Source: a virus | Lineage: Duplodnaviria > Caudoviricetes | Length of the DNA: 54,282 nt | Direction: 5' to 3' (one strand) | IMG/VR virus record: IMGVR_UViG_3300009705_000019 | Span: 1-54,282 of that record | Shown: one piece after another, positions 1 through 54,282 of the stretch | How the letters are laid out: every line of letters starts with the position of its first letter | Position numbering within the stretch: position 1 is the stretch's first letter | Notes under the pieces: generated by a model | The model's input: only the letters and a program-made list of their open reading frames with translations | Database searches by the model: none | What the model was told of the DNA's origin: nothing | Translations under genes and position numbers: made by a program

Positions 1-1
1 A

Positions 2-850
2 TCAAATGTTGTTGCTACAATCAGCATTATTTATGTTGATATTTCAACCGTTTCAACCACCACCGCTTTATCGACACTAATTCAAAATGCTTTGAATGCG
101 GCAAGCATTAAAGTAAATTCCTCAACAGTTGCCTTCACGACAGAAGCAACGGCTTCATCAAAATCAGGTCAAGCCGCCGCCGTTTCATATTACAATCAAA
201 ATGGTTCATCTGGAACATATACAGATGAAATGATTCTTGTTAAGAACGTAGCCACAGGAGATACAGGGAATGTTATTACATCTGTTAGAAAACAGGGGTT
301 ATCAAGCACTACTTCATGGGATAAACAATTCTTTGTCACGAATATGTCTGGCGGAGTTAATGGTGTAAAAATGACTAAAGGAGACAAATTACAGGATCTT
401 CTCAATTCAATAACAAATCCAAGTGCTGGTGGTGCTTTGATAAGCCCACAGGTTTTAACTGGTTCTGCGATAGATTTACCAGACTCTATCGGTTCTTTTG
501 ATTCAGCGCAATTTCTAAACATATCACAATCAAAGGCGGTAAGAAAATATATCATCGGCGTAAGAATTCCATATGAGTCATTTGTTTCCTCGACAACCGG
601 CAACCAGAAATTAAGGCAATTTTTGATACCTGCTGGACCTGGAACCGATCATTCGGCAATATCCAATACTGAGGATTTTGACCCAGTTGATATTATTAAC
701 AATAAACCAGTTCGGCCAAATCCGTTTTTGAGGCAAGGCGTTGCTATACCTGTTGTAGTTCAATCCTTCGACCCTGGTTATGAAGCGGGTGATTCGGTAT
801 GGACTTATCAAATCAACCTTGCGCCTGTTGAACAATTGGTGGGATTATGA
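2..850 (+). CDS. Virion structural (tail-associated) protein, 5'-truncated by the window edge
   Basis: The frame is open from base 2 through the TTG at 92 to TGA at 850. It is Ser/Thr/Gly-rich and abuts the next tail gene. Confidence 0.6.
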   Translation, partial: SNVVATISIIYVDISTVSTTTALSTLIQNALNAASIKVNSSTVAFTTEATASSKSGQAAAVSYYNQNGSSGTYTDEMILVKNVATGDTGNVITSVRKQGLSSTTSWDKQFFVTNMSGGVNGVKMTKGDKLQDLLNSITNPSAGGALISPQVLTGSAIDLPDSIGSFDSAQFLNISQSKAVRKYIIGVRIPYESFVSSTTGNQKLRQFLIPAGPGTDHSAISNTEDFDPVDIINNKPVRPNPFLRQGVAIPVVVQSFDPGYEAGDSVWTYQINLAPVEQLVGL

Positions 851-3205
851 ATGGGTTTGCATAGAATTAAAAGCAAGGCTATTCGTTTTAATGGTTTTAC
901 AGATGGCGTAGTCGTTCCAACAGGCAAATTCAAAGAATCGGGATTAAGTCTCTTACACCCTACTTATGCAGGGGGTTCAGCAACCACGTTAAGTCATGCG
1001 ACTAAAATTGGGAGATTACACATCCCAACAGAAACAAATAAATTAAACAACATACTGAGTGCATTTACAATCAACGCCTATATTGTTCCAAATTATGGGG
1101 GAACTGTTGTAATAAAACCGGAATGTTTTGAATTAAAAGTTGGAGATCCATTTAAGGCCGCACCGATTGAATTTTCGATTCATTGTATTGGCCGTGTTTT
1201 TACTTTGATTACCCCCTTTGATGTGAATACTCTAAGGGAGGCGCATTCAGGGTCTTATTCAGGGGGAGAACACCTTCCTGACGACATATCCGAAGGGGCG
1301 CAACCATTGATGCTTATTACTGCTCAATTTACAGGTGATCAAATGAAATTATATGTGAATACAAATCTTGTAGGATCACTTAATTTAGTTGAGGAACGTG
1401 TTTTAGATAACGTATCATCCGATTTATTTATCGGTGGAAGGGGAGGGGAGTTTCGAGGAATAATAGAAAGCATTCGTATTGACAATGGAGAGGATATGCC
1501 AATTCTTGGTCCTTTATCCGTGACCGACCAAACAATCGGATTATGGGACTTTGAGGATGAGATACACATACCTTCTTTGCATTTCTTTAACAATCGAAAT
1601 GAGGCTGCGCCCTATCAGGGGAGAGATGGAACATCCGATCATGATAGTGATTTCGAAACCCCTTTGGTTTTGATTGGCTATGATTTTCAAAATGTAAATG
1701 ATTTGGGATATTTTAGAATATATCAAAAACCTGCACATCCCAATGGAAATGATGATACCTTTTCCGCTTTGGAGAATTTAGCATCTTTCGCTACTGGGAT
1801 TTCATTAGATAAAATCAAAGACCAAACATGGGCTTCCACTTCATTAAATTTGAACGCATACACCTATGGGTCAAACATAGGAACATTAGATTATTTGGCT
1901 TCGGATCGGATAAAACATTCCACATTAAATGCAATAATTAACCAATCTGGAACACACCCCATTACTGGGATTTCAAAGTCTGCAAGTGGTCGGATTATCA
2001 ATTTAACAGCAGATGCGGATATTGGGATTGCCAACATTGCAGATTTAGACCCAATGATAAATCCAATAGAACGAATAAGGATTATTTCACTTGATTTTAT
2101 CAATGACCGTGTGATATGTCAATCGGTTCACCTCGCCAATGATACAACAGTTGCCGCAACCATCGAAAATCACCCAAAGGGTCAAGGTTTCTTATTCGAT
2201 CATGCAGATGGAACACCGATTTGGCTTGTATTAGGTAATGCCGATTTGGTGATAGACCCTGGAAACAAAGAAACATCAGTATTAGTGTCAAATCAAGTCA
2301 CACGTCAAAAGGATGCTTTTACAAGAGCGCAATTCACACAGGGGCAACGGTTTGAAGATAAAAGCGGGAATCAAAATACAGCATATTTTTCTTCAATACA
2401 AAGTCGAATAACTTCAACGAGTGCTAATCCTCCATCTGCAACCGAAGTGGCTTTACCAGACCCTCCTACATTTGATTCCCTTCTTATGTGGCTTCCAGTT
2501 AATTCTTTGACTGGTTTATCGGATGGCGCAACAGTCACCCACCTCCCCGATTATAGCGGGAATAAGTTTGGAGTCTATACGGTGGGAACTTGGATTTATG
2601 AGGCGCAAAGCCCATCATTTAATTCTCTTCCAGCATTAAAGATTACATCTTCGGATGGCGCACTTGTCAATATAAACACAAACGATGGAGAATCGGAGGA
2701 AATCACCCATGACCTTACTACAAATGGTTTTACCGCCTTTTTCATGATTCATCGACCATCTGGAACATTGGGGGCAAATTATGACTTGATAGGAGAGAAC
2801 GGTTCAACATCAAAGACTTTTTTCGGACAAGACCCTTTTACAAATCAGTTCTTTTTGACAAATAACGGAGTCACCTCGATTATAGTTGGTGCAAATTTAA
2901 CGGAGGCGGGTTTGTTTTCAATTACCTTCGATCATACCCAAACGAATGCGTATCTCCATCATCATTCTAATACTGGCGGAACATTTGTCGGAAAAGTTAT
3001 CGCAAATTATCGCTTTGACAATCGTTTGTTTGGTCTTTTCGGCAGGGCTTTAAGCACCGACCCTGCCGCTAAAACAGGAACAGCAAGCGATAAAGCACCT
3101 CAAAATATGAGATTTGCCGAGTTATTGCTTTATGATAGAGTTCTCACAGATGCAGAAAGACTTCAAGTTCAAGGTTATTTTATTGACAAATACACGGTGA
3201 TTTAA
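851..3205 (+). CDS. Tail/receptor-binding protein with two LamG/concanavalin-A-like domains
   Basis: N-terminal LamG signature (AIRFNG...FTINAYI...KLYVN...LFIGG...FRGIIESIRI) and a C-terminal LamG-like module (LMWLP...AELLLYDRVLTDAER). Confidence 0.75.
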   Translation: MGLHRIKSKAIRFNGFTDGVVVPTGKFKESGLSLLHPTYAGGSATTLSHATKIGRLHIPTETNKLNNILSAFTINAYIVPNYGGTVVIKPECFELKVGDPFKAAPIEFSIHCIGRVFTLITPFDVNTLREAHSGSYSGGEHLPDDISEGAQPLMLITAQFTGDQMKLYVNTNLVGSLNLVEERVLDNVSSDLFIGGRGGEFRGIIESIRIDNGEDMPILGPLSVTDQTIGLWDFEDEIHIPSLHFFNNRNEAAPYQGRDGTSDHDSDFETPLVLIGYDFQNVNDLGYFRIYQKPAHPNGNDDTFSALENLASFATGISLDKIKDQTWASTSLNLNAYTYGSNIGTLDYLASDRIKHSTLNAIINQSGTHPITGISKSASGRIINLTADADIGIANIADLDPMINPIERIRIISLDFINDRVICQSVHLANDTTVAATIENHPKGQGFLFDHADGTPIWLVLGNADLVIDPGNKETSVLVSNQVTRQKDAFTRAQFTQGQRFEDKSGNQNTAYFSSIQSRITSTSANPPSATEVALPDPPTFDSLLMWLPVNSLTGLSDGATVTHLPDYSGNKFGVYTVGTWIYEAQSPSFNSLPALKITSSDGALVNINTNDGESEEITHDLTTNGFTAFFMIHRPSGTLGANYDLIGENGSTSKTFFGQDPFTNQFFLTNNGVTSIIVGANLTEAGLFSITFDHTQTNAYLHHHSNTGGTFVGKVIANYRFDNRLFGLFGRALSTDPAAKTGTASDKAPQNMRFAELLLYDRVLTDAERLQVQGYFIDKYTVI

Positions 3206-6200
3206 TGGGTGAATTAAACAAATCTAATGATGATGGCCTTTCGGGTATGTCGGGAATGACCGCATACAATCGAGTGGATGGTGAGTTTTACCTACACCAA
3301 ATGCCACTACCCGATGAACAAGTTGTAAAACAAACAATTCAAGGTGTTGTTGATGAGTTCATTTATACCACTGAACAAGTGTCTCTTCAATCAATTCTAA
3401 AGCAAAATGAACCTGTTAAAATTACGGAAACCGCCTATATTGGAGATACAAAAAGCGTGTTTAACAAATCAAACACGGCCTATTCCACCGATTCAAGCGG
3501 CAACCCCATCAATCGAATTATCATTCAAGGAGGGGCAGGGTCATACGATGAAACATTAGCAACAAACCTGTCTGCATCGGTTCACGATGAAATTATAGGG
3601 ATTGCTGTTAGTGATGTGCGCCCTTTTTTGATTAAGGGGCTTGATGTTGATTATACAGCAGAATTGATAAACGATAAACCATCAAGTGATGGCTACATCA
3701 AACATTTAACTCCAAGTGGTCGAACATTGATTGCATCTATCAAGTCACCGAGCATTCTCACCGCAGCAGGTGGTCCAAGCCGTATTTTAGTGTATTATGA
3801 TGCCATAGATTTGACCGGAGAGGTTATTGCTGGAACTGGATTAACGCCAACTCAAGTAAATGCAAGAATAAGGCCAAATCACGTGGAATCAAATCAACCA
3901 TATTTGGTTGTCAAAAAAACAATTCCTTCTGGTTCAACTTTATTCGACATATTAGGGACATATCGCTCATTATCCGATATTTTGCTAAAGCCATACTCTT
4001 CACCTCCCCCTGCCACCGCATCGGATGTTCAATTGGAGATTGTAGCACCAGGCGGGGTAATTGAAATCTCAACAAAAGACTTCAAGCGGCCTATTAAATC
4101 TCATCTTTTGAAATCACATGGTTTTGATGGCTCTTTTCCCTCTCCCTTTATCAACATTGAAAATTGTGTTATATCGGTAAAGGATGGGGTGGCGGGTTAT
4201 GGTCGCCCTCGACAAATACAAAATACAAATACGCCCGATCCTACCGCCAATCCTTCACATCATATTATGACAATTTCATCGACTATTGGTGAAAATTTGA
4301 GTTCATATACAGGCGATACTCAAACGCCAGCATCATTAGCACGTTCAACTTTGCAGGTATTCAACATTCTGGATAATGAAATTACAAAGGATCATCATTT
4401 CATATTGATTGCACCTGCAAATCCAAACAAATATGCGGTTCTCGATGATTTTTTATCTGTTTCGGAATCAACAAATCCCCCTAATATCTCTATTGAAATT
4501 GCGTTAATAAGTGGTCGGGCGGAGGAATTCAACACTATAATTGGCAACGATGGGGCGACACTTGAAATTCGAGGTCGTTCAAATCTTATGGATGTGACCG
4601 ATTCGGAGGTTAAACGCAATTTGAATCTTGGTGAAAGCATACCAATCAAAGAGATCGGAGATATGGGAACGCCTACGGTTTCAATCACTTTAGGTGGTGT
4701 TGGTCAAGGGGGTGCTGATGCAAAGGCGCAAAGAACGGAACACGAATCTTTGAAGGGGTGGAAAGATAAAGTTGTAAGTTCAGGCAATGTATCGGTGAGA
4801 AATGATAAACAAACATCAACGGATTACGCATCAACACGTGCATTGGTTGAATTACCTCTTTTTCCTTCAATGTTCTTTGATGTTGATAACCTATATGCAG
4901 AATCCGATGGACTCACTAATGGAGTTCACGCATTCGGAAAAGGCTTTGAAATTGGAATTGATTGCACTATGACGGCCATAAATCGAGTGCAGATGCAAAC
5001 CTATGAAGCACGAAATTCGGTTGATTGGGGATTAAATGGTGAATCCACTATTGAGATTCGAAATCATCTTTTATTAAGTAAAGCCGTCAGCCCTTATTCA
5101 TTCGCTTTGAAAGCAATACAACCCAAAATACAAGCAGTTGTCACAGCCGGTTCTGATCTCACAGCAGGTGCAGCGAATTCATTTATTCAAGTGGATAGTG
5201 TCGAAGCCTTTGTTAATGACACACTTCAAGGGTCGGATGGAATCGACAGAAACGCTGTCACAGGAGTTTTAGGCCGTTCTTTCTATGTAATTATTGGCGA
5301 AGGGTCGGTTGCCCCTACCGCCCATCCAACACTAACCTACTGCACTTATCATCTGGCAAGAATCCATAAAATTGATGCTGCTTTGAATCGACTTTACGTG
5401 GATGTTTCATTCCTTCGTTATCCTCAAAATGATGAAGCCCTAAATTTGTCAGGTTCAGCACCAACGGCTACAAGTAAGATATTTGAAGGCGCAAGTGTAG
5501 TAATGGGGGGCATAATTGCTAATGCTTTACCCGCACATACGGCTAATCTTGTTGTTGATTGGGAAGATGTAAATAATCATAAGGTGCAGTTGAGAACCGC
5601 AATGAAAGGTTGTTTAGGGTTGGATTACCCAATTACGGACTGGACTGGCACTACCGAACATTTAGGTATGGGTTGCCTTCAATGGGATGTCTTTAATGAA
5701 TGGAGTCAAGACAATAATAGGCAATTGAAAGAACCAATTGTTGTAAAAAGCGTTGCTACGGGATTAAAAGGAATTTCGCAAGATGGAACAGGTTTAACTG
5801 ATGTTGCGATACAAAACCTAAATTTACGAGAAATCGCTATGAAATCCGAAGGTAGTTTTGAAAAGGCCGTCGATAATTTGATTCGTAAAATTAACATGGC
5901 GGGGCATCCAGATGCAATGGAAATAACTATCTTAGATCCACTTGGAACTGGTGGTAAAGAACGTTCCCCAACCAGCGCATATAACTCTCATTTAGGATAT
6001 GTTCGAGCATTTAGAGGTTCACCTGTTGAGTCGAAAGATGGTGAAACAGGGGGAGTTTCAATCGTAATTCATAGCACCGTTCCAGGTGCTACTGGTCGCA
6101 ATTTTGCCGTCACATTATCAAATAAGTCATACTATCCTTACCGGCCATATCAAGCATTTGGGCATGGGGGTTTGTTGGCTACAAATAGCAGGTCATATCA

Positions 6201-8085
6201 ACTTAATTCATTCCCTGCACCTTTGCCTCTTGGTGCTGATGGTGAAACATATGTGCCGATTACTACTTTTACCGGCGCAGTTCATGGTCCAATCTCACAT
6301 TCTCACGATCCGGCCAATGCTCAAAGAACATATGACGGAGTGGGGCAAATTGCCAAAACATACACAAAAACAAGTTCCGTCGCCTCTCTCGCACAAGCAT
6401 ACTTATGGCACGTAGGACACAAAAAGTTTGAATATATTGTTGTTGATGGGAAAGCCGCCGATTACAGAATGCGTTCAACTGGTGGCGGCGGAGTAGTAAG
6501 GATTAACGGTGCGCTTGCATCTTTTGAGGATCTAAGGATTAACTTAGATGCAACTACTTTTGATGATGATGAGATGTATTTAATTGGCGTTAAGCCATAT
6601 AACGAACCAGATACTTTCAAAGAAGGCTTCTATCAAGGGGCAACTGAATTAACGGGAATTGAAGTTGAGTTTATTTATCCTTTGATGGATAACGAAGGCA
6701 TCCTGTTCTTTGGTGGAGGTCATACAGGTCTTGTATTCGATATAGGCGATGGTTCATCAAATGATTATTCGGACTTTTACAAACACCCCCTCTCGAAAGG
6801 TCCAACTGGATTTTCTGGCTTTCAAAATCTCGGTATGTTTGGAACTGCTTCTGCTGTTTTAGATTTCACCGATCTTCTTAATGAAGATACTTTGAATGAA
6901 GATACGTTAAGGGGATTCCACCACAAAACAACATTTAATTCCAATAATGAGCCGGAAGGGTGTCTTTTTTATGCAAGACTGACAAATGGCCTTTATGGGG
7001 CTGATGAAGATATTTCACCGACCTCGATAACCTATACTCAAGATGCTACAACAACGAGGGAGGATTTGTTTAATCGAAAATTGAGACTTACAGGAACTTT
7101 TGCAGGTTATACAAATGGAGTCACACAAGGCGTTGAAGTGTCACCAACTGGGGCTACTATATTCGCAAAATTATTTGGTTTGGGGGATGTAGCGGCACTT
7201 TTCAATAATAATTCTGGAACAATTGAAGCGGAACATGGAGAGGTTAAATCCTTCAATCCGGTGGGTGCTAATTGGTGCGTATCAAGTATTTCAGGGCAGG
7301 GAACTGGAACAGGACCAATTTTTCATGCAATTCATAATGATGGAACTACCGTTGGAAAACCATACGGTTTGCATCTCGGCTCGGAAACCGCTACAACCCC
7401 ACCTGCTATTGGAGAGAAAAAAATATCAGTTGCGATTACATACCCAAGTGCGCTACCATTTGGTAGCCCCGTTCTTACATCAGTTCTTGCACCCGCCGCC
7501 GTAGCAGGTGGAACTGTTGTAGTTTATGGAACAGGTTTTCATTTTATCATGGCTGGCCGAAAAGATGGGTTGTCGTTCCTTTACATGGGTCATACGGCAG
7601 GTATCACCAACCCTGACACGGGCGCAGTTGAAATTGGTATTTTCGATTATTCACCTTATTTGTTAAATGTTCAAGATGAACAATATGGGGCGGGAGGTGC
7701 TTCACCAAATAGCAGAAGTTTCTTTGAGACTGAAACAAGTGGGTATGCTGGCGGTGCAGCCGATCATCCAGATGTCCCCGCCGCACTTCAAACAATACGT
7801 GACCTTGATATGGCAACAATTGGGTGTGCTTTGATTGGTGCGCCTTATGTGCATTTCCCTACCCCCATAACGACTCAAGGGGGGCATCCAATAAGCCCTC
7901 TTACCGGATATTTTACTGAATTGGCATCGCCTTTACAAACCTATGGAATCACGGCGGCAGGTGATGGAAAGAATTCAGCCGGACCTATTCATTTTTCCGG
8001 CCATTTATCCGATGTTGCTTTATGGGGTCGTGCTTTAGCATTTACTGAGGCGCAAACATGGTTTGCATCCAGAAGCGTGTGGTGA
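3205..8085 (+). CDS. Large virion structural protein (1626 aa) with C-terminal LamG-like domain
   Basis: Long ORF coupled by a TAATG overlap. It ends with FSGHLSDVALWGRAL (LamG terminal strand) and lies in the tail gene block. Confidence 0.7.
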   Translation: MGELNKSNDDGLSGMSGMTAYNRVDGEFYLHQMPLPDEQVVKQTIQGVVDEFIYTTEQVSLQSILKQNEPVKITETAYIGDTKSVFNKSNTAYSTDSSGNPINRIIIQGGAGSYDETLATNLSASVHDEIIGIAVSDVRPFLIKGLDVDYTAELINDKPSSDGYIKHLTPSGRTLIASIKSPSILTAAGGPSRILVYYDAIDLTGEVIAGTGLTPTQVNARIRPNHVESNQPYLVVKKTIPSGSTLFDILGTYRSLSDILLKPYSSPPPATASDVQLEIVAPGGVIEISTKDFKRPIKSHLLKSHGFDGSFPSPFINIENCVISVKDGVAGYGRPRQIQNTNTPDPTANPSHHIMTISSTIGENLSSYTGDTQTPASLARSTLQVFNILDNEITKDHHFILIAPANPNKYAVLDDFLSVSESTNPPNISIEIALISGRAEEFNTIIGNDGATLEIRGRSNLMDVTDSEVKRNLNLGESIPIKEIGDMGTPTVSITLGGVGQGGADAKAQRTEHESLKGWKDKVVSSGNVSVRNDKQTSTDYASTRALVELPLFPSMFFDVDNLYAESDGLTNGVHAFGKGFEIGIDCTMTAINRVQMQTYEARNSVDWGLNGESTIEIRNHLLLSKAVSPYSFALKAIQPKIQAVVTAGSDLTAGAANSFIQVDSVEAFVNDTLQGSDGIDRNAVTGVLGRSFYVIIGEGSVAPTAHPTLTYCTYHLARIHKIDAALNRLYVDVSFLRYPQNDEALNLSGSAPTATSKIFEGASVVMGGIIANALPAHTANLVVDWEDVNNHKVQLRTAMKGCLGLDYPITDWTGTTEHLGMGCLQWDVFNEWSQDNNRQLKEPIVVKSVATGLKGISQDGTGLTDVAIQNLNLREIAMKSEGSFEKAVDNLIRKINMAGHPDAMEITILDPLGTGGKERSPTSAYNSHLGYVRAFRGSPVESKDGETGGVSIVIHSTVPGATGRNFAVTLSNKSYYPYRPYQAFGHGGLLATNSRSYQLNSFPAPLPLGADGETYVPITTFTGAVHGPISHSHDPANAQRTYDGVGQIAKTYTKTSSVASLAQAYLWHVGHKKFEYIVVDGKAADYRMRSTGGGGVVRINGALASFEDLRINLDATTFDDDEMYLIGVKPYNEPDTFKEGFYQGATELTGIEVEFIYPLMDNEGILFFGGGHTGLVFDIGDGSSNDYSDFYKHPLSKGPTGFSGFQNLGMFGTASAVLDFTDLLNEDTLNEDTLRGFHHKTTFNSNNEPEGCLFYARLTNGLYGADEDISPTSITYTQDATTTREDLFNRKLRLTGTFAGYTNGVTQGVEVSPTGATIFAKLFGLGDVAALFNNNSGTIEAEHGEVKSFNPVGANWCVSSISGQGTGTGPIFHAIHNDGTTVGKPYGLHLGSETATTPPAIGEKKISVAITYPSALPFGSPVLTSVLAPAAVAGGTVVVYGTGFHFIMAGRKDGLSFLYMGHTAGITNPDTGAVEIGIFDYSPYLLNVQDEQYGAGGASPNSRSFFETETSGYAGGAADHPDVPAALQTIRDLDMATIGCALIGAPYVHFPTPITTQGGHPISPLTGYFTELASPLQTYGITAAGDGKNSAGPIHFSGHLSDVALWGRALAFTEAQTWFASRSVW

Positions 8086-8091
8086 TGAATT

Positions 8092-10947
8092 ATGGCTGAA
8101 ACATTCTCACGTTATATCTCTCCCGCAAAGAATGATTCTTGGGGGGCAACATCAACAGGAAAATACCCATCTGGTATCTTTGCTATGCACCTCACATATC
8201 CTAACTGTGGCTATGGAAACCAATATCTCTATGTCACCGACTGGCAATCAGGGGTCAATACTACCGATTGGGAACAGGGGCTTACTGTTGTTATTCGAAC
8301 CCCTTTAGCGGCTGCATCATCAACAATTGCAGAAGCAAAAAATGTAATTACGGTTGATTTGAAAGCGGCAGGGTTTGATTTAGGGTCGGAAGATGCAACC
8401 CGAATGATTGCAGCAAAAATCAATTCAAGACGCATAAAAATGGTGGCTTCATCAAAATCAAAATTTCTTAAAGCAACATATGTTCGCCAATCATTGCCGG
8501 AAAAATACCATATTCTTGAGGGAACAAAGATGGGTAGTAGCGTGAGGCTGGAAATCGCAACCATGAGCCGAAACGGATTTCCTTCGGAAATGATAAATGA
8601 TTTTATTTTACGTGTTGAAAGTCAAAGTGGATCGAAATATGTGACTGACGGAGATTATGCGAATCCTACGCTAACATGGAAACGTTCACCCGATGGTGGG
8701 GGGTGGAATGCTTTAGTTGATTGTGACATTGGAACATCTGCAATGATTGGTTCGCCCTCGAATGGTGATGTTTTTGATAACACTTTCACACTTGTAGGTG
8801 AATCGCCAAAGCATACAATTGTTCTGTGTTGGGAGATGATCGACATTTCATCAGCCCATTATTGGGGCGAACAAAACGGTGGACCAATTATTCAAGGCAT
8901 GGGTGCAATAGGCGTTCATCGTTTAGTGGCAAAGCCAATGGATGGGGGGAATATGGGGCTACCAGCCGTTAATCATAATTCCGCAAATGGCAAAATATCT
9001 TTGGTTCATGGAGAAGGAAGGGGGCTAAATCGTTTTACAATTGAGGGGTTGAATTCTTGCATACTCCCTGATATGCCCCCTCCTGATTTTCATTCAATAT
9101 ATCCTACTGTTCGAGGGATTACTACAATTCATCCAAGTGCGGAAACAGACGCAGTTTCAAATAACCGACTACGAATTCAAAAATTAGAATATGGAACTGA
9201 ATTCCCAATTAAAGATAGTGAAGATGTCGGAATGGGTATTGAAACGGGATTCAATCACTTTACTTACACAGGAACTACGGAACAAGCATACGTTCCTACT
9301 GGCGCAAATGGAATCCATATCAAAAATGTGAATATCACGACACCCCACTTTAGAGAAGCAATAGCCGATACTTCAAATGACGCATATGCACGTGAGTTCA
9401 TGACAACAATGACCGAAAATTCGGATAGAGTTATTGGATTGGCAATTAGTAATGAAGAAAGAGTATTTGAAAGCATAATTACTGTTGATGATTTAGGCAA
9501 TGAGTTCATATTAGAAGGCGGTTCGCCATTTGGAACAATTATACGTGATTATCAATTTACTAATGAGCGTAAAAACAAAATAACTGGTAAAACCTTCGTT
9601 GGACCATCAAATCCAAATGGAGAGGTTGCGCCAAATTTACGAATCCAATTGCCAAAACAAGAAGAGATTCCAGGGGGTATATTTGTTAGAAGCGGCCATG
9701 ACCGTGTGCAAGCGTGGTCGAACCAATCATGGGGTATGGGGGGTCTATCTGCACCAAACCCTCGTTTGGCCGGTGTAGCGGAAACAAACGGTGAGGTATC
9801 GCAATATGACACTAATGACCGTTCTTTGATTTTTCATTGTCAGCGAATAATGAACCCTGAAATAAAACAATCTTTTGGGCTTGATACGAACAGTGGTTAT
9901 GTCCCTCAAACGGGTAATGATACTATGCCTACGGCATATACACGGATATTTGCGGCTCATCGAGCATCTGATCATGTTGAACGGGGTAGTTTGCTTAGAC
10001 AAACAAATAATGGTGTTGAAACGGGGAATTTGATAGCCCATCACAAGATTCGTTTTGGCCGTCGAGGTCATTCGTTTGTCACCCCTTTATGCCATAGAGG
10101 AACGCCAATGGCAATGAGGCGGCAACTGCACCGATCTCATGGTTCAGCATATTCACTAATGTTTGAAGGAGAAACCGAGTATAAACATCATGGTTTTGGA
10201 AATGGCGCACCCACTAATACTTCATCTGTATTCCAACTCGATACAATAGATGTTAAAAACACAGGAAGTGCCTATGATACAGGTTCTTTTGCATCCGATG
10301 GATTACCACTTGATGAATTGAAAGGAAAGCGGCATTTGAATGCAGATTCAAAATATACCTCAGCAACCCATAGAAGCATTGCGGATTATCTCTTTGCGCC
10401 AGGTCAAACACATACTAATGTTGAAGGAACTCCCGAATTTGTTTCTTTCGCAGAAGGAGGAATTGACGGTTCAGTTCCGACTGGTTCAGCAACTAAATTA
10501 ACACTACAAGGCGACACCTTTTCTGTAAGAAATAGGTTTGATACTGCAAGCGAAATGATGATAAATGGCTTTTTCATCAATAATTATCTCGGCATAGGAG
10601 GTCGCCCTGAGCCAATTAAATTGTTGAGTAAAGATTCAACAAATAATTGGTTCGTGAGAGGTTATCATGAAGGTGTAATTCGCCCACGTGTAGCAACTGA
10701 ATTGGCAACCGTTCCTCCTTTGTTTGTTCACGATCCCGAACTAATGAATACAAACCGTGATGCTGATTCAAAAGATTTTGGACTAATTAAAGCAAGTGAT
10801 ACCAATTCTGGGGGAACACCTGACGCATTCCTTTGCCATTGGTTGGCTGAATATAGCCATCCCTCATATTTTGGAACTTCAAGAGAACATTTTATGACTT
10901 TCCGTTATCGAGAGGCAGGGATGCCACGTGCGGTTAATTATCCATAG
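8092..10947 (+). CDS. Large tail/baseplate protein, N-terminal part (ends at an in-frame TAG)
   Basis: GGTGA RBS upstream of ATG 8092. 951-aa ORF; the same frame stays open after the TAG at 10945-10947. Confidence 0.65.
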   Translation: MAETFSRYISPAKNDSWGATSTGKYPSGIFAMHLTYPNCGYGNQYLYVTDWQSGVNTTDWEQGLTVVIRTPLAAASSTIAEAKNVITVDLKAAGFDLGSEDATRMIAAKINSRRIKMVASSKSKFLKATYVRQSLPEKYHILEGTKMGSSVRLEIATMSRNGFPSEMINDFILRVESQSGSKYVTDGDYANPTLTWKRSPDGGGWNALVDCDIGTSAMIGSPSNGDVFDNTFTLVGESPKHTIVLCWEMIDISSAHYWGEQNGGPIIQGMGAIGVHRLVAKPMDGGNMGLPAVNHNSANGKISLVHGEGRGLNRFTIEGLNSCILPDMPPPDFHSIYPTVRGITTIHPSAETDAVSNNRLRIQKLEYGTEFPIKDSEDVGMGIETGFNHFTYTGTTEQAYVPTGANGIHIKNVNITTPHFREAIADTSNDAYAREFMTTMTENSDRVIGLAISNEERVFESIITVDDLGNEFILEGGSPFGTIIRDYQFTNERKNKITGKTFVGPSNPNGEVAPNLRIQLPKQEEIPGGIFVRSGHDRVQAWSNQSWGMGGLSAPNPRLAGVAETNGEVSQYDTNDRSLIFHCQRIMNPEIKQSFGLDTNSGYVPQTGNDTMPTAYTRIFAAHRASDHVERGSLLRQTNNGVETGNLIAHHKIRFGRRGHSFVTPLCHRGTPMAMRRQLHRSHGSAYSLMFEGETEYKHHGFGNGAPTNTSSVFQLDTIDVKNTGSAYDTGSFASDGLPLDELKGKRHLNADSKYTSATHRSIADYLFAPGQTHTNVEGTPEFVSFAEGGIDGSVPTGSATKLTLQGDTFSVRNRFDTASEMMINGFFINNYLGIGGRPEPIKLLSKDSTNNWFVRGYHEGVIRPRVATELATVPPLFVHDPELMNTNRDADSKDFGLIKASDTNSGGTPDAFLCHWLAEYSHPSYFGTSREHFMTFRYREAGMPRAVNYP

Positions 10948-11025
10948 ACAAATGGCTTATTTTTACGCAATTCCTCTAATTCAACAGTTGATGGGCAACC
11001 CGAAAAAGCATTAGCATTTGAGAGA

Positions 11026-14000
11026 ATGTATGTCGCTCAATGGTTGCAGAATTATGGCTATAACGGCTTGAATGCGGGTGGTCATGGGAATATAGAGGGG
11101 TTAAGGGCTATGAGTGCAATACTGATGGGTCACACCACTATTAGAGAGGCACAGGGAACAATTAGGCTCTATAATCAAAATGGAACAGAACGATATTCAC
11201 GTGGAGAAGGAATAGGCGATGCACTAAACCCGACCAGTTCAATACGTGTAATAAAAGGTATTGATATTGACAATGATGGGGAAGATATGAACCGCCAATT
11301 CTATGTGGCTGAACCATATGTTGGTATAAATTTAAGCCGAAGATTACCTGTGAGAGCATGGGGAATAAGGGGCGCATCTGGTATAGAAAATATGATGGGT
11401 GGCGATCCAACCGAACAAGCAAATGACTATGCCATGCTACAAAGCGCACGATTCGATGGAGGGAGACATGATTTAACCCAAGAAATCCCATATTGGTTCA
11501 CCAACTTATATGATACAACCATTAAGGAAACAACCTTTGTTGAACAAACAATTCCGGTTGGTTTTGTTGCGAGCGACTTCACCACAGAAGCACACCCGTT
11601 TGAGAGGAACATAAGGCAAAGCAACGACCCTCCAAAGGAACAGGATGTGCAAATTGGAATTGGTGCAAATTTAGGAATTACTCAAAACGGAATGCTCGCC
11701 CCTGATGCAATGGCCGCAGGTGCTTGGGATTATGAATTAAATGATACAAGGCCGACTACACTACCGATCAATAATCCCGCATTATGGCTAAAGGCTGATT
11801 CACTTACATTAGATGATGGCGCAGCCGTGACTTCATGGATTGATTCATCACCAAACGCATTTGAATTCACGCAAGGCACAGCATCAGCGCAGCCGTCACT
11901 TGTTAAACGAGATGTTGATTTTAACCTAAAACCTCATGTTCATTTTGATGGGGGGGATGGTCTTGCCGTTTCCTTTGATGCAAAATTGAATCCTAATAAC
12001 ATGACTGTTTTTATTGTATCAACGGTTGATTCCGACGATAACGCATATCATGGAATCATAGACAATTTGAACGGGAATACTGGATGGCTTCTTTACGCTA
12101 AAATGAGTGGTTCGGACAATTATTGGCAATGGAGGACTGGAACTGGTTCGGGGCAAACGATAATTTCAGCCGCCGCCGACACCGTAGTTCCAAACACCCC
12201 TTCGATAGTGACATTGAAAATGGAGGGAAGCGACGGGGCAGGTGGAGGAACAACAACTCAAACATTGTCTGTCAATGGTAAATCCGAAGCAACATCAAGT
12301 GCGGTATTCACCAAAAAAACGGCAACAACAAGCACACCAACACTTGGCGTAGTTGGTTCATTCCAATTAACGGGTCAAATGGCTGAGGTCATAATTTATG
12401 ATCGTGACTTAACCACAGCAGAACAATATGAAGTCGAAGCCTACCTCTCTCGAAAATATGGAGTCGCTATTTCAACATCGGCATCATCATCACATACAGG
12501 AATACTTCATCTGGTCGATAACATACCGATTAACAAAGGTAGTGACCCGTTCATTGATTTAGTGCAAAGAAGCGGTAATCCAAATTATGAACAAGAAAAA
12601 TCAGTCGGGGCAATGATAACTCCTTCAACCATACACGGAAGATTCGGTCATGGGAGTGATTTTCACCATTTAAGAGGAAATGCACTTCACACCAATTTCC
12701 ACGCAATCAATGAATCAACAGGGCGATTTTCTTATCCACCAAATGGATTGCACGAAGCCGAAATTGCTTCGAATGCAATCTCACGTGTCACCCCCGATTT
12801 AGTGTCGGAGATTACAGATGTTCGCCAAATCCAATCTCGAACCGAACCCCGTTTAGGATTAGTAATGGAAGTTGAAAGTGAAAGAAATGAAAACAAAAAT
12901 GTTGATTATGCGGTTGTTGGAACGAGAGCCGTTTCATTACATACTGATAAAATTCTTGGTTATCAATTCCCCGTTCTTCCATCCCACGTAGTAAAGACCC
13001 ATTATGCAAATAGTGGTTTTACGGTAAATGGGGTTGGTTCTCCATCAACACTACCAGATTATTCAACAAAACCAACATGGAGTCCAGATTCAAATAGTGC
13101 AAAAGGGGCAATTTTAGGCGGGGTTTTTGCTAATGACACCACCCGAAGCGATTTCAAAACCCATGCTTTAGATGCGTGGGCTGTTCGTGGTTCTGCCGAT
13201 CTCCCTGCGTGGGGTGGCGTATATATTTTGAGAAAAACATATCTAAATCGAGAAGAAGATAGTGATGTTTTGAAAACAGAAGTCGATGGAGGCTCAGGTA
13301 AAGCGAACCCCTCTCACCCTACTCGACGACAAGTGGATTATATCGTGCGGCCTGTAAGACCGTTGAAATTATTTGGTTTCGCATCGGATTTACTGCAAGA
13401 TGGTTGGACTCTTGGACCGAGATGTTCAATTACAGGTGGCGGTTATAATAGCCAACCATTTTCACGTGATAAGCGATACGGTATATTTGAAATGAATGCC
13501 TCGAAGGGAGTTAATGGCATTGAGCCGATTACCTCCGCTACTTCGGGCTTTACCATCGACTACCCAGATGCAAACGAATATGATGTGACTTGGCATCTCA
13601 TCCCTTCGGCAAATATGCTTCAACATTTCAAATCCGATGCACATAGGTATGATGATAAAGGCAATTTCAATTCAAAGATTGAAGCAAGGTATTCTCAATC
13701 ATCCCATACTGGCGGTGGAGAGCCGGTGTATCAATCGGAAACAATTTATGCTGTTCAAAATGGGGTCATGGGGGATCATGCTCGACATATCAAAACCGGA
13801 ACAATAAAACAAGCAACTCAAATAATGAGGCTTTATCCAAATGTCACGGTGATCGGAAATAAAGGAAGTGATGTATATACCGTTGAAGAAGGGTCTGTTT
13901 TACCAGCATCAGGGTATTTAATCGCTCTTGATTATCAAGGTCGTTTGAAATACACCCGTTCTGGAAATGATGTGACTATTGATTATTCGGGAGGCGATAG

Positions 14001-15582
14001 ATTGCGTGACCAACTCAGTTCCATTGTCAGCGAATATGTGGGTATGGTTTGGTATTATTCCGATGTTCTGGGGGGCGGGACAAGTCCAATTAGGACAGTC
14101 GAGGATATAAGAAGCCCACCAGTTGTAATACAAGCCACTTCACCTACCTTTGTTGATAACTCAGTTATTGCTATGAAAATCGAGTCGCAATCATGGTATC
14201 ATTATAACAAGGACATAGATACTGTAAGTAAAACCGCTTTGTCTTACAGGGGATTATTACATTATGAGCCAAGTGATTTCATTATGGCGGGGCAACAAAC
14301 ATTCAACATTTTCGATGGTAATAATCAGGGCGTGGTTGAACATTTGGATGGCGATAAAGACATTTATGTTGATGGCAAAAAATTATCTCCAACCTATGTC
14401 CCTCCTTATTTGATTGATTCCGAAAACATTCGATGGCGTATTGCGGAAATAACAACGGAACATAAGAACATAATTATGAATTTCAAAGGAATGTCTCAAA
14501 AGAGCCTAAGTGGTTCTGGGATGGCAATTGGTAAAGCGATTGCAGGGCAATTTGGTTATATCGGCATAAGGACAACAGATGCCGCATTGCACTTGTTAAA
14601 TGATGCAGGGGGCAATAAATCGGGTGTATCTATCACGCCAACCGATGAGTTCCATGATAACACAAGAGATGTTGAAGGTTATTTGGGCGCACACCCAATG
14701 ATTCGACAAATCAATGACCATAGCACCCGATATATTGCACGTGATACAAGAGGGCTGAATACAATGGAGGTCATGAGAAATCTATCGCAACTCGATGGCC
14801 GTCAAATCCTAAGTGAGAAAAATGGAACAATTCTGTTCTCAAAGAATGTGTTCAAAGAAAGAGGATATAGGATCGGAAATGAAAATGGTTCTGATCTCAT
14901 AAGCGTCAGCAAATTGTTTGATTCACCAAATGAAGTTGTTATTGTAGGTGATGTAATTGCTGGTAATGAAATTGTATTTATTAGAATCAGCGATACTGAG
15001 AAAATACGTCAAGCCGCAGCAGATGGAGAAGAAGGTGTTGTCAAAACATTACGCCAACAAATACCTGGTATCAAAAGCGTTGCTGCTGCACGAAAATTGG
15101 CTAAAGCCTTGCTCGCAAGAGCAGAAAACGGTGCGCCTATGATTACCATTGAAGGTTTGATGAATGCCACTTCTATTATTGCTGGCGATATTATAGATGT
15201 TCATTTACCCAATCAAGGAGTTGTAGGGAGATTTGCCGTGTTTGAAGCAAAGCATAAATTACATTCTTTACGAACCAACCTTATTATTGGTCAATATGAG
15301 AAAGGAATTGAAGGGCTTCTGGTCGATGTCAAATCAGCGACTATTATTACAAGCGGTTTGAATGAAAGTTCAGGCGATAAAGACATCAAAGAAAACCTTA
15401 CTATGTCCTCGACAGTCAATATCATTTCAGTTCACAGAATCCGTGTCCGAAACGTCAATGAAACAGGTTTCATCATCGGCGCAAAACACAAAAACGGTCT
15501 TGGAAGGATAGGTGTTAGGGATGATAATAAAAGAGCGTTCCCTCTCGGCATGAGTAAGAGTCGCAACTTCGTGGTGAAATGA
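11026..15582 (+). CDS. Large tail/baseplate-hub-like protein with internal LamG domain; probably the C-terminal part of one 8092-15582 gene
   Basis: In frame with 8092. LamG module at ~11776-12459. The C-terminus (AARKLAKALL...IIAGDIIDV...FAVFEAKH) resembles tail-tip/hub proteins. Confidence 0.65.
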   Translation: MYVAQWLQNYGYNGLNAGGHGNIEGLRAMSAILMGHTTIREAQGTIRLYNQNGTERYSRGEGIGDALNPTSSIRVIKGIDIDNDGEDMNRQFYVAEPYVGINLSRRLPVRAWGIRGASGIENMMGGDPTEQANDYAMLQSARFDGGRHDLTQEIPYWFTNLYDTTIKETTFVEQTIPVGFVASDFTTEAHPFERNIRQSNDPPKEQDVQIGIGANLGITQNGMLAPDAMAAGAWDYELNDTRPTTLPINNPALWLKADSLTLDDGAAVTSWIDSSPNAFEFTQGTASAQPSLVKRDVDFNLKPHVHFDGGDGLAVSFDAKLNPNNMTVFIVSTVDSDDNAYHGIIDNLNGNTGWLLYAKMSGSDNYWQWRTGTGSGQTIISAAADTVVPNTPSIVTLKMEGSDGAGGGTTTQTLSVNGKSEATSSAVFTKKTATTSTPTLGVVGSFQLTGQMAEVIIYDRDLTTAEQYEVEAYLSRKYGVAISTSASSSHTGILHLVDNIPINKGSDPFIDLVQRSGNPNYEQEKSVGAMITPSTIHGRFGHGSDFHHLRGNALHTNFHAINESTGRFSYPPNGLHEAEIASNAISRVTPDLVSEITDVRQIQSRTEPRLGLVMEVESERNENKNVDYAVVGTRAVSLHTDKILGYQFPVLPSHVVKTHYANSGFTVNGVGSPSTLPDYSTKPTWSPDSNSAKGAILGGVFANDTTRSDFKTHALDAWAVRGSADLPAWGGVYILRKTYLNREEDSDVLKTEVDGGSGKANPSHPTRRQVDYIVRPVRPLKLFGFASDLLQDGWTLGPRCSITGGGYNSQPFSRDKRYGIFEMNASKGVNGIEPITSATSGFTIDYPDANEYDVTWHLIPSANMLQHFKSDAHRYDDKGNFNSKIEARYSQSSHTGGGEPVYQSETIYAVQNGVMGDHARHIKTGTIKQATQIMRLYPNVTVIGNKGSDVYTVEEGSVLPASGYLIALDYQGRLKYTRSGNDVTIDYSGGDRLRDQLSSIVSEYVGMVWYYSDVLGGGTSPIRTVEDIRSPPVVIQATSPTFVDNSVIAMKIESQSWYHYNKDIDTVSKTALSYRGLLHYEPSDFIMAGQQTFNIFDGNNQGVVEHLDGDKDIYVDGKKLSPTYVPPYLIDSENIRWRIAEITTEHKNIIMNFKGMSQKSLSGSGMAIGKAIAGQFGYIGIRTTDAALHLLNDAGGNKSGVSITPTDEFHDNTRDVEGYLGAHPMIRQINDHSTRYIARDTRGLNTMEVMRNLSQLDGRQILSEKNGTILFSKNVFKERGYRIGNENGSDLISVSKLFDSPNEVVIVGDVIAGNEIVFIRISDTEKIRQAAADGEEGVVKTLRQQIPGIKSVAAARKLAKALLARAENGAPMITIEGLMNATSIIAGDIIDVHLPNQGVVGRFAVFEAKHKLHSLRTNLIIGQYEKGIEGLLVDVKSATIITSGLNESSGDKDIKENLTMSSTVNIISVHRIRVRNVNETGFIIGAKHKNGLGRIGVRDDNKRAFPLGMSKSRNFVVK

Positions 15583-15583
15583 T

Positions 15584-15820
15584 ATGAGCGCATTTGAAAA
15601 AACATGGGATTTGATGAAAGCAGGGGTCAAACGCCTCAATACCGATACGAACGTTCCTATGCCCTGCCCTGAATGTAGGGGTCCGATGGAACATCAAGAT
15701 GGTTATGTTGGTTCAAGTGGCCGTTTTGTCGAACCAGCGTATATGTGCATGGACCCAAAAACAGGTTATTGCGAAGCAAAAAGGCATGATGTGAAAAGTT
15801 CATTGAAGAAGGTGGAATGA
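15584..15820 (+). CDS. Small Zn-ribbon protein with N-terminal FxxxW..K tag
   Basis: GGTGA RBS. Starts MSAFEKTWDLMKA; CPEC...C...C. Confidence 0.75.
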   Translation: MSAFEKTWDLMKAGVKRLNTDTNVPMPCPECRGPMEHQDGYVGSSGRFVEPAYMCMDPKTGYCEAKRHDVKSSLKKVE

Positions 15821-15821
15821 A

Positions 15822-16226
15822 ATGAGCGATGGGAACTGTTATCAATGCGCTTTTCAAGCACTTATGACTGGAAATCCTGATTGGAAAAACCCACGTTTGA
15901 TTCATAGCGACATAACGCATTCTCAAACAGGAGATCCATATTCTCATGCCTATGTTGTTTATGATAAAGAACTTGATTTTCCCGAACCTGCACCTAAAGA
16001 ATGGGGCGATTATAGGCCATCAATGGAGTTTGTGCATGACCAATCTAATTCCTTCAAAGGATCAGACGACATACCCCGTATGTTCTATGAAATGAATGCA
16101 AAACCAATCCGTGATACAATGCGTGAATACACACCTGAACAAATGGGGGAACAGGCAATGAAGCATTCACATTACGGACCCTGGCCTGATGAAGAAGCAT
16201 TTGAAAAAGCATGGATGGTGATTTGA
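15822..16226 (+). CDS. Putative transglutaminase/papain-like Cys-His-Asp enzyme with C-terminal FxxAW tag
   Basis: GNCYQCA...SHAYVV...VHDQS pattern; ends EEAFEKAWMVI. Confidence 0.5.
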   Translation: MSDGNCYQCAFQALMTGNPDWKNPRLIHSDITHSQTGDPYSHAYVVYDKELDFPEPAPKEWGDYRPSMEFVHDQSNSFKGSDDIPRMFYEMNAKPIRDTMREYTPEQMGEQAMKHSHYGPWPDEEAFEKAWMVI

Positions 16227-16227
16227 T

Positions 16228-16569
16228 ATGCCCGTTCTCGACCCCCTAAAAGCCGCTTTGACAGACCACCTGCAAACGCTCATCAAGAAGTGTTCACTTG
16301 GTTCTGGCAGTTCCGATGCTTCGAGCCGTGATGGAGGCGCAGGGAATACCAAAATGAGCCGTGATACACTGGTGCAACGCATTGATGAGCGAACAATCTC
16401 AGTTAGCGCACTATTCGACACCCAGTTAAGCAGCGCACAGGCAATTACTGAGGTTGCACTTCATGGCATAAACCCCCTCGATTCGCCGTCTTTTAGGGCT
16501 ACATTCATGCCTATTACTAAGAACGGGACAAATGAGATTAGGATTGATATTTTGATGGAGATTAGATAA
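16228..16569 (+). CDS. Small baseplate/tail-collar-like protein
   Basis: LGSG...SVSALF...ITEVAL...RATFMPITK...IRIDI pattern typical of tail-fibre attachment domains; GGTGA RBS. Confidence 0.55.
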   Translation: MPVLDPLKAALTDHLQTLIKKCSLGSGSSDASSRDGGAGNTKMSRDTLVQRIDERTISVSALFDTQLSSAQAITEVALHGINPLDSPSFRATFMPITKNGTNEIRIDILMEIR

Positions 16570-16952
16570 TGTCCGATAAAAAAAGTGAAGAAAAGAGCGA
16601 TGAAAAGATTGCACCACTTGTCGCAGGTGCAGCAAGAGTTGGGGTGGCCGCAGCAAAGAATCCAGCAGTTCGAGGGGCAGTTAGCGGTGCGGTATCAGGA
16701 ATGATGGCGAAGAAGTCTTTTGATACGGCATGGGACTCGATCACCAAAGCCAAGTTCAAAGGCTACACCCGTTCCAACATCAGCGAAAGGCCATACAGAC
16801 AGGCTGAACATCGTGTCTGGGATATTTCACGTAAAGTAAAGCGAGAGCGCACCAAGAAAAGATATGCTCGCAATAAGAGCAGGGGCGTTGTTCGCCCCGC
16901 CATGCGTAGGCAATTAGGATCAGGTGGCAAAAGAGCCTCAACAAAAAGGTGA
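16569..16952 (+). CDS. Basic (Arg/Lys-rich C-terminus) protein with internal FxxAW..K tag; possible DNA-condensing core protein
   Basis: KKSFDTAWDSITKA followed by a highly basic tail; TAATG coupling. Confidence 0.6.
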   Translation: MSDKKSEEKSDEKIAPLVAGAARVGVAAAKNPAVRGAVSGAVSGMMAKKSFDTAWDSITKAKFKGYTRSNISERPYRQAEHRVWDISRKVKRERTKKRYARNKSRGVVRPAMRRQLGSGGKRASTKR

Positions 16953-16960
16953 GGCTTGAT

Positions 16961-18136
16961 ATGGTATTCAATACAGCATGGGCTTTAATGAAGGCAGACG
17001 AGTTGAATGTGGTTGAAACCTATGCTGGCGCAGGTGGGCATGACGATATACACGCAGGTTGGGGTCAAGCGGCGAGAGATCGAGGCCATAACGTGCTACG
17101 AAACGAAATCATGTATGCAGGGAATCCAGAAGAAAAGTGGGCTGATTATGACTTAGGTTATATGCCCGAATTACCAGGAAACATCCTTAATTTCAGCGCA
17201 CAGGATATTATCAATCAATTGAATGGAAAAACGCCAGATGTGTTCTATGCTTCCCCGCCATGTGAAGGTCATTCTGTATCTGCAAGAATGCAGGGATGGA
17301 CTGATTGGATGGGCGATAAGAAGAAAAAAGACGCTTTCAATCGAGCGAGAAACGAAGGCGATTTAGATTATTTCAAAGACCCAAGCGTTGGTCCAACACC
17401 TGGAAACGACGCTGCGAGAACTGGGCGTGAATTGATGAATCATACATTGAAATTGATTGATGATTTACAGGATTACAGAACAAATCATGAGGGAAGAGAT
17501 AAAGACGACCCAATGTATCATTGGCTTGAAAATCCAACTGGAATGATGCGCTATCAACCTGAAATGGGTGGAAGAACATTGGGACAACCGCATGGAACTA
17601 ATTTGAAAGGCAAGGATATTCCTTTCCCAACGATCAACCATGCTTCATATTCTGGTCCATTCGCTGAAATGTTGGGGATGCCAAGACACGACATACCGAA
17701 TCACCCATCTATGCCTTCACGAAAACCAACAGACCTTTGGACTAATGCAAGCGATATTTGGCGACCAAGACCACATACTCGAAGAGGATTGCATCAAGAC
17801 GCACCAGTATTCGATACACCATTAGGAGAACTTCAAGCAAAATTCGGCAACCGTGTTGAAGAAGTTCCAAAGAGAGAAAATGTAAAACGTTTTGGAGATG
17901 CGGGAGTTTATCACGAATGGGGTCCAAGAGGGGCAAAGACAGGAACTCAAGGCATCAAAGGATTTGAGTTAAAAGATGGAACAAAGATACCAAAATACCA
18001 CGCCAAATCATTGATTCCTTATGGCTTGGGCGAAGATACAATCATTGCAGTTGAAAGGGCTTTAGCAGGGAATCAGTCACAATATCCAATACTGTCACGA
18101 AACGACAATCCAAATAAAACAATTTTTGATTTTTAA
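16961..18136 (+). CDS. Divergent C5-cytosine DNA methyltransferase-like protein with N-terminal FxxAW..K tag
   Basis: Motif I ETYAGAGG, motif IV YASPPCEGHS, motif VI WLENP, RKPTDLWT. GGTGAGG RBS favours ATG 16961 (MVFNTAWALMKA). Confidence 0.7.
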   Translation: MVFNTAWALMKADELNVVETYAGAGGHDDIHAGWGQAARDRGHNVLRNEIMYAGNPEEKWADYDLGYMPELPGNILNFSAQDIINQLNGKTPDVFYASPPCEGHSVSARMQGWTDWMGDKKKKDAFNRARNEGDLDYFKDPSVGPTPGNDAARTGRELMNHTLKLIDDLQDYRTNHEGRDKDDPMYHWLENPTGMMRYQPEMGGRTLGQPHGTNLKGKDIPFPTINHASYSGPFAEMLGMPRHDIPNHPSMPSRKPTDLWTNASDIWRPRPHTRRGLHQDAPVFDTPLGELQAKFGNRVEEVPKRENVKRFGDAGVYHEWGPRGAKTGTQGIKGFELKDGTKIPKYHAKSLIPYGLGEDTIIAVERALAGNQSQYPILSRNDNPNKTIFDF

Positions 18137-18372
18137 TTTAATGGATGTTGAATTTTACGATCACCAAGAGTCCATCGAAGTGTTTTGATTACACCCTCCA
18201 ACGCCTTCTTGTTTCGAGCGCATTCCTTCATTGTTTCTTTATCGTTATTCGCCCTTGCATTATGAAAATCCATTATCCATTTGGTTTGTTTCGTTTCCGC
18301 TTTTTCAAGCATGGATTCAATTTGTTCCCATGAACGTTCATAGGTGAAATTTTCAGCGTCTATACTAAGCAT
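18133..18372 (-). CDS. Small helical hypothetical protein
   Basis: 79-aa ORF converging on the MTase with overlapping TAA/TAA stops; TATA-like GTTAAATA ~30 nt upstream. Confidence 0.65.
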   Translation of the reverse strand: MLSIDAENFTYERSWEQIESMLEKAETKQTKWIMDFHNARANNDKETMKECARNKKALEGVIKTLRWTLGDRKIQHPLN

Positions 18373-18413
18373 ACCAACAGGTTCGGCGCAAGATGCTTTC
18401 TATTTAACATTGT

Positions 18414-19568
18414 TCATATGTGTCCCGCATGAACATAGGTGATTACTGCGACGTGTGCGGTAGGTATTCCAATCGCACCAGGATCTGACAAGTCCAGCGA
18501 AACGGGGGTCACTTGATAATCAATCTGGTTTAGCAAGGTTTTGAGATGAGCATTCGCAGGGTCATAAACGTCAATAGTGACTAAAGGGGTAAAACCATCT
18601 TCTTCACTTAGAAGGGGTTTGAACGCAAGACCGTTTGGTGCTGCCAATCCAAAAGGCAACACAAGCGGCGTGTTATAAGGAATAGCGGGGGTTATAGAGG
18701 TTCGGTGAACCGGCGTAATTTGATAAACACCGCCGCCGCCCAAAGCCGCCCCAAGCCCTTGATCCGACTGGTAAAATAAATGTGTTTGACCTGCACCTTG
18801 AGGTGTAAGTGTAGGATCGAAAGGGTTTCGAGTGAATAATACGCCAAGTTCAGGGATTGGCAAATTAGCCCCATTAAAGGTAGCGATGAAATCATTTCTA
18901 AGGTTTGATTCGCTGCTATCAATATGTTTCATAGCAGATAACGCTATTGGACCTGCTCGAATAAACACCCTCTTATCCTCTATGGCGAGGATAACGGGGG
19001 CTGATGCACCTTTACCGACTCTAACTGCCGCTAAGACCGTATTCTGTAAGACAAGGTGGTTGGAAGAGGATTGAGGGTATAGCCCAGTTCCCGTATCGAC
19101 ATAAGAGCCGTAAGTGAATCCGATATTGTTTGGTAATCGAGGATCAACATAAACCAGAAGAATTGCCTCATCGGTTGGGGTTAATCCGTTTGGCATTGCC
19201 GCACCGTGATAATCAGGGATTAGATAATTTGTTATTGCTGAAATATCTAAAACAGATGCAGAACCTACATTGTAAAACATTCCATCGAGTTGAACAACGC
19301 CAGCATCAACATACAATTCCGAAGTGCTACCTAATGTTCCATTTGGGCGAACACAGGCATTCCCGCTAACTGGATTATTTCGATTTACTTCATTGTATCT
19401 GTTGAGGGTGATCGGAATTACGCCATTACTTAGACCACGTTCAACACTATTTGTTAGTGTAGGGCTGGTGAGAACATCGGAATCCCTAAGCCCATCATTT
19501 TGATAGGTTGATGCGCCAGTTGCGGTCTTTTCATGACCCTCAGCGAGATTGGTATTTGACAATATCAA
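18414..19568 (-). CDS. Putative structural (baseplate/tail-fibre-like) protein
   Basis: LYVDAGVVQLDG...VLAAVRV...IEDKRVFI pattern seen in tail-fibre N-termini. The start may be TTG 19562. Confidence 0.5.
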   Translation of the reverse strand: MILSNTNLAEGHEKTATGASTYQNDGLRDSDVLTSPTLTNSVERGLSNGVIPITLNRYNEVNRNNPVSGNACVRPNGTLGSTSELYVDAGVVQLDGMFYNVGSASVLDISAITNYLIPDYHGAAMPNGLTPTDEAILLVYVDPRLPNNIGFTYGSYVDTGTGLYPQSSSNHLVLQNTVLAAVRVGKGASAPVILAIEDKRVFIRAGPIALSAMKHIDSSESNLRNDFIATFNGANLPIPELGVLFTRNPFDPTLTPQGAGQTHLFYQSDQGLGAALGGGGVYQITPVHRTSITPAIPYNTPLVLPFGLAAPNGLAFKPLLSEEDGFTPLVTIDVYDPANAHLKTLLNQIDYQVTPVSLDLSDPGAIGIPTAHVAVITYVHAGHI

Positions 19569-20110
19569 TCACCTTCTGGGAGGGGCAGCGCACCTTTATG
19601 GTTTGAATCATAAGGTGTTATCCAGTCAGGGTTGCCGTTGCTTTCCTCGTCGCCTAATTGGTAGCCAACATCCTTTCCGCAATAAATACAATCTTCGTAA
19701 AAATCAGCCGATTCATGCTTACAATGAGGGCAGAAAATCTTACCGTGAACTGGTTTGTGGGATAAACGATGAATGAAACCGTTTTTATCTTCTTTTGGGG
19801 GATATTCTTCTTCTTCTTCTTCTTCATCATAAAGACCCATAGATGAATGAGGACTCATTCGTTGCCCCCCTGATGAATATAATTCTTCTTCTTCATCAAT
19901 GGTTTCCCACCAATCGGACTTCATGATTTTCCATGTTATTTCAAAGGAGTTATCGGCTGATTTGTGGTAGTATTGGTGTTTCGGATCTTCATGAATGACT
20001 TCTTGCCATGAACAGCCTTCAATATCTTTACAGGCAACCCATGTATCATCAACTCGCCTCATTGGACCGTCACAGTCGGGACACTTGCCTAATTTCTCTT
20101 TTTCAGTCAT
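19565..20110 (-). CDS. Double Zn-ribbon protein with internal FxxTW..K tag and acidic tract
   Basis: Start reassigned to ATG 20110 (GGTGGTG RBS, overlap with upstream stop). CPDC..C..C, SFEITWKIMKS, poly-E, CPHC..CIYC. Confidence 0.7.
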   Translation of the reverse strand: MTEKEKLGKCPDCDGPMRRVDDTWVACKDIEGCSWQEVIHEDPKHQYYHKSADNSFEITWKIMKSDWWETIDEEEELYSSGGQRMSPHSSMGLYDEEEEEEEYPPKEDKNGFIHRLSHKPVHGKIFCPHCKHESADFYEDCIYCGKDVGYQLGDEESNGNPDWITPYDSNHKGALPLPEGD

Positions 20111-20282
20111 TTTCAAGCACCACCAGTGGTATTGGCTTTCGCCAGATATAATGACACACAGGGCATTCCCATAAAAAGATGCGGTCACGACTACCTGCAT
20201 AAAAGCCATTTATGCGAATAGCCAGCACATCGGAATCGCAACCTGAACAGGTTTGCATTACCCGATCTCGATACTTCTTCAT
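20103..20282 (-). CDS. 59-aa Zn-ribbon microprotein (not in ORF track)
   Basis: Own translation: MKKYRDRVMQTCSGCDSDVLAIRINGFYAGSRDRIFLWECPVCHYIWRKPIPLVVLEND. It overlaps both neighbouring genes. Confidence 0.75.
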   Translation of the reverse strand: MKKYRDRVMQTCSGCDSDVLAIRINGFYAGSRDRIFLWECPVCHYIWRKPIPLVVLEND

Positions 20283-20914
20283 TCCTCTTCCATCCGAATT
20301 ATAATTTTATGACGTTCACCTTTGTTTTTGATAATCAATGTGTTATGTTTGAGCATTCGATAAGTCAAGTTCGCAATCCATCTCACATCAGTTCTCAACT
20401 TTCTAACCACATTACGCTTGCCCCCGTTAAACCAGTCTGTTATGATTTTTACTTTATGCAATTGAAATACTTCTCCAACTCTTGACAAATCTTCGCAATT
20501 ATTCCAAAATGCAAGGTTGAACAATGAATAACGGCCACCCTCCCTTTCCGTTATTATCTTTGAAATATCGAGGGGAGAGGTGTTTCCGTAAATAGACTCA
20601 TCTGGGTAGCAGTTAATGTTAATCAATTTAATAGCGAATTCGAGGTCATATCCGCATAGAGTCTTTCCCTCAATAAATTTTGGCAATTCACTAAAAGAAT
20701 GCGCCCTTATGCGTTGCTCATTAACAACGTATTGTTGGTCAATATCCTCTTGGAACATATGGAAATAATCATCTTTGAAAAGCATAACCATATCAAGATT
20801 AAATTTAGATGGATCGGAATAGCCAGTATCTAATGTTGCTGCTTCTGTTGATGAAAAGGCAACGATAGGGAGAAGGTCATTCTCTTTCAAATAGTTCTTT
20901 ACTTTGCGTTTCAT
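20279..20914 (-). CDS. RNase H-like/DEDD (YprB-like) exonuclease homologue, apparently degenerate
   Basis: LCGYDLEF, PLDISKII..RYSLFNLA and TDVRWIANL resemble the fold, but ExoI reads VAFSSTE. GGTGA RBS before ATG 20914. Confidence 0.45.
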   Translation of the reverse strand: MKRKVKNYLKENDLLPIVAFSSTEAATLDTGYSDPSKFNLDMVMLFKDDYFHMFQEDIDQQYVVNEQRIRAHSFSELPKFIEGKTLCGYDLEFAIKLININCYPDESIYGNTSPLDISKIITEREGGRYSLFNLAFWNNCEDLSRVGEVFQLHKVKIITDWFNGGKRNVVRKLRTDVRWIANLTYRMLKHNTLIIKNKGERHKIIIRMEEE

Positions 20915-20918
20915 AATA

Positions 20919-22370
20919 TCACCAATTGAAAGCAATAAACGCATTTCGGCCATCCATGAGTCGTTCCGCATCTGGCGATTCTGTCAATTTTTGTAATCTG
21001 CGTTGTGCCGTCTTTACACTTACGCCTTGATCCACAGCATATACCTTTTCCATTTCTTTCTTTGAAACACATTCTCTCTTCGAGCGTGAATGAACCATTT
21101 TCTTACATTTTCCGTATGACACCTTCCATTCGTGAAGTGAAGCATCACGCTTTTTCTTTGCGCTGTAATCCTGTTTCTGTTCGAGCCATATTACTAAATT
21201 ATGCAGATTATCATAGATGATTTCTGTTGCCATCATTATGTGATCGGCGGTAATGACTGATGCCCCCATGATGGTTGCGATAATGTTTCCAAAGGTGATG
21301 GTGTAATTCTCAATGTTGGGGATGAAGGTTGTTGCGGTTTCTCTTATGTTGGTATCATGTATTTTATTTACCAAGTCGTAATAATCAGTAGTTGCATTGA
21401 GTAATGCTGCGTGGTAGGATTCATCGACTGAAAATATATCATAACAGTGGTCGTTGGCGATTTTATCTCTTTGGTAATCCTCCAACACCTCCCATTCTTC
21501 GAGAGTCATACCTGCGGCTTTCAATAAGCGGGTTCGGACATCATCTCGCTTCTCAAGAATAAATGCAGCCAACGCATCATAGCCCCATACCTTCTCAGGA
21601 ACGGGAACATAAGTTCCTTGAAGTCTGTGTTCACTGGTGGTTTGGCGCAGTTCTTGGCTTACATCATTTTGATATAGGAACACACGCTGGAAGAACCCCT
21701 TTTCTAATACGTGGTGCATAATGTCCTTTGGGGGAAAGGTTGTCGCCCATATGGAAACGCCAGATGTTATCTGTATATCAGCCCCTTTCAAGACCTTAGC
21801 CAAATTGTTTGTTGCCGAACCAATAGAGGCCATTGCCTCCTGGAGATAGAGGATTTTCTCGGAGAAGTATGACTTCTTATCATCAAGCAAAACACTTGCT
21901 TCATCGAAGAGAAGTGTCTTGTAGCCGTTAAGCAAACCTTTGGTGACAATGTAATTTGTTTTTCCAGTCGGCTTGCCTTTTTCATCATACTCCGGTTCAG
22001 CATCCACGTGACCCAATAGCCCCGCATCCGAACCTGATGTGAACTTTGCACTTTCAACACCGCAAGCATCAAGCAATTGCTTGGTGAATTCATAGGCGGC
22101 AGATTTACCCGTTCTGGATTGTTGAATCCAATATACGTGAACTCTTGTATCGAGATGCGTTCCATGAATTGGAACTCGAACAAACGGGGCAATTACTTGA
22201 CCCACCACATAGAACAAAGAAAGCATACCTGCGAACTCATTGAAGAAAGAAACAGTATTGAATCTTTCAATGTATTCCTTGATGTATTTACTTCCCTCAT
22301 ATGGCGTTTTTACCAATGAATAATCATACCATTTGCGATCTCCTGAATCCGATGTGGGCTTTAATAACAT
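20919..22370 (-). CDS. MCM-like AAA+ helicase/ATPase with C-terminal winged helix
   Basis: Walker A QSRTGKS, GSDAGLLG (cf. MCM SxAGL), Walker B LLFDE, Arg-finger-like GFFQRVF, C-terminal HTH (VSVKTAQRRL). Confidence 0.7.
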   Translation of the reverse strand: MLLKPTSDSGDRKWYDYSLVKTPYEGSKYIKEYIERFNTVSFFNEFAGMLSLFYVVGQVIAPFVRVPIHGTHLDTRVHVYWIQQSRTGKSAAYEFTKQLLDACGVESAKFTSGSDAGLLGHVDAEPEYDEKGKPTGKTNYIVTKGLLNGYKTLLFDEASVLLDDKKSYFSEKILYLQEAMASIGSATNNLAKVLKGADIQITSGVSIWATTFPPKDIMHHVLEKGFFQRVFLYQNDVSQELRQTTSEHRLQGTYVPVPEKVWGYDALAAFILEKRDDVRTRLLKAAGMTLEEWEVLEDYQRDKIANDHCYDIFSVDESYHAALLNATTDYYDLVNKIHDTNIRETATTFIPNIENYTITFGNIIATIMGASVITADHIMMATEIIYDNLHNLVIWLEQKQDYSAKKKRDASLHEWKVSYGKCKKMVHSRSKRECVSKKEMEKVYAVDQGVSVKTAQRRLQKLTESPDAERLMDGRNAFIAFNW

Positions 22371-22420
22371 GACACTTACTCCTTTTCAATTGTGGGTAGG
22401 CTCAACCAGCGTAAGTATGG

Positions 22421-22440
22421 TATTTGAAGGCTCACTACAT
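22421..22440 (-). promoter_or_regulatory. Conserved viral promoter-like motif ATGTAGTGAGCCTTCAAATA upstream of the MCM-like gene
   Basis: Near-identical to motifs at 31651-31669 and 40946-40960. Confidence 0.55.
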
Positions 22441-23150
22441 CAAGCCCTCGACATCTTGATTTTCTCTTGGGCTATTGGAGACTCACTGTTGAAAGCATTG
22501 AGAATTCTCTTTGCTCTTACTTTGCCAATTCCTTCAACTCCTTGAAGTTCTTTTTCGGTAAGTGATGCGATTTCAATAACAGAACCGTATTGCTCAAGTA
22601 GCCTCTTTGCGATTGCTACACTACACCCTGCCCCTCGCAAAATATCAATCCTCATATCCTCAGTAGCGGTCTTACGAAGCAACCTGTATGTGGCTGATGA
22701 GCCGAGCGTTCCATGCTTTTCAAACCGCTTGCAGATGAAACGTGCTGCCGTTGATTTATCGGGGAACATGATTATTGAAACATCAAAGTCGGCATGGTAT
22801 CTGGCAAGTGAGCCTGTAAAGGATGCGAATACTGAGGGAAACCTCAACCTTCGACCCCTTTTGTTTGCTTTAGTGACATACTGATCAAGCGTTCCATGAA
22901 TCAAAAGAACTGGGTTCGTGTAATTGTCCTCCAAGTTTTGAAGTTGCCTTTCCAAATGCCCTGAATACATCGAACTCATGTAGTCGTCAATTGATTTTGC
23001 TTCGATCCCAACATCTGCGAAACAATAATCGGTAATTATGGTTTGACGCATTTCAAATTTTAACTTCTTCTTCTCACAGTATTTGATAACCAATGCTTCC
23101 AAACCAGAACGCTCTCGATTATCAATGTAAAGAATGCGTTCCTCAGTCAT
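22440..23150 (-). CDS. XPF/ERCC4 (Hef-like) structure-specific nuclease with (HhH)2
   Basis: IDNRE, DY, IEAKSIDDY (ERKxxxD variant) and HhH GVEGIGKVRA. Start set at ATG 23150, overlapping the upstream stop. Confidence 0.85.
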   Translation of the reverse strand: MTEERILYIDNRERSGLEALVIKYCEKKKLKFEMRQTIITDYCFADVGIEAKSIDDYMSSMYSGHLERQLQNLEDNYTNPVLLIHGTLDQYVTKANKRGRRLRFPSVFASFTGSLARYHADFDVSIIMFPDKSTAARFICKRFEKHGTLGSSATYRLLRKTATEDMRIDILRGAGCSVAIAKRLLEQYGSVIEIASLTEKELQGVEGIGKVRAKRILNAFNSESPIAQEKIKMSRA

Positions 23151-23400
23151 GATTCCCAACCACCTGTTGTGCAAGTGTTAGGCTATTCAGCATATCGACT
23201 ACCAATGAAGCCCAGTTAGCATCTTGGGACACGGCAACCATCTCTTCTTTTTGACATATCTCGAAGAATCCAGATTGATTAGAACGTCTAAATGACCAAT
23301 CTAACATATCTGGTGGTGCTTCACCCTTATGGTGTGCTTGTAGCATTGCTTCGGCTTTCTGTTTGCGGATTTCTTCTAATTCTTGTTCTTCTGTTGTCAT
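23143..23400 (-). CDS. Hypothetical protein
   Basis: 85 aa, ATGA-coupled to the primase gene; N-terminal ELEEIRKQK helix. Confidence 0.65.
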   Translation of the reverse strand: MTTEEQELEEIRKQKAEAMLQAHHKGEAPPDMLDWSFRRSNQSGFFEICQKEEMVAVSQDANWASLVVDMLNSLTLAQQVVGNHD

Positions 23401-24497
23401 GCGGTAGCCCCCTTTTCATCATAATACGGACACTTGCCTACACATAATCCTTCATGATAAATTGTAGGGCAAGTTGGAGTTAGGTAATATCGATCAACAC
23501 CGTGTCGAAGATATTTTGATGTTTCTTTGGGGCTATAATCCGACCATTCCAAAGAACGTATGAATGCGTGAGTTAAGGTCATAACTTCTTGATTTGAAAC
23601 CGTCGCCTCCCTTGCAGGTCTGGCAAAATTGCGAAAATAGTCCATTAGATACATCATTAAATAGGAACGGGGTTTGTGTGGAGGGTTGCTACCCTTCTCG
23701 CAAGCCGCCTGAGCCAAGCAGGGAAGCATAGGAATGTTATTGATGCGTTCAATATCAATGTCGATATTATCCATCTCGAAGGTTCTGCTTTCCGCATCAT
23801 ATCTCCCTTTGAACATATCCACCGAATCTCGCTCAACTATTTCCAATTTCATGCCCTTTCCATCGTAAAGGTGCATTCCAGGTGTGGGGTTCTGTGCCTT
23901 TTCGATAATGAAATCCCACCCCTGTTCTAAATCTTCATGCTGAATTGGTATGCCCCATATTTGCCGTTTGAAATTGAAAGTGTTGGGTATTCTTATGTGG
24001 CGGTCTGGTCGGAATGAAACCACAGGGTCAAGAGTCTTGAGGTTGAATTTCTTCACCCAGTCATTGATCATCATTCGCCCTGAAAACAACAAATCAGCCA
24101 TCTTCTCAGGGGGCAAAATATACTCCTTGTCAAGTTTAACCCAGATATGAAATCCACCACCTGTGAACCAAATTGCATGATGAAAAAGCCGCCCCTTGAG
24201 AAATCGAGATAGGGACAAAACCTCTTCACAGCATTTATCTTTAGCCAATTGTTCATCCATGTTATGAACTCTTATTGCTTGGTCAGCGTCAAAATCCATG
24301 ACAAAATGAGGTATAATTGCCGTATTATATTCGCATCGGTTTCCCTTTGGTTTTAATTCTCTAAACCCATAAACAGTAGTGGTGAGGTTTCCTTTTCCAT
24401 TTGTTGTTTCGAGATAATGCTTTAGTTGGTTTTCATTTTGAATAACCTTTCGAAGCCTCATATCAATTTCACGTGGGAAATGAGTAAAAAGAGCCAT
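23397..24497 (-). CDS. Archaeo-eukaryotic primase: PriS catalytic domain fused to PriL Fe-S domain
   Basis: MDFDAD, FTGGGFHIWV, RHIRIPNT; C-terminal LPC...H.PR...CPTI..GLC.GKC. Confidence 0.85.
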   Translation of the reverse strand: MALFTHFPREIDMRLRKVIQNENQLKHYLETTNGKGNLTTTVYGFRELKPKGNRCEYNTAIIPHFVMDFDADQAIRVHNMDEQLAKDKCCEEVLSLSRFLKGRLFHHAIWFTGGGFHIWVKLDKEYILPPEKMADLLFSGRMMINDWVKKFNLKTLDPVVSFRPDRHIRIPNTFNFKRQIWGIPIQHEDLEQGWDFIIEKAQNPTPGMHLYDGKGMKLEIVERDSVDMFKGRYDAESRTFEMDNIDIDIERINNIPMLPCLAQAACEKGSNPPHKPRSYLMMYLMDYFRNFARPAREATVSNQEVMTLTHAFIRSLEWSDYSPKETSKYLRHGVDRYYLTPTCPTIYHEGLCVGKCPYYDEKGATA

Positions 24498-24501
24498 AAT
24501 A

Positions 24502-25191
24502 TCACCATTCTTGAAACAATGTGGGAATTCCCTTTAGTCGATCTTCATATTTGCGTAGTCGTTCTCTTGCCTCAGTAGCAACCCCTATCTTGATTTCATA
24601 ACCAATGTAATTCAAATTAAGAGCCTTTGCTACGCAACCAAACGTTCCGCTACCTGCGAAACCATCCCAGACCCATTCTCCTTCATCAGTAAGCCATTCC
24701 ATGATTGGGAGTATCAAATCTATTGGTTTGCCCCAAACCCCTAATGTCTTGCCGACATTTCGAGGAACTTCAATCACGCTATTCAGCATCTTTCTTTCCT
24801 TTGGCTGGTATGTCCGATCTCCTAAATCAGTATCTCTCCCAATACTGCCTTTGCCTTTGTTAATCGGTTTTTGATTGAAGTTGTATTCACCAGTAAAGGC
24901 ATCATGCCTTAAATCACCATAAATCAAAATGTGTTCATGGGTATGGCGAGGCATCTTATTGCTTACCCATCTGCCATCTTTGAAATGCCAAATCATCTCG
25001 AATTTGGGATTACCAAAAAGGGCTTGAACATGATGTCGATTTTGAAAATTGGTGAAACAGATATATGTTTTTGCTTCTGGAATCGTCTTGACCTTATCCC
25101 ATTCATCGAATGGGGGATCAAGCATAACCAAATCATATACTCTTTCATCACTTATTGATTGACAATCTCCATGACGTATTGTTTGCTTCAT
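24502..25191 (-). CDS. N6-adenine/N4-cytosine DNA methyltransferase (beta class)
   Basis: Catalytic DPPF precedes the SAM-binding WDGFAGSGT motif. Confidence 0.85.
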   Translation of the reverse strand: MKQTIRHGDCQSISDERVYDLVMLDPPFDEWDKVKTIPEAKTYICFTNFQNRHHVQALFGNPKFEMIWHFKDGRWVSNKMPRHTHEHILIYGDLRHDAFTGEYNFNQKPINKGKGSIGRDTDLGDRTYQPKERKMLNSVIEVPRNVGKTLGVWGKPIDLILPIMEWLTDEGEWVWDGFAGSGTFGCVAKALNLNYIGYEIKIGVATEARERLRKYEDRLKGIPTLFQEW

Positions 25192-25195
25192 AATA

Positions 25196-26473
25196 TCACC
25201 ATAAAGTCATTTGTTGAGTCGTCTTTGCGCTGGCTCGATTTGTAAGGTCTGCTGAATCAAGTAATTCAATCCTCTCTCCGATCCAGCGCATGACAGGCAC
25301 AGCCATACTGTTGCCCAATGCTTTGTAGCGGTGTCCGTCAGGACATTCTTCAATGGATTTGCCTTTCCAGGGTATCTGTGTATAGTTATCAGGGAATCCC
25401 TGCAAACGCTCGCATTCGAGAGGGGTCAAACGCCTAACAAGTGAAGATACCGTCAATGTTGGTGCAACAACGGCTACCCCCTCATTCCCCATTTTGCTCA
25501 ATGTGTATGAAGGCGAATCCTTATCACCGATACCTGAGCCATTTTGTTTCTTAGTTGTTATTTGAAGAGGCAATGTCTCATAATGAAAAACCATGTGTTT
25601 ATCGTTTGCTGTCAATGAATACATTGGATCGGACTCAGCACCAACGCCTAAGAAATTACTCGCCCCATCATCGTTCCGCCCATCGCCCCCGCCTTTGTAT
25701 CGAGTCGCTTTGTCGTGGATTGGGATTGATTCTTGCACGACCAAAGCCTCATGCTCAACTCTTTCATTGCCAGTTCGAGCATATGGTGGTCCAGAACTGG
25801 TCATTGTGGGTCCAACTTTTTCACAATGAACTATTCCTCTTCGAGAAGATTCCCTGCCCTTGCTTCCAACGCTTCCCTGAGAGAAGAGGGTAGCACCTTT
25901 CCCCTCCGTTCCGCCCTTCGCAGAATCCCTGCTGAGGCTCGACTTGTCAAATAAAATCGCTGCGGCACTTCGCCAATCTCCGTCAGCACATCCGACAACA
26001 AAGACTCTTCTCCTTCGTTGGGGAACTCCGAAGTATTGAGCGTCAAAAATTCGGTAGGCGAACCCATACCCGAGTTCCGCCACTTCTCTAAGGAAGGTGG
26101 CGAAATCTTCTCCTTCGTTTGATGACAATAAACCTGGCACGTTTTCATAGATGAACCAATTTGGCTGAACTCCCCTAACAATACGGAGGTAGTGTAGGGC
26201 GAGGTTGCCACGTGGATCATCCATTCCAAGTCGCTTTCCCGCATGGGAAAAAGACTGGCAGGGGCTTCCTCCAACGATGAGGTCTGCTTTTCCTTTGTAT
26301 TCGTTCCAATCGACATTCAAAACATCTCCGACATTTTTGACTTCTGGATAATGATATTTGAGAACGGCTGAGGGGAATTCGTCAATGTCGGCAAAGACAA
26401 CAGGTTTCCAGCCCATGTGATGCCAACCTGCTGTTGCTGCCTCGATGCCACTAAACACGCTGATATACCGCAC
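25196..26473 (-). CDS. dcm: C5-cytosine DNA methyltransferase
   Basis: SVFSGI, GGSPCQSFS, YENVPG, PQRRRRVF, RRLTPLECERLQGFPD, LGNSMAV. Confidence 0.92.
   Translation of the reverse strand: MRYISVFSGIEAATAGWHHMGWKPVVFADIDEFPSAVLKYHYPEVKNVGDVLNVDWNEYKGKADLIVGGSPCQSFSHAGKRLGMDDPRGNLALHYLRIVRGVQPNWFIYENVPGLLSSNEGEDFATFLREVAELGYGFAYRIFDAQYFGVPQRRRRVFVVGCADGDWRSAAAILFDKSSLSRDSAKGGTEGKGATLFSQGSVGSKGRESSRRGIVHCEKVGPTMTSSGPPYARTGNERVEHEALVVQESIPIHDKATRYKGGGDGRNDDGASNFLGVGAESDPMYSLTANDKHMVFHYETLPLQITTKKQNGSGIGDKDSPSYTLSKMGNEGVAVVAPTLTVSSLVRRLTPLECERLQGFPDNYTQIPWKGKSIEECPDGHRYKALGNSMAVPVMRWIGERIELLDSADLTNRASAKTTQQMTLW
25831..26316 (-). CDS. Alternative-frame ORF nested in the C5 MTase (beta-polypeptide-like)
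   Basis: Same strand, different frame. LLSDVL...PQRFYLTSRASAGILRRAERRGKVLP..L..AL resembles the overlapping polypeptides of this MTase type; the start may be ATG 26148. Confidence 0.55.
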   Translation of the reverse strand: MSIGTNTKEKQTSSLEEAPASLFPMRESDLEWMIHVATSPYTTSVLLGEFSQIGSSMKTCQVYCHQTKEKISPPSLEKWRNSGMGSPTEFLTLNTSEFPNEGEESLLSDVLTEIGEVPQRFYLTSRASAGILRRAERRGKVLPSSLREALEARAGNLLEEE

Positions 26474-26474
26474 A

Positions 26475-27521
26475 TTAGTTCCCCTCCGCTTTATCCCTCA
26501 TTTCATGAGGCATCATATGGCGTTCATATTTAGGGCAGAATCCCTTGACAGCGCACCAGGGCTGACAGAAATAACGTTCCGCCCCTACTGGTTTTGTCGC
26601 AAACATTTTGCCGTTAAAATCTCCTTTGTATCGAAGATGTGCAGATACAAGGGCTTTGAGATCGGTGAGCATATCAGCGACAACACCTGCCTTGACAGGT
26701 TCAATAAATCGGTATATTTCATTTGGTTTTCCTTCTATGCCCTTTGTATGATCCCATCCCCAATAAGAGATATTGACTCCGCCAAGTTCTAACTGAGAGG
26801 ATTTTCTAAGCATATACACATAAAACGCCATCTCCTTTGCCATGCTATCATATTTCATTTTCTTGTCTTTCCATAGACCAGTTTTCAATTCATGAACATG
26901 ATAATCTCCGTTATCATCCATAAACAATCTATCAATGAATCCATTCAAATGAACCTGAACCTTTGTTCCGTTGATGTCGAGTTCGACCAAAGCATTAACG
27001 CCCAGTTCATTTCCAACTGGCTTGAAAGAATCTGGGTTTGAATCCATGAAGCGTTTTGCCTCCGCATCCATCAGTCGAGATAGATGTTCTTGTTCACCCA
27101 GACTGTAATCCTCTCCCGTTGGCGTAGCGTATTCATCATGCCAACCCTTGCTAATCTGTGCAAGAGGGATAAGAGATTCGAAATATCCTCTTACGCCATC
27201 AAATCCTTGTTCCTCTTTTATCTTCGTTGCATACTCGATATTTAGGACACCATCAAAACCTCGTTCTTCGAGATTACGATCCATAATATATTCATATGCG
27301 TCATGCACATTTGTTCCTCTAAGCATATTATCATTTTGAGGCTCTTTTACACCAAGAACATATTTTATGAAATACTGTTGCTCACAGGTTTGAAATGCGC
27401 CAAGCGAGGATTTGCTTACACGGAGTATCTTATCATCAGCCACGTTGGGATGCCATGCGTATGTTGAATACAACTCTCCGCTTATGGGAACTGGCTGTGG
27501 GGTTGGTGGCTTAATCTTCAT
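26475..27521 (-). CDS. Cas4/AddB-like PD-(D/E)XK nuclease with Fe-S cysteines
   Basis: SKSSL...C, GTNVHDAYE, GFIDRL, ELKTG and C-terminal CQPWC....C. Start set at ATG 27521. Confidence 0.85.
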   Translation of the reverse strand: MKIKPPTPQPVPISGELYSTYAWHPNVADDKILRVSKSSLGAFQTCEQQYFIKYVLGVKEPQNDNMLRGTNVHDAYEYIMDRNLEERGFDGVLNIEYATKIKEEQGFDGVRGYFESLIPLAQISKGWHDEYATPTGEDYSLGEQEHLSRLMDAEAKRFMDSNPDSFKPVGNELGVNALVELDINGTKVQVHLNGFIDRLFMDDNGDYHVHELKTGLWKDKKMKYDSMAKEMAFYVYMLRKSSQLELGGVNISYWGWDHTKGIEGKPNEIYRFIEPVKAGVVADMLTDLKALVSAHLRYKGDFNGKMFATKPVGAERYFCQPWCAVKGFCPKYERHMMPHEMRDKAEGN

Positions 27522-28488
27522 CAATTGCCCCTCCCATAATGTCACAGGACATATCTTCATCTGGTTCAAGCAATACTTCATCAGCCGTTGGTTCATCATC
27601 AATGAATTTAGGGTGCATGAGTTCTGGCGCATCATCGGTGTTAAAATCCTCTAAGGACAATTGACCAACAGCAGTAAAAGCCACCGCTTTGCATGAATTA
27701 CAATCGAATTTGCCTTTCTTTGATGGTGGCTTATATCCTTGTTTGAAACGTTCTTCGAGTTCTTCCAACAAATAACCGTCTTTTCCAGGTTTCATTGAAC
27801 GTAGCCCATGATTGCTAACTTTGACACTTTCCTTATCCCAATGTTTAGCGATCTCCCAAAAATCAGGATAGCCCCGCCATAGATTCCACCATGAATCCAA
27901 TGGTTGTTTGATACAGTGGAAACACCCCAAACGATTAAAATTAACATACAGTTCATTTATCATCTCAAGGTCGTCAAGATATTTTACGCAATCAGCCTCA
28001 GTCCAGCCCCATTCAACAAGCGGGTATCTGTTCTTATCGTTGCGTGAATCCTCTTTTTTACCTGTTCTATGGGCTTCATCGGCAGCAATTCCAATATATG
28101 CAATATCCGCTTCTTTAGCCGCTTTCTGTAAAGGCTGAACCTTTGCTTCTCTCGCCCAATAGCAAGGATATGCTCGAAGAGGCGCACCCCGTTGTTTGCC
28201 CTTGCCCGCACCACGTTTCATAACGCCATAGAACCATTCATCCCACGTCTTAGGAGATCCGACCAACTCAAGTTTCAAATTCCTTTCAGGGTATTTTTCG
28301 TTGATATAAGCCATTACCTTTTCCATGTATTCGAGCAATTCAGGAAATTCAAATCCTGTATCGGCAAAGACAATTCGGGTGACTGGCAAATCGGGGTCGT
28401 TTAATTCCAATAAACGCAACAACATAGCGGTGCTATCCTTGCCGCCAGAAAAACAAACCATCCCGACCTTTTCACTCATGCTCATCAA
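27511..28488 (-). CDS. PAPS-reductase-family (PP-loop) protein
   Basis: CFSGGKDS, DTGFEFPE, YPL..W, RLGCFHC. Confidence 0.85.
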   Translation of the reverse strand: MMSMSEKVGMVCFSGGKDSTAMLLRLLELNDPDLPVTRIVFADTGFEFPELLEYMEKVMAYINEKYPERNLKLELVGSPKTWDEWFYGVMKRGAGKGKQRGAPLRAYPCYWAREAKVQPLQKAAKEADIAYIGIAADEAHRTGKKEDSRNDKNRYPLVEWGWTEADCVKYLDDLEMINELYVNFNRLGCFHCIKQPLDSWWNLWRGYPDFWEIAKHWDKESVKVSNHGLRSMKPGKDGYLLEELEERFKQGYKPPSKKGKFDCNSCKAVAFTAVGQLSLEDFNTDDAPELMHPKFIDDEPTADEVLLEPDEDMSCDIMGGAIDED

Positions 28489-28754
28489 TCCTCGTATGTT
28501 TCCATCTTTACCGTATATGTTAATTTTGCCTCATCAAGATACTTCTTTATGAGCGTTATTGCCTCATCCCTTGTTATGTCAGGGCTATGTTCAAGTGACC
28601 AATCGAGTTCCCAATCATGGCCGTTTTTCCCAAATCCTGTATCGAAATTGATTTTGTGTTCATCATACAATTTACCTCGAATTCCAAAGATGGTTTCGGC
28701 TTCGCCGGTGATCGTGATTTTGTGACCCACTTTTAATTCAACATTCTTACTCAT
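28485..28754 (-). CDS. Hypothetical protein
   Basis: Coupled ORF; start set at ATG 28754 (MSKNVEL). Confidence 0.6.
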   Translation of the reverse strand: MSKNVELKVGHKITITGEAETIFGIRGKLYDEHKINFDTGFGKNGHDWELDWSLEHSPDITRDEAITLIKKYLDEAKLTYTVKMETYED

Positions 28755-28908
28755 CTTTCTTTTTCCTCCTTTCGTCAGTGCATTGTCGCCATTCTTCATC
28801 ATTATAATAGCGTTCTAAATGGCATGGTCGGCAGCACCAATCTGGTGCTTCTTGGGGGCATTCATCTTTATGAATCATCTCGCCACAGTCAGGGCATTCG
28901 TGTTTCAT
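28747..28908 (-). CDS. Small Zn-finger protein
   Basis: MKHECPDC...CCRPC; ATGA overlap with the upstream ORF. Confidence 0.65.
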   Translation of the reverse strand: MKHECPDCGEMIHKDECPQEAPDWCCRPCHLERYYNDEEWRQCTDERRKKKDE

Positions 28909-29051
28909 CCTTGCGCCCCCATAATTGTTAGACGTGCTACTGGTGCAATTCCGCAATTGTAGCAATAGATATTGATTGTTAATCCTGTATCGGGGTTTGA
29001 TTCAATTGCTGAACCAGTTGGCCTCCAATCGTGTTCGCAATCTTTACTCAT
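28905..29051 (-). CDS. 48-aa Cys/His microprotein (not in ORF track)
   Basis: Own translation: MSKDCEHDWRPTGSAIESNPDTGLTINIYCYNCGIAPVARLTIMGAQG. ATGA overlaps at both ends. Confidence 0.65.
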   Translation of the reverse strand: MSKDCEHDWRPTGSAIESNPDTGLTINIYCYNCGIAPVARLTIMGAQG

Positions 29052-30292
29052 GCAGATTCCTCAGTCGGCAGTTCGTGGGTATCATCTGGATGCTCAAAAG
29101 AACCATCTCTAATGCCCTTGTAGCCAAACCATTGACCATCTGTGCCTACTTCTTGTTGGAATAGTATAACTGGCTCAGGGAGGCGCAGGGAGGTTCGATT
29201 GAATTTCAATTGAGCCTTCGAGATTGTTTTGCCGGTGAGTTCACCGATCTCATTTCGTTCAAAATCTAAAGACACCTCGATGAGTTGTTCTAAATCACGC
29301 TCGGTGTCCTTCATCCATGCAGCAATCTCAGCACCCATGATTTCGTTTCCGCTTGAATCAAAAGAGGGCTTAACGCCAGTAATAGCATAGACGTGAACAT
29401 TAAGTCGGCTGAGTTCTTGGAAGGTGTTCATAGCCGCTTGGTATCGGTTCTTTCGGAATTCCCAATTGAAACGGCCAACTTTAGTGGCGGTCTTTCGACC
29501 AGATACTTCAACTGCATCATCTCCGAGTTCTAAATCCTCAATCTTCATAGCAGTTCCGCAGATATGAAGCCAATGATCCATCCCATCAAAAATGAAGGTC
29601 TTTAGATATGGATTTGGCATCTTGCCATGAACCTTGAAGTATTCATCCTGTGATTCAGCAACTTCGAGAGCATACAACAAATCATCCATTGTCTTGTTAA
29701 ATGTTTCAGGATAATTGAAAGGCACACGACTTTTGGATTTTTTGTTGGTAATCCAGGGGTTGAGAACAACGATGTTTTCTTGCTTGTCTAAGTGATGTGC
29801 AGATACGGTGGAGTCACCGCCAGCATCAAAATCCTCAATGAAAATCATTGCGCCATTGGCAATCTCTTCATCAGTCAAGGAATCAATAAGCATTCCCGAT
29901 TTACCGGCCTTTCGACCACCGACAACGCCACAAAGAACTTTTTTCTCTCTTCGCACGTGTGTTGATCGTGCGGCAGCAATCCTCTTCCATGCAGGGTTGG
30001 CTGATTGAGGCAAAGTCCAGTTCCCAGTTGATGTTGATGTTGCCAAAGCGACAGCATCCTCTTCAATAGGTAAAGGTGCATCATCAACAAGTGCTTCGAG
30101 GGGGAAATCATTACCAAATCCAGAATCCATTCCAGATTGCCTCTCTTCAACGGAGGGGAGGGTTTGAGTCACCACAGGTGCTTGAACCACTTCTGCGGTT
30201 GAAGGCAGGTCTGTTTCGACCTTCTCTTGCTGAGAAGGTTCTTTGGTTGTATCAACTGGCTTCCAGTTATCCAAGAATCCTGTCCCTGACAT
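29048..30292 (-). CDS. RecA-fold (Sak4/RadA-like) P-loop ATPase with acidic N-terminal extension
   Basis: GGRKAGKS Walker A, IEDFDAG, FIFDGMD Walker B. Start ATG 30292 (TGATG overlap). Confidence 0.7.
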   Translation of the reverse strand: MSGTGFLDNWKPVDTTKEPSQQEKVETDLPSTAEVVQAPVVTQTLPSVEERQSGMDSGFGNDFPLEALVDDAPLPIEEDAVALATSTSTGNWTLPQSANPAWKRIAAARSTHVRREKKVLCGVVGGRKAGKSGMLIDSLTDEEIANGAMIFIEDFDAGGDSTVSAHHLDKQENIVVLNPWITNKKSKSRVPFNYPETFNKTMDDLLYALEVAESQDEYFKVHGKMPNPYLKTFIFDGMDHWLHICGTAMKIEDLELGDDAVEVSGRKTATKVGRFNWEFRKNRYQAAMNTFQELSRLNVHVYAITGVKPSFDSSGNEIMGAEIAAWMKDTERDLEQLIEVSLDFERNEIGELTGKTISKAQLKFNRTSLRLPEPVILFQQEVGTDGQWFGYKGIRDGSFEHPDDTHELPTEESA

Positions 30293-31608
30293 CAAAAGCC
30301 CTCCGTATGAGAGAGGTCGTTTGCATCGGCTGGTGCTTCTTTCGCAACAATAGAGCGCAAAGGCATTGCATACAAGCCCTTCGCATCCAGATTGATATTG
30401 ACTGAGCCATCTGTGCCTTGCCATGTTCGAGAGCGAACAATAACCCATACACGGCTACCACTTGCATAATCTCGCCATACATTTGCCTTCTTAACTTGGA
30501 ATGCGTGTTGCTTCTCAATGAGGTAGCGTGAAACATCAATCCATAGGCTGGCGTTGGCATCTTCACGTCTTAGGCTATTTGAGGTAAGAGTAAGTGAATG
30601 CTTGAATCCGCCATCGGTGTAAAGATTCTCTTTACCGGCATGGTCGATATAATCAGCCGTTCCACTAATCGCAAAGAGAGGTCCAAAATCCTTACCAGAT
30701 GAAAGAACCTTGCGGTTTGCCATATGGTGGTCAAAGACTTCGGCCAAATCAACACATGGCATGAAATTAGCAACAAATTGGTCTGGGGAGAACAAAGATT
30801 CAAGTTTAGGGCGAGTCTCTTCATCAGCCCATTCGAGGCCATAGGTCGCATCAATATCTAATGCAACCAATTGATCTTCGTCTGGTTCATCCGATCCCGT
30901 TGGTTTCCATGCGGTTTCTTTTACCGCTTTGAAAGAGATTGGGCGTAGTATTTCCAATTCAACCTCAGCAGCACCAAAGGAACATTCGAGAATCATTGGT
31001 GGTAAAGCCCCTTCACTTAGGAACTTCTCTTGAGTATTGCCGATGAAAAGCCACTTGCGCTTGGTCATGAATGCTCGCTTTGGTGAACGATTGTCAGCCT
31101 TGAGCAAACAGATGTGAGCAGCACCGTTATTGATTGCGATAACCCAAAGTGGGGTTTTATCGCCAGTCACGGATTCTTTGTAAAGCAAAGAGTCGTCTGC
31201 ACCTTTAACAATCCAATCATCGTTTTCTTTGACAACACGGCCAAGAGCAACGGTTTTATCATTTTGTCGAATCCCATATCTAAGGGCTTGACCCAGATTG
31301 ACTTCTGCCGCTTCAATGGCTGTGTCACGTTGGCGTTGCATCATATCACGTGTGCCGTCATAAGCCACTATCATACCGACCCATGTATCGCCTTTACCGC
31401 CACCTGAACCCTTTCTTCTTACGGTGTTCACTTCAAATGCTGATGAAAAGAAATCCATGTCTTCCGCATCGAGATTAGCGAGAACCTTCCCCGCCTGAGT
31501 CCATATTTCAGGGTAATTCTCCATTACGAATTCGGAAAACGCTTTGAGCGTTTCTTCTTCGGTCCATCCTTTGTTCTTGGCTATTCGGTTTAATCCTTCA
31601 TTCATCAT
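30292..31608 (-). CDS. Putative ssDNA-binding (RPA/OB-fold-like) protein
   Basis: Beta-rich C-terminal half with an OB-like pattern (VWVIVRSRTWQG...NINLDAKGLY), acidic/aromatic C-terminus, adjacent to the recombinase-like ATPase. Confidence 0.5.
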   Translation of the reverse strand: MMNEGLNRIAKNKGWTEEETLKAFSEFVMENYPEIWTQAGKVLANLDAEDMDFFSSAFEVNTVRRKGSGGGKGDTWVGMIVAYDGTRDMMQRQRDTAIEAAEVNLGQALRYGIRQNDKTVALGRVVKENDDWIVKGADDSLLYKESVTGDKTPLWVIAINNGAAHICLLKADNRSPKRAFMTKRKWLFIGNTQEKFLSEGALPPMILECSFGAAEVELEILRPISFKAVKETAWKPTGSDEPDEDQLVALDIDATYGLEWADEETRPKLESLFSPDQFVANFMPCVDLAEVFDHHMANRKVLSSGKDFGPLFAISGTADYIDHAGKENLYTDGGFKHSLTLTSNSLRREDANASLWIDVSRYLIEKQHAFQVKKANVWRDYASGSRVWVIVRSRTWQGTDGSVNINLDAKGLYAMPLRSIVAKEAPADANDLSHTEGF

Positions 31609-31614
31609 CGTCTT

Positions 31615-32109
31615 TCACTTCCGTTGGGATTTATGCGAAGGTGGTAGGGTTATTAAAGACTCACTACATTCTTCGATTTGAGCAAGGGCTTCTAATACCT
31701 CTTCATAATCAAGGGGCTGAGGTAATACTCCATTAAGAGAAGCCACTAATTTTAGTTCATTTGAGTCGGGGCTAAGATTGAAAAAAGAGGACAGGGAATA
31801 ACATATTTTAGTTATGTCCTCAGTCTTAACAAAGGTTTTCTTCCATGTTAAACCGATGCCTCCCAATGTTGTTTCCACTTCATTTATTCTTTTAGAAAAC
31901 CAAACAATGGGTCTAATCTCATAACCGCATTTGAATTTGGTTGAAAGGCGACAGCGTATGCTGCCTCGAATTAACAACGCCGACATTAAAGTATTCATCA
32001 AATCAGTTTGTGATAAAGCCATGTTATCGGATAAAGAATCAGTATCACCAATAGAAGTGCGAGGCTGATTGTTGAGATCGTGAACATCACCAGCGTTAAT
32101 CTCAACCAT
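31615..32109 (-). CDS. Hypothetical protein with weak LAGLIDADG-like fold
   Basis: GSIRC...GYEIRPIVWF resembles LAGLIDADG beta strands; no catalytic acidic residue. Confidence 0.35.
   Translation of the reverse strand: MVEINAGDVHDLNNQPRTSIGDTDSLSDNMALSQTDLMNTLMSALLIRGSIRCRLSTKFKCGYEIRPIVWFSKRINEVETTLGGIGLTWKKTFVKTEDITKICYSLSSFFNLSPDSNELKLVASLNGVLPQPLDYEEVLEALAQIEECSESLITLPPSHKSQRK
31651..31669 (-). promoter_or_regulatory. Conserved viral promoter-like motif ATGTAGTGAGTCTTTAATA upstream of the RPA-like gene
   Basis: Matches 22421-22440 and contains TATA-like TTTAATA. Confidence 0.55.
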
Positions 32110-32160
32110 CCCTGTATTCCCTCCTTCTTAACCGCCCAATTTGTCAGGTTCAACCACAAA

Positions 32161-33603
32161 TCAGTTAGCATCTCCATATTCTTCATCCCATCTTTTTGTT
32201 AGTGCTTCGATTTCGTCAATACCTACACAGTCATTAAGACCCGCACTACTGGCGACACTTTCAATTACGCCTTGAATGTAAGCCCCATAATCGCCCCATC
32301 CAGACGATATAACCTTGACATTTACAAAGACGGGGCTTTTCATTGATACTTCTTCGCCCTCAACAATTTTATGAGGATTGGTAAAACGCATTAAAGATAA
32401 ATTCGGAACAATATCAACTAAACCTACGGGGTAATGAGAATCTCCATCTCGAACAGCGATTCGCCATTTTGAAAGAACTGGCCTGGATTGAGGGTTCTCT
32501 TTTACATATAGCCCACCGATAACCATGAATACAGATTTATGCACCTGATGAATGTTCATCAACACAGTTTCATATACTGAACTTTCATGAGTAAGGATCC
32601 CATTTGCATTCCATAGGATAACTGGTTGTTTTGTTCCTACGTGTTCCAAGTAGTAGGCAGCATCCTCAATTTCAACCATTGGTTTTAACGCCCAATCCTT
32701 ACAACCAATCATCTTACGCCTCTTTTCAAATGGCATCGTTTCTATTGATGGTGTTAATAAATCAACAATCATCATTTCAATATCCCTGCCACTTGCATAT
32801 TCAACAAGATAGATGCCTCCTTTTATCCCTGCTGATTCAATCATCTGTAAAGTTGAATCTTCAATGTCGAGAAGTGTTCCAGTTGTATTGTATATCCTCA
32901 CATCATCTTTGAGAATATGGAGAGTCATTCGTTCACCTTCTGGAATCTCTAAAAGGGTTTTTCCAAAAGGAACATCACGGATGTTGCAGATTGAAGGAGA
33001 GGGTATTATCATAGGCATTCCAATTGCAGGTTTGAGAACATCATGAATACTTTCTTGTCTTGATAATCGATCACAGGTTTTTTCCAACCCAATAAGGAAT
33101 GAGGCTTTTCGCACGTGACGCATGAGTTCCCCGTTGGCATGAGCAAGTGCTTTTGTCACATCATAACGATTGATTGGACCTTGACGATTGCTTAATCGAA
33201 GGAAAAAGCACATGAGGTCTTGAGAAGTTATCCGTGAAAACAAAGGCCGCAACAGGGCGGAACGCTGTATATTATCCTCACAGGATTCAAGAACGCTTTT
33301 GGTGACTTCAAATGCTCGATCAACAATCGCAACCGTTTTATTTGCTCTTGATAAATCAGCCAGCATGGTAATTGGATTAGGATTTTCCGATACTTCTTCT
33401 GGATAAAGATCGGTCAATAGAAAATAAATCTCCCTCAAATCCTCATCGGAGAGTCTATGCTTTGAGGATGGGGCGTGGCACAGGTATGCAATTTTCCATT
33501 GATTCAAAGGACACGCCAGAAGGAGATTCTTGATGATTTTTGATTTGTCACGTGGTAATACTTTACATACTCTCGAAGATTCAGCGATTTGCCGATAGTT
33601 CAA
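32161..33603 (-). CDS. ATP-dependent DNA ligase homologue lacking the catalytic lysine
   Basis: Ligase-like architecture (helical N-domain, G.P..P, adenylation domain, OB domain), but motif I reads LEIPEGERMTLH instead of ExKxDGxR. Confidence 0.6.
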   Translation of the reverse strand: MNYRQIAESSRVCKVLPRDKSKIIKNLLLACPLNQWKIAYLCHAPSSKHRLSDEDLREIYFLLTDLYPEEVSENPNPITMLADLSRANKTVAIVDRAFEVTKSVLESCEDNIQRSALLRPLFSRITSQDLMCFFLRLSNRQGPINRYDVTKALAHANGELMRHVRKASFLIGLEKTCDRLSRQESIHDVLKPAIGMPMIIPSPSICNIRDVPFGKTLLEIPEGERMTLHILKDDVRIYNTTGTLLDIEDSTLQMIESAGIKGGIYLVEYASGRDIEMMIVDLLTPSIETMPFEKRRKMIGCKDWALKPMVEIEDAAYYLEHVGTKQPVILWNANGILTHESSVYETVLMNIHQVHKSVFMVIGGLYVKENPQSRPVLSKWRIAVRDGDSHYPVGLVDIVPNLSLMRFTNPHKIVEGEEVSMKSPVFVNVKVISSGWGDYGAYIQGVIESVASSAGLNDCVGIDEIEALTKRWDEEYGDAN

Positions 33604-33609
33604 AAACCA

Positions 33610-33975
33610 TCACCTATCCAAAAAGTCTTGGAAGGATTCTTCGTCAGGTATAATTTCTAAAACAATCTCTTTAGCCCAATCTTGCTCAATCCAATGAACA
33701 CTATCTCTTCTCCGATCTTGATTGAATGGTTTGGTTCTTCGAGCAATGACACGCAACGCTGCATCCCTCACATCTTTGCTGGAACGCCGATTGCCCGTCA
33801 TGTGTGCTACCAAATAAACGCAATCGACAATCAATGATTTCGGAACTCTTGCCGCTTTCAAGCGAGTCTTATTCCAAATATCATATACAAGAGGAATAAT
33901 CCCTTCTGGCAAATCTAATTGCCAAACCATTTGAGAAATAATCTCCTTATGGTGTTCTTGCCAACGCTCAATCAT
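33610..33975 (-). CDS. TFB/TFIIB-like protein with a single cyclin repeat
   Basis: ISQMVWQLDLPEGI...ARVPKSLIVDCVYLVAH..GNRRSSKDV matches the TFIIB repeat pattern. Confidence 0.65.
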   Translation of the reverse strand: MIERWQEHHKEIISQMVWQLDLPEGIIPLVYDIWNKTRLKAARVPKSLIVDCVYLVAHMTGNRRSSKDVRDAALRVIARRTKPFNQDRRRDSVHWIEQDWAKEIVLEIIPDEESFQDFLDR

Positions 33976-34264
33976 CTTCTATCGCCACCATTTCATCAGG
34001 TTCATCTTCCCATGCTTCATCATCATGAATGACTTCAACCAACTTATCGAGTAATGAACGTGCTTCTTCTCTTGAGAGCATAAATCCTTGTTTAGTATAG
34101 CCAGTATATCCTCGTATGGAGGGAATGACTCTATTCAATCTCAAATTTAATACTCTTGCATTGTAGGCTTCACTTGTCATAACGTGGAGTTCAAAACCAG
34201 GAGTAAAGGATGCTGGAATCACACCAAACACTCTCGATTTGAAGTCATTATCCTCAGCCATCAT
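33968..34264 (-). CDS. PC4/p15-like ssDNA-binding protein
   Basis: ELHV..SE.YN.RVLNLR...YTKQGFMLSREE pattern and acidic tail. Confidence 0.6.
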   Translation of the reverse strand: MMAEDNDFKSRVFGVIPASFTPGFELHVMTSEAYNARVLNLRLNRVIPSIRGYTGYTKQGFMLSREEARSLLDKLVEVIHDDEAWEDEPDEMVAIEDD

Positions 34265-34785
34265 TCTTCCTCTTCTTGAATCTTGGTTTGATTGATCACA
34301 TACCCTCTATCATCGACAACAATGTGAACTGATTTCAAAAGTGGTTCAACTGCCTGTTCATTGCCACAGCAAGGACAGGTCAAAGAATCTTGAATCCTGA
34401 CATATTGTTGCGCTGGACTTAGGGCTTCAACACGGAAAACCGCACCACATCGATCAGCGCACATTGACACCATGCCGATAAGATCATCAGGGATATTGAT
34501 TTCCCCTTCGTTGTCTGTTGCCAACAACACTTCTTCTTTAATATCCCATCCTATGTTGTCTGCGAGAGCCATAATCCAATGGTGGTTATCAAACACAGAA
34601 GGCTCTAAATTGGTATCATGAGGTTTTGAAAAGTGTATCTCACGGAGAGTTAATTCCTTTACGCCAGTTCGGATATACGCCCCAACATTAGGTAAAACCC
34701 ATCGACCATTTTCAACAGACAATGAGTTCCAAAGGTAATACGCCCATTCAATATCCTTCTGGTCGGGTGACGGCATCTCAGGCAT
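34261..34785 (-). CDS. Hypothetical protein with C-terminal Zn-ribbon
   Basis: Start ATG 34785; CADRC...CPCC. Confidence 0.65.
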   Translation of the reverse strand: MPEMPSPDQKDIEWAYYLWNSLSVENGRWVLPNVGAYIRTGVKELTLREIHFSKPHDTNLEPSVFDNHHWIMALADNIGWDIKEEVLLATDNEGEINIPDDLIGMVSMCADRCGAVFRVEALSPAQQYVRIQDSLTCPCCGNEQAVEPLLKSVHIVVDDRGYVINQTKIQEEEE

Positions 34786-34918
34786 TGAACACCCACCTCC
34801 TACACTGGGAACATTGTTTGGCTTGCTTACGCTTCTCGGATAAAGCATCGAATCTCTCTCCGACCTCTTTCATATTGTCATTGCCACAATCGGGGCATTT
34901 TGATTTTAATTCAGTCAT
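34778..34918 (-). CDS. 46-aa Zn-ribbon microprotein (not in ORF track)
   Basis: Own translation: MTELKSKCPDCGNDNMKEVGERFDALSEKRKQAKQCSQCRRWVFNA. Confidence 0.7.
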   Translation of the reverse strand: MTELKSKCPDCGNDNMKEVGERFDALSEKRKQAKQCSQCRRWVFNA

Positions 34919-34919
34919 G

Positions 34920-35063
34920 TTATTCTTCCTCTCCATGTTTGCAGTTTTCATCATGAACGTGAAGGCATTTCTTGTGTTTTATCCATCCAAAACAGAATCT
35001 AAAGCCAGATATTGTAGGGCTATTACATCCCCTTCGAGCGCACGTTCTCCCAAATAAACGCAT
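34920..35063 (-). CDS. 47-aa Cys/His-rich microprotein (not in ORF track)
   Basis: Own translation: MRLFGRTCARRGCNSPTISGFRFCFGWIKHKKCLHVHDENCKHGEEE; TAATG overlap. Confidence 0.65.
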   Translation of the reverse strand: MRLFGRTCARRGCNSPTISGFRFCFGWIKHKKCLHVHDENCKHGEEE

Positions 35064-35380
35064 TATTCCTCTTCCTCCTGAGTATTTCGGATATTAGTTG
35101 AAAAGAACCTCATGCCTGATTGATCGGTGTGAACCTTATGCCAACGCCAATCCCTCATGTTGTTGTTTTGTCTAAATGATAATTCCTCAACCATGTATTC
35201 CTCAGCATCTTTGAGAAGGGGTTTTTCATCAAATGAACTATGAATGCCAAACAACACCTCTCTCCAACCTGCATGATTGGAGGGCGAAATTACAATGTTT
35301 GGTTGTTCATTTACCAGTATGAACATAGAATCTTCTATGTCGGATTTATCAGTTAAGAGTATTTCGAATTTTGCTTGCAT
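35063..35380 (-). CDS. Hypothetical protein
   Basis: 105-aa coupled ORF. Confidence 0.6.
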   Translation of the reverse strand: MQAKFEILLTDKSDIEDSMFILVNEQPNIVISPSNHAGWREVLFGIHSSFDEKPLLKDAEEYMVEELSFRQNNNMRDWRWHKVHTDQSGMRFFSTNIRNTQEEEE

Positions 35381-35616
35381 TTCTGTTCCTCCTGTTCTTT
35401 CAAATCCTTTACTTTCAATATCCTGGTGTCAATTTCATTCAAAGCATCAAACCTTTCAACGCCTGTCATATCATCATATCTGGATGTGCCAAGAAGCATC
35501 CCTCGATCAGCAAACAATTCAACTAAAATCTCATCATATGCTTTAATGAATGATTCATGCTCTTGTTTGACCTTGAGCCTATGTTCTAAATCGGGGGTCT
35601 TTGGGAAAGGCCACAT
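35353..35616 (-). CDS. Hypothetical protein
   Basis: Start ATG 35616 with TTTAAT ~25 nt upstream (possibly leaderless). Confidence 0.55.
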   Translation of the reverse strand: MWPFPKTPDLEHRLKVKQEHESFIKAYDEILVELFADRGMLLGTSRYDDMTGVERFDALNEIDTRILKVKDLKEQEEQKCKQNSKYS

Positions 35617-35655
35617 TAGACAAACCAAAGGGGTTTGGCAATTAAAGCCTCACAC

Positions 35656-35919
35656 CTACTTCATCATATCTTCGGTAGTTATTGCGAAGCGATGATAGGC
35701 GATATGCCAGCGTTGATATGAAACCCAACGTGCAAGTAAATTGATTCTGTTTTTTGGGTATTTACTCCCACAATAGGGGCAATAACGGTAGCCTTCGAGA
35801 ACCCAAGCGATATTGACTTCGTGACCGCACTTCCACAGCCTTGATATTTTCGCTGAGGGTTTTCTTGGTCTTTCTTCTGGAATCTCAAGAACGGGTATTG
35901 CTGCTTGAGATACAACCAT
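35656..35919 (-). CDS. Small Zn-ribbon protein
   Basis: KCGH...CPYCG. Confidence 0.65.
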   Translation of the reverse strand: MVVSQAAIPVLEIPEERPRKPSAKISRLWKCGHEVNIAWVLEGYRYCPYCGSKYPKNRINLLARWVSYQRWHIAYHRFAITTEDMMK

Positions 35920-35923
35920 AATT

Positions 35924-36559
35924 TCACTCCCAGTTCTCAGTCAATTTGAAACCAGTTGAATTATCGTCAAATTCGATGATGGCTTCACCTTTTAGATGAT
36001 TAGTCCGTAGTTTCTTATCTATTTCCTCATCTTTTTTAGACCACTCACACGCTTCGCATTTTTCCTCTTTCGGCTTTCCTCTCCCGTTGTTCATTCGAGG
36101 ATGGCCGCACCAATTACAATCCGTTGTTAAATCGCAATCAGCAAAGAAATAGGTTGGAGTTATGTCAAATGTTTCATCATCTGTTCTTAACATGAAATGC
36201 TTTTTCCAATCAATAGCCGACCATAAGATCGGCGTTGCCTCCCACCCTTGACGCTCGAATAACTTAAAGAAAATAGCGCAAGAGGGGTGTGTGGGATCTA
36301 ATATGTCAAAATTAGCCGATACATCATCCTTTGCGATCCAACCTCTAAAGCCGTTTGAATCAATGAAAGCGATGGCTCGTTCTTCATCGAGAGCGTAGTG
36401 TGGCAAATCCAGGTAGGGAATGAATGCTACTACATCGCCCTTCTCAGGTCGTGCCTCATAAGAGCCTACAAATCGGCGGCTTTCCTTGCATACCATGAAT
36501 GACACCATAATGGGTGTAAGTGGTGCTAAGGGGAATTCAACCAGTGGGGCGTGAGTCAT
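35924..36559 (-). CDS. Hypothetical protein with Zn-ribbon
   Basis: CNWC...CEAC; ATGA-coupled. Confidence 0.65.
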   Translation of the reverse strand: MTHAPLVEFPLAPLTPIMVSFMVCKESRRFVGSYEARPEKGDVVAFIPYLDLPHYALDEERAIAFIDSNGFRGWIAKDDVSANFDILDPTHPSCAIFFKLFERQGWEATPILWSAIDWKKHFMLRTDDETFDITPTYFFADCDLTTDCNWCGHPRMNNGRGKPKEEKCEACEWSKKDEEIDKKLRTNHLKGEAIIEFDDNSTGFKLTENWE

Positions 36560-36729
36560 TCGGCCACATCCTTTAGAATACCTTTGCTCATCAATTCATC
36601 CTGAATGACACCACGAAGGATTTCAATAACAGCATCACGGTTCACGACAATGACACCATCTATGTCTTCATCACATTCGGCCAATACGCCGATGATGTTT
36701 GTTAATGCACTTATCATTGAATCGCTCAT
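36556..36729 (-). CDS. Small hypothetical protein
   Basis: GAGGTG RBS before ATG 36729. Confidence 0.55.
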   Translation of the reverse strand: MSDSMISALTNIIGVLAECDEDIDGVIVVNRDAVIEILRGVIQDELMSKGILKDVAE

Positions 36730-36730
36730 T

Positions 36731-37024
36731 CTAAGCACCTCGCATCGGCGTTGTTTCAACTACCTGTTTAGCGGGTCCAGTTAGAATCAATAGTTCTTTT
36801 CCTTCATCATCAAATGAGATTTCCCATCGAGATGTATTAGTGAACTCTTGGTTGCCTTCTTGATTCTCAAACCATCGTCTGGCGGGGATCATTCGCATCC
36901 ATGAAGGCGGTTTGCCATATACGTCATGAACCATAGTCCAGACTTTGTTGGCGGCACTTCTTGACTTAGGTTTCTTTTCATAGACGGTGGTTTTTGGACC
37001 ACTATTTTGTTTGGCTCGCCTCAC
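36731..37024 (-). CDS. Hypothetical protein
   Basis: 97-aa ORF packed between neighbouring genes. Confidence 0.55.
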   Translation of the reverse strand: MRRAKQNSGPKTTVYEKKPKSRSAANKVWTMVHDVYGKPPSWMRMIPARRWFENQEGNQEFTNTSRWEISFDDEGKELLILTGPAKQVVETTPMRGA

Positions 37025-37025
37025 T

Positions 37026-38861
37026 TCAAAACCCCATTGCGTTGCCGAGATCGTAGTCTATGCCTGACGGGTATGGCTGGTATTCATGTTCGGGCGTTTC
37101 ACGTTGTAGTTTAAGTTCCTCATCATATTCCGCTTGCATCCCGTAGTGGCCTTCTGGCATGACTGGTTCGCCTGTGTATTCAGCCCAACACTTTTCCGAA
37201 CAGAAGTTTCTAACACCAATGGCGGTGAGTATTTCCATAGATGCCTTGACCGGACAATTGATACATAGGTGAAGTCTTCCCGTAGGGTCTTTCACTTCTT
37301 CGATTACCTGTATTGATTCCGTAATTGGAATAACAATATCTGGGGAAGGAACAAACCGATCATCATCTGGTGATTCATACGGTTCAGCGTCTTCAATGAT
37401 AGCCTCGAATTCAGCCACTACCGCCTCTCTATCAATCAATGCTTCAATCGGTATCTCCTTGCGAGCCACCACGCCATCAGGCGTGAGTTCGACTGTGATA
37501 CCCTGAGCCACCAATTCTTCATCGCTGAGGTTTGTTGTTGCCTCAATTGGAATCTCTTGAGATTCTTCTTCATCAACCGTTGGTCCAGCAAAAGGTAATT
37601 CATCTTGCGGCCTGATGATGAAGTGGATTGGTCGGCCACGTGCATAACGACCCGTTGGGGAACGCTCACAGGTGATGAGAAGTCGCTTGGGTGTGTCAAT
37701 GCCGTCTAAGACGGTATCATCCAGTTCAAATCCAAGTTCAGTCCATTCATCCGTGTGGCAATGGGTGTAATCGGCCTCAGCCTCGAACTTATCCAATGCT
37801 CGCTTGATGGTTTGAACATGGCAACCTGCGAGGTCTGCAACATCGTTGATGGTGATTGCGCCCCTGTGGTATTCAGCATTCAGTTCATGCTTAATCCAGG
37901 CTACGGTTTCCTTCTTGAAATTATGTGGATTGATGTTTTCATCCTCCACGATCTCATTTTCTTTAGCAATGCGTTCAGCATATTCTAAATCCGATTCGAT
38001 GTGTATTTTGATTTCATCCACTGGTGGTGTCGGGTCAGCCAACATAAAACCCCCATCATCCTTAGCAACACGTTCAGCATATTCTAAATCCGATTCAATG
38101 TGTATTTTGATTTCATCTGCGACCAATTCAGCCGTTGGTGTAGTTCCGCCTCCAATGACAAGTTCCGGTGAATGGTGATGGTCTTCATCACCAGATAGCA
38201 AAGCATCAGCGTGTTGAGATAGAAGTTCAGCAGGGCTAATACTTGCCTCGACAACCTCTTCAACAATTGGTTCTTCAACCTGCTCAAGTGTTTGAACATC
38301 AAAGGTGAAATGTAATTTCGGAGTTCCAGCAGACTTGCTACGGAAAGTTCTTCGGAATGATTCCATCATCTCGGCAACTTCTATTGCATGGTGAGGTTCT
38401 GGAAGTGATGATTGGTCAATCTTCATCTTGCCTTCTTCATCAACTTGCATAGAACGATTTATTGCCGCATTGATACCCTGTGTATATTTGATAGCGATTG
38501 TTGCATCACCCTCACACATTACAATCATTGCATCTATGAACATACCAATCAACCATTCTCTCGGAATAGTTGCCGGTGTTGCTTTGTCGCTCAAACCGAC
38601 TGGTATTGATACCATTGCTTTGCTTTCATCGGTTGGTTGAACTGTGAATAATTGGTTGCCGACTCGAATTTGAATATCGGATTGCTGAACCTCAGCAATT
38701 GGTTTCTTTCCACGTTCCTTTCGTTCTTCGGCACTGAGATGAACTCCATGTTCCGATTGCCATTGCTTGGTGAATACATCACCCATCAATTTCAATACTG
38801 GTCCAATATCTGCGCTCAGTCCTACGTTTTCTGCTGCTTCGGTTATATCTTTTCGACTCAT
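37026..38861 (-). CDS. Acidic multidomain protein with HTH and C-terminal TRASH/YHS-like metal-binding motif
   Basis: ITINDVADLAGCHVQTIKRAL (HTH), CINC...NFCSEKCW and an internal duplication. Confidence 0.65.
   Translation of the reverse strand: MSRKDITEAAENVGLSADIGPVLKLMGDVFTKQWQSEHGVHLSAEERKERGKKPIAEVQQSDIQIRVGNQLFTVQPTDESKAMVSIPVGLSDKATPATIPREWLIGMFIDAMIVMCEGDATIAIKYTQGINAAINRSMQVDEEGKMKIDQSSLPEPHHAIEVAEMMESFRRTFRSKSAGTPKLHFTFDVQTLEQVEEPIVEEVVEASISPAELLSQHADALLSGDEDHHHSPELVIGGGTTPTAELVADEIKIHIESDLEYAERVAKDDGGFMLADPTPPVDEIKIHIESDLEYAERIAKENEIVEDENINPHNFKKETVAWIKHELNAEYHRGAITINDVADLAGCHVQTIKRALDKFEAEADYTHCHTDEWTELGFELDDTVLDGIDTPKRLLITCERSPTGRYARGRPIHFIIRPQDELPFAGPTVDEEESQEIPIEATTNLSDEELVAQGITVELTPDGVVARKEIPIEALIDREAVVAEFEAIIEDAEPYESPDDDRFVPSPDIVIPITESIQVIEEVKDPTGRLHLCINCPVKASMEILTAIGVRNFCSEKCWAEYTGEPVMPEGHYGMQAEYDEELKLQRETPEHEYQPYPSGIDYDLGNAMGF
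37972..38117. repeat. 47-bp direct repeat (37972-38018 and 38071-38117, 1 mismatch) encoding DEIKIHIESDLEYAER twice
   Basis: Read directly from the sequence; 99-nt period, in frame. Confidence 0.9.
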
Positions 38862-38905
38862 AATCAATCACTTACCCTTTCACGGTTAAGTAATCCACAT
38901 AGGGC

Positions 38906-38917
38906 AGGGTATATCAA
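38906..38917 (-). promoter_or_regulatory. Promoter-like motif TTGATATACCCT
   Basis: Identical 12-mer at 49074-49085; both are intergenic and upstream of minus-strand genes. Confidence 0.55.
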
Positions 38918-38918
38918 C

Positions 38919-39254
38919 TTAGTTATTAGCCAAACCCCAAGAGTTCGCATACTGGGATTTCAGTTCTGGATGCAATAGTAGGAGAGGATGATTCAAACGC
39001 CACATGGAAATCCTATACCTATCGCCTCTCACCGACACAACCTGCGGGGCATCGGAATGATGGTGATCGATGAGTTTTATGAAAATTGCTTCTTTACCCA
39101 ATACGTTGTTTAGACTGTTTTTGGTGCAACCATGACGCATAGCAAATTTGCTTCCAGAATCATTAAGTTGGCCGTAAATATCGGAGGTTGTTAAATCTCC
39201 TTGTTCTTCCAGCATTTTAATTATCTTTACTCGAACTCTTTTTGTTCTCGCCAT
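38919..39254 (-). CDS. Winged-helix DNA-binding protein
   Basis: IIKMLEEQGDLTTSDIYGQLN...TKNSLNNVLGK...F pattern; start ATG 39254. Confidence 0.6.
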   Translation of the reverse strand: MARTKRVRVKIIKMLEEQGDLTTSDIYGQLNDSGSKFAMRHGCTKNSLNNVLGKEAIFIKLIDHHHSDAPQVVSVRGDRYRISMWRLNHPLLLLHPELKSQYANSWGLANN

Positions 39255-39289
39255 AATTAGAAGGAACGGGTATTCCCAATTAAACCCTC

Positions 39290-40921
39290 TCACATTTGAG
39301 GCATGGGTGGACCGGCAGGTGACGGGTTCATTCTAATTACATCATCAATGCGAAGAACCATAATCGCCGCTTCTGTTGCTGAGGTTAATGCTTGAAGATG
39401 AAGTGCTGTTGGTTCGACGATCCCCTGCTTTAGAGCATCATGAGGGTGCGCTTTTCCTTCTGGCTCAACATCAATAAAATACCGATAGTTTCCATCAGCA
39501 CTATTCTTGCACAAATCTAAAAGTTCATCCACAGGATCAAGACCTGCATTTTCAGCAATCGCTGATGGGATTTGTAATAGAGCGTCAGCGAAAGCATCCA
39601 CCGCCATTTGAACTCGCCCTTCGGGTCTGCAATGTTTCTTTAATGAATTATACAAGAATGCCTGAGTCGCACCACCACCCAACAAGATTCCATCATCGTT
39701 CTTCATCAACCACGCAACGCCCACAGCATCCTCTAATGCACGTTCAACCTCTTCGGCAACATGACTGGTTGCACCACAGGCTATTACCGTTTGAATTGGC
39801 GATGAGTCTTTTGTATTGGTGAGCATTACCAAATCAAAATCGAATCGGTCTGTGACCATGAATCCACATTTTCCTAAATCAAAATCATCAATTGGATTGC
39901 TTAGGCTCGAAACAATGTTTGCCCCTGAAATGCGACTTGCTGAATCGAGATCGGATTTCTTAACTGAATGAACGGCTGAAATATCATGCTTCTTGAGGTA
40001 ATGCAAAGCCAAATCATCAATTTTCTTTTGAGTTAATACAAGCGTTGCGCCAGATTGATGAATTAGTTCCACCATATCCCGTATTGCATCTTCTTCTTGG
40101 CGAAGGAATTCTTCAACCTGTAATGGATTGGTAATTTGAACCTGAGCATCCATGCTCGTTTTCTTTGGCTCAACGGCGCAATCGAGAAGGAGAACCTTAG
40201 CATCGGTATTGCTTCGTGACATTGTTTGACTTGCCAAATCACGCTCAATGACAATACCAGGTATAGAATGAGTATCTTCTTCATTTGTTCCGCTTGCTGA
40301 TATGAAATGAACATCGTCTATTGTATTGACATTCCCCACCACTTTTTGAGCCAAGAGAGCCAATTTATGCTGAATTCCTTCGGCGGATTTGCCAGTTAGA
40401 GAACTGAATGCTGCATGATATGATATGTCCTTCACCATGACTTTTCCACTACCTTCTTCATCCTCCATTTCCTTACGATTATTCACAGCGAGTTCTTGAA
40501 GTTCGGTCAAACAAAAATCCTTAGCGATTCGGAATCCTTTACAAATTGTAGTAGGATGGATGCCTTTATCCAGCAAACGTTCCGCTTCACCGAGAAGTGA
40601 ACCAGATAATACCACCGCACTTGTAGTGCCGTCAAAACAACGGCTTTCCTGAGTCTTAGCCACTTCAACAATCATCTTAGCGGCTGGATGTTCGATTCCG
40701 ATCTCTCGGAGAATTGATACTCCATCGTTTGTGATGATTACATTTCCCGTAGGGTCGATCAACATCTTATCCATACCTAATGGTCCAAGAGTTGATTTGA
40801 TTGCATCGCCAACCGCTTTGGCGGCTTGGATATTATTTCTTTGGGCGGCTGAACCATTTGTTTGTTCAGTTCCCTTTTGCATGATATACACAGGCTGTTG
40901 CCCGTTTGATGCTGGCTGCAT
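39290..40921 (-). CDS. ths: Group II chaperonin (thermosome subunit)
   Basis: [44 protein letters not shown]. Confidence 0.95.
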
Positions 40922-40945
40922 AATCCCACCGTATCAATGTCCTTC

Positions 40946-40960
40946 TTATCAAGGCTCACT
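40946..40960 (-). promoter_or_regulatory. Promoter-like motif AGTGAGCCTTGATAA upstream of the thermosome gene
   Basis: Shares AGTGAGCCTT exactly with 22427-22436. Confidence 0.5.
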
Positions 40961-41385
40961 TATGCCTCTAAGCCGAACTCGTCACCATCTTCGTCAGTAG
41001 CACGTGCTGAGAGTCTAATTATATCGCTCTTGACAATTTCACCCATTGCGTATTGCCAACGCCACGCCACAGGTTCAGGGGCAATGATGTAGCAACTGGG
41101 GTCGGGCGGTATTGGTTGCATAACCCACTTCTCGATTTCATCATCGCCAATCCCTATGGAGTAAGTTGTAATTACAGACTTTCCTCCCGTAAATGATTCT
41201 TTGATCTTCACCAGCCCTTCAAATCCAGGTTTGATAGTTTTAATGACCGTTCCATTATAGGCCGTTCCAGAATCATAATTATAGATCGGAACAATGTCAC
41301 CCTCATAGTAAATCTGGCCGTCAAGGATATTGTAATACCCATGTTCAATTTTTAATTTGCGTTCAATATCTTCCCAATCGTTCAT
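40960..41385 (-). CDS. Hypothetical protein
   Basis: 141-aa ORF in the operon. Confidence 0.6.
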
Positions 41386-41386
41386 G

Positions 41387-41524
41387 TTAATACCCCTTCT
41401 TGTTCGGTTGCTTATTCTTACTCGACCATTCTTTGAGACAGGTTTTGCACATCCATACTCCGTGTTTATTTTGGTCAGTGGCTATACCCAAGCACGTAAA
41501 GTATTTGTATTTACAATCCACCAT
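41387..41524 (-). CDS. 45-aa Cys-rich microprotein (not in ORF track)
   Basis: Own translation: MVDCKYKYFTCLGIATDQNKHGVWMCKTCLKEWSSKNKQPNKKGY; GGAGG RBS. Confidence 0.6.
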   Translation of the reverse strand: MVDCKYKYFTCLGIATDQNKHGVWMCKTCLKEWSSKNKQPNKKGY

Positions 41525-41527
41525 TTT

Positions 41528-41914
41528 TCAATCCTCCATCTCCAATACAACTACTACATCGCCTAAAACAAAGTCATGCGGATAGAATAAATGCGTGATG
41601 GGATTGATGTTTTCTTTGAGGTATTCATCTCGTTCTTCATCTGTATTGAGGCTCATGTATGGCAATTTAGATTCCTCATTCATGATAATCTCACATAATT
41701 TTCCTGTCGTTTGATAATCGACCCCAAAGAGATCGGTATCAACAAAGGGAATATCGAGTTCGCCTTGAGTATAGAAGTCAGGGGCATACTCGATAAGTCC
41801 TCCTACGGCCTCTTGTAGCGTTGCGAGGTCTGGTTCATCATCAGCCCACTTCTCACCTACTGGGAGAACTGAGGACTCGCCATCAGGCTGAATCAATATC
41901 CACTTGCGAGTCAT
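41528..41914 (-). CDS. DUF3846-like protein
   Basis: LATLQEAVGGLIE...MNEESKL...GDVVV; start ATG 41914 (ATGA overlap). Confidence 0.65.
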   Translation of the reverse strand: MTRKWILIQPDGESSVLPVGEKWADDEPDLATLQEAVGGLIEYAPDFYTQGELDIPFVDTDLFGVDYQTTGKLCEIIMNEESKLPYMSLNTDEERDEYLKENINPITHLFYPHDFVLGDVVVVLEMED

Positions 41915-42207
41915 TGTGATGCCTCCTTTGTCACAGGACAGACCCATGAACTATTGCCATCATCAAGGTATATTTCGATTTGATTGTGGCATTCGCAACG
42001 TGTCTTATTCCATCGTCGTGTCTTAGGATTCCAGGTCAAGTGGTGGTATTGCTCGAAACAAGTCGCACACCACCATTCATCGGATTTGAGGGGGTATTCA
42101 AACAATGTTTGTCGATCATCATCTCCGCAATCGCATGAGGCACAGGATAGAGATTCTGGGTCGAACAATTTAGCAACGCCTATTCTCTTGAAGTAAAGTG
42201 GATTCAT
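41911..42207 (-). CDS. Cys-rich (Zn-finger) hypothetical protein
   Basis: CASC...CATC...CEC...CP. Confidence 0.6.
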   Translation of the reverse strand: MNPLYFKRIGVAKLFDPESLSCASCDCGDDDRQTLFEYPLKSDEWWCATCFEQYHHLTWNPKTRRWNKTRCECHNQIEIYLDDGNSSWVCPVTKEASQ

Positions 42208-42662
42208 TGAGAACCCTCCTTCAACTTATGAATCGGTATCTGTCTGGTGATTCGGCATTCTGGATAAGATGAACAACCCAAGAATACTCCATGCTTGCCC
42301 TTCTTAGGCAATAGGATGCCATCTCCGCACGTGCAGGTCATAGGCTTAGGAATAGAGGCAAAGATGCCATCAATGCGGCTCAGGAGGTTCTTACGCCAAT
42401 TCTGTGTCCTATGAACACGTGTGGTGCTGTGGAATCCCTGCCCCTTCTCATTGACGCACAGAACACGGATTGCATCGCCACCCGCTTTTCTGCCCGATCC
42501 ATTAGCAATAGTGGAATAGACTCGAACTCGGAATCCTTCGCCATATGGCATTTCATAGACGGTTTCATTGCATGGGTGTCCTGGTTCCGCTTGAGCAAGC
42601 CCCAGTTCGACCATGAATTCCTCCATCTCATCAGCCGAGATGTTTTGATACTCAGCCGCCAT
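42204..42662 (-). CDS. Protein with C-terminal topoisomerase-type C4 Zn-ribbon
   Basis: CTCG...KKGKHGVFLGCSSYPECR. Confidence 0.75.
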   Translation of the reverse strand: MAAEYQNISADEMEEFMVELGLAQAEPGHPCNETVYEMPYGEGFRVRVYSTIANGSGRKAGGDAIRVLCVNEKGQGFHSTTRVHRTQNWRKNLLSRIDGIFASIPKPMTCTCGDGILLPKKGKHGVFLGCSSYPECRITRQIPIHKLKEGSQ

Positions 42663-43192
42663 CAGTATTCACCTCGCATATCAACGCAGGTCCAACGATA
42701 CTCCGACTTATGATAAGAAAAGTAGCCCTGCTCGAATGACTTAGAAACATGAACTTCGGTGCTATCGCAAACCTTGTCTTGGAAATCACCTGCCAGATGG
42801 AGATTCCAATACCGTTTCATTCTTTCAAGAGAGGAACAGGTAAAACCCACTTCGGGAATACCGCCCTCGCTACAAATCATCACATACAATGATTCTGTCG
42901 CTACTTCACCATGAATACGTTCTGCATGGCATTGAGGTAGTTCCATCGCACACAGGCCGTTCTCAGGCACAAAGGATAGTTCCTCCACATCATCTGGAAT
43001 AATCTCGCCACCGCACCCATCACAGGTTTCTGTGACCGTATGCCTTGCACCACCTAATGCGGTGTGTATGGTCATGAGTTCTTGAATATCGCAAGCCTCA
43101 ATGGAGGCTGAGAGAAGTGCTTCAAGATTTGAAGTCAAATCCTCGATTGACATATCCTCAACAGGCGTGGTGAAATCTGGTGTGCGGCTCAT
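42662..43192 (-). CDS. Hypothetical protein (CxxC pairs)
   Basis: CDGC...PQCH; coupled ORF. Confidence 0.6.
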   Translation of the reverse strand: MSRTPDFTTPVEDMSIEDLTSNLEALLSASIEACDIQELMTIHTALGGARHTVTETCDGCGGEIIPDDVEELSFVPENGLCAMELPQCHAERIHGEVATESLYVMICSEGGIPEVGFTCSSLERMKRYWNLHLAGDFQDKVCDSTEVHVSKSFEQGYFSYHKSEYRWTCVDMRGEY

Positions 43193-43743
43193 TCGCTTGC
43201 CTCCTTGTCAAGATGGCGATGCTTGGCATACTGGAATTCCTTCTCAGCAATCTGTGTTGAGAGGCGCAGGGCTTCATCGGAAAGTTCGGAAATCTGTTTT
43301 AAGACGAAAACCAATTGTTCTCGATCTCCTTCAATGTCAGTTGTCAAATCATTTATTGCCCGTTGCTCAGGCGAAAGAATATCGCAATCGCAATTGCATG
43401 ACCAGCATTGGCCGCATGGACCCTGACAAGTATTATCCCCAGTATTCATCTCACCACACGCCTTACATTTGTGGTCTTTCACGTTGTAATGCGGGTCTGT
43501 ATCAACTGACATTTCGACTGTTTTTGTATCTTCTTTCATAGCGCAAGACTGACACCATACTACATCCCCACCATGATTTTCTGGCGTGGAGTAGCAACTG
43601 AGTTGATCGGAGTTCTCACCCGCACAGATTGGAACACTACATTCACAGCATTTGCCATCAGGGTATTTGGAATTACAATCAACGCAATTGAGTCCAGCCC
43701 AACTGTGGGTGTTCTCGCTTTTTCCTGTCTCTATTTTCCTCAT
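43189..43743 (-). CDS. Multi-Zn-finger protein with C-terminal coiled coil
   Basis: Numerous CxxC motifs followed by a heptad-like helix. Confidence 0.65.
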   Translation of the reverse strand: MRKIETGKSENTHSWAGLNCVDCNSKYPDGKCCECSVPICAGENSDQLSCYSTPENHGGDVVWCQSCAMKEDTKTVEMSVDTDPHYNVKDHKCKACGEMNTGDNTCQGPCGQCWSCNCDCDILSPEQRAINDLTTDIEGDREQLVFVLKQISELSDEALRLSTQIAEKEFQYAKHRHLDKEASE

Positions 43744-46700
43744 TCTTTCACTTCCTGTTGCGTCGATTCGACCTCTCCGCTATCAGCATCCACACCCGAT
43801 AGGGTATTTGAAGCCTCTTCGGGGAGGGCGAGCCATTCCTGTTTCGAGGCTGGTCGTCTATCGGTCACTTTGATAACCCATTCGCCATCCTTCTTTGTAT
43901 GACCATTCACCATACGATTCCATGTGGTTTGACCTTCTGCAATAGCACCCTTTCGAGTTCCACTTTCAAAGCAACGAGCAACCATGTATCGGCGGATAAA
44001 GGCGGCGACAACATCTGCAACATCCCCTTGCAGGTCTGTTATGTCAATGCCCTTTAGGAGATCGTGATTATGAGGAATGATGATTGAACCTTTGTCATTG
44101 CGTTTGAATTGATTACAGGTAATCTGTGTTTCAAGTTCCAGACTCCATTGGTATGTCATTGATTTGAAACGCTCTTTGCTACCCTGTGAGCATCCTTTGG
44201 CGTTGTTGGCCTCGATTGCACGATAGGGTTCGCTGTTGAGATGATTTGAACGCATAGCAAGCCCTTCATCATTGATTCCATAGGTCACGAAGTTCGCACG
44301 ACTTGACCAAGACTCAGTTCTAAAAACCTCTTTCGTGTCTTTGTTAATTCCTGTGGCGGGCATCATAATAGCAAGAACGCAATACTTTTTATCGCCAGAT
44401 TCTTTAACATCTTGAACTTCAAAAAGAACCTCATTGAGAAGCCCTTCTTGAACTGGTATAGATGCCAGGATTGGGTGAATAGCACCTGCGCCATGTTCGC
44501 CTATCCACTTCTTGACACAGTTCTTACAGAAGTTATCCTCGCTCATCACATTGGTTGAAACATTGCGAGCATTGTAGCCCCATCCCTGCATATATGATGT
44601 GCGAAGGCTAATCTCAGTATCAGCCGTTGATTCAAGAGGTCGGCCACCAGATGGATGAGTATGTGTGCTGTTTGAACCAATCTTTCCGCCGATCCATTCC
44701 GACTTAGGATTGTTGAGAGTTGGATGAATTGAATAGGATTTGCCGCACATGGATTTGCCAGTTGGCTCAGTAATGCTTGCATCAATGTGCATCTTCGCCT
44801 TGATGCTACCGTCTTTGATAGCACCACGCTTCAAGAGGATGAAAGGTTCTGGTGCTGTTTGAGGTAGGATAGGTGCTTCTTCGGCCTCTAAGGGTGCTTC
44901 ATTGGCCTCATAGAATATCCCTGCCACTTCATCTCCCCTCATGTGGCGTATCTCCTTTGTTTCATCTGTATAACCACTGATAGTGCGATTAGTTCCTTTG
45001 TTAATCTCATCAAATTCATCAAATTGTTCTAAGGTCATTGTATCAACTCTCCCATCGTGATATTCAACTTCAACATATTCGGAGTCGCCGCCAGAATCGC
45101 TCTCAGGGCTGTCCTGTGGCGATGAATCATCATCGGTGGGAGTATCGGACATCATGCCCACTTCATCACGGTTAAACGCCGTTTCAAGACGCTTCTCAAC
45201 ATCTTCACAGACTTGACCATTGAGTTCAGCATTAACAACGATGGTCTGCTTTTGCGCTCTTGTATATGCAACATAGGCCATTGATACTTCATTGACCGCC
45301 GACTCAGGAGATGCTTCACAGGCTCGCTTATTCATGAAGCAATCCATAACTTGAGGCTTGCCATCATCGTCTTCACCTGCAACAGATTGAACGATGAACA
45401 TAACTTCGGCCTCATCACCTTTGTAGCGATGGATAGTAGCGATGTGAACAGCATTGCCGCCTCGCTCACTAAACAGTTCATCCTTGACCCAGTTCATGAG
45501 AGCATCAGCGAGATTCTTTCCCTTTGGTGTTGAGTCAGTTCCCTTCGATCTGTGAAGTGATACAAATGCTACAAGGAGTTCAATTTGACCCATCACATCT
45601 TGAAATGCTGTTGCCTGAGCCATTGCCTTTGTATCACCCTTGAACAAGTCTGTATATTTTCCAATAACTACATTCTTGATGTTCTCTAAGTCACGCAAAA
45701 GAAGTGAATGCTGACCTATTTTCATCGTTGCCATCTTATGCCATCCAAGACCAATCATGGTCTTTGAATTAACATTCTTGTATGATTCATCCAGCGAGCC
45801 AGTTCTTGACTTCTTAGCGACAGTAAATGCTTCATCAACCAATCCCAGTGAACCGCCAATAGTAGCCGGAGTTGATACTGGAATGCCATTCTTGATGAAG
45901 GTTAGAATATAATCTGCAAGAGGTTTTTTGAGGCGACAAAGAAGGCCAAAGGTTGTTTCATCACCATGAAGTGCTTTGGATTTATGATATGCCTTTACGA
46001 TCTCATCGCCAGTGATTTGACACGGCAATGCACCCTTCGGCCAGAATTCATAACCTGCCTCAAGAGGTGAACGGTGAGCATCATAATCAGGGAGGTCGAT
46101 ACCTGACCAATATCCACGTGCAATATCAGCAAAGCGAGAGCAAGCATATCTCGCCGTCTTAGCGACCATATCAGTTCCCCTCCAACAGATAGTCTGTGGA
46201 TAGAAGGTAGCATCAATACTGGCTGCATTGTCCTCAAATGCTTGACTCGAAGCCCCGCAAAATAAATAAATTGCTTGGCGCAAATCTCCGCAAATTACTT
46301 TGTGAGCATCCTCTTTCACCAGTCGCCAAACAAGTTGAGCCTTGAGAACTGAGAGGTCTTGAACTTCATCAACAAATACAACATCAGCCTTCTCATATTC
46401 TGGGATTTGAAGGTCAAGTGCATGAGGGAGGTATATTTGGTCAGCCATGCTGAGAATCAATGTTCCTTTGCTACCTGATGATGCTTCATAAGCAACGGAT
46501 TCAATCTCCACATCCAGTTGGTTATCCAGTTCATCACCGAACTCTTTTGAGAGCAAAGCAAGCACCTTTCCAATACAATTAGGCTTGATAACAGCAGTTC
46601 CCAAGTTGGAGTCATAGTGTCGCCATGTGTTGATATTCTCGCCATCGACCATGTGTGTTCCCTTCTTTCCGAACTGAGTTCCAGCACCTTTACCGCCAAT

Positions 46701-47930
46701 TCTGGTGATATGACCACCATTCTCAAAGGACATAATGGTGTGACCTTTGTATTCCTTGACAACAACTTTTTTTGATGTTTCAAAGGAGGTTGTTTTGAGA
46801 TCGGAGGATTGCTCACCCTTTGGAGGGAACTGACATCCAGCGTTCTCAACAATCATGAATGCTGCTGCTGTGTGCTTTGAAACATCTGTATTGATGTGAA
46901 TGAACTTGCGAACTGGCCTTGCATCAAGCCACTTTGAATATCTCTCGCTACCATCCTTTTGAGGAACGACAGCATCCATGTGTGACTTTCCATCACCACA
47001 GTATGGCAATAATTTGACCTTCATGAATGCGGTTTCAATAGCGACAGCGAGGATCTCAACAAGCAACTCCATCACCGAACTATCGCCCAGATTGCGAGCA
47101 GGGTTCTCATTCCAGGATTGATTGATACCGACTCGATGAATAATTGCAGTAGCGGCCTTCACATCATCCTCATGAACTGTTGGAGGGGTGTATGTCAATG
47201 GAACTTCACGGTCAATGGTGTGTTCTGGAACAAAGCCCTCATCCATCAAGATTTGACAGCCCTTGACTAATCCTTCTCCGATCATGTTGTTGAAGGCATG
47301 AGATGTGGTCTTGACCTCCATAGCACTACGGGCTTGCTCAAGGAGGCCGATTCTATCATCACGACCCAACCAACCTGCAAGAGTCAAACGAGCGATTCTA
47401 ACATACCTATCATCACCATATGACTTGAGTTCGATTCTGCTAAATCCTTCGGCGGTTGATTTACTCATCAACAATGAATGACCACCAGCATTGACAGTAT
47501 TGCGATTGCCAAATATCTTGACATTCAATCCATCAGTTGATTTGAACTGGATGAGTATATCCTTAGAGGATTGAGCAATGTGAGTATTGAATGCGGTCAT
47601 GGCTGTCAATAGTTCTGGGGCTAACTTAGCAACAACGTGAGTCATGCCATGCAGTAGGGAGGTCTTACCTGAACCTGCTACGGCTGATACAGCAATGGAG
47701 ATAGGCTTGCCACCAGACTTATGTTCCCAGATGGCCTTAGCGAATGCTCGAAGAACATTCAATTGTTCAATAGACCATTTGTTCCCATTACGATCCTCTT
47801 CGGGAATACCGGCTTCGGCATCAGCATGAAGAGTCAATTTGAGAACAATGGTTTCAGCACCAGTAGTAGCAACATTGGCTACAAGGAATACTGCCATGAA
47901 TAGAGCAAAGGCGATGATAGAGAATATCAT
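43740..47930 (-). CDS. UvrD/Rep-like SF1 helicase with large insertions and C-terminal extension
   Basis: AVAGSGKT, FVDEVQD, GDLRQAIY.F.GA, WRG, TIHRYKGDE, YVAYTRAQ. Confidence 0.85.
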   Translation of the reverse strand: MIFSIIAFALFMAVFLVANVATTGAETIVLKLTLHADAEAGIPEEDRNGNKWSIEQLNVLRAFAKAIWEHKSGGKPISIAVSAVAGSGKTSLLHGMTHVVAKLAPELLTAMTAFNTHIAQSSKDILIQFKSTDGLNVKIFGNRNTVNAGGHSLLMSKSTAEGFSRIELKSYGDDRYVRIARLTLAGWLGRDDRIGLLEQARSAMEVKTTSHAFNNMIGEGLVKGCQILMDEGFVPEHTIDREVPLTYTPPTVHEDDVKAATAIIHRVGINQSWNENPARNLGDSSVMELLVEILAVAIETAFMKVKLLPYCGDGKSHMDAVVPQKDGSERYSKWLDARPVRKFIHINTDVSKHTAAAFMIVENAGCQFPPKGEQSSDLKTTSFETSKKVVVKEYKGHTIMSFENGGHITRIGGKGAGTQFGKKGTHMVDGENINTWRHYDSNLGTAVIKPNCIGKVLALLSKEFGDELDNQLDVEIESVAYEASSGSKGTLILSMADQIYLPHALDLQIPEYEKADVVFVDEVQDLSVLKAQLVWRLVKEDAHKVICGDLRQAIYLFCGASSQAFEDNAASIDATFYPQTICWRGTDMVAKTARYACSRFADIARGYWSGIDLPDYDAHRSPLEAGYEFWPKGALPCQITGDEIVKAYHKSKALHGDETTFGLLCRLKKPLADYILTFIKNGIPVSTPATIGGSLGLVDEAFTVAKKSRTGSLDESYKNVNSKTMIGLGWHKMATMKIGQHSLLLRDLENIKNVVIGKYTDLFKGDTKAMAQATAFQDVMGQIELLVAFVSLHRSKGTDSTPKGKNLADALMNWVKDELFSERGGNAVHIATIHRYKGDEAEVMFIVQSVAGEDDDGKPQVMDCFMNKRACEASPESAVNEVSMAYVAYTRAQKQTIVVNAELNGQVCEDVEKRLETAFNRDEVGMMSDTPTDDDSSPQDSPESDSGGDSEYVEVEYHDGRVDTMTLEQFDEFDEINKGTNRTISGYTDETKEIRHMRGDEVAGIFYEANEAPLEAEEAPILPQTAPEPFILLKRGAIKDGSIKAKMHIDASITEPTGKSMCGKSYSIHPTLNNPKSEWIGGKIGSNSTHTHPSGGRPLESTADTEISLRTSYMQGWGYNARNVSTNVMSEDNFCKNCVKKWIGEHGAGAIHPILASIPVQEGLLNEVLFEVQDVKESGDKKYCVLAIMMPATGINKDTKEVFRTESWSSRANFVTYGINDEGLAMRSNHLNSEPYRAIEANNAKGCSQGSKERFKSMTYQWSLELETQITCNQFKRNDKGSIIIPHNHDLLKGIDITDLQGDVADVVAAFIRRYMVARCFESGTRKGAIAEGQTTWNRMVNGHTKKDGEWVIKVTDRRPASKQEWLALPEEASNTLSGVDADSGEVESTQQEVKE

Positions 47931-49039
47931 TCAACCACCTCCAGAATCTTATCCAGTTCCGCAACAACATCATTCCACCGTAGCGTTGAGTTTTCACCAG
48001 TTAGAATCCTATTGCGGTAGTCAGCAATCATCTCAAGCGTAGTTGGTGGTGCTTCAATAGGTGGTGCTTCAATAGGTGTTTCAAGGGAACGCTCATCAGC
48101 ACAGGAAACACAGACATTGTTTTTGATGTGTCTTTCTGGCATATCAGCCTCAATCCAATCCGTGTCGCAATCTTCACAGCAAAGGGATTCTTGATAGCCT
48201 GTAATGACTGTGTAGCAATGAGGTGGCAATCCAACACCGGAACGCATACCAAATGATTGAGTCACCGATTGGTCGATTCTAACATGAGGTTGTTGAGGTC
48301 GAAGGTGAACATCACGATGGTTGAGAATGAAAGAATCAACAGGCAGTATTCGACCTGCAAGCAATTTGAATGAATCATCCCATATGCTTCTCAACATCTC
48401 TTCATCATCAGTAATTTGAACGAGCATCGGTCTAAGTGGTTTATCGCCATATTGCTTGTAGGACAATCTGGTTTCCATAGTGAAGGGATTGAACAACTCT
48501 CCTTCATCCTCTCTCATGGCTTGCTCGACAAAGGGTGCAACGACCTTGACAAAGTGCTTGAAGGCGGTGAGGTAAGTTCCGAACTGGTCAGCAGGGAACA
48601 TAGCAGTAATAGCATCGGAGGGATGAACATATCCTCTTGGATGCTTATGTGTTTTTGAGCGAGAATATCCACTATGGGTATATTCGATTGCTCGGTCAGT
48701 TGGTAATTGGTCCATACTGATGCCTTTGAATTCAACATTTAACCAGCACCAGTATTGACGGTTTGATCGATGGTAGGTGTTGCCATGATGCGGTGTGTAA
48801 GATGCTTCGGTGTCATATTGTAGTGATAGTCCGCCAATATCAATCCATTCCATTGTTGCCAGTTCACCCTCCTTAGCCGGTTCTTTGACTTCCAGATAAA
48901 CCTGATAGGTTGTTTCATCCGGTGATTCATGAGGCGTTCCACTTGTCTCTTCAAGTGCAAAACGACCCACATTGCTATCCATTATCTTTTTCCATTCTAT
49001 ATCCATATTTTCACTTCCATTGGTGGCATCGCTGTTCAT
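47927..49039 (-). CDS. Hypothetical protein with Zn-ribbon; first gene of the leftward operon
   Basis: Start ATG 49039; CEDC...CVSC; PIEAP duplication. Confidence 0.65.
   Translation of the reverse strand: MNSDATNGSENMDIEWKKIMDSNVGRFALEETSGTPHESPDETTYQVYLEVKEPAKEGELATMEWIDIGGLSLQYDTEASYTPHHGNTYHRSNRQYWCWLNVEFKGISMDQLPTDRAIEYTHSGYSRSKTHKHPRGYVHPSDAITAMFPADQFGTYLTAFKHFVKVVAPFVEQAMREDEGELFNPFTMETRLSYKQYGDKPLRPMLVQITDDEEMLRSIWDDSFKLLAGRILPVDSFILNHRDVHLRPQQPHVRIDQSVTQSFGMRSGVGLPPHCYTVITGYQESLCCEDCDTDWIEADMPERHIKNNVCVSCADERSLETPIEAPPIEAPPTTLEMIADYRNRILTGENSTLRWNDVVAELDKILEVVE
48045..48074. repeat. 15-bp tandem duplication GGTGGTGCTTCAATA x2
   Basis: Read directly; encodes IEAPP twice. Confidence 0.85.
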
Positions 49040-49073
49040 ATCGTCTGCCCCCTTATCCCCCACCACACCATGT

Positions 49074-49085
49074 AGGGTATATCAA
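49074..49085 (-). promoter_or_regulatory. Promoter-like motif TTGATATACCCT
   Basis: Identical to 38906-38917; precedes the first leftward gene. Confidence 0.55.
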
Positions 49086-49089
49086 TCTC

Positions 49090-50060
49090 TCCGACACTAA
49101 AGACACTAAGGACACCATTACAGACAGGCATGACCAGTAGCACCATCGCTATACTGCATGGCATCTCGACAACCCATCAAGACACCTTCCCCATGTTCCC
49201 CATGTTCTCAAAGAGAGAGGACATTAAACAGGCTCGCTGTAAGGGGAAAAGAGAGAGGTATAGAGAGAAAATATGTTGTTGTTTGTCATGTATTATTTGT
49301 CTATTCCTTTACAACTATGTCCTTTATGTCTATCGTGTCTAATATGCACCTCCAATCTGGCATCAAATCCACACCTCTTTTCGACCATAAACAAGCACCT
49401 GCAACACCCCTGCCGTGTTGGTGGGTGTGATGATTTATTACACCGAATCCTGGACAAATGTTGCGATATTTTGTCTTGATAGGGGCTTAGTGGTGCGTTT
49501 TTAGGTGTCCGACTGGGTGTTTCTGTCCGATCTTGACTGGGTGGGTGCTGGAATCGAGCCAGATTGAGCCATTTAGAGCCTAACTGAGCGTGTTTGTAGG
49601 GATAGACTGGGTGCTGGCCTAACTGGTGGACTGGGTGTGCTGATAACGCCACAGAACACCGACCTATCGCCACAGAATGCAAGCCATAACAACAGAATGA
49701 ACTGAGCATCGCAACAGACTGGGTGAGCCTGGAAAAAGAGGTGACTGAGCGTTGGTTTATCAGTGCAGAAGGACACCCGTTCTGCTACTCATCTGCACTG
49801 AGCCTTCGATCAACCTCGAAACCTGCACACTGGGCGACTGGGGCGGGTCTGCGACCCGCCCATTGACCATGAAGGCATCACTGAAAGCCTGTGGACTGGG
49901 TGTAGCCACCCACCGATGCCACGCAGCACCCCGTTTATCGCCTTTCAGGGGTATGTTTGGAGAATACTTTTTTTTTTTTTGCTGAGGCCGCCATTGACGC
50001 TGGATGCTACAAGGAAAAAATCTGGAAAAAAGTTATTGGTTATGTTAAGTAGTTGGGATG
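49090..50060. repeat. Non-coding divergent region with several short-repeat families (candidate origin or terminus/pac)
   Basis: GACA x3 and TGTC x3 at 9-nt period, GACTGGGTG x6, GAGC(C/G) x4 at 10-nt period, a 9-bp hairpin and T13. Confidence 0.7.
49841..49861. other. Perfect GC-rich hairpin GGGCGGGTC-TGC-GACCCGCCC
   Basis: 9-bp stem with 3-nt loop, read directly. Confidence 0.8.
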
Positions 50061-50092
50061 GGTTTATTTCAAGTTGCCTACTGAGCCAATTT

Positions 50093-51844
50093 ATGGCGAG
50101 TCATGACTTTAACAAATCATGGGAATCCATAACAAAAATACATCCTCTTGTCGAAAATGATGATGGAACGGTTCAATGTGGCAAATGTGCAACAGGGTAT
50201 GAAGAAAGTCATGAGGCTGAGGAATGCTGTGAAACCTGTTGGAAGTGTGGCCTAAGAGGTCATAATATGCCAGATGAAGCGGAGGACTGTTGCCCTTGCT
50301 CATGTGGTGGTGAACATGGTTTTTGCGAAACCAGTGATGTTTCGGATGAAATAGAACAGGAGATTTTTGAAAGCCTTGCTGCTGATGGTGCGGCACGTGC
50401 TAAAATGAAAGCAATGTATGGTAAGCCTCCAAAGGGAATGGAAGATTATTTTCGTAGGTCATGGGATTCGATAACTAAGATGCCCTTTGTTCGAGATAGT
50501 GTCCGTGAAATGACACCAGAAGATGTGAAACGCTATAATTTTACAGAAGGTTATGAGACACGTGAGCCTAAAGATGATCGGTTTATGCCGAACAAACGTA
50601 TGATTGGAGATTATGCAGATGAGGAATCTGGCAAAACTTTGCCGATTGTCATAAACAAACCATTCAAAGCCACAGAAGAGGCGAGGGAGAAGGATCGGAA
50701 CTCCAGAAGGATTTTTGGAAGTGGTTTGAGAGATGGAAGCATGACTCAGGGTTTTATCCCTATGAATCATTTGGGAATAAAAACTCATAAAGAAAAGTTC
50801 TTTGGTGGGCAACAACAAGACCCTGCCGCAGTTCTCGATAATGGTCGCCTTCATCAAGTCTGGACTCCTAAGAAAATGCGTAGGCAAGGAATTGCGTCGA
50901 GCATTTTGGATGCTATGGTCGAGGAAGGTCGAAAGAGTGGCTACCGTAGCGGCTGGCTTCCATCGGCTAAAGACGAAGATGGGCGGCAACTGGCTAATGT
51001 AAGAACAGATGAAAAGGGTCAGGAAACTCATCATACCAGACCCTGGGTTGATGCAGAAACAGGCGTTCCTTATTGGCATCGGAGTGATTTTGGGATTCAG
51101 CCAACGGGCGGTCAAGCAACAAAAGATTATCTCGGGTTGATGGCGAGTCGAGGTCTTTTCCCAAATCAAATTAAAGGGCGAGGCAATGATGTTGGCGAAG
51201 GCCGTGAAAGTCGAGATCCGAATAACGTGTGGGCTGATGAAGGCTCTCAAGAAGGTGCAAAATACTTTGAAGCCTATGATTGGGGCAAAGGGGGATCTGA
51301 TTCCGAAGAAGGCAAACGAGGTAATACTTGGGGCTTTGATGAAGAACAACCGTTCTTGCGGCCAACTCTTTCAACGATTATGGAACGTGCTAAATCGACG
51401 GGAAACCATAAAGCAAAAACTGAAAAGTTGATGAGAGAAGCGAGTGACCGTTGCCCTCAAGATGGTGAAGCCGATCCAGTCACAGGAAAAGTTCACCCTT
51501 ATATTGAGGACTCCGATATTAAAGAAGAAGATGGTTGCGACTGTTGGGATGATTGGCGAGAAGCGAGAGGAAAGTATTTTGCTGAATTCCCTGAATTAGA
51601 TTGGATAAATGAAAGATACCCTGAAGATCCAAACGACCCTGATGATAAATATGCAGATGATACAGCACCGCCAGAAGGTTTCCATTTGGCTGAAAAGGTA
51701 AAGCGTTTCAATGAAATGATTGAGCAAAGAGATTTAATCCCTGCTGAACCTGGTGTTTGGAATGATGAGAAAGATGATTTCGAGCATGGCGGGAAAACAA
51801 CACAGGAATGGTCCGACCATGAACGTGATTTGAGAGGCGACTGA
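50093..51844 (+). CDS. Polyprotein-like: tag + Cys-rich domain + second tag + GNAT acetyltransferase-like domain + acidic tail
   Basis: Start reassigned to ATG 50093 (TTTATTT ~25 nt upstream). DFNKSWESITK and YFRRSWDSITK tags; GNAT motif A VWTPKKMRRQGIASSILDAM. Confidence 0.7.
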   Translation: MASHDFNKSWESITKIHPLVENDDGTVQCGKCATGYEESHEAEECCETCWKCGLRGHNMPDEAEDCCPCSCGGEHGFCETSDVSDEIEQEIFESLAADGAARAKMKAMYGKPPKGMEDYFRRSWDSITKMPFVRDSVREMTPEDVKRYNFTEGYETREPKDDRFMPNKRMIGDYADEESGKTLPIVINKPFKATEEAREKDRNSRRIFGSGLRDGSMTQGFIPMNHLGIKTHKEKFFGGQQQDPAAVLDNGRLHQVWTPKKMRRQGIASSILDAMVEEGRKSGYRSGWLPSAKDEDGRQLANVRTDEKGQETHHTRPWVDAETGVPYWHRSDFGIQPTGGQATKDYLGLMASRGLFPNQIKGRGNDVGEGRESRDPNNVWADEGSQEGAKYFEAYDWGKGGSDSEEGKRGNTWGFDEEQPFLRPTLSTIMERAKSTGNHKAKTEKLMREASDRCPQDGEADPVTGKVHPYIEDSDIKEEDGCDCWDDWREARGKYFAEFPELDWINERYPEDPNDPDDKYADDTAPPEGFHLAEKVKRFNEMIEQRDLIPAEPGVWNDEKDDFEHGGKTTQEWSDHERDLRGD

Positions 51845-51846
51845 TT

Positions 51847-52110
51847 ATGTTTCAATGGTTCTATCGTTTCTGCATCCGATCAATGGAAAAAACATATGTT
51901 TGGATGGATTCTCGAATGATACGGCCAGTCGATGATGAATTACTGGGCGTTAAGATAGATTCCGATTTTGGTTCTATGAGCCGTCACCAACTATGCCGTC
52001 ATGCTGAATCTCGATTTAATTTACAAGTTGATGATTTATGGAATCTTCAATCGACTTCCAAGATACGCCTTGCGTGTCAATTAGCCCGAAACATGAGGGA
52101 TAAGCAATGA
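51847..52110 (+). CDS. Hypothetical protein
   Basis: 87-aa ORF coupled on both sides. Confidence 0.6.
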   Translation: MFQWFYRFCIRSMEKTYVWMDSRMIRPVDDELLGVKIDSDFGSMSRHQLCRHAESRFNLQVDDLWNLQSTSKIRLACQLARNMRDKQ

Positions 52111-52664
52111 AGGCGTTTGAAGAAGTATGGAGTTTGATTAAGATGCCAGCGAAAGGATGGGAATGCCCTGAATGTAAAATGCCTATGATGGTGCAAGTGG
52201 ATGAACAGTCGCTTCAATGTATGAATTGTCACGCAGTAGCACTTACTCCGGCAAGAAAAGCCCGAAATTCGTTTGATGCTGATTCAGCAGCCCATCAGGG
52301 AATTGAAGATATGCTCGATGAACATAAGGAATCGGGGGTTCAACGGGTTGCTAAATTGGGTCAAGCACTTACTGACTTGGGAACTAATGTGGTCGAACAT
52401 CCTCGAAAGAAAGTTGATTACAACCCCCGAGATCAATTTCACCCATTAGAACGTATGCTAAACGAATTGGGCTTTACATCCATAGGCCAGTTGATGCAAG
52501 ACTATTTACGACTCAAAGCACAGGAAAACCACCAAGATTTGAGAGGAATGGGCTTACCTGATGAAGCCCAACAAATGGAACAGGAATGGGTTGAAAGTAT
52601 TATGAATCGACAGAAACCAATGGCTGACCCTTTTATCTCACAGGATAGAGGGGAGGCGTGGTGA
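52107..52664 (+). CDS. Zn-ribbon protein with N-terminal FxxVW..K tag
   Basis: MKAFEEVWSLIKMP; CPEC...CMNC. Confidence 0.7.
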   Translation: MKAFEEVWSLIKMPAKGWECPECKMPMMVQVDEQSLQCMNCHAVALTPARKARNSFDADSAAHQGIEDMLDEHKESGVQRVAKLGQALTDLGTNVVEHPRKKVDYNPRDQFHPLERMLNELGFTSIGQLMQDYLRLKAQENHQDLRGMGLPDEAQQMEQEWVESIMNRQKPMADPFISQDRGEAW

Positions 52665-53533
52665 TGATTCGGATATTTGAAGTTGGACCACGTGATGGGC
52701 TACAAAACCTGCCGCACGTTCCATCCACCGATGATAAAATCCAACTCATCAAACATCTCCGTGATGCTGGCTTGACTCAAATTGAGATTGCATCATTTGT
52801 TCATCCGAAGGCCGTTCCGAATATGGCTGATGCTGAACAGGTGTGCAAAGCCTTTGATGATAAGACGGGCTTCTCAGTTCTTATTCCCAACAAAAGAGGA
52901 TATGAACGTGCAGTTAATTCTGGGATGGAACAATTCAATATATTCTTCTCACCGATGGATTCTTTTAATGTAGCCAATTATGGTTTGAACTTAAAACAAA
53001 TCATCGCCAATTACGCTGTTGCATTGCATGGCGTTCCTAAAGAATCAGTTCGAGTATATATCTCGGAATCGTTTGAGGCAGGTAGGGAGGAACTTGCATC
53101 GGCAATCCAAGTTGGTTTGAAGTTCGGTGATCGTATTGTTTTATGCGATACGAAGGGAACGGCAAAACCATTTGACATTTCATGGTGCGTTAGTTTGGCG
53201 CAGTTATTTACCAACAATTTATCGCTGCATCTTCATCATGGTCAGCACCTTATGGAAAATGTATCGACTGGTTATGCCAGTGGGATTCGAGAATTTGATT
53301 CCAGCATTGGCGGTCTTGGTGGCTGTCCGTTTGTTGAGAGTTCTGGGGCGAACCTTGCTACTGAGGATTTAGTCAAGTGGTGCAAGAAGCGAGGCATTGA
53401 ATGTGGCGTGACTCTTCGCCAACTCAAGGCGGCACGAAAGTTGGCACACAAAATAAAGAATCCAACGTTGAAGGTTGCCGCTAAAAACAAATACAATGAA
53501 ACCAAAAGCAAATTGAAGGCGGTGTGGTTTTGA
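52664..53533 (+). CDS. hmgL: Hydroxymethylglutaryl-CoA lyase (DRE-TIM metallolyase)
   Basis: FEVGPRDGLQN, SFVHPKAVPNMADA, HLH, GGLGGCPF, GANLATEDL; GGAGG RBS. Confidence 0.9.
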   Translation: MIRIFEVGPRDGLQNLPHVPSTDDKIQLIKHLRDAGLTQIEIASFVHPKAVPNMADAEQVCKAFDDKTGFSVLIPNKRGYERAVNSGMEQFNIFFSPMDSFNVANYGLNLKQIIANYAVALHGVPKESVRVYISESFEAGREELASAIQVGLKFGDRIVLCDTKGTAKPFDISWCVSLAQLFTNNLSLHLHHGQHLMENVSTGYASGIREFDSSIGGLGGCPFVESSGANLATEDLVKWCKKRGIECGVTLRQLKAARKLAHKIKNPTLKVAAKNKYNETKSKLKAVWF

Positions 53534-54006
53534 CAGCATTCGATCAAGCGTGGTCTTTGTTGAAGATGCCCATTGTTCCAGGTTCTTTCAAGCAAGACAG
53601 GCCATTAGCAGATGTTCCGATTAGATATTCGGCAAAATTTCAAGACCCTAAAACGACGGAAGAGATGGATATGTGGGCTGAGTTTGACCTCGACCTCGAA
53701 TATGATCAAAATTGTGAAGTTAAAGGTGGAATAAACCATCCTAATGATTCAATGTATAATCTGGGAGATCGTGCAATAAGTCATATTGGTCAAGAATATC
53801 CGAACAAAGATGATTTTTATGCACACGGAACGGGTGTTGATGAAGAATACCGGCGAAGAGGGTATGCGACGGCGTTGTATGATATGTTGGCTCGCATACT
53901 GCACGAACAGGGAGAATACAGATTAACTCCTTCGAATGGTCTTAACGAAATGTCAGGTCCACTTTGGGGCGATAAGAAAACATGGCCTGTGAGGGATGAT
54001 CTATGA
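53530..54006 (+). CDS. GNAT acetyltransferase-like protein with N-terminal FxxAW..K tag
   Basis: TTG start overlapping the hmgL stop gives MTAFDQAWSLLKMP; GNAT motif A GVDEEYRRRGYATALY. Confidence 0.75.
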   Translation: MTAFDQAWSLLKMPIVPGSFKQDRPLADVPIRYSAKFQDPKTTEEMDMWAEFDLDLEYDQNCEVKGGINHPNDSMYNLGDRAISHIGQEYPNKDDFYAHGTGVDEEYRRRGYATALYDMLARILHEQGEYRLTPSNGLNEMSGPLWGDKKTWPVRDDL

Positions 54007-54122
54007 AGTGCATTAAGCCCATAGTTCATAACCCTCAATTTGAAGGTAAGTATCATTGTAAGCATTGTGAAGCCGATGCCATTTTAGATTTATTAGATGC
54101 GAGAAAGTGTGGTGGAGACTAA
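54003..54122 (+). CDS. 39-aa Cys/His microprotein (not in ORF track)
   Basis: Own translation: MKCIKPIVHNPQFEGKYHCKHCEADAILDLLDARKCGGD; ATGA and TAATG overlaps. Confidence 0.6.
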   Translation: MKCIKPIVHNPQFEGKYHCKHCEADAILDLLDARKCGGD

Positions 54123-54282
54123 TGACGGCGTTTGATACCGCTTGGGCTTTGTTGAAAGCCCCTTTCCTTTTGGAAACGGGAATTCATTTTGATCGTGAAA
54201 ATCCAACAGAAATTGAAGGACCGCTTTATTCAGGTGGTGACAGTGGAGATGAACCCCGCTATTGGACTCAAGACAGCCAAAC
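54122..54282 (+). CDS. 3'-truncated protein with N-terminal FxxAW..K tag (not in ORF track)
   Basis: MTAFDTAWALLKAPFLLETGIHFDRENPTEIEGPLYSGGDSGDEPRYWTQDSQ...; GGTGGAG RBS. Confidence 0.75.
   Translation, partial: MTAFDTAWALLKAPFLLETGIHFDRENPTEIEGPLYSGGDSGDEPRYWTQDSQ

What the first reader, a model, noticed from the sequence alone, without database searches (positions are those of the whole stretch)
15584..54282. Shared amphipathic peptide tag (F-x-x-[ASTV]-W-x-x-[LIM]-(T)-K) on nine unrelated proteins: candidate capsid-targeting / cargo-loading system
Seen in sequence, 10 copies: MSAFEKTWDLMKA (15584), EEAFEKAWMVI* (16191, C-terminal, lacks the Lys), KSFDTAWDSITKA (16713), MVFNTAWALMKA (16961), SFEITWKIMKS (19948-19916, minus strand), HDFNKSWESITKI (50102), YFRRSWDSITKMP (50447), MKAFEEVWSLIKMP (52107), MTAFDQAWSLLKMP (53530) and MTAFDTAWALLKAP (54122). 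Six are at the extreme N-terminus. Codons differ between most copies, so conservation is at the protein level. F, W and the aliphatic residue fall at i, i+4, i+7 (one helix face), and nine copies end in Lys. The attached domains are unrelated: C5 MTase, two GNATs, Cys-His-Asp enzyme, Zn-ribbons, basic protein. I saw no tag on the replication/early genes between 20.3 and 49 kb; tagged genes cluster beside the structural block and in the rightward operon. Established analogy: T4 internal proteins carry a ~10-aa N-terminal capsid-targeting sequence removed by the prohead protease. Inference: this is an archaeal-virus plug-and-play tag that docks diverse effectors into the prohead, with cleavage after the Lys, for co-injection with the DNA.
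Basis: partly seen in the sequence, partly recalled or inferred. Interest (0 to 1): 0.92.

Follow-up and report, generated by a model that had tools for sequence, protein, structure and literature searches.

The report
Shared start-tag on magrovirus accessory proteins
This ocean archaeal virus and about a hundred relatives begin many unrelated small proteins with the same 12-residue helix ending in Leu-Leu-Lys, probably an address label that loads them into the virus head, though this has not been measured.

Summary
The motif F-x-x-[ASTV]-W-x-x-[LIMV]-(x)-K occurs 9 times in the window against 0.5 expected, always in the coding frame. A tenth copy is C-terminal and lacks the Lys. The window is a 54-kb piece of a roughly 95-kb magrovirus, a tailed virus of Poseidoniales archaea. 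It lacks the head genes.

The same peptide, M-x-A-F-[DE]-x-A-W-x-L-L-K, heads 371 ORFs in 119 IMG/VR loci. These fall into 161 unrelated protein clusters, and a record holds 1-19 matches to the tag's DNA pattern. It was not found as an N-terminal tag in 301 Poseidoniales genomes, apart from one virus-like contig.

Tagged genes lie on the head-gene strand (86 of 90). Orthologues gain and lose the tag. A sister clade puts a different tag (M-S-W-x-x-I-L-K) on homologous cargo.

My best reading (0.4) is a capsid-targeting leader like that of phage T4, cut after Lys by the prohead protease. The tag's Φ-L-K end recurs in the capsid protein's N-arm across three clades. Neither loading nor cutting is shown.

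One unexplained rival clue is that tag type co-varies with the virus's chaperonin type (thermosome versus GroEL).

This scan has found the same tag before, on other magrovirus genomes.

The parts
15584..15820 (+). 78-aa Zn-ribbon protein with a canonical N-terminal tag MSAFEKTWDLMK (tag codons 15584-15619)
   Evidence: Regex hit, HMM 16.5 bits, translation. No Pfam family at E<=0.1.
15822..16226 (+). 134-aa protein ending in a Lys-less tag remnant AFEKAWMVI* (16197-16226)
   Evidence: Core-motif hit. Its DNA differs at 1 of 18 nt from copy 1. No homologue in the 119 loci. No Pfam or PHROG family at E<=0.1.
16569..16952 (+). Hyper-basic small protein. The tag subtype SFDTAWDSITK (16716-16748) precedes a basic tail of about 70 aa. 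An alternative start lies at ATG 16701.
   Evidence: The family occurs in 27 loci. In relatives it is an 85-92-aa protein with the tag near its start.
16961..18136 (+). 391-aa methyltransferase-like protein with the N-terminal tag MVFNTAWALMK (16961-16993)
   Evidence: Weak PHROG DNA methyltransferase match at E=0.003. The 70%-identical orthologue in G001 has a decayed tag (MEFDTACS**) in another frame upstream.
19565..20110 (-). 181-aa Zn-ribbon protein rich in acidic residues, with an internal tag FEITWKIMK (19945-19919). Probable start ATG 20110.
50093..51844 (+). 583-aa multi-domain protein. Subtype tag at the N-terminus (MASHDFNKSWESITK, 50093-50137) and a second one internally (FRRSWDSITK, 50450-50479). 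Weak GNAT signal in the C-terminal part.
   Evidence: The G001 homologue (18509-20038) also holds two internal subtype tags.
52107..52664 (+). 185-aa Zn-ribbon protein with the N-terminal tag MKAFEEVWSLIK (52107-52142)
   Evidence: Tagged homologues in L118 and L102 at 46-50% identity.
52658..53533 (+). Untagged HMGL-like (HMG-CoA-lyase-like) gene embedded in the tag array
   Evidence: Pfam HMGL-like at E=1.8e-21. Present in 33 of the 119 loci and in 8 of 8 near-complete tagged genomes.
53530..54006 (+). 158-aa GNAT acetyltransferase with the N-terminal tag (L)TAFDQAWSLLK (53530-53565, TTG start)
   Evidence: Pfam Acetyltransf_1 at 26.2 bits, above the 20.7-bit cut-off. HMM 24.1 bits. In the AF2 model the tag is helix 3-11 with pLDDT about 54, in front of a better-modelled domain.
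54122..54282 (+). ORF cut by the contig end, with the N-terminal tag MTAFDTAWALLK (54122-54157)
   Evidence: Nine loci hold homologues.
39290..40921 (-). Virus-encoded thermosome (group II chaperonin). It is not tagged. It is a candidate alternative reader because chaperonin type co-varies with tag type.
   Evidence: Pfam Cpn60_TCP1 at 2.5e-129. NCBIfam thermosome_alpha at 488.9 bits.

Best explanation
The tag is a portable leader of about 12 residues, M-x-A-F-[D/E]-x-A-W-x-[L/I/V]-[L/V]-K. It is predicted to be an amphipathic helix, often closed by [A/M]-P. Magroviruses (tailed viruses of Poseidoniales archaea) put it in front of, and sometimes between or behind, fast-changing accessory proteins.

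The most likely mechanism is inferred, not shown. The aromatic face (F, W, L) docks the protein inside the assembling prohead. The Φ-L-K end is then cut by the HK97-type prohead protease. The freed cargo (small Zn-ribbon proteins, GNAT acetyltransferases, methyltransferase-like, NUDIX and kinase-like enzymes, and a hyper-basic peptide) stays with the DNA and enters the next host cell.

It works like the T4 capsid-targeting sequence but is not homologous to it.
For: Shown:
1. The motif is far above chance in the window (9 against 0.5).
2. In 119 IMG/VR loci plus the window, 412 hits lie in ORFs of 50 aa or more. Of these, 371 have a start codon within 12 codons upstream, at -3 in 270 and at -4 in 78. 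I dropped 10 hits in shorter ORFs.
3. The 330 unique complete tagged proteins fall into 161 BLASTP clusters once the tag is removed, and 110 are singletons. Of 150 cluster representatives, Pfam names 13 families, each in one member.
4. Synonymous codons vary at every tag position. For example, F is TTT 0.58 and TTC 0.42, as in gene bodies.
5. Host check: 2 of 301 Poseidoniales genomes match the strict DNA pattern. One is a 106-kb virus-like contig with 14 motif hits, most at ORF starts. The other is an internal, non-N-terminal match.
6. In 8 near-complete genomes, 86 of 90 pattern hits lie on the capsid-gene strand, which holds 69% of coding sequence (binomial 2.4e-10). The arrays flank the head-tail operon.
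7. The tag is modular. A 70%-identical orthologue has lost it through a frame change. Nine of 85 gene families with 3 or more members are mixed tagged and untagged. A sister clade carries M-[ST]-W-x-x-[IVL]-L-K instead, and none of those loci has the AFD-type tag. Four of 52 MSW-tagged proteins are homologous to AFD-tagged cargo, and in one of the two families the homology starts right after the Lys.
8. These viruses encode a protease-scaffold fusion and an HK97-like capsid protein.

Suggestive:
9. A scoring matrix of the tag's tail ranks the capsid N-arm site ([ST]-[DE]-L-L-K-[AS]-D) 1st, 2nd, 1st, 2nd, 4th, 4th and 1st among roughly 30,000 non-tag positions in seven genomes. This L-[LI]-K is kept in three clades whose capsid proteins are 36-62% identical, and in the most distant clade a variable insertion follows it.
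10. A conserved tagged family is a hyper-basic peptide of 85-92 aa, like the basic T4 internal proteins.
11. The T4 precedent is a 10-residue leader with targeting at residues 4 and 7, processing at 8 and 10, and the protease motif also present near the protease's own N-terminus (passages of PMC9026906). Here the aromatics sit at residues 4 and 8, and the Lys is at residue 12.
Against: - No data show that any tagged protein is in virions or is cut.
- The window itself lacks the head genes.
- Up to about 22 of 116 ORFs are tagged in one genome. That is far more than the handful of CTS proteins in T4.
- The first tag array follows directly on the divergent intergenic region. It could hold early host-takeover genes rather than late ones, and I have no timing data.
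- Enrichment of tail-like sites in head-module proteins is modest (top-10 hypergeometric p=0.004 to 0.38 per genome) and was partly examined post hoc.
- The Φ-Φ-K near the protease N-terminus and the I-L-K at the protease-scaffold junction may simply be strands of the protease fold. S78 proteases commonly have such strands, which I recall rather than tested.
- The capsid N-arm upstream of L-L-K is highly conserved, which is unusual for a discarded propeptide.
- Tag type also co-varies with chaperonin type, which an unrelated reader could explain.
Confidence: 0.4

Rival explanations
1. The tag is a short docking motif for another conserved hub, not the capsid. The most concrete candidate is the virus-encoded chaperonin (or the host's). 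The N-terminal amphipathic helix would recruit the nascent accessory protein to the chaperonin or to another viral or host machine.
For: - Tag type co-varies with chaperonin type. AFD-tag viruses (the window, G009, G014) encode a thermosome (NCBIfam thermosome_alpha at 375-489 bits). MSW-tag viruses (G327, G329) encode GroEL (NF000592 at 402-426 bits).
- Every tagged record at least 72% complete has a chaperonin: 8 of 8, 9 of 9 and 6 of 6.
- The motif works at N-terminal, internal and C-terminal positions, as docking motifs do.
- The tag is almost invariant between clades, which fits a highly conserved reader.
- In the AF2 model the helix has lower confidence than the domain behind it.
Against: - The co-variation rests on two lineages that differ in everything else (capsid proteins 36-38% identical), so in effect n=2.
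- The chaperonin is just one of about 20 core genes.
- The large, hard-to-fold proteins (capsid, portal, polymerase-type) are untagged, while small Zn-ribbon proteins are tagged.
- An orthologue lost its tag and kept its ORF.
- No N-terminal client tag is known for any chaperonin, as far as I recall.
- The strict strand and module bias toward the head operon is not predicted by this reading.
Confidence: 0.25
2. The tag is a processing or regulatory leader unrelated to packaging. It would be either a cleavage site that releases domains from polyproteins or activates enzymes, or an N-terminal degron that times the removal of accessory proteins.
For: - Multi-tag proteins place the motif at domain joints: window 50093-51844; G001 18509-20038 with two; and G009 and G014 proteins with repeats of T-G-E-P-M-D-I-A-[WF]-x-L-L-K.
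- The Lys is invariant, and [A/M]-P often follows it.
Against: - Most tags sit at the very start, where cutting would release only 12 residues.
- The only viral protease detected is the prohead protease-scaffold fusion. As I recall, such proteases act inside proheads.
- No data exist on stability.
Confidence: 0.1
3. The helix is a membrane- or surface-binding amphipathic anchor that localises accessory proteins in the host cell.
For: F, A, W and L fall on one face of a predicted helix (sequence). Aromatic amphipathic helices commonly bind membranes, which I recall rather than tested.
Against: - F, W, K and both Ala are near-invariant, which is tighter than membrane anchors need.
- Net charge is about zero, with Asp or Glu at +1.
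- A sister clade uses a different but equally strict 8-mer, which points to a protein reader.
Confidence: 0.07
4. The conservation is mainly at the nucleic-acid level. The 36-nt tag-coding stretch would be a recombination boundary for shuffling gene cassettes, or a translation-start element.
For: - Copies within one genome share DNA words. TTCGACACCGCTTGG occurs in 5 of the 16 G001 pattern hits, all five in its first array.
- Some codons are skewed: CTC 0.52 against 0.10 at L+7, and GAC 0.67 against 0.38.
- Array content differs between close relatives.
- A Lys-less remnant lies at a gene end (16197-16226).
Against: - Several synonymous codons are used at every position, and F and K codon usage equals that of gene bodies.
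- Internal and one-residue-longer variants keep the peptide, not the DNA.
- The sister-clade tag differs completely in DNA.
- Recombination is more likely a consequence that helps cassette exchange.
Confidence: 0.05

Closest known systems
Capsid-targeting sequence (CTS) of phage T4 internal proteins IPI-III and Alt, removed by the prohead protease gp21
   Same: - A short N-terminal leader of 10-12 residues shared by otherwise unrelated, fast-changing proteins of a tailed virus.
- Aromatic or hydrophobic residues near positions 4 and 7-8.
- The leader ends in a residue pattern that also occurs in head proteins.
- A basic small-protein member.
- Enzymes among the cargo.

The T4 facts come from passages of PMC9026906 and PMC5694885.
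   Different: - No sequence similarity (MKTYQEFIAE in T4 is recalled, not from a call).
- The T4 motif ends in Glu, this one in Lys.
- The protease here is an HK97-type protease-scaffold fusion, not gp21.
- The host is archaeal.
- There are up to about 22 tagged ORFs per genome against a handful in T4.
- Internal and C-terminal copies exist.
- Packaging and cleavage are unproven here.
Long N-terminal propeptides of ejection/inner-head proteins of giant phages (phiKZ, SPN3US)
   Same: Many head-internal proteins are processed by the prohead protease at a short shared motif. The propeptide is thought to target the protein into the prohead. Paralogues can share identical N-termini (passages of PMC5694885).
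   Different: Those propeptides are mostly 80-160 residues long and not conserved as one peptide. The cleavage motif there is S/A-x-E. Here one 12-mer is conserved across more than a hundred families.
Terminal short linear docking motifs on many clients of one hub (e.g. PIP-box on PCNA clients)
   Same: A short peptide on unrelated proteins, tolerated at a terminus or between domains, and conserved because one reader is conserved.
   Different: The PIP consensus Q-x-x-[LIM]-x-x-[FY]-[FY] (recalled) is not present in the tag. No reader is identified. The strong preference for the extreme N-terminus and for the head-operon strand is unusual for such motifs.
Amphipathic encapsulation peptides of bacterial microcompartments and cargo-loading peptides of encapsulins (recalled, no call)
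   Same: A short terminal peptide that is sufficient to bring unrelated enzymes into a protein shell. Encapsulin shells share the HK97 fold with tailed-virus capsids.
   Different: Those peptides are not cleaved. Encapsulin peptides are C-terminal and extended. There is no sequence similarity. Here the shell is a DNA-filled virion.

Membership tests
T4-type capsid-targeting sequence system | The same short N-terminal leader on several otherwise unrelated proteins of one virus | tested here: met
   The window has 5 canonical N-terminal copies and 5 variant, internal or terminal ones. No pairwise similarity remains once the tags are masked. Relatives give 161 cargo clusters.
T4-type capsid-targeting sequence system | The virus encodes a prohead protease and scaffold that could read and remove the leader | tested here: met
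   Not present in the window, which is a partial genome. A protease-scaffold fusion and the capsid protein are present in 8 of 8 near-complete tagged relatives.
T4-type capsid-targeting sequence system | The leader ends in the protease's cleavage motif, which also occurs in the capsid or scaffold proteins | tested here: inconclusive
   The Φ-L-K end recurs in the capsid N-arm (rank 1-4 of about 30,000 positions in 7 genomes) and is conserved in three clades. The actual cleavage specificity is unknown. The sites in the protease itself may be fold strands.
T4-type capsid-targeting sequence system | Tagged proteins are found in virions with the leader removed | not testable with these tools
   No proteomic data. 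The virus is uncultured.
T4-type capsid-targeting sequence system | Sequence homology to the T4 CTS, or to gp21-type (L/I-x-E) sites | tested here: not met
   The tag ends in Lys and has no L/I-x-E. I therefore do not file it as a member, only as working alike.
T4-type capsid-targeting sequence system | Tagged genes form a hypervariable locus that differs between close relatives | tested here: met
   Arrays of 4-16 tagged genes with different content in the window and in its 70-85%-identical relative G001. 110 of 161 clusters are singletons.
PIP-box / PCNA-client motif | Q-x-x-[LIM]-x-x-[FY]-[FY] consensus (recalled) | tested here: not met
   The tag consensus is A-F-[DE]-x-A-W-x-L-L-K. It has no Gln and no paired aromatics.
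One known protein domain (paralogous N-terminal domain) | A Pfam, PHROG or NCBIfam model covers the tag, or similarity extends beyond it | tested here: not met
   No family covers residues 1-12 in the window's proteins. The 150 representatives show no shared family, with Pfam at most 1 member per family and PHROGs at most 2. Similarity stops at the Lys.

The most novel reading that the evidence does not exclude
The tag is an address code read by the virus's own chaperonin. Magroviruses that carry a thermosome use A-F-D-x-A-W-x-L-L-K, and those that carry GroEL use M-S-W-x-x-I-L-K. The virus would then mark a changing set of accessory proteins as privileged clients, or as adaptors, of its private folding machine. 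That would be the first sequence-coded client tag for a chaperonin.
Probability: 0.12. Interest if true: 0.9.

Novelty: new variant of a known kind. Interest (0 to 1): 0.8.

Why it matters
Magroviruses are described as globally widespread, abundant ocean viruses (PMC5434244, passages), and most of their genes are unannotated.

One portable 12-residue tag gives a common handle to hundreds of these unknown proteins. If it is a packaging label, these viruses would carry a large, fast-changing set of proteins into the host with their DNA. That set would include acetyltransferases, methyltransferase-like, NUDIX and kinase-like enzymes, and a basic DNA-binding peptide. It would be the first capsid-targeting system known in an archaeal virus, and far larger than T4's.

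It would also make several things directly testable:
- what the prohead protease cuts;
- what the cargo does to Poseidoniales cells;
- whether the tag can load foreign proteins into HK97-type shells.

I found no description of the motif in print. The two magrovirus papers I searched for 'N-terminal' and 'motif' (PMC5434244, PMC11706807) gave nothing on it, and a third (PMC10160649) has neither word in its main text. A full-text search for five tag strings found nothing relevant. Supplements were not seen.

Tried and rejected
- **Co-fold.** I folded the relatives' protease-scaffold (alignment A3) and capsid protein (A4) with residues 1-100 of the window's tagged GNAT (A5). The score was 0.04 against a mark of 0.32. 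The tool's verdict was 'no answer', and the controls were not run. This is no evidence either way.
- **Structure search.** Foldseek of the GNAT model against PDB gave no match at E<=0.001.
- **Annotated phage genomes.** INPHARED has no relative of the tagged GNAT, and only distant chaperonins below 60% identity.
- **Profile searches of context proteins.** PHROGs and Pfam named few of them.
- **Capsid-protein search in IMG/VR.** The search for related loci with the capsid protein returned only close relatives (77-100% identity), because its patterns came from the N-arm. It therefore gave no distant test of the L-L-K site.
- **Protease sites.** I first read the protease N-terminal Φ-Φ-K and the protease-scaffold junction I-L-K as cleavage sites. 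I now give them little weight, since they may be fold strands.
- **Tat signal, class III signal peptide, PIP-box.** I considered and rejected these from the consensus alone.
- **Chance or one shared domain.** Rejected.
- **Eleven of the 119 IMG/VR loci** have no tag with a start codon at -3 or -4. Their hits are internal or at other offsets, some in repeat proteins, and most are probably chance.
- **tRNA scan.** None found in the window.

Full report
**What the window is**

The window is the whole record held for this genome, a single contig of 54,282 nt. It has three blocks:
- giant fibre-like ORFs at 851-15,582, with weak Laminin_G_3 matches;
- a leftward block of replication and modification genes: ERCC4, two DNA methylases, a PD-(D/E)XK nuclease, a PAPS-reductase-like gene, a UvrD-like helicase and a group II chaperonin;
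- a rightward block that starts after an intergenic stretch of about 1 kb (49,067-50,092).

No capsid, portal, protease or terminase gene is present.

The closest relative is a 96.6-kb IMG/VR record, G001, at 70-85% protein identity. The window is collinear with G001 from about 64.5 kb, through that record's end, to about 22.8 kb. It is therefore a partial genome that lacks the head module.

G001 has a terminase at 42,589-44,025 and a portal at 45,243-47,054 (Pfam). By homology and layout it also has a protease-scaffold fusion and an HK97-like capsid protein at 52,722-55,269.

Three things place the window among the magroviruses described by Philosof et al. (PMC5434244, passages read):
- the thermosome;
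- genome sizes near 95 kb;
- a 106-kb contig with 14 motif hits, most at ORF starts, in a Poseidoniales single-cell genome (L170 and L207).

Yes. The strict motif occurs 9 times in six-frame translation, against a mean of 0.5 and a maximum of 4 in 200 shuffles. Every hit is in a long ORF in the coding frame. The tenth copy lacks Lys, ends its ORF, and differs from copy 1 at 1 of its first 18 nt. I read it as a recombination scar.

- Five copies are canonical N-terminal tags.
- One more (50,108) becomes N-terminal with the likely start at 50,093.
- One (16,719) follows an alternative ATG by six residues.
- Two are internal.

Three copies belong to a one-residue-longer subtype, W-[DE]-S-I-T-K. 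In an alignment of GNAT orthologues this subtype occupies the same N-terminal position as the canonical tag.

With the tags masked, the nine proteins show no pairwise similarity at E<0.04, apart from a short zinc knuckle in three of them.

**How widespread is it?**

In these loci plus the window (975 kb), 412 motif hits lie in ORFs of 50 aa or more. I dropped 10 hits in shorter ORFs.

- 371 hits have a start codon within 12 codons upstream, at -3 in 270 and at -4 in 78.
- 24 are ambiguous, 14 internal and 3 C-terminal.

The consensus is M-[TS]-A-F-[DE]-x-A-W-x-L-L-K-[AM]-P. 108 of 119 loci, and 97 of 107 contigs, hold at least one N-terminal tag. The rest are probably chance.

Removing the tag leaves 330 unique complete proteins in 161 BLASTP clusters, of which 110 are singletons. 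The median length is 179 aa. Of 150 cluster representatives:
- Pfam names 13 families, each in one member, including NUDIX, a D12 methyltransferase, a DnaJ zinc domain and an HTH;
- PHROGs names 28 families, none in more than two members.

Records hold 1-19 strict pattern hits against 0-1 for the reversed-pattern control. G001 has 22 motif-bearing ORFs out of 116 by my simple ORF caller.

**Controls in cellular genomes**

The same pattern in 185,579 species' genomes gave single, mostly internal hits in unrelated bacteria. By my rule, 11 of 119 hits were N-terminal, and only the two loci of the virus-like contig have 4 or more hits.

In 301 Poseidoniales genomes, 2 matched. One is that contig. 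The other is an internal site in a long ORF. These genomes are a sample, so the correct statement is 'not found in those searched'.

**Protein or DNA?**

Several synonymous codons are used at each tag position, and F and K codon usage equals that of gene bodies. Some skews exist:
- CTC at L+7 and GAC at D+1;
- GCC is never used for the Ala before Trp (0 of 286, against 0.19 in gene bodies), where it would create CCTGG.

A G-rich Shine-Dalgarno-like stretch lies at -13 to -7, and many array genes overlap by ATGA. I conclude that the peptide is what is selected. The shared DNA probably also eases cassette exchange.

**Modularity**

The window's methyltransferase-like protein carries the tag. Its G001 orthologue has a decayed tag in another frame and restarts downstream. 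Nine of 85 gene families with 3 or more members are mixed.

Another magrovirus clade starts 2-8 proteins per locus with M-[ST]-W-x-x-[IVL]-L-K, and none of those loci has the AFD-type tag. Four of 52 such proteins are homologous to AFD-tagged cargo, in two families. In one of them the homology begins directly after the Lys. The same cargo therefore carries a clade-specific tag, which points to a clade-specific reader.

**What reads it?**

*Evidence for the head.* 86 of 90 pattern hits in 8 near-complete genomes lie on the capsid-gene strand (2.4e-10), in arrays at both ends of the head-tail operon.

A scoring matrix of the tag's tail ranks the capsid N-arm site 1st to 4th among about 30,000 non-tag positions in each of seven genomes. 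Top-10 sites are moderately enriched in head-module families (p=0.004-0.38).

The L-[LI]-K in the N-arm persists in three clades whose capsid proteins are 36-62% identical. In the most distant clade a variable insertion follows it. Both tag types end in [IL]-L-K.

A conserved tagged family is a hyper-basic peptide of 85-92 aa.

All of this parallels T4. There a 10-residue leader targets the internal proteins and Alt to the prohead core, and it ends in the gp21 cleavage motif (PMC9026906 passages; PMC5694885 passages).

*Evidence against, or neutral.* Nothing shows packaging or cutting. The Φ-Φ-K sites in the protease may be fold strands. The number of tagged genes is very high. The first array could be early genes.

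The AF2 model of the window's GNAT shows the tag as helix 3-11 with low confidence, in front of a better-modelled domain. That fits any docking role.

**A rival clue**

AFD-tag viruses encode a thermosome, and MSW-tag viruses encode GroEL. All tagged records at least 72% complete have a chaperonin: 8 of 8, 9 of 9 and 6 of 6. However, it rests on two lineages that differ throughout, and the chaperonin is only one of about 20 core genes.

**Verdict**

The tag is a portable, virus-specific, protein-level address peptide.

| Reading | Confidence |
|---|---|
| Capsid loading with cleavage after Lys | 0.4 |
| Docking to another hub, such as the chaperonin | 0.25 |
| Processing or degron leader | 0.1 |
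| Membrane anchor | 0.07 |
| DNA-level element | 0.05 |

The same tag was noted earlier by this scan on other magrovirus genomes. Those are unchecked AI notes with the same reading, and I do not count them as evidence.

I found no description in print in the searches. Supplementary files were not seen.

Noticed in passing
window, whole: Three 4-bp palindromes are completely absent: CTAG 0 (66 expected from a Markov model), GTAC 0 (94 expected) and AGCT 0 (131 expected). AGCT is absent from all 8 near-complete relatives examined and GTAC from 6 of them. Some relatives also lack CCWGG, GATC, CCGG, CTAG or TCGA. This looks like strong, lineage-specific restriction-site avoidance.
   Followed up: partly
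tag codons in 314 tagged genes (window and loci): The Ala codon before Trp is never GCC (0 of 286, against 0.19 in gene bodies). GCC-TGG would create CCTGG, a CCWGG site.
   Followed up: no
window 52658-53533 (+): An HMG-CoA-lyase-like (DRE-TIM) gene sits inside the tag array, next to tagged GNAT acetyltransferases. It is present in 33 of 119 loci and in 8 of 8 near-complete genomes at about 74-80% identity. Magrovirus HMGCL is listed as an auxiliary metabolic gene in PMC10160649 (passage). A link between acetyl-CoA supply and the viral acetyltransferases is only a guess.
   Followed up: partly
window 24502-25191, 25196-26473, 16961-18136, 20919-22370 (C-termini): The methylases and some neighbours end in short aromatic tails...TLFQEW...QQMTLW...KTIFDF and ...FIAFNW. 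I did not test this. The tagged methyltransferase-like protein would then carry both an N-terminal tag and a C-terminal tail.
   Followed up: no
window 49067-50092: A stretch of about 1 kb without a convincing gene lies between the leftward replication block and the rightward tag and head block. It probably holds divergent promoters or an origin. The long ORF call 49916-51844 probably starts at 50093.
   Followed up: partly
window 851-15582 (+): Four consecutive giant ORFs of 784, 1626, 951 and 1518 aa have only weak Laminin_G_3 and YQBQ matches. They are probably tail fibres. The last one is 75% identical to its G001 counterpart.
   Followed up: no
G329 (record behind L388), 184.7 kb: Two capsid-protein genes lie about 91 kb apart and two GroEL genes about 90 kb apart, which suggests that the record is a two-unit concatemer of a genome of about 91 kb.
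   Followed up: no
G001 82246-83685 (L244): In G001 the hyper-basic tagged peptide is fused behind a 390-aa part that contains an HEYGH (HExxH-like) motif. In the window and other relatives it is a separate small gene.
   Followed up: no
G009 and G014 (L362-L373): The second AFD-tag clade holds large proteins with repeated degenerate internal tags, T-G-E-P-[MI]-D-[IQ]-A-[WFYMH]-x-L-L-K, every 100-220 residues. This looks like polyproteins or fused array genes.
   Followed up: partly
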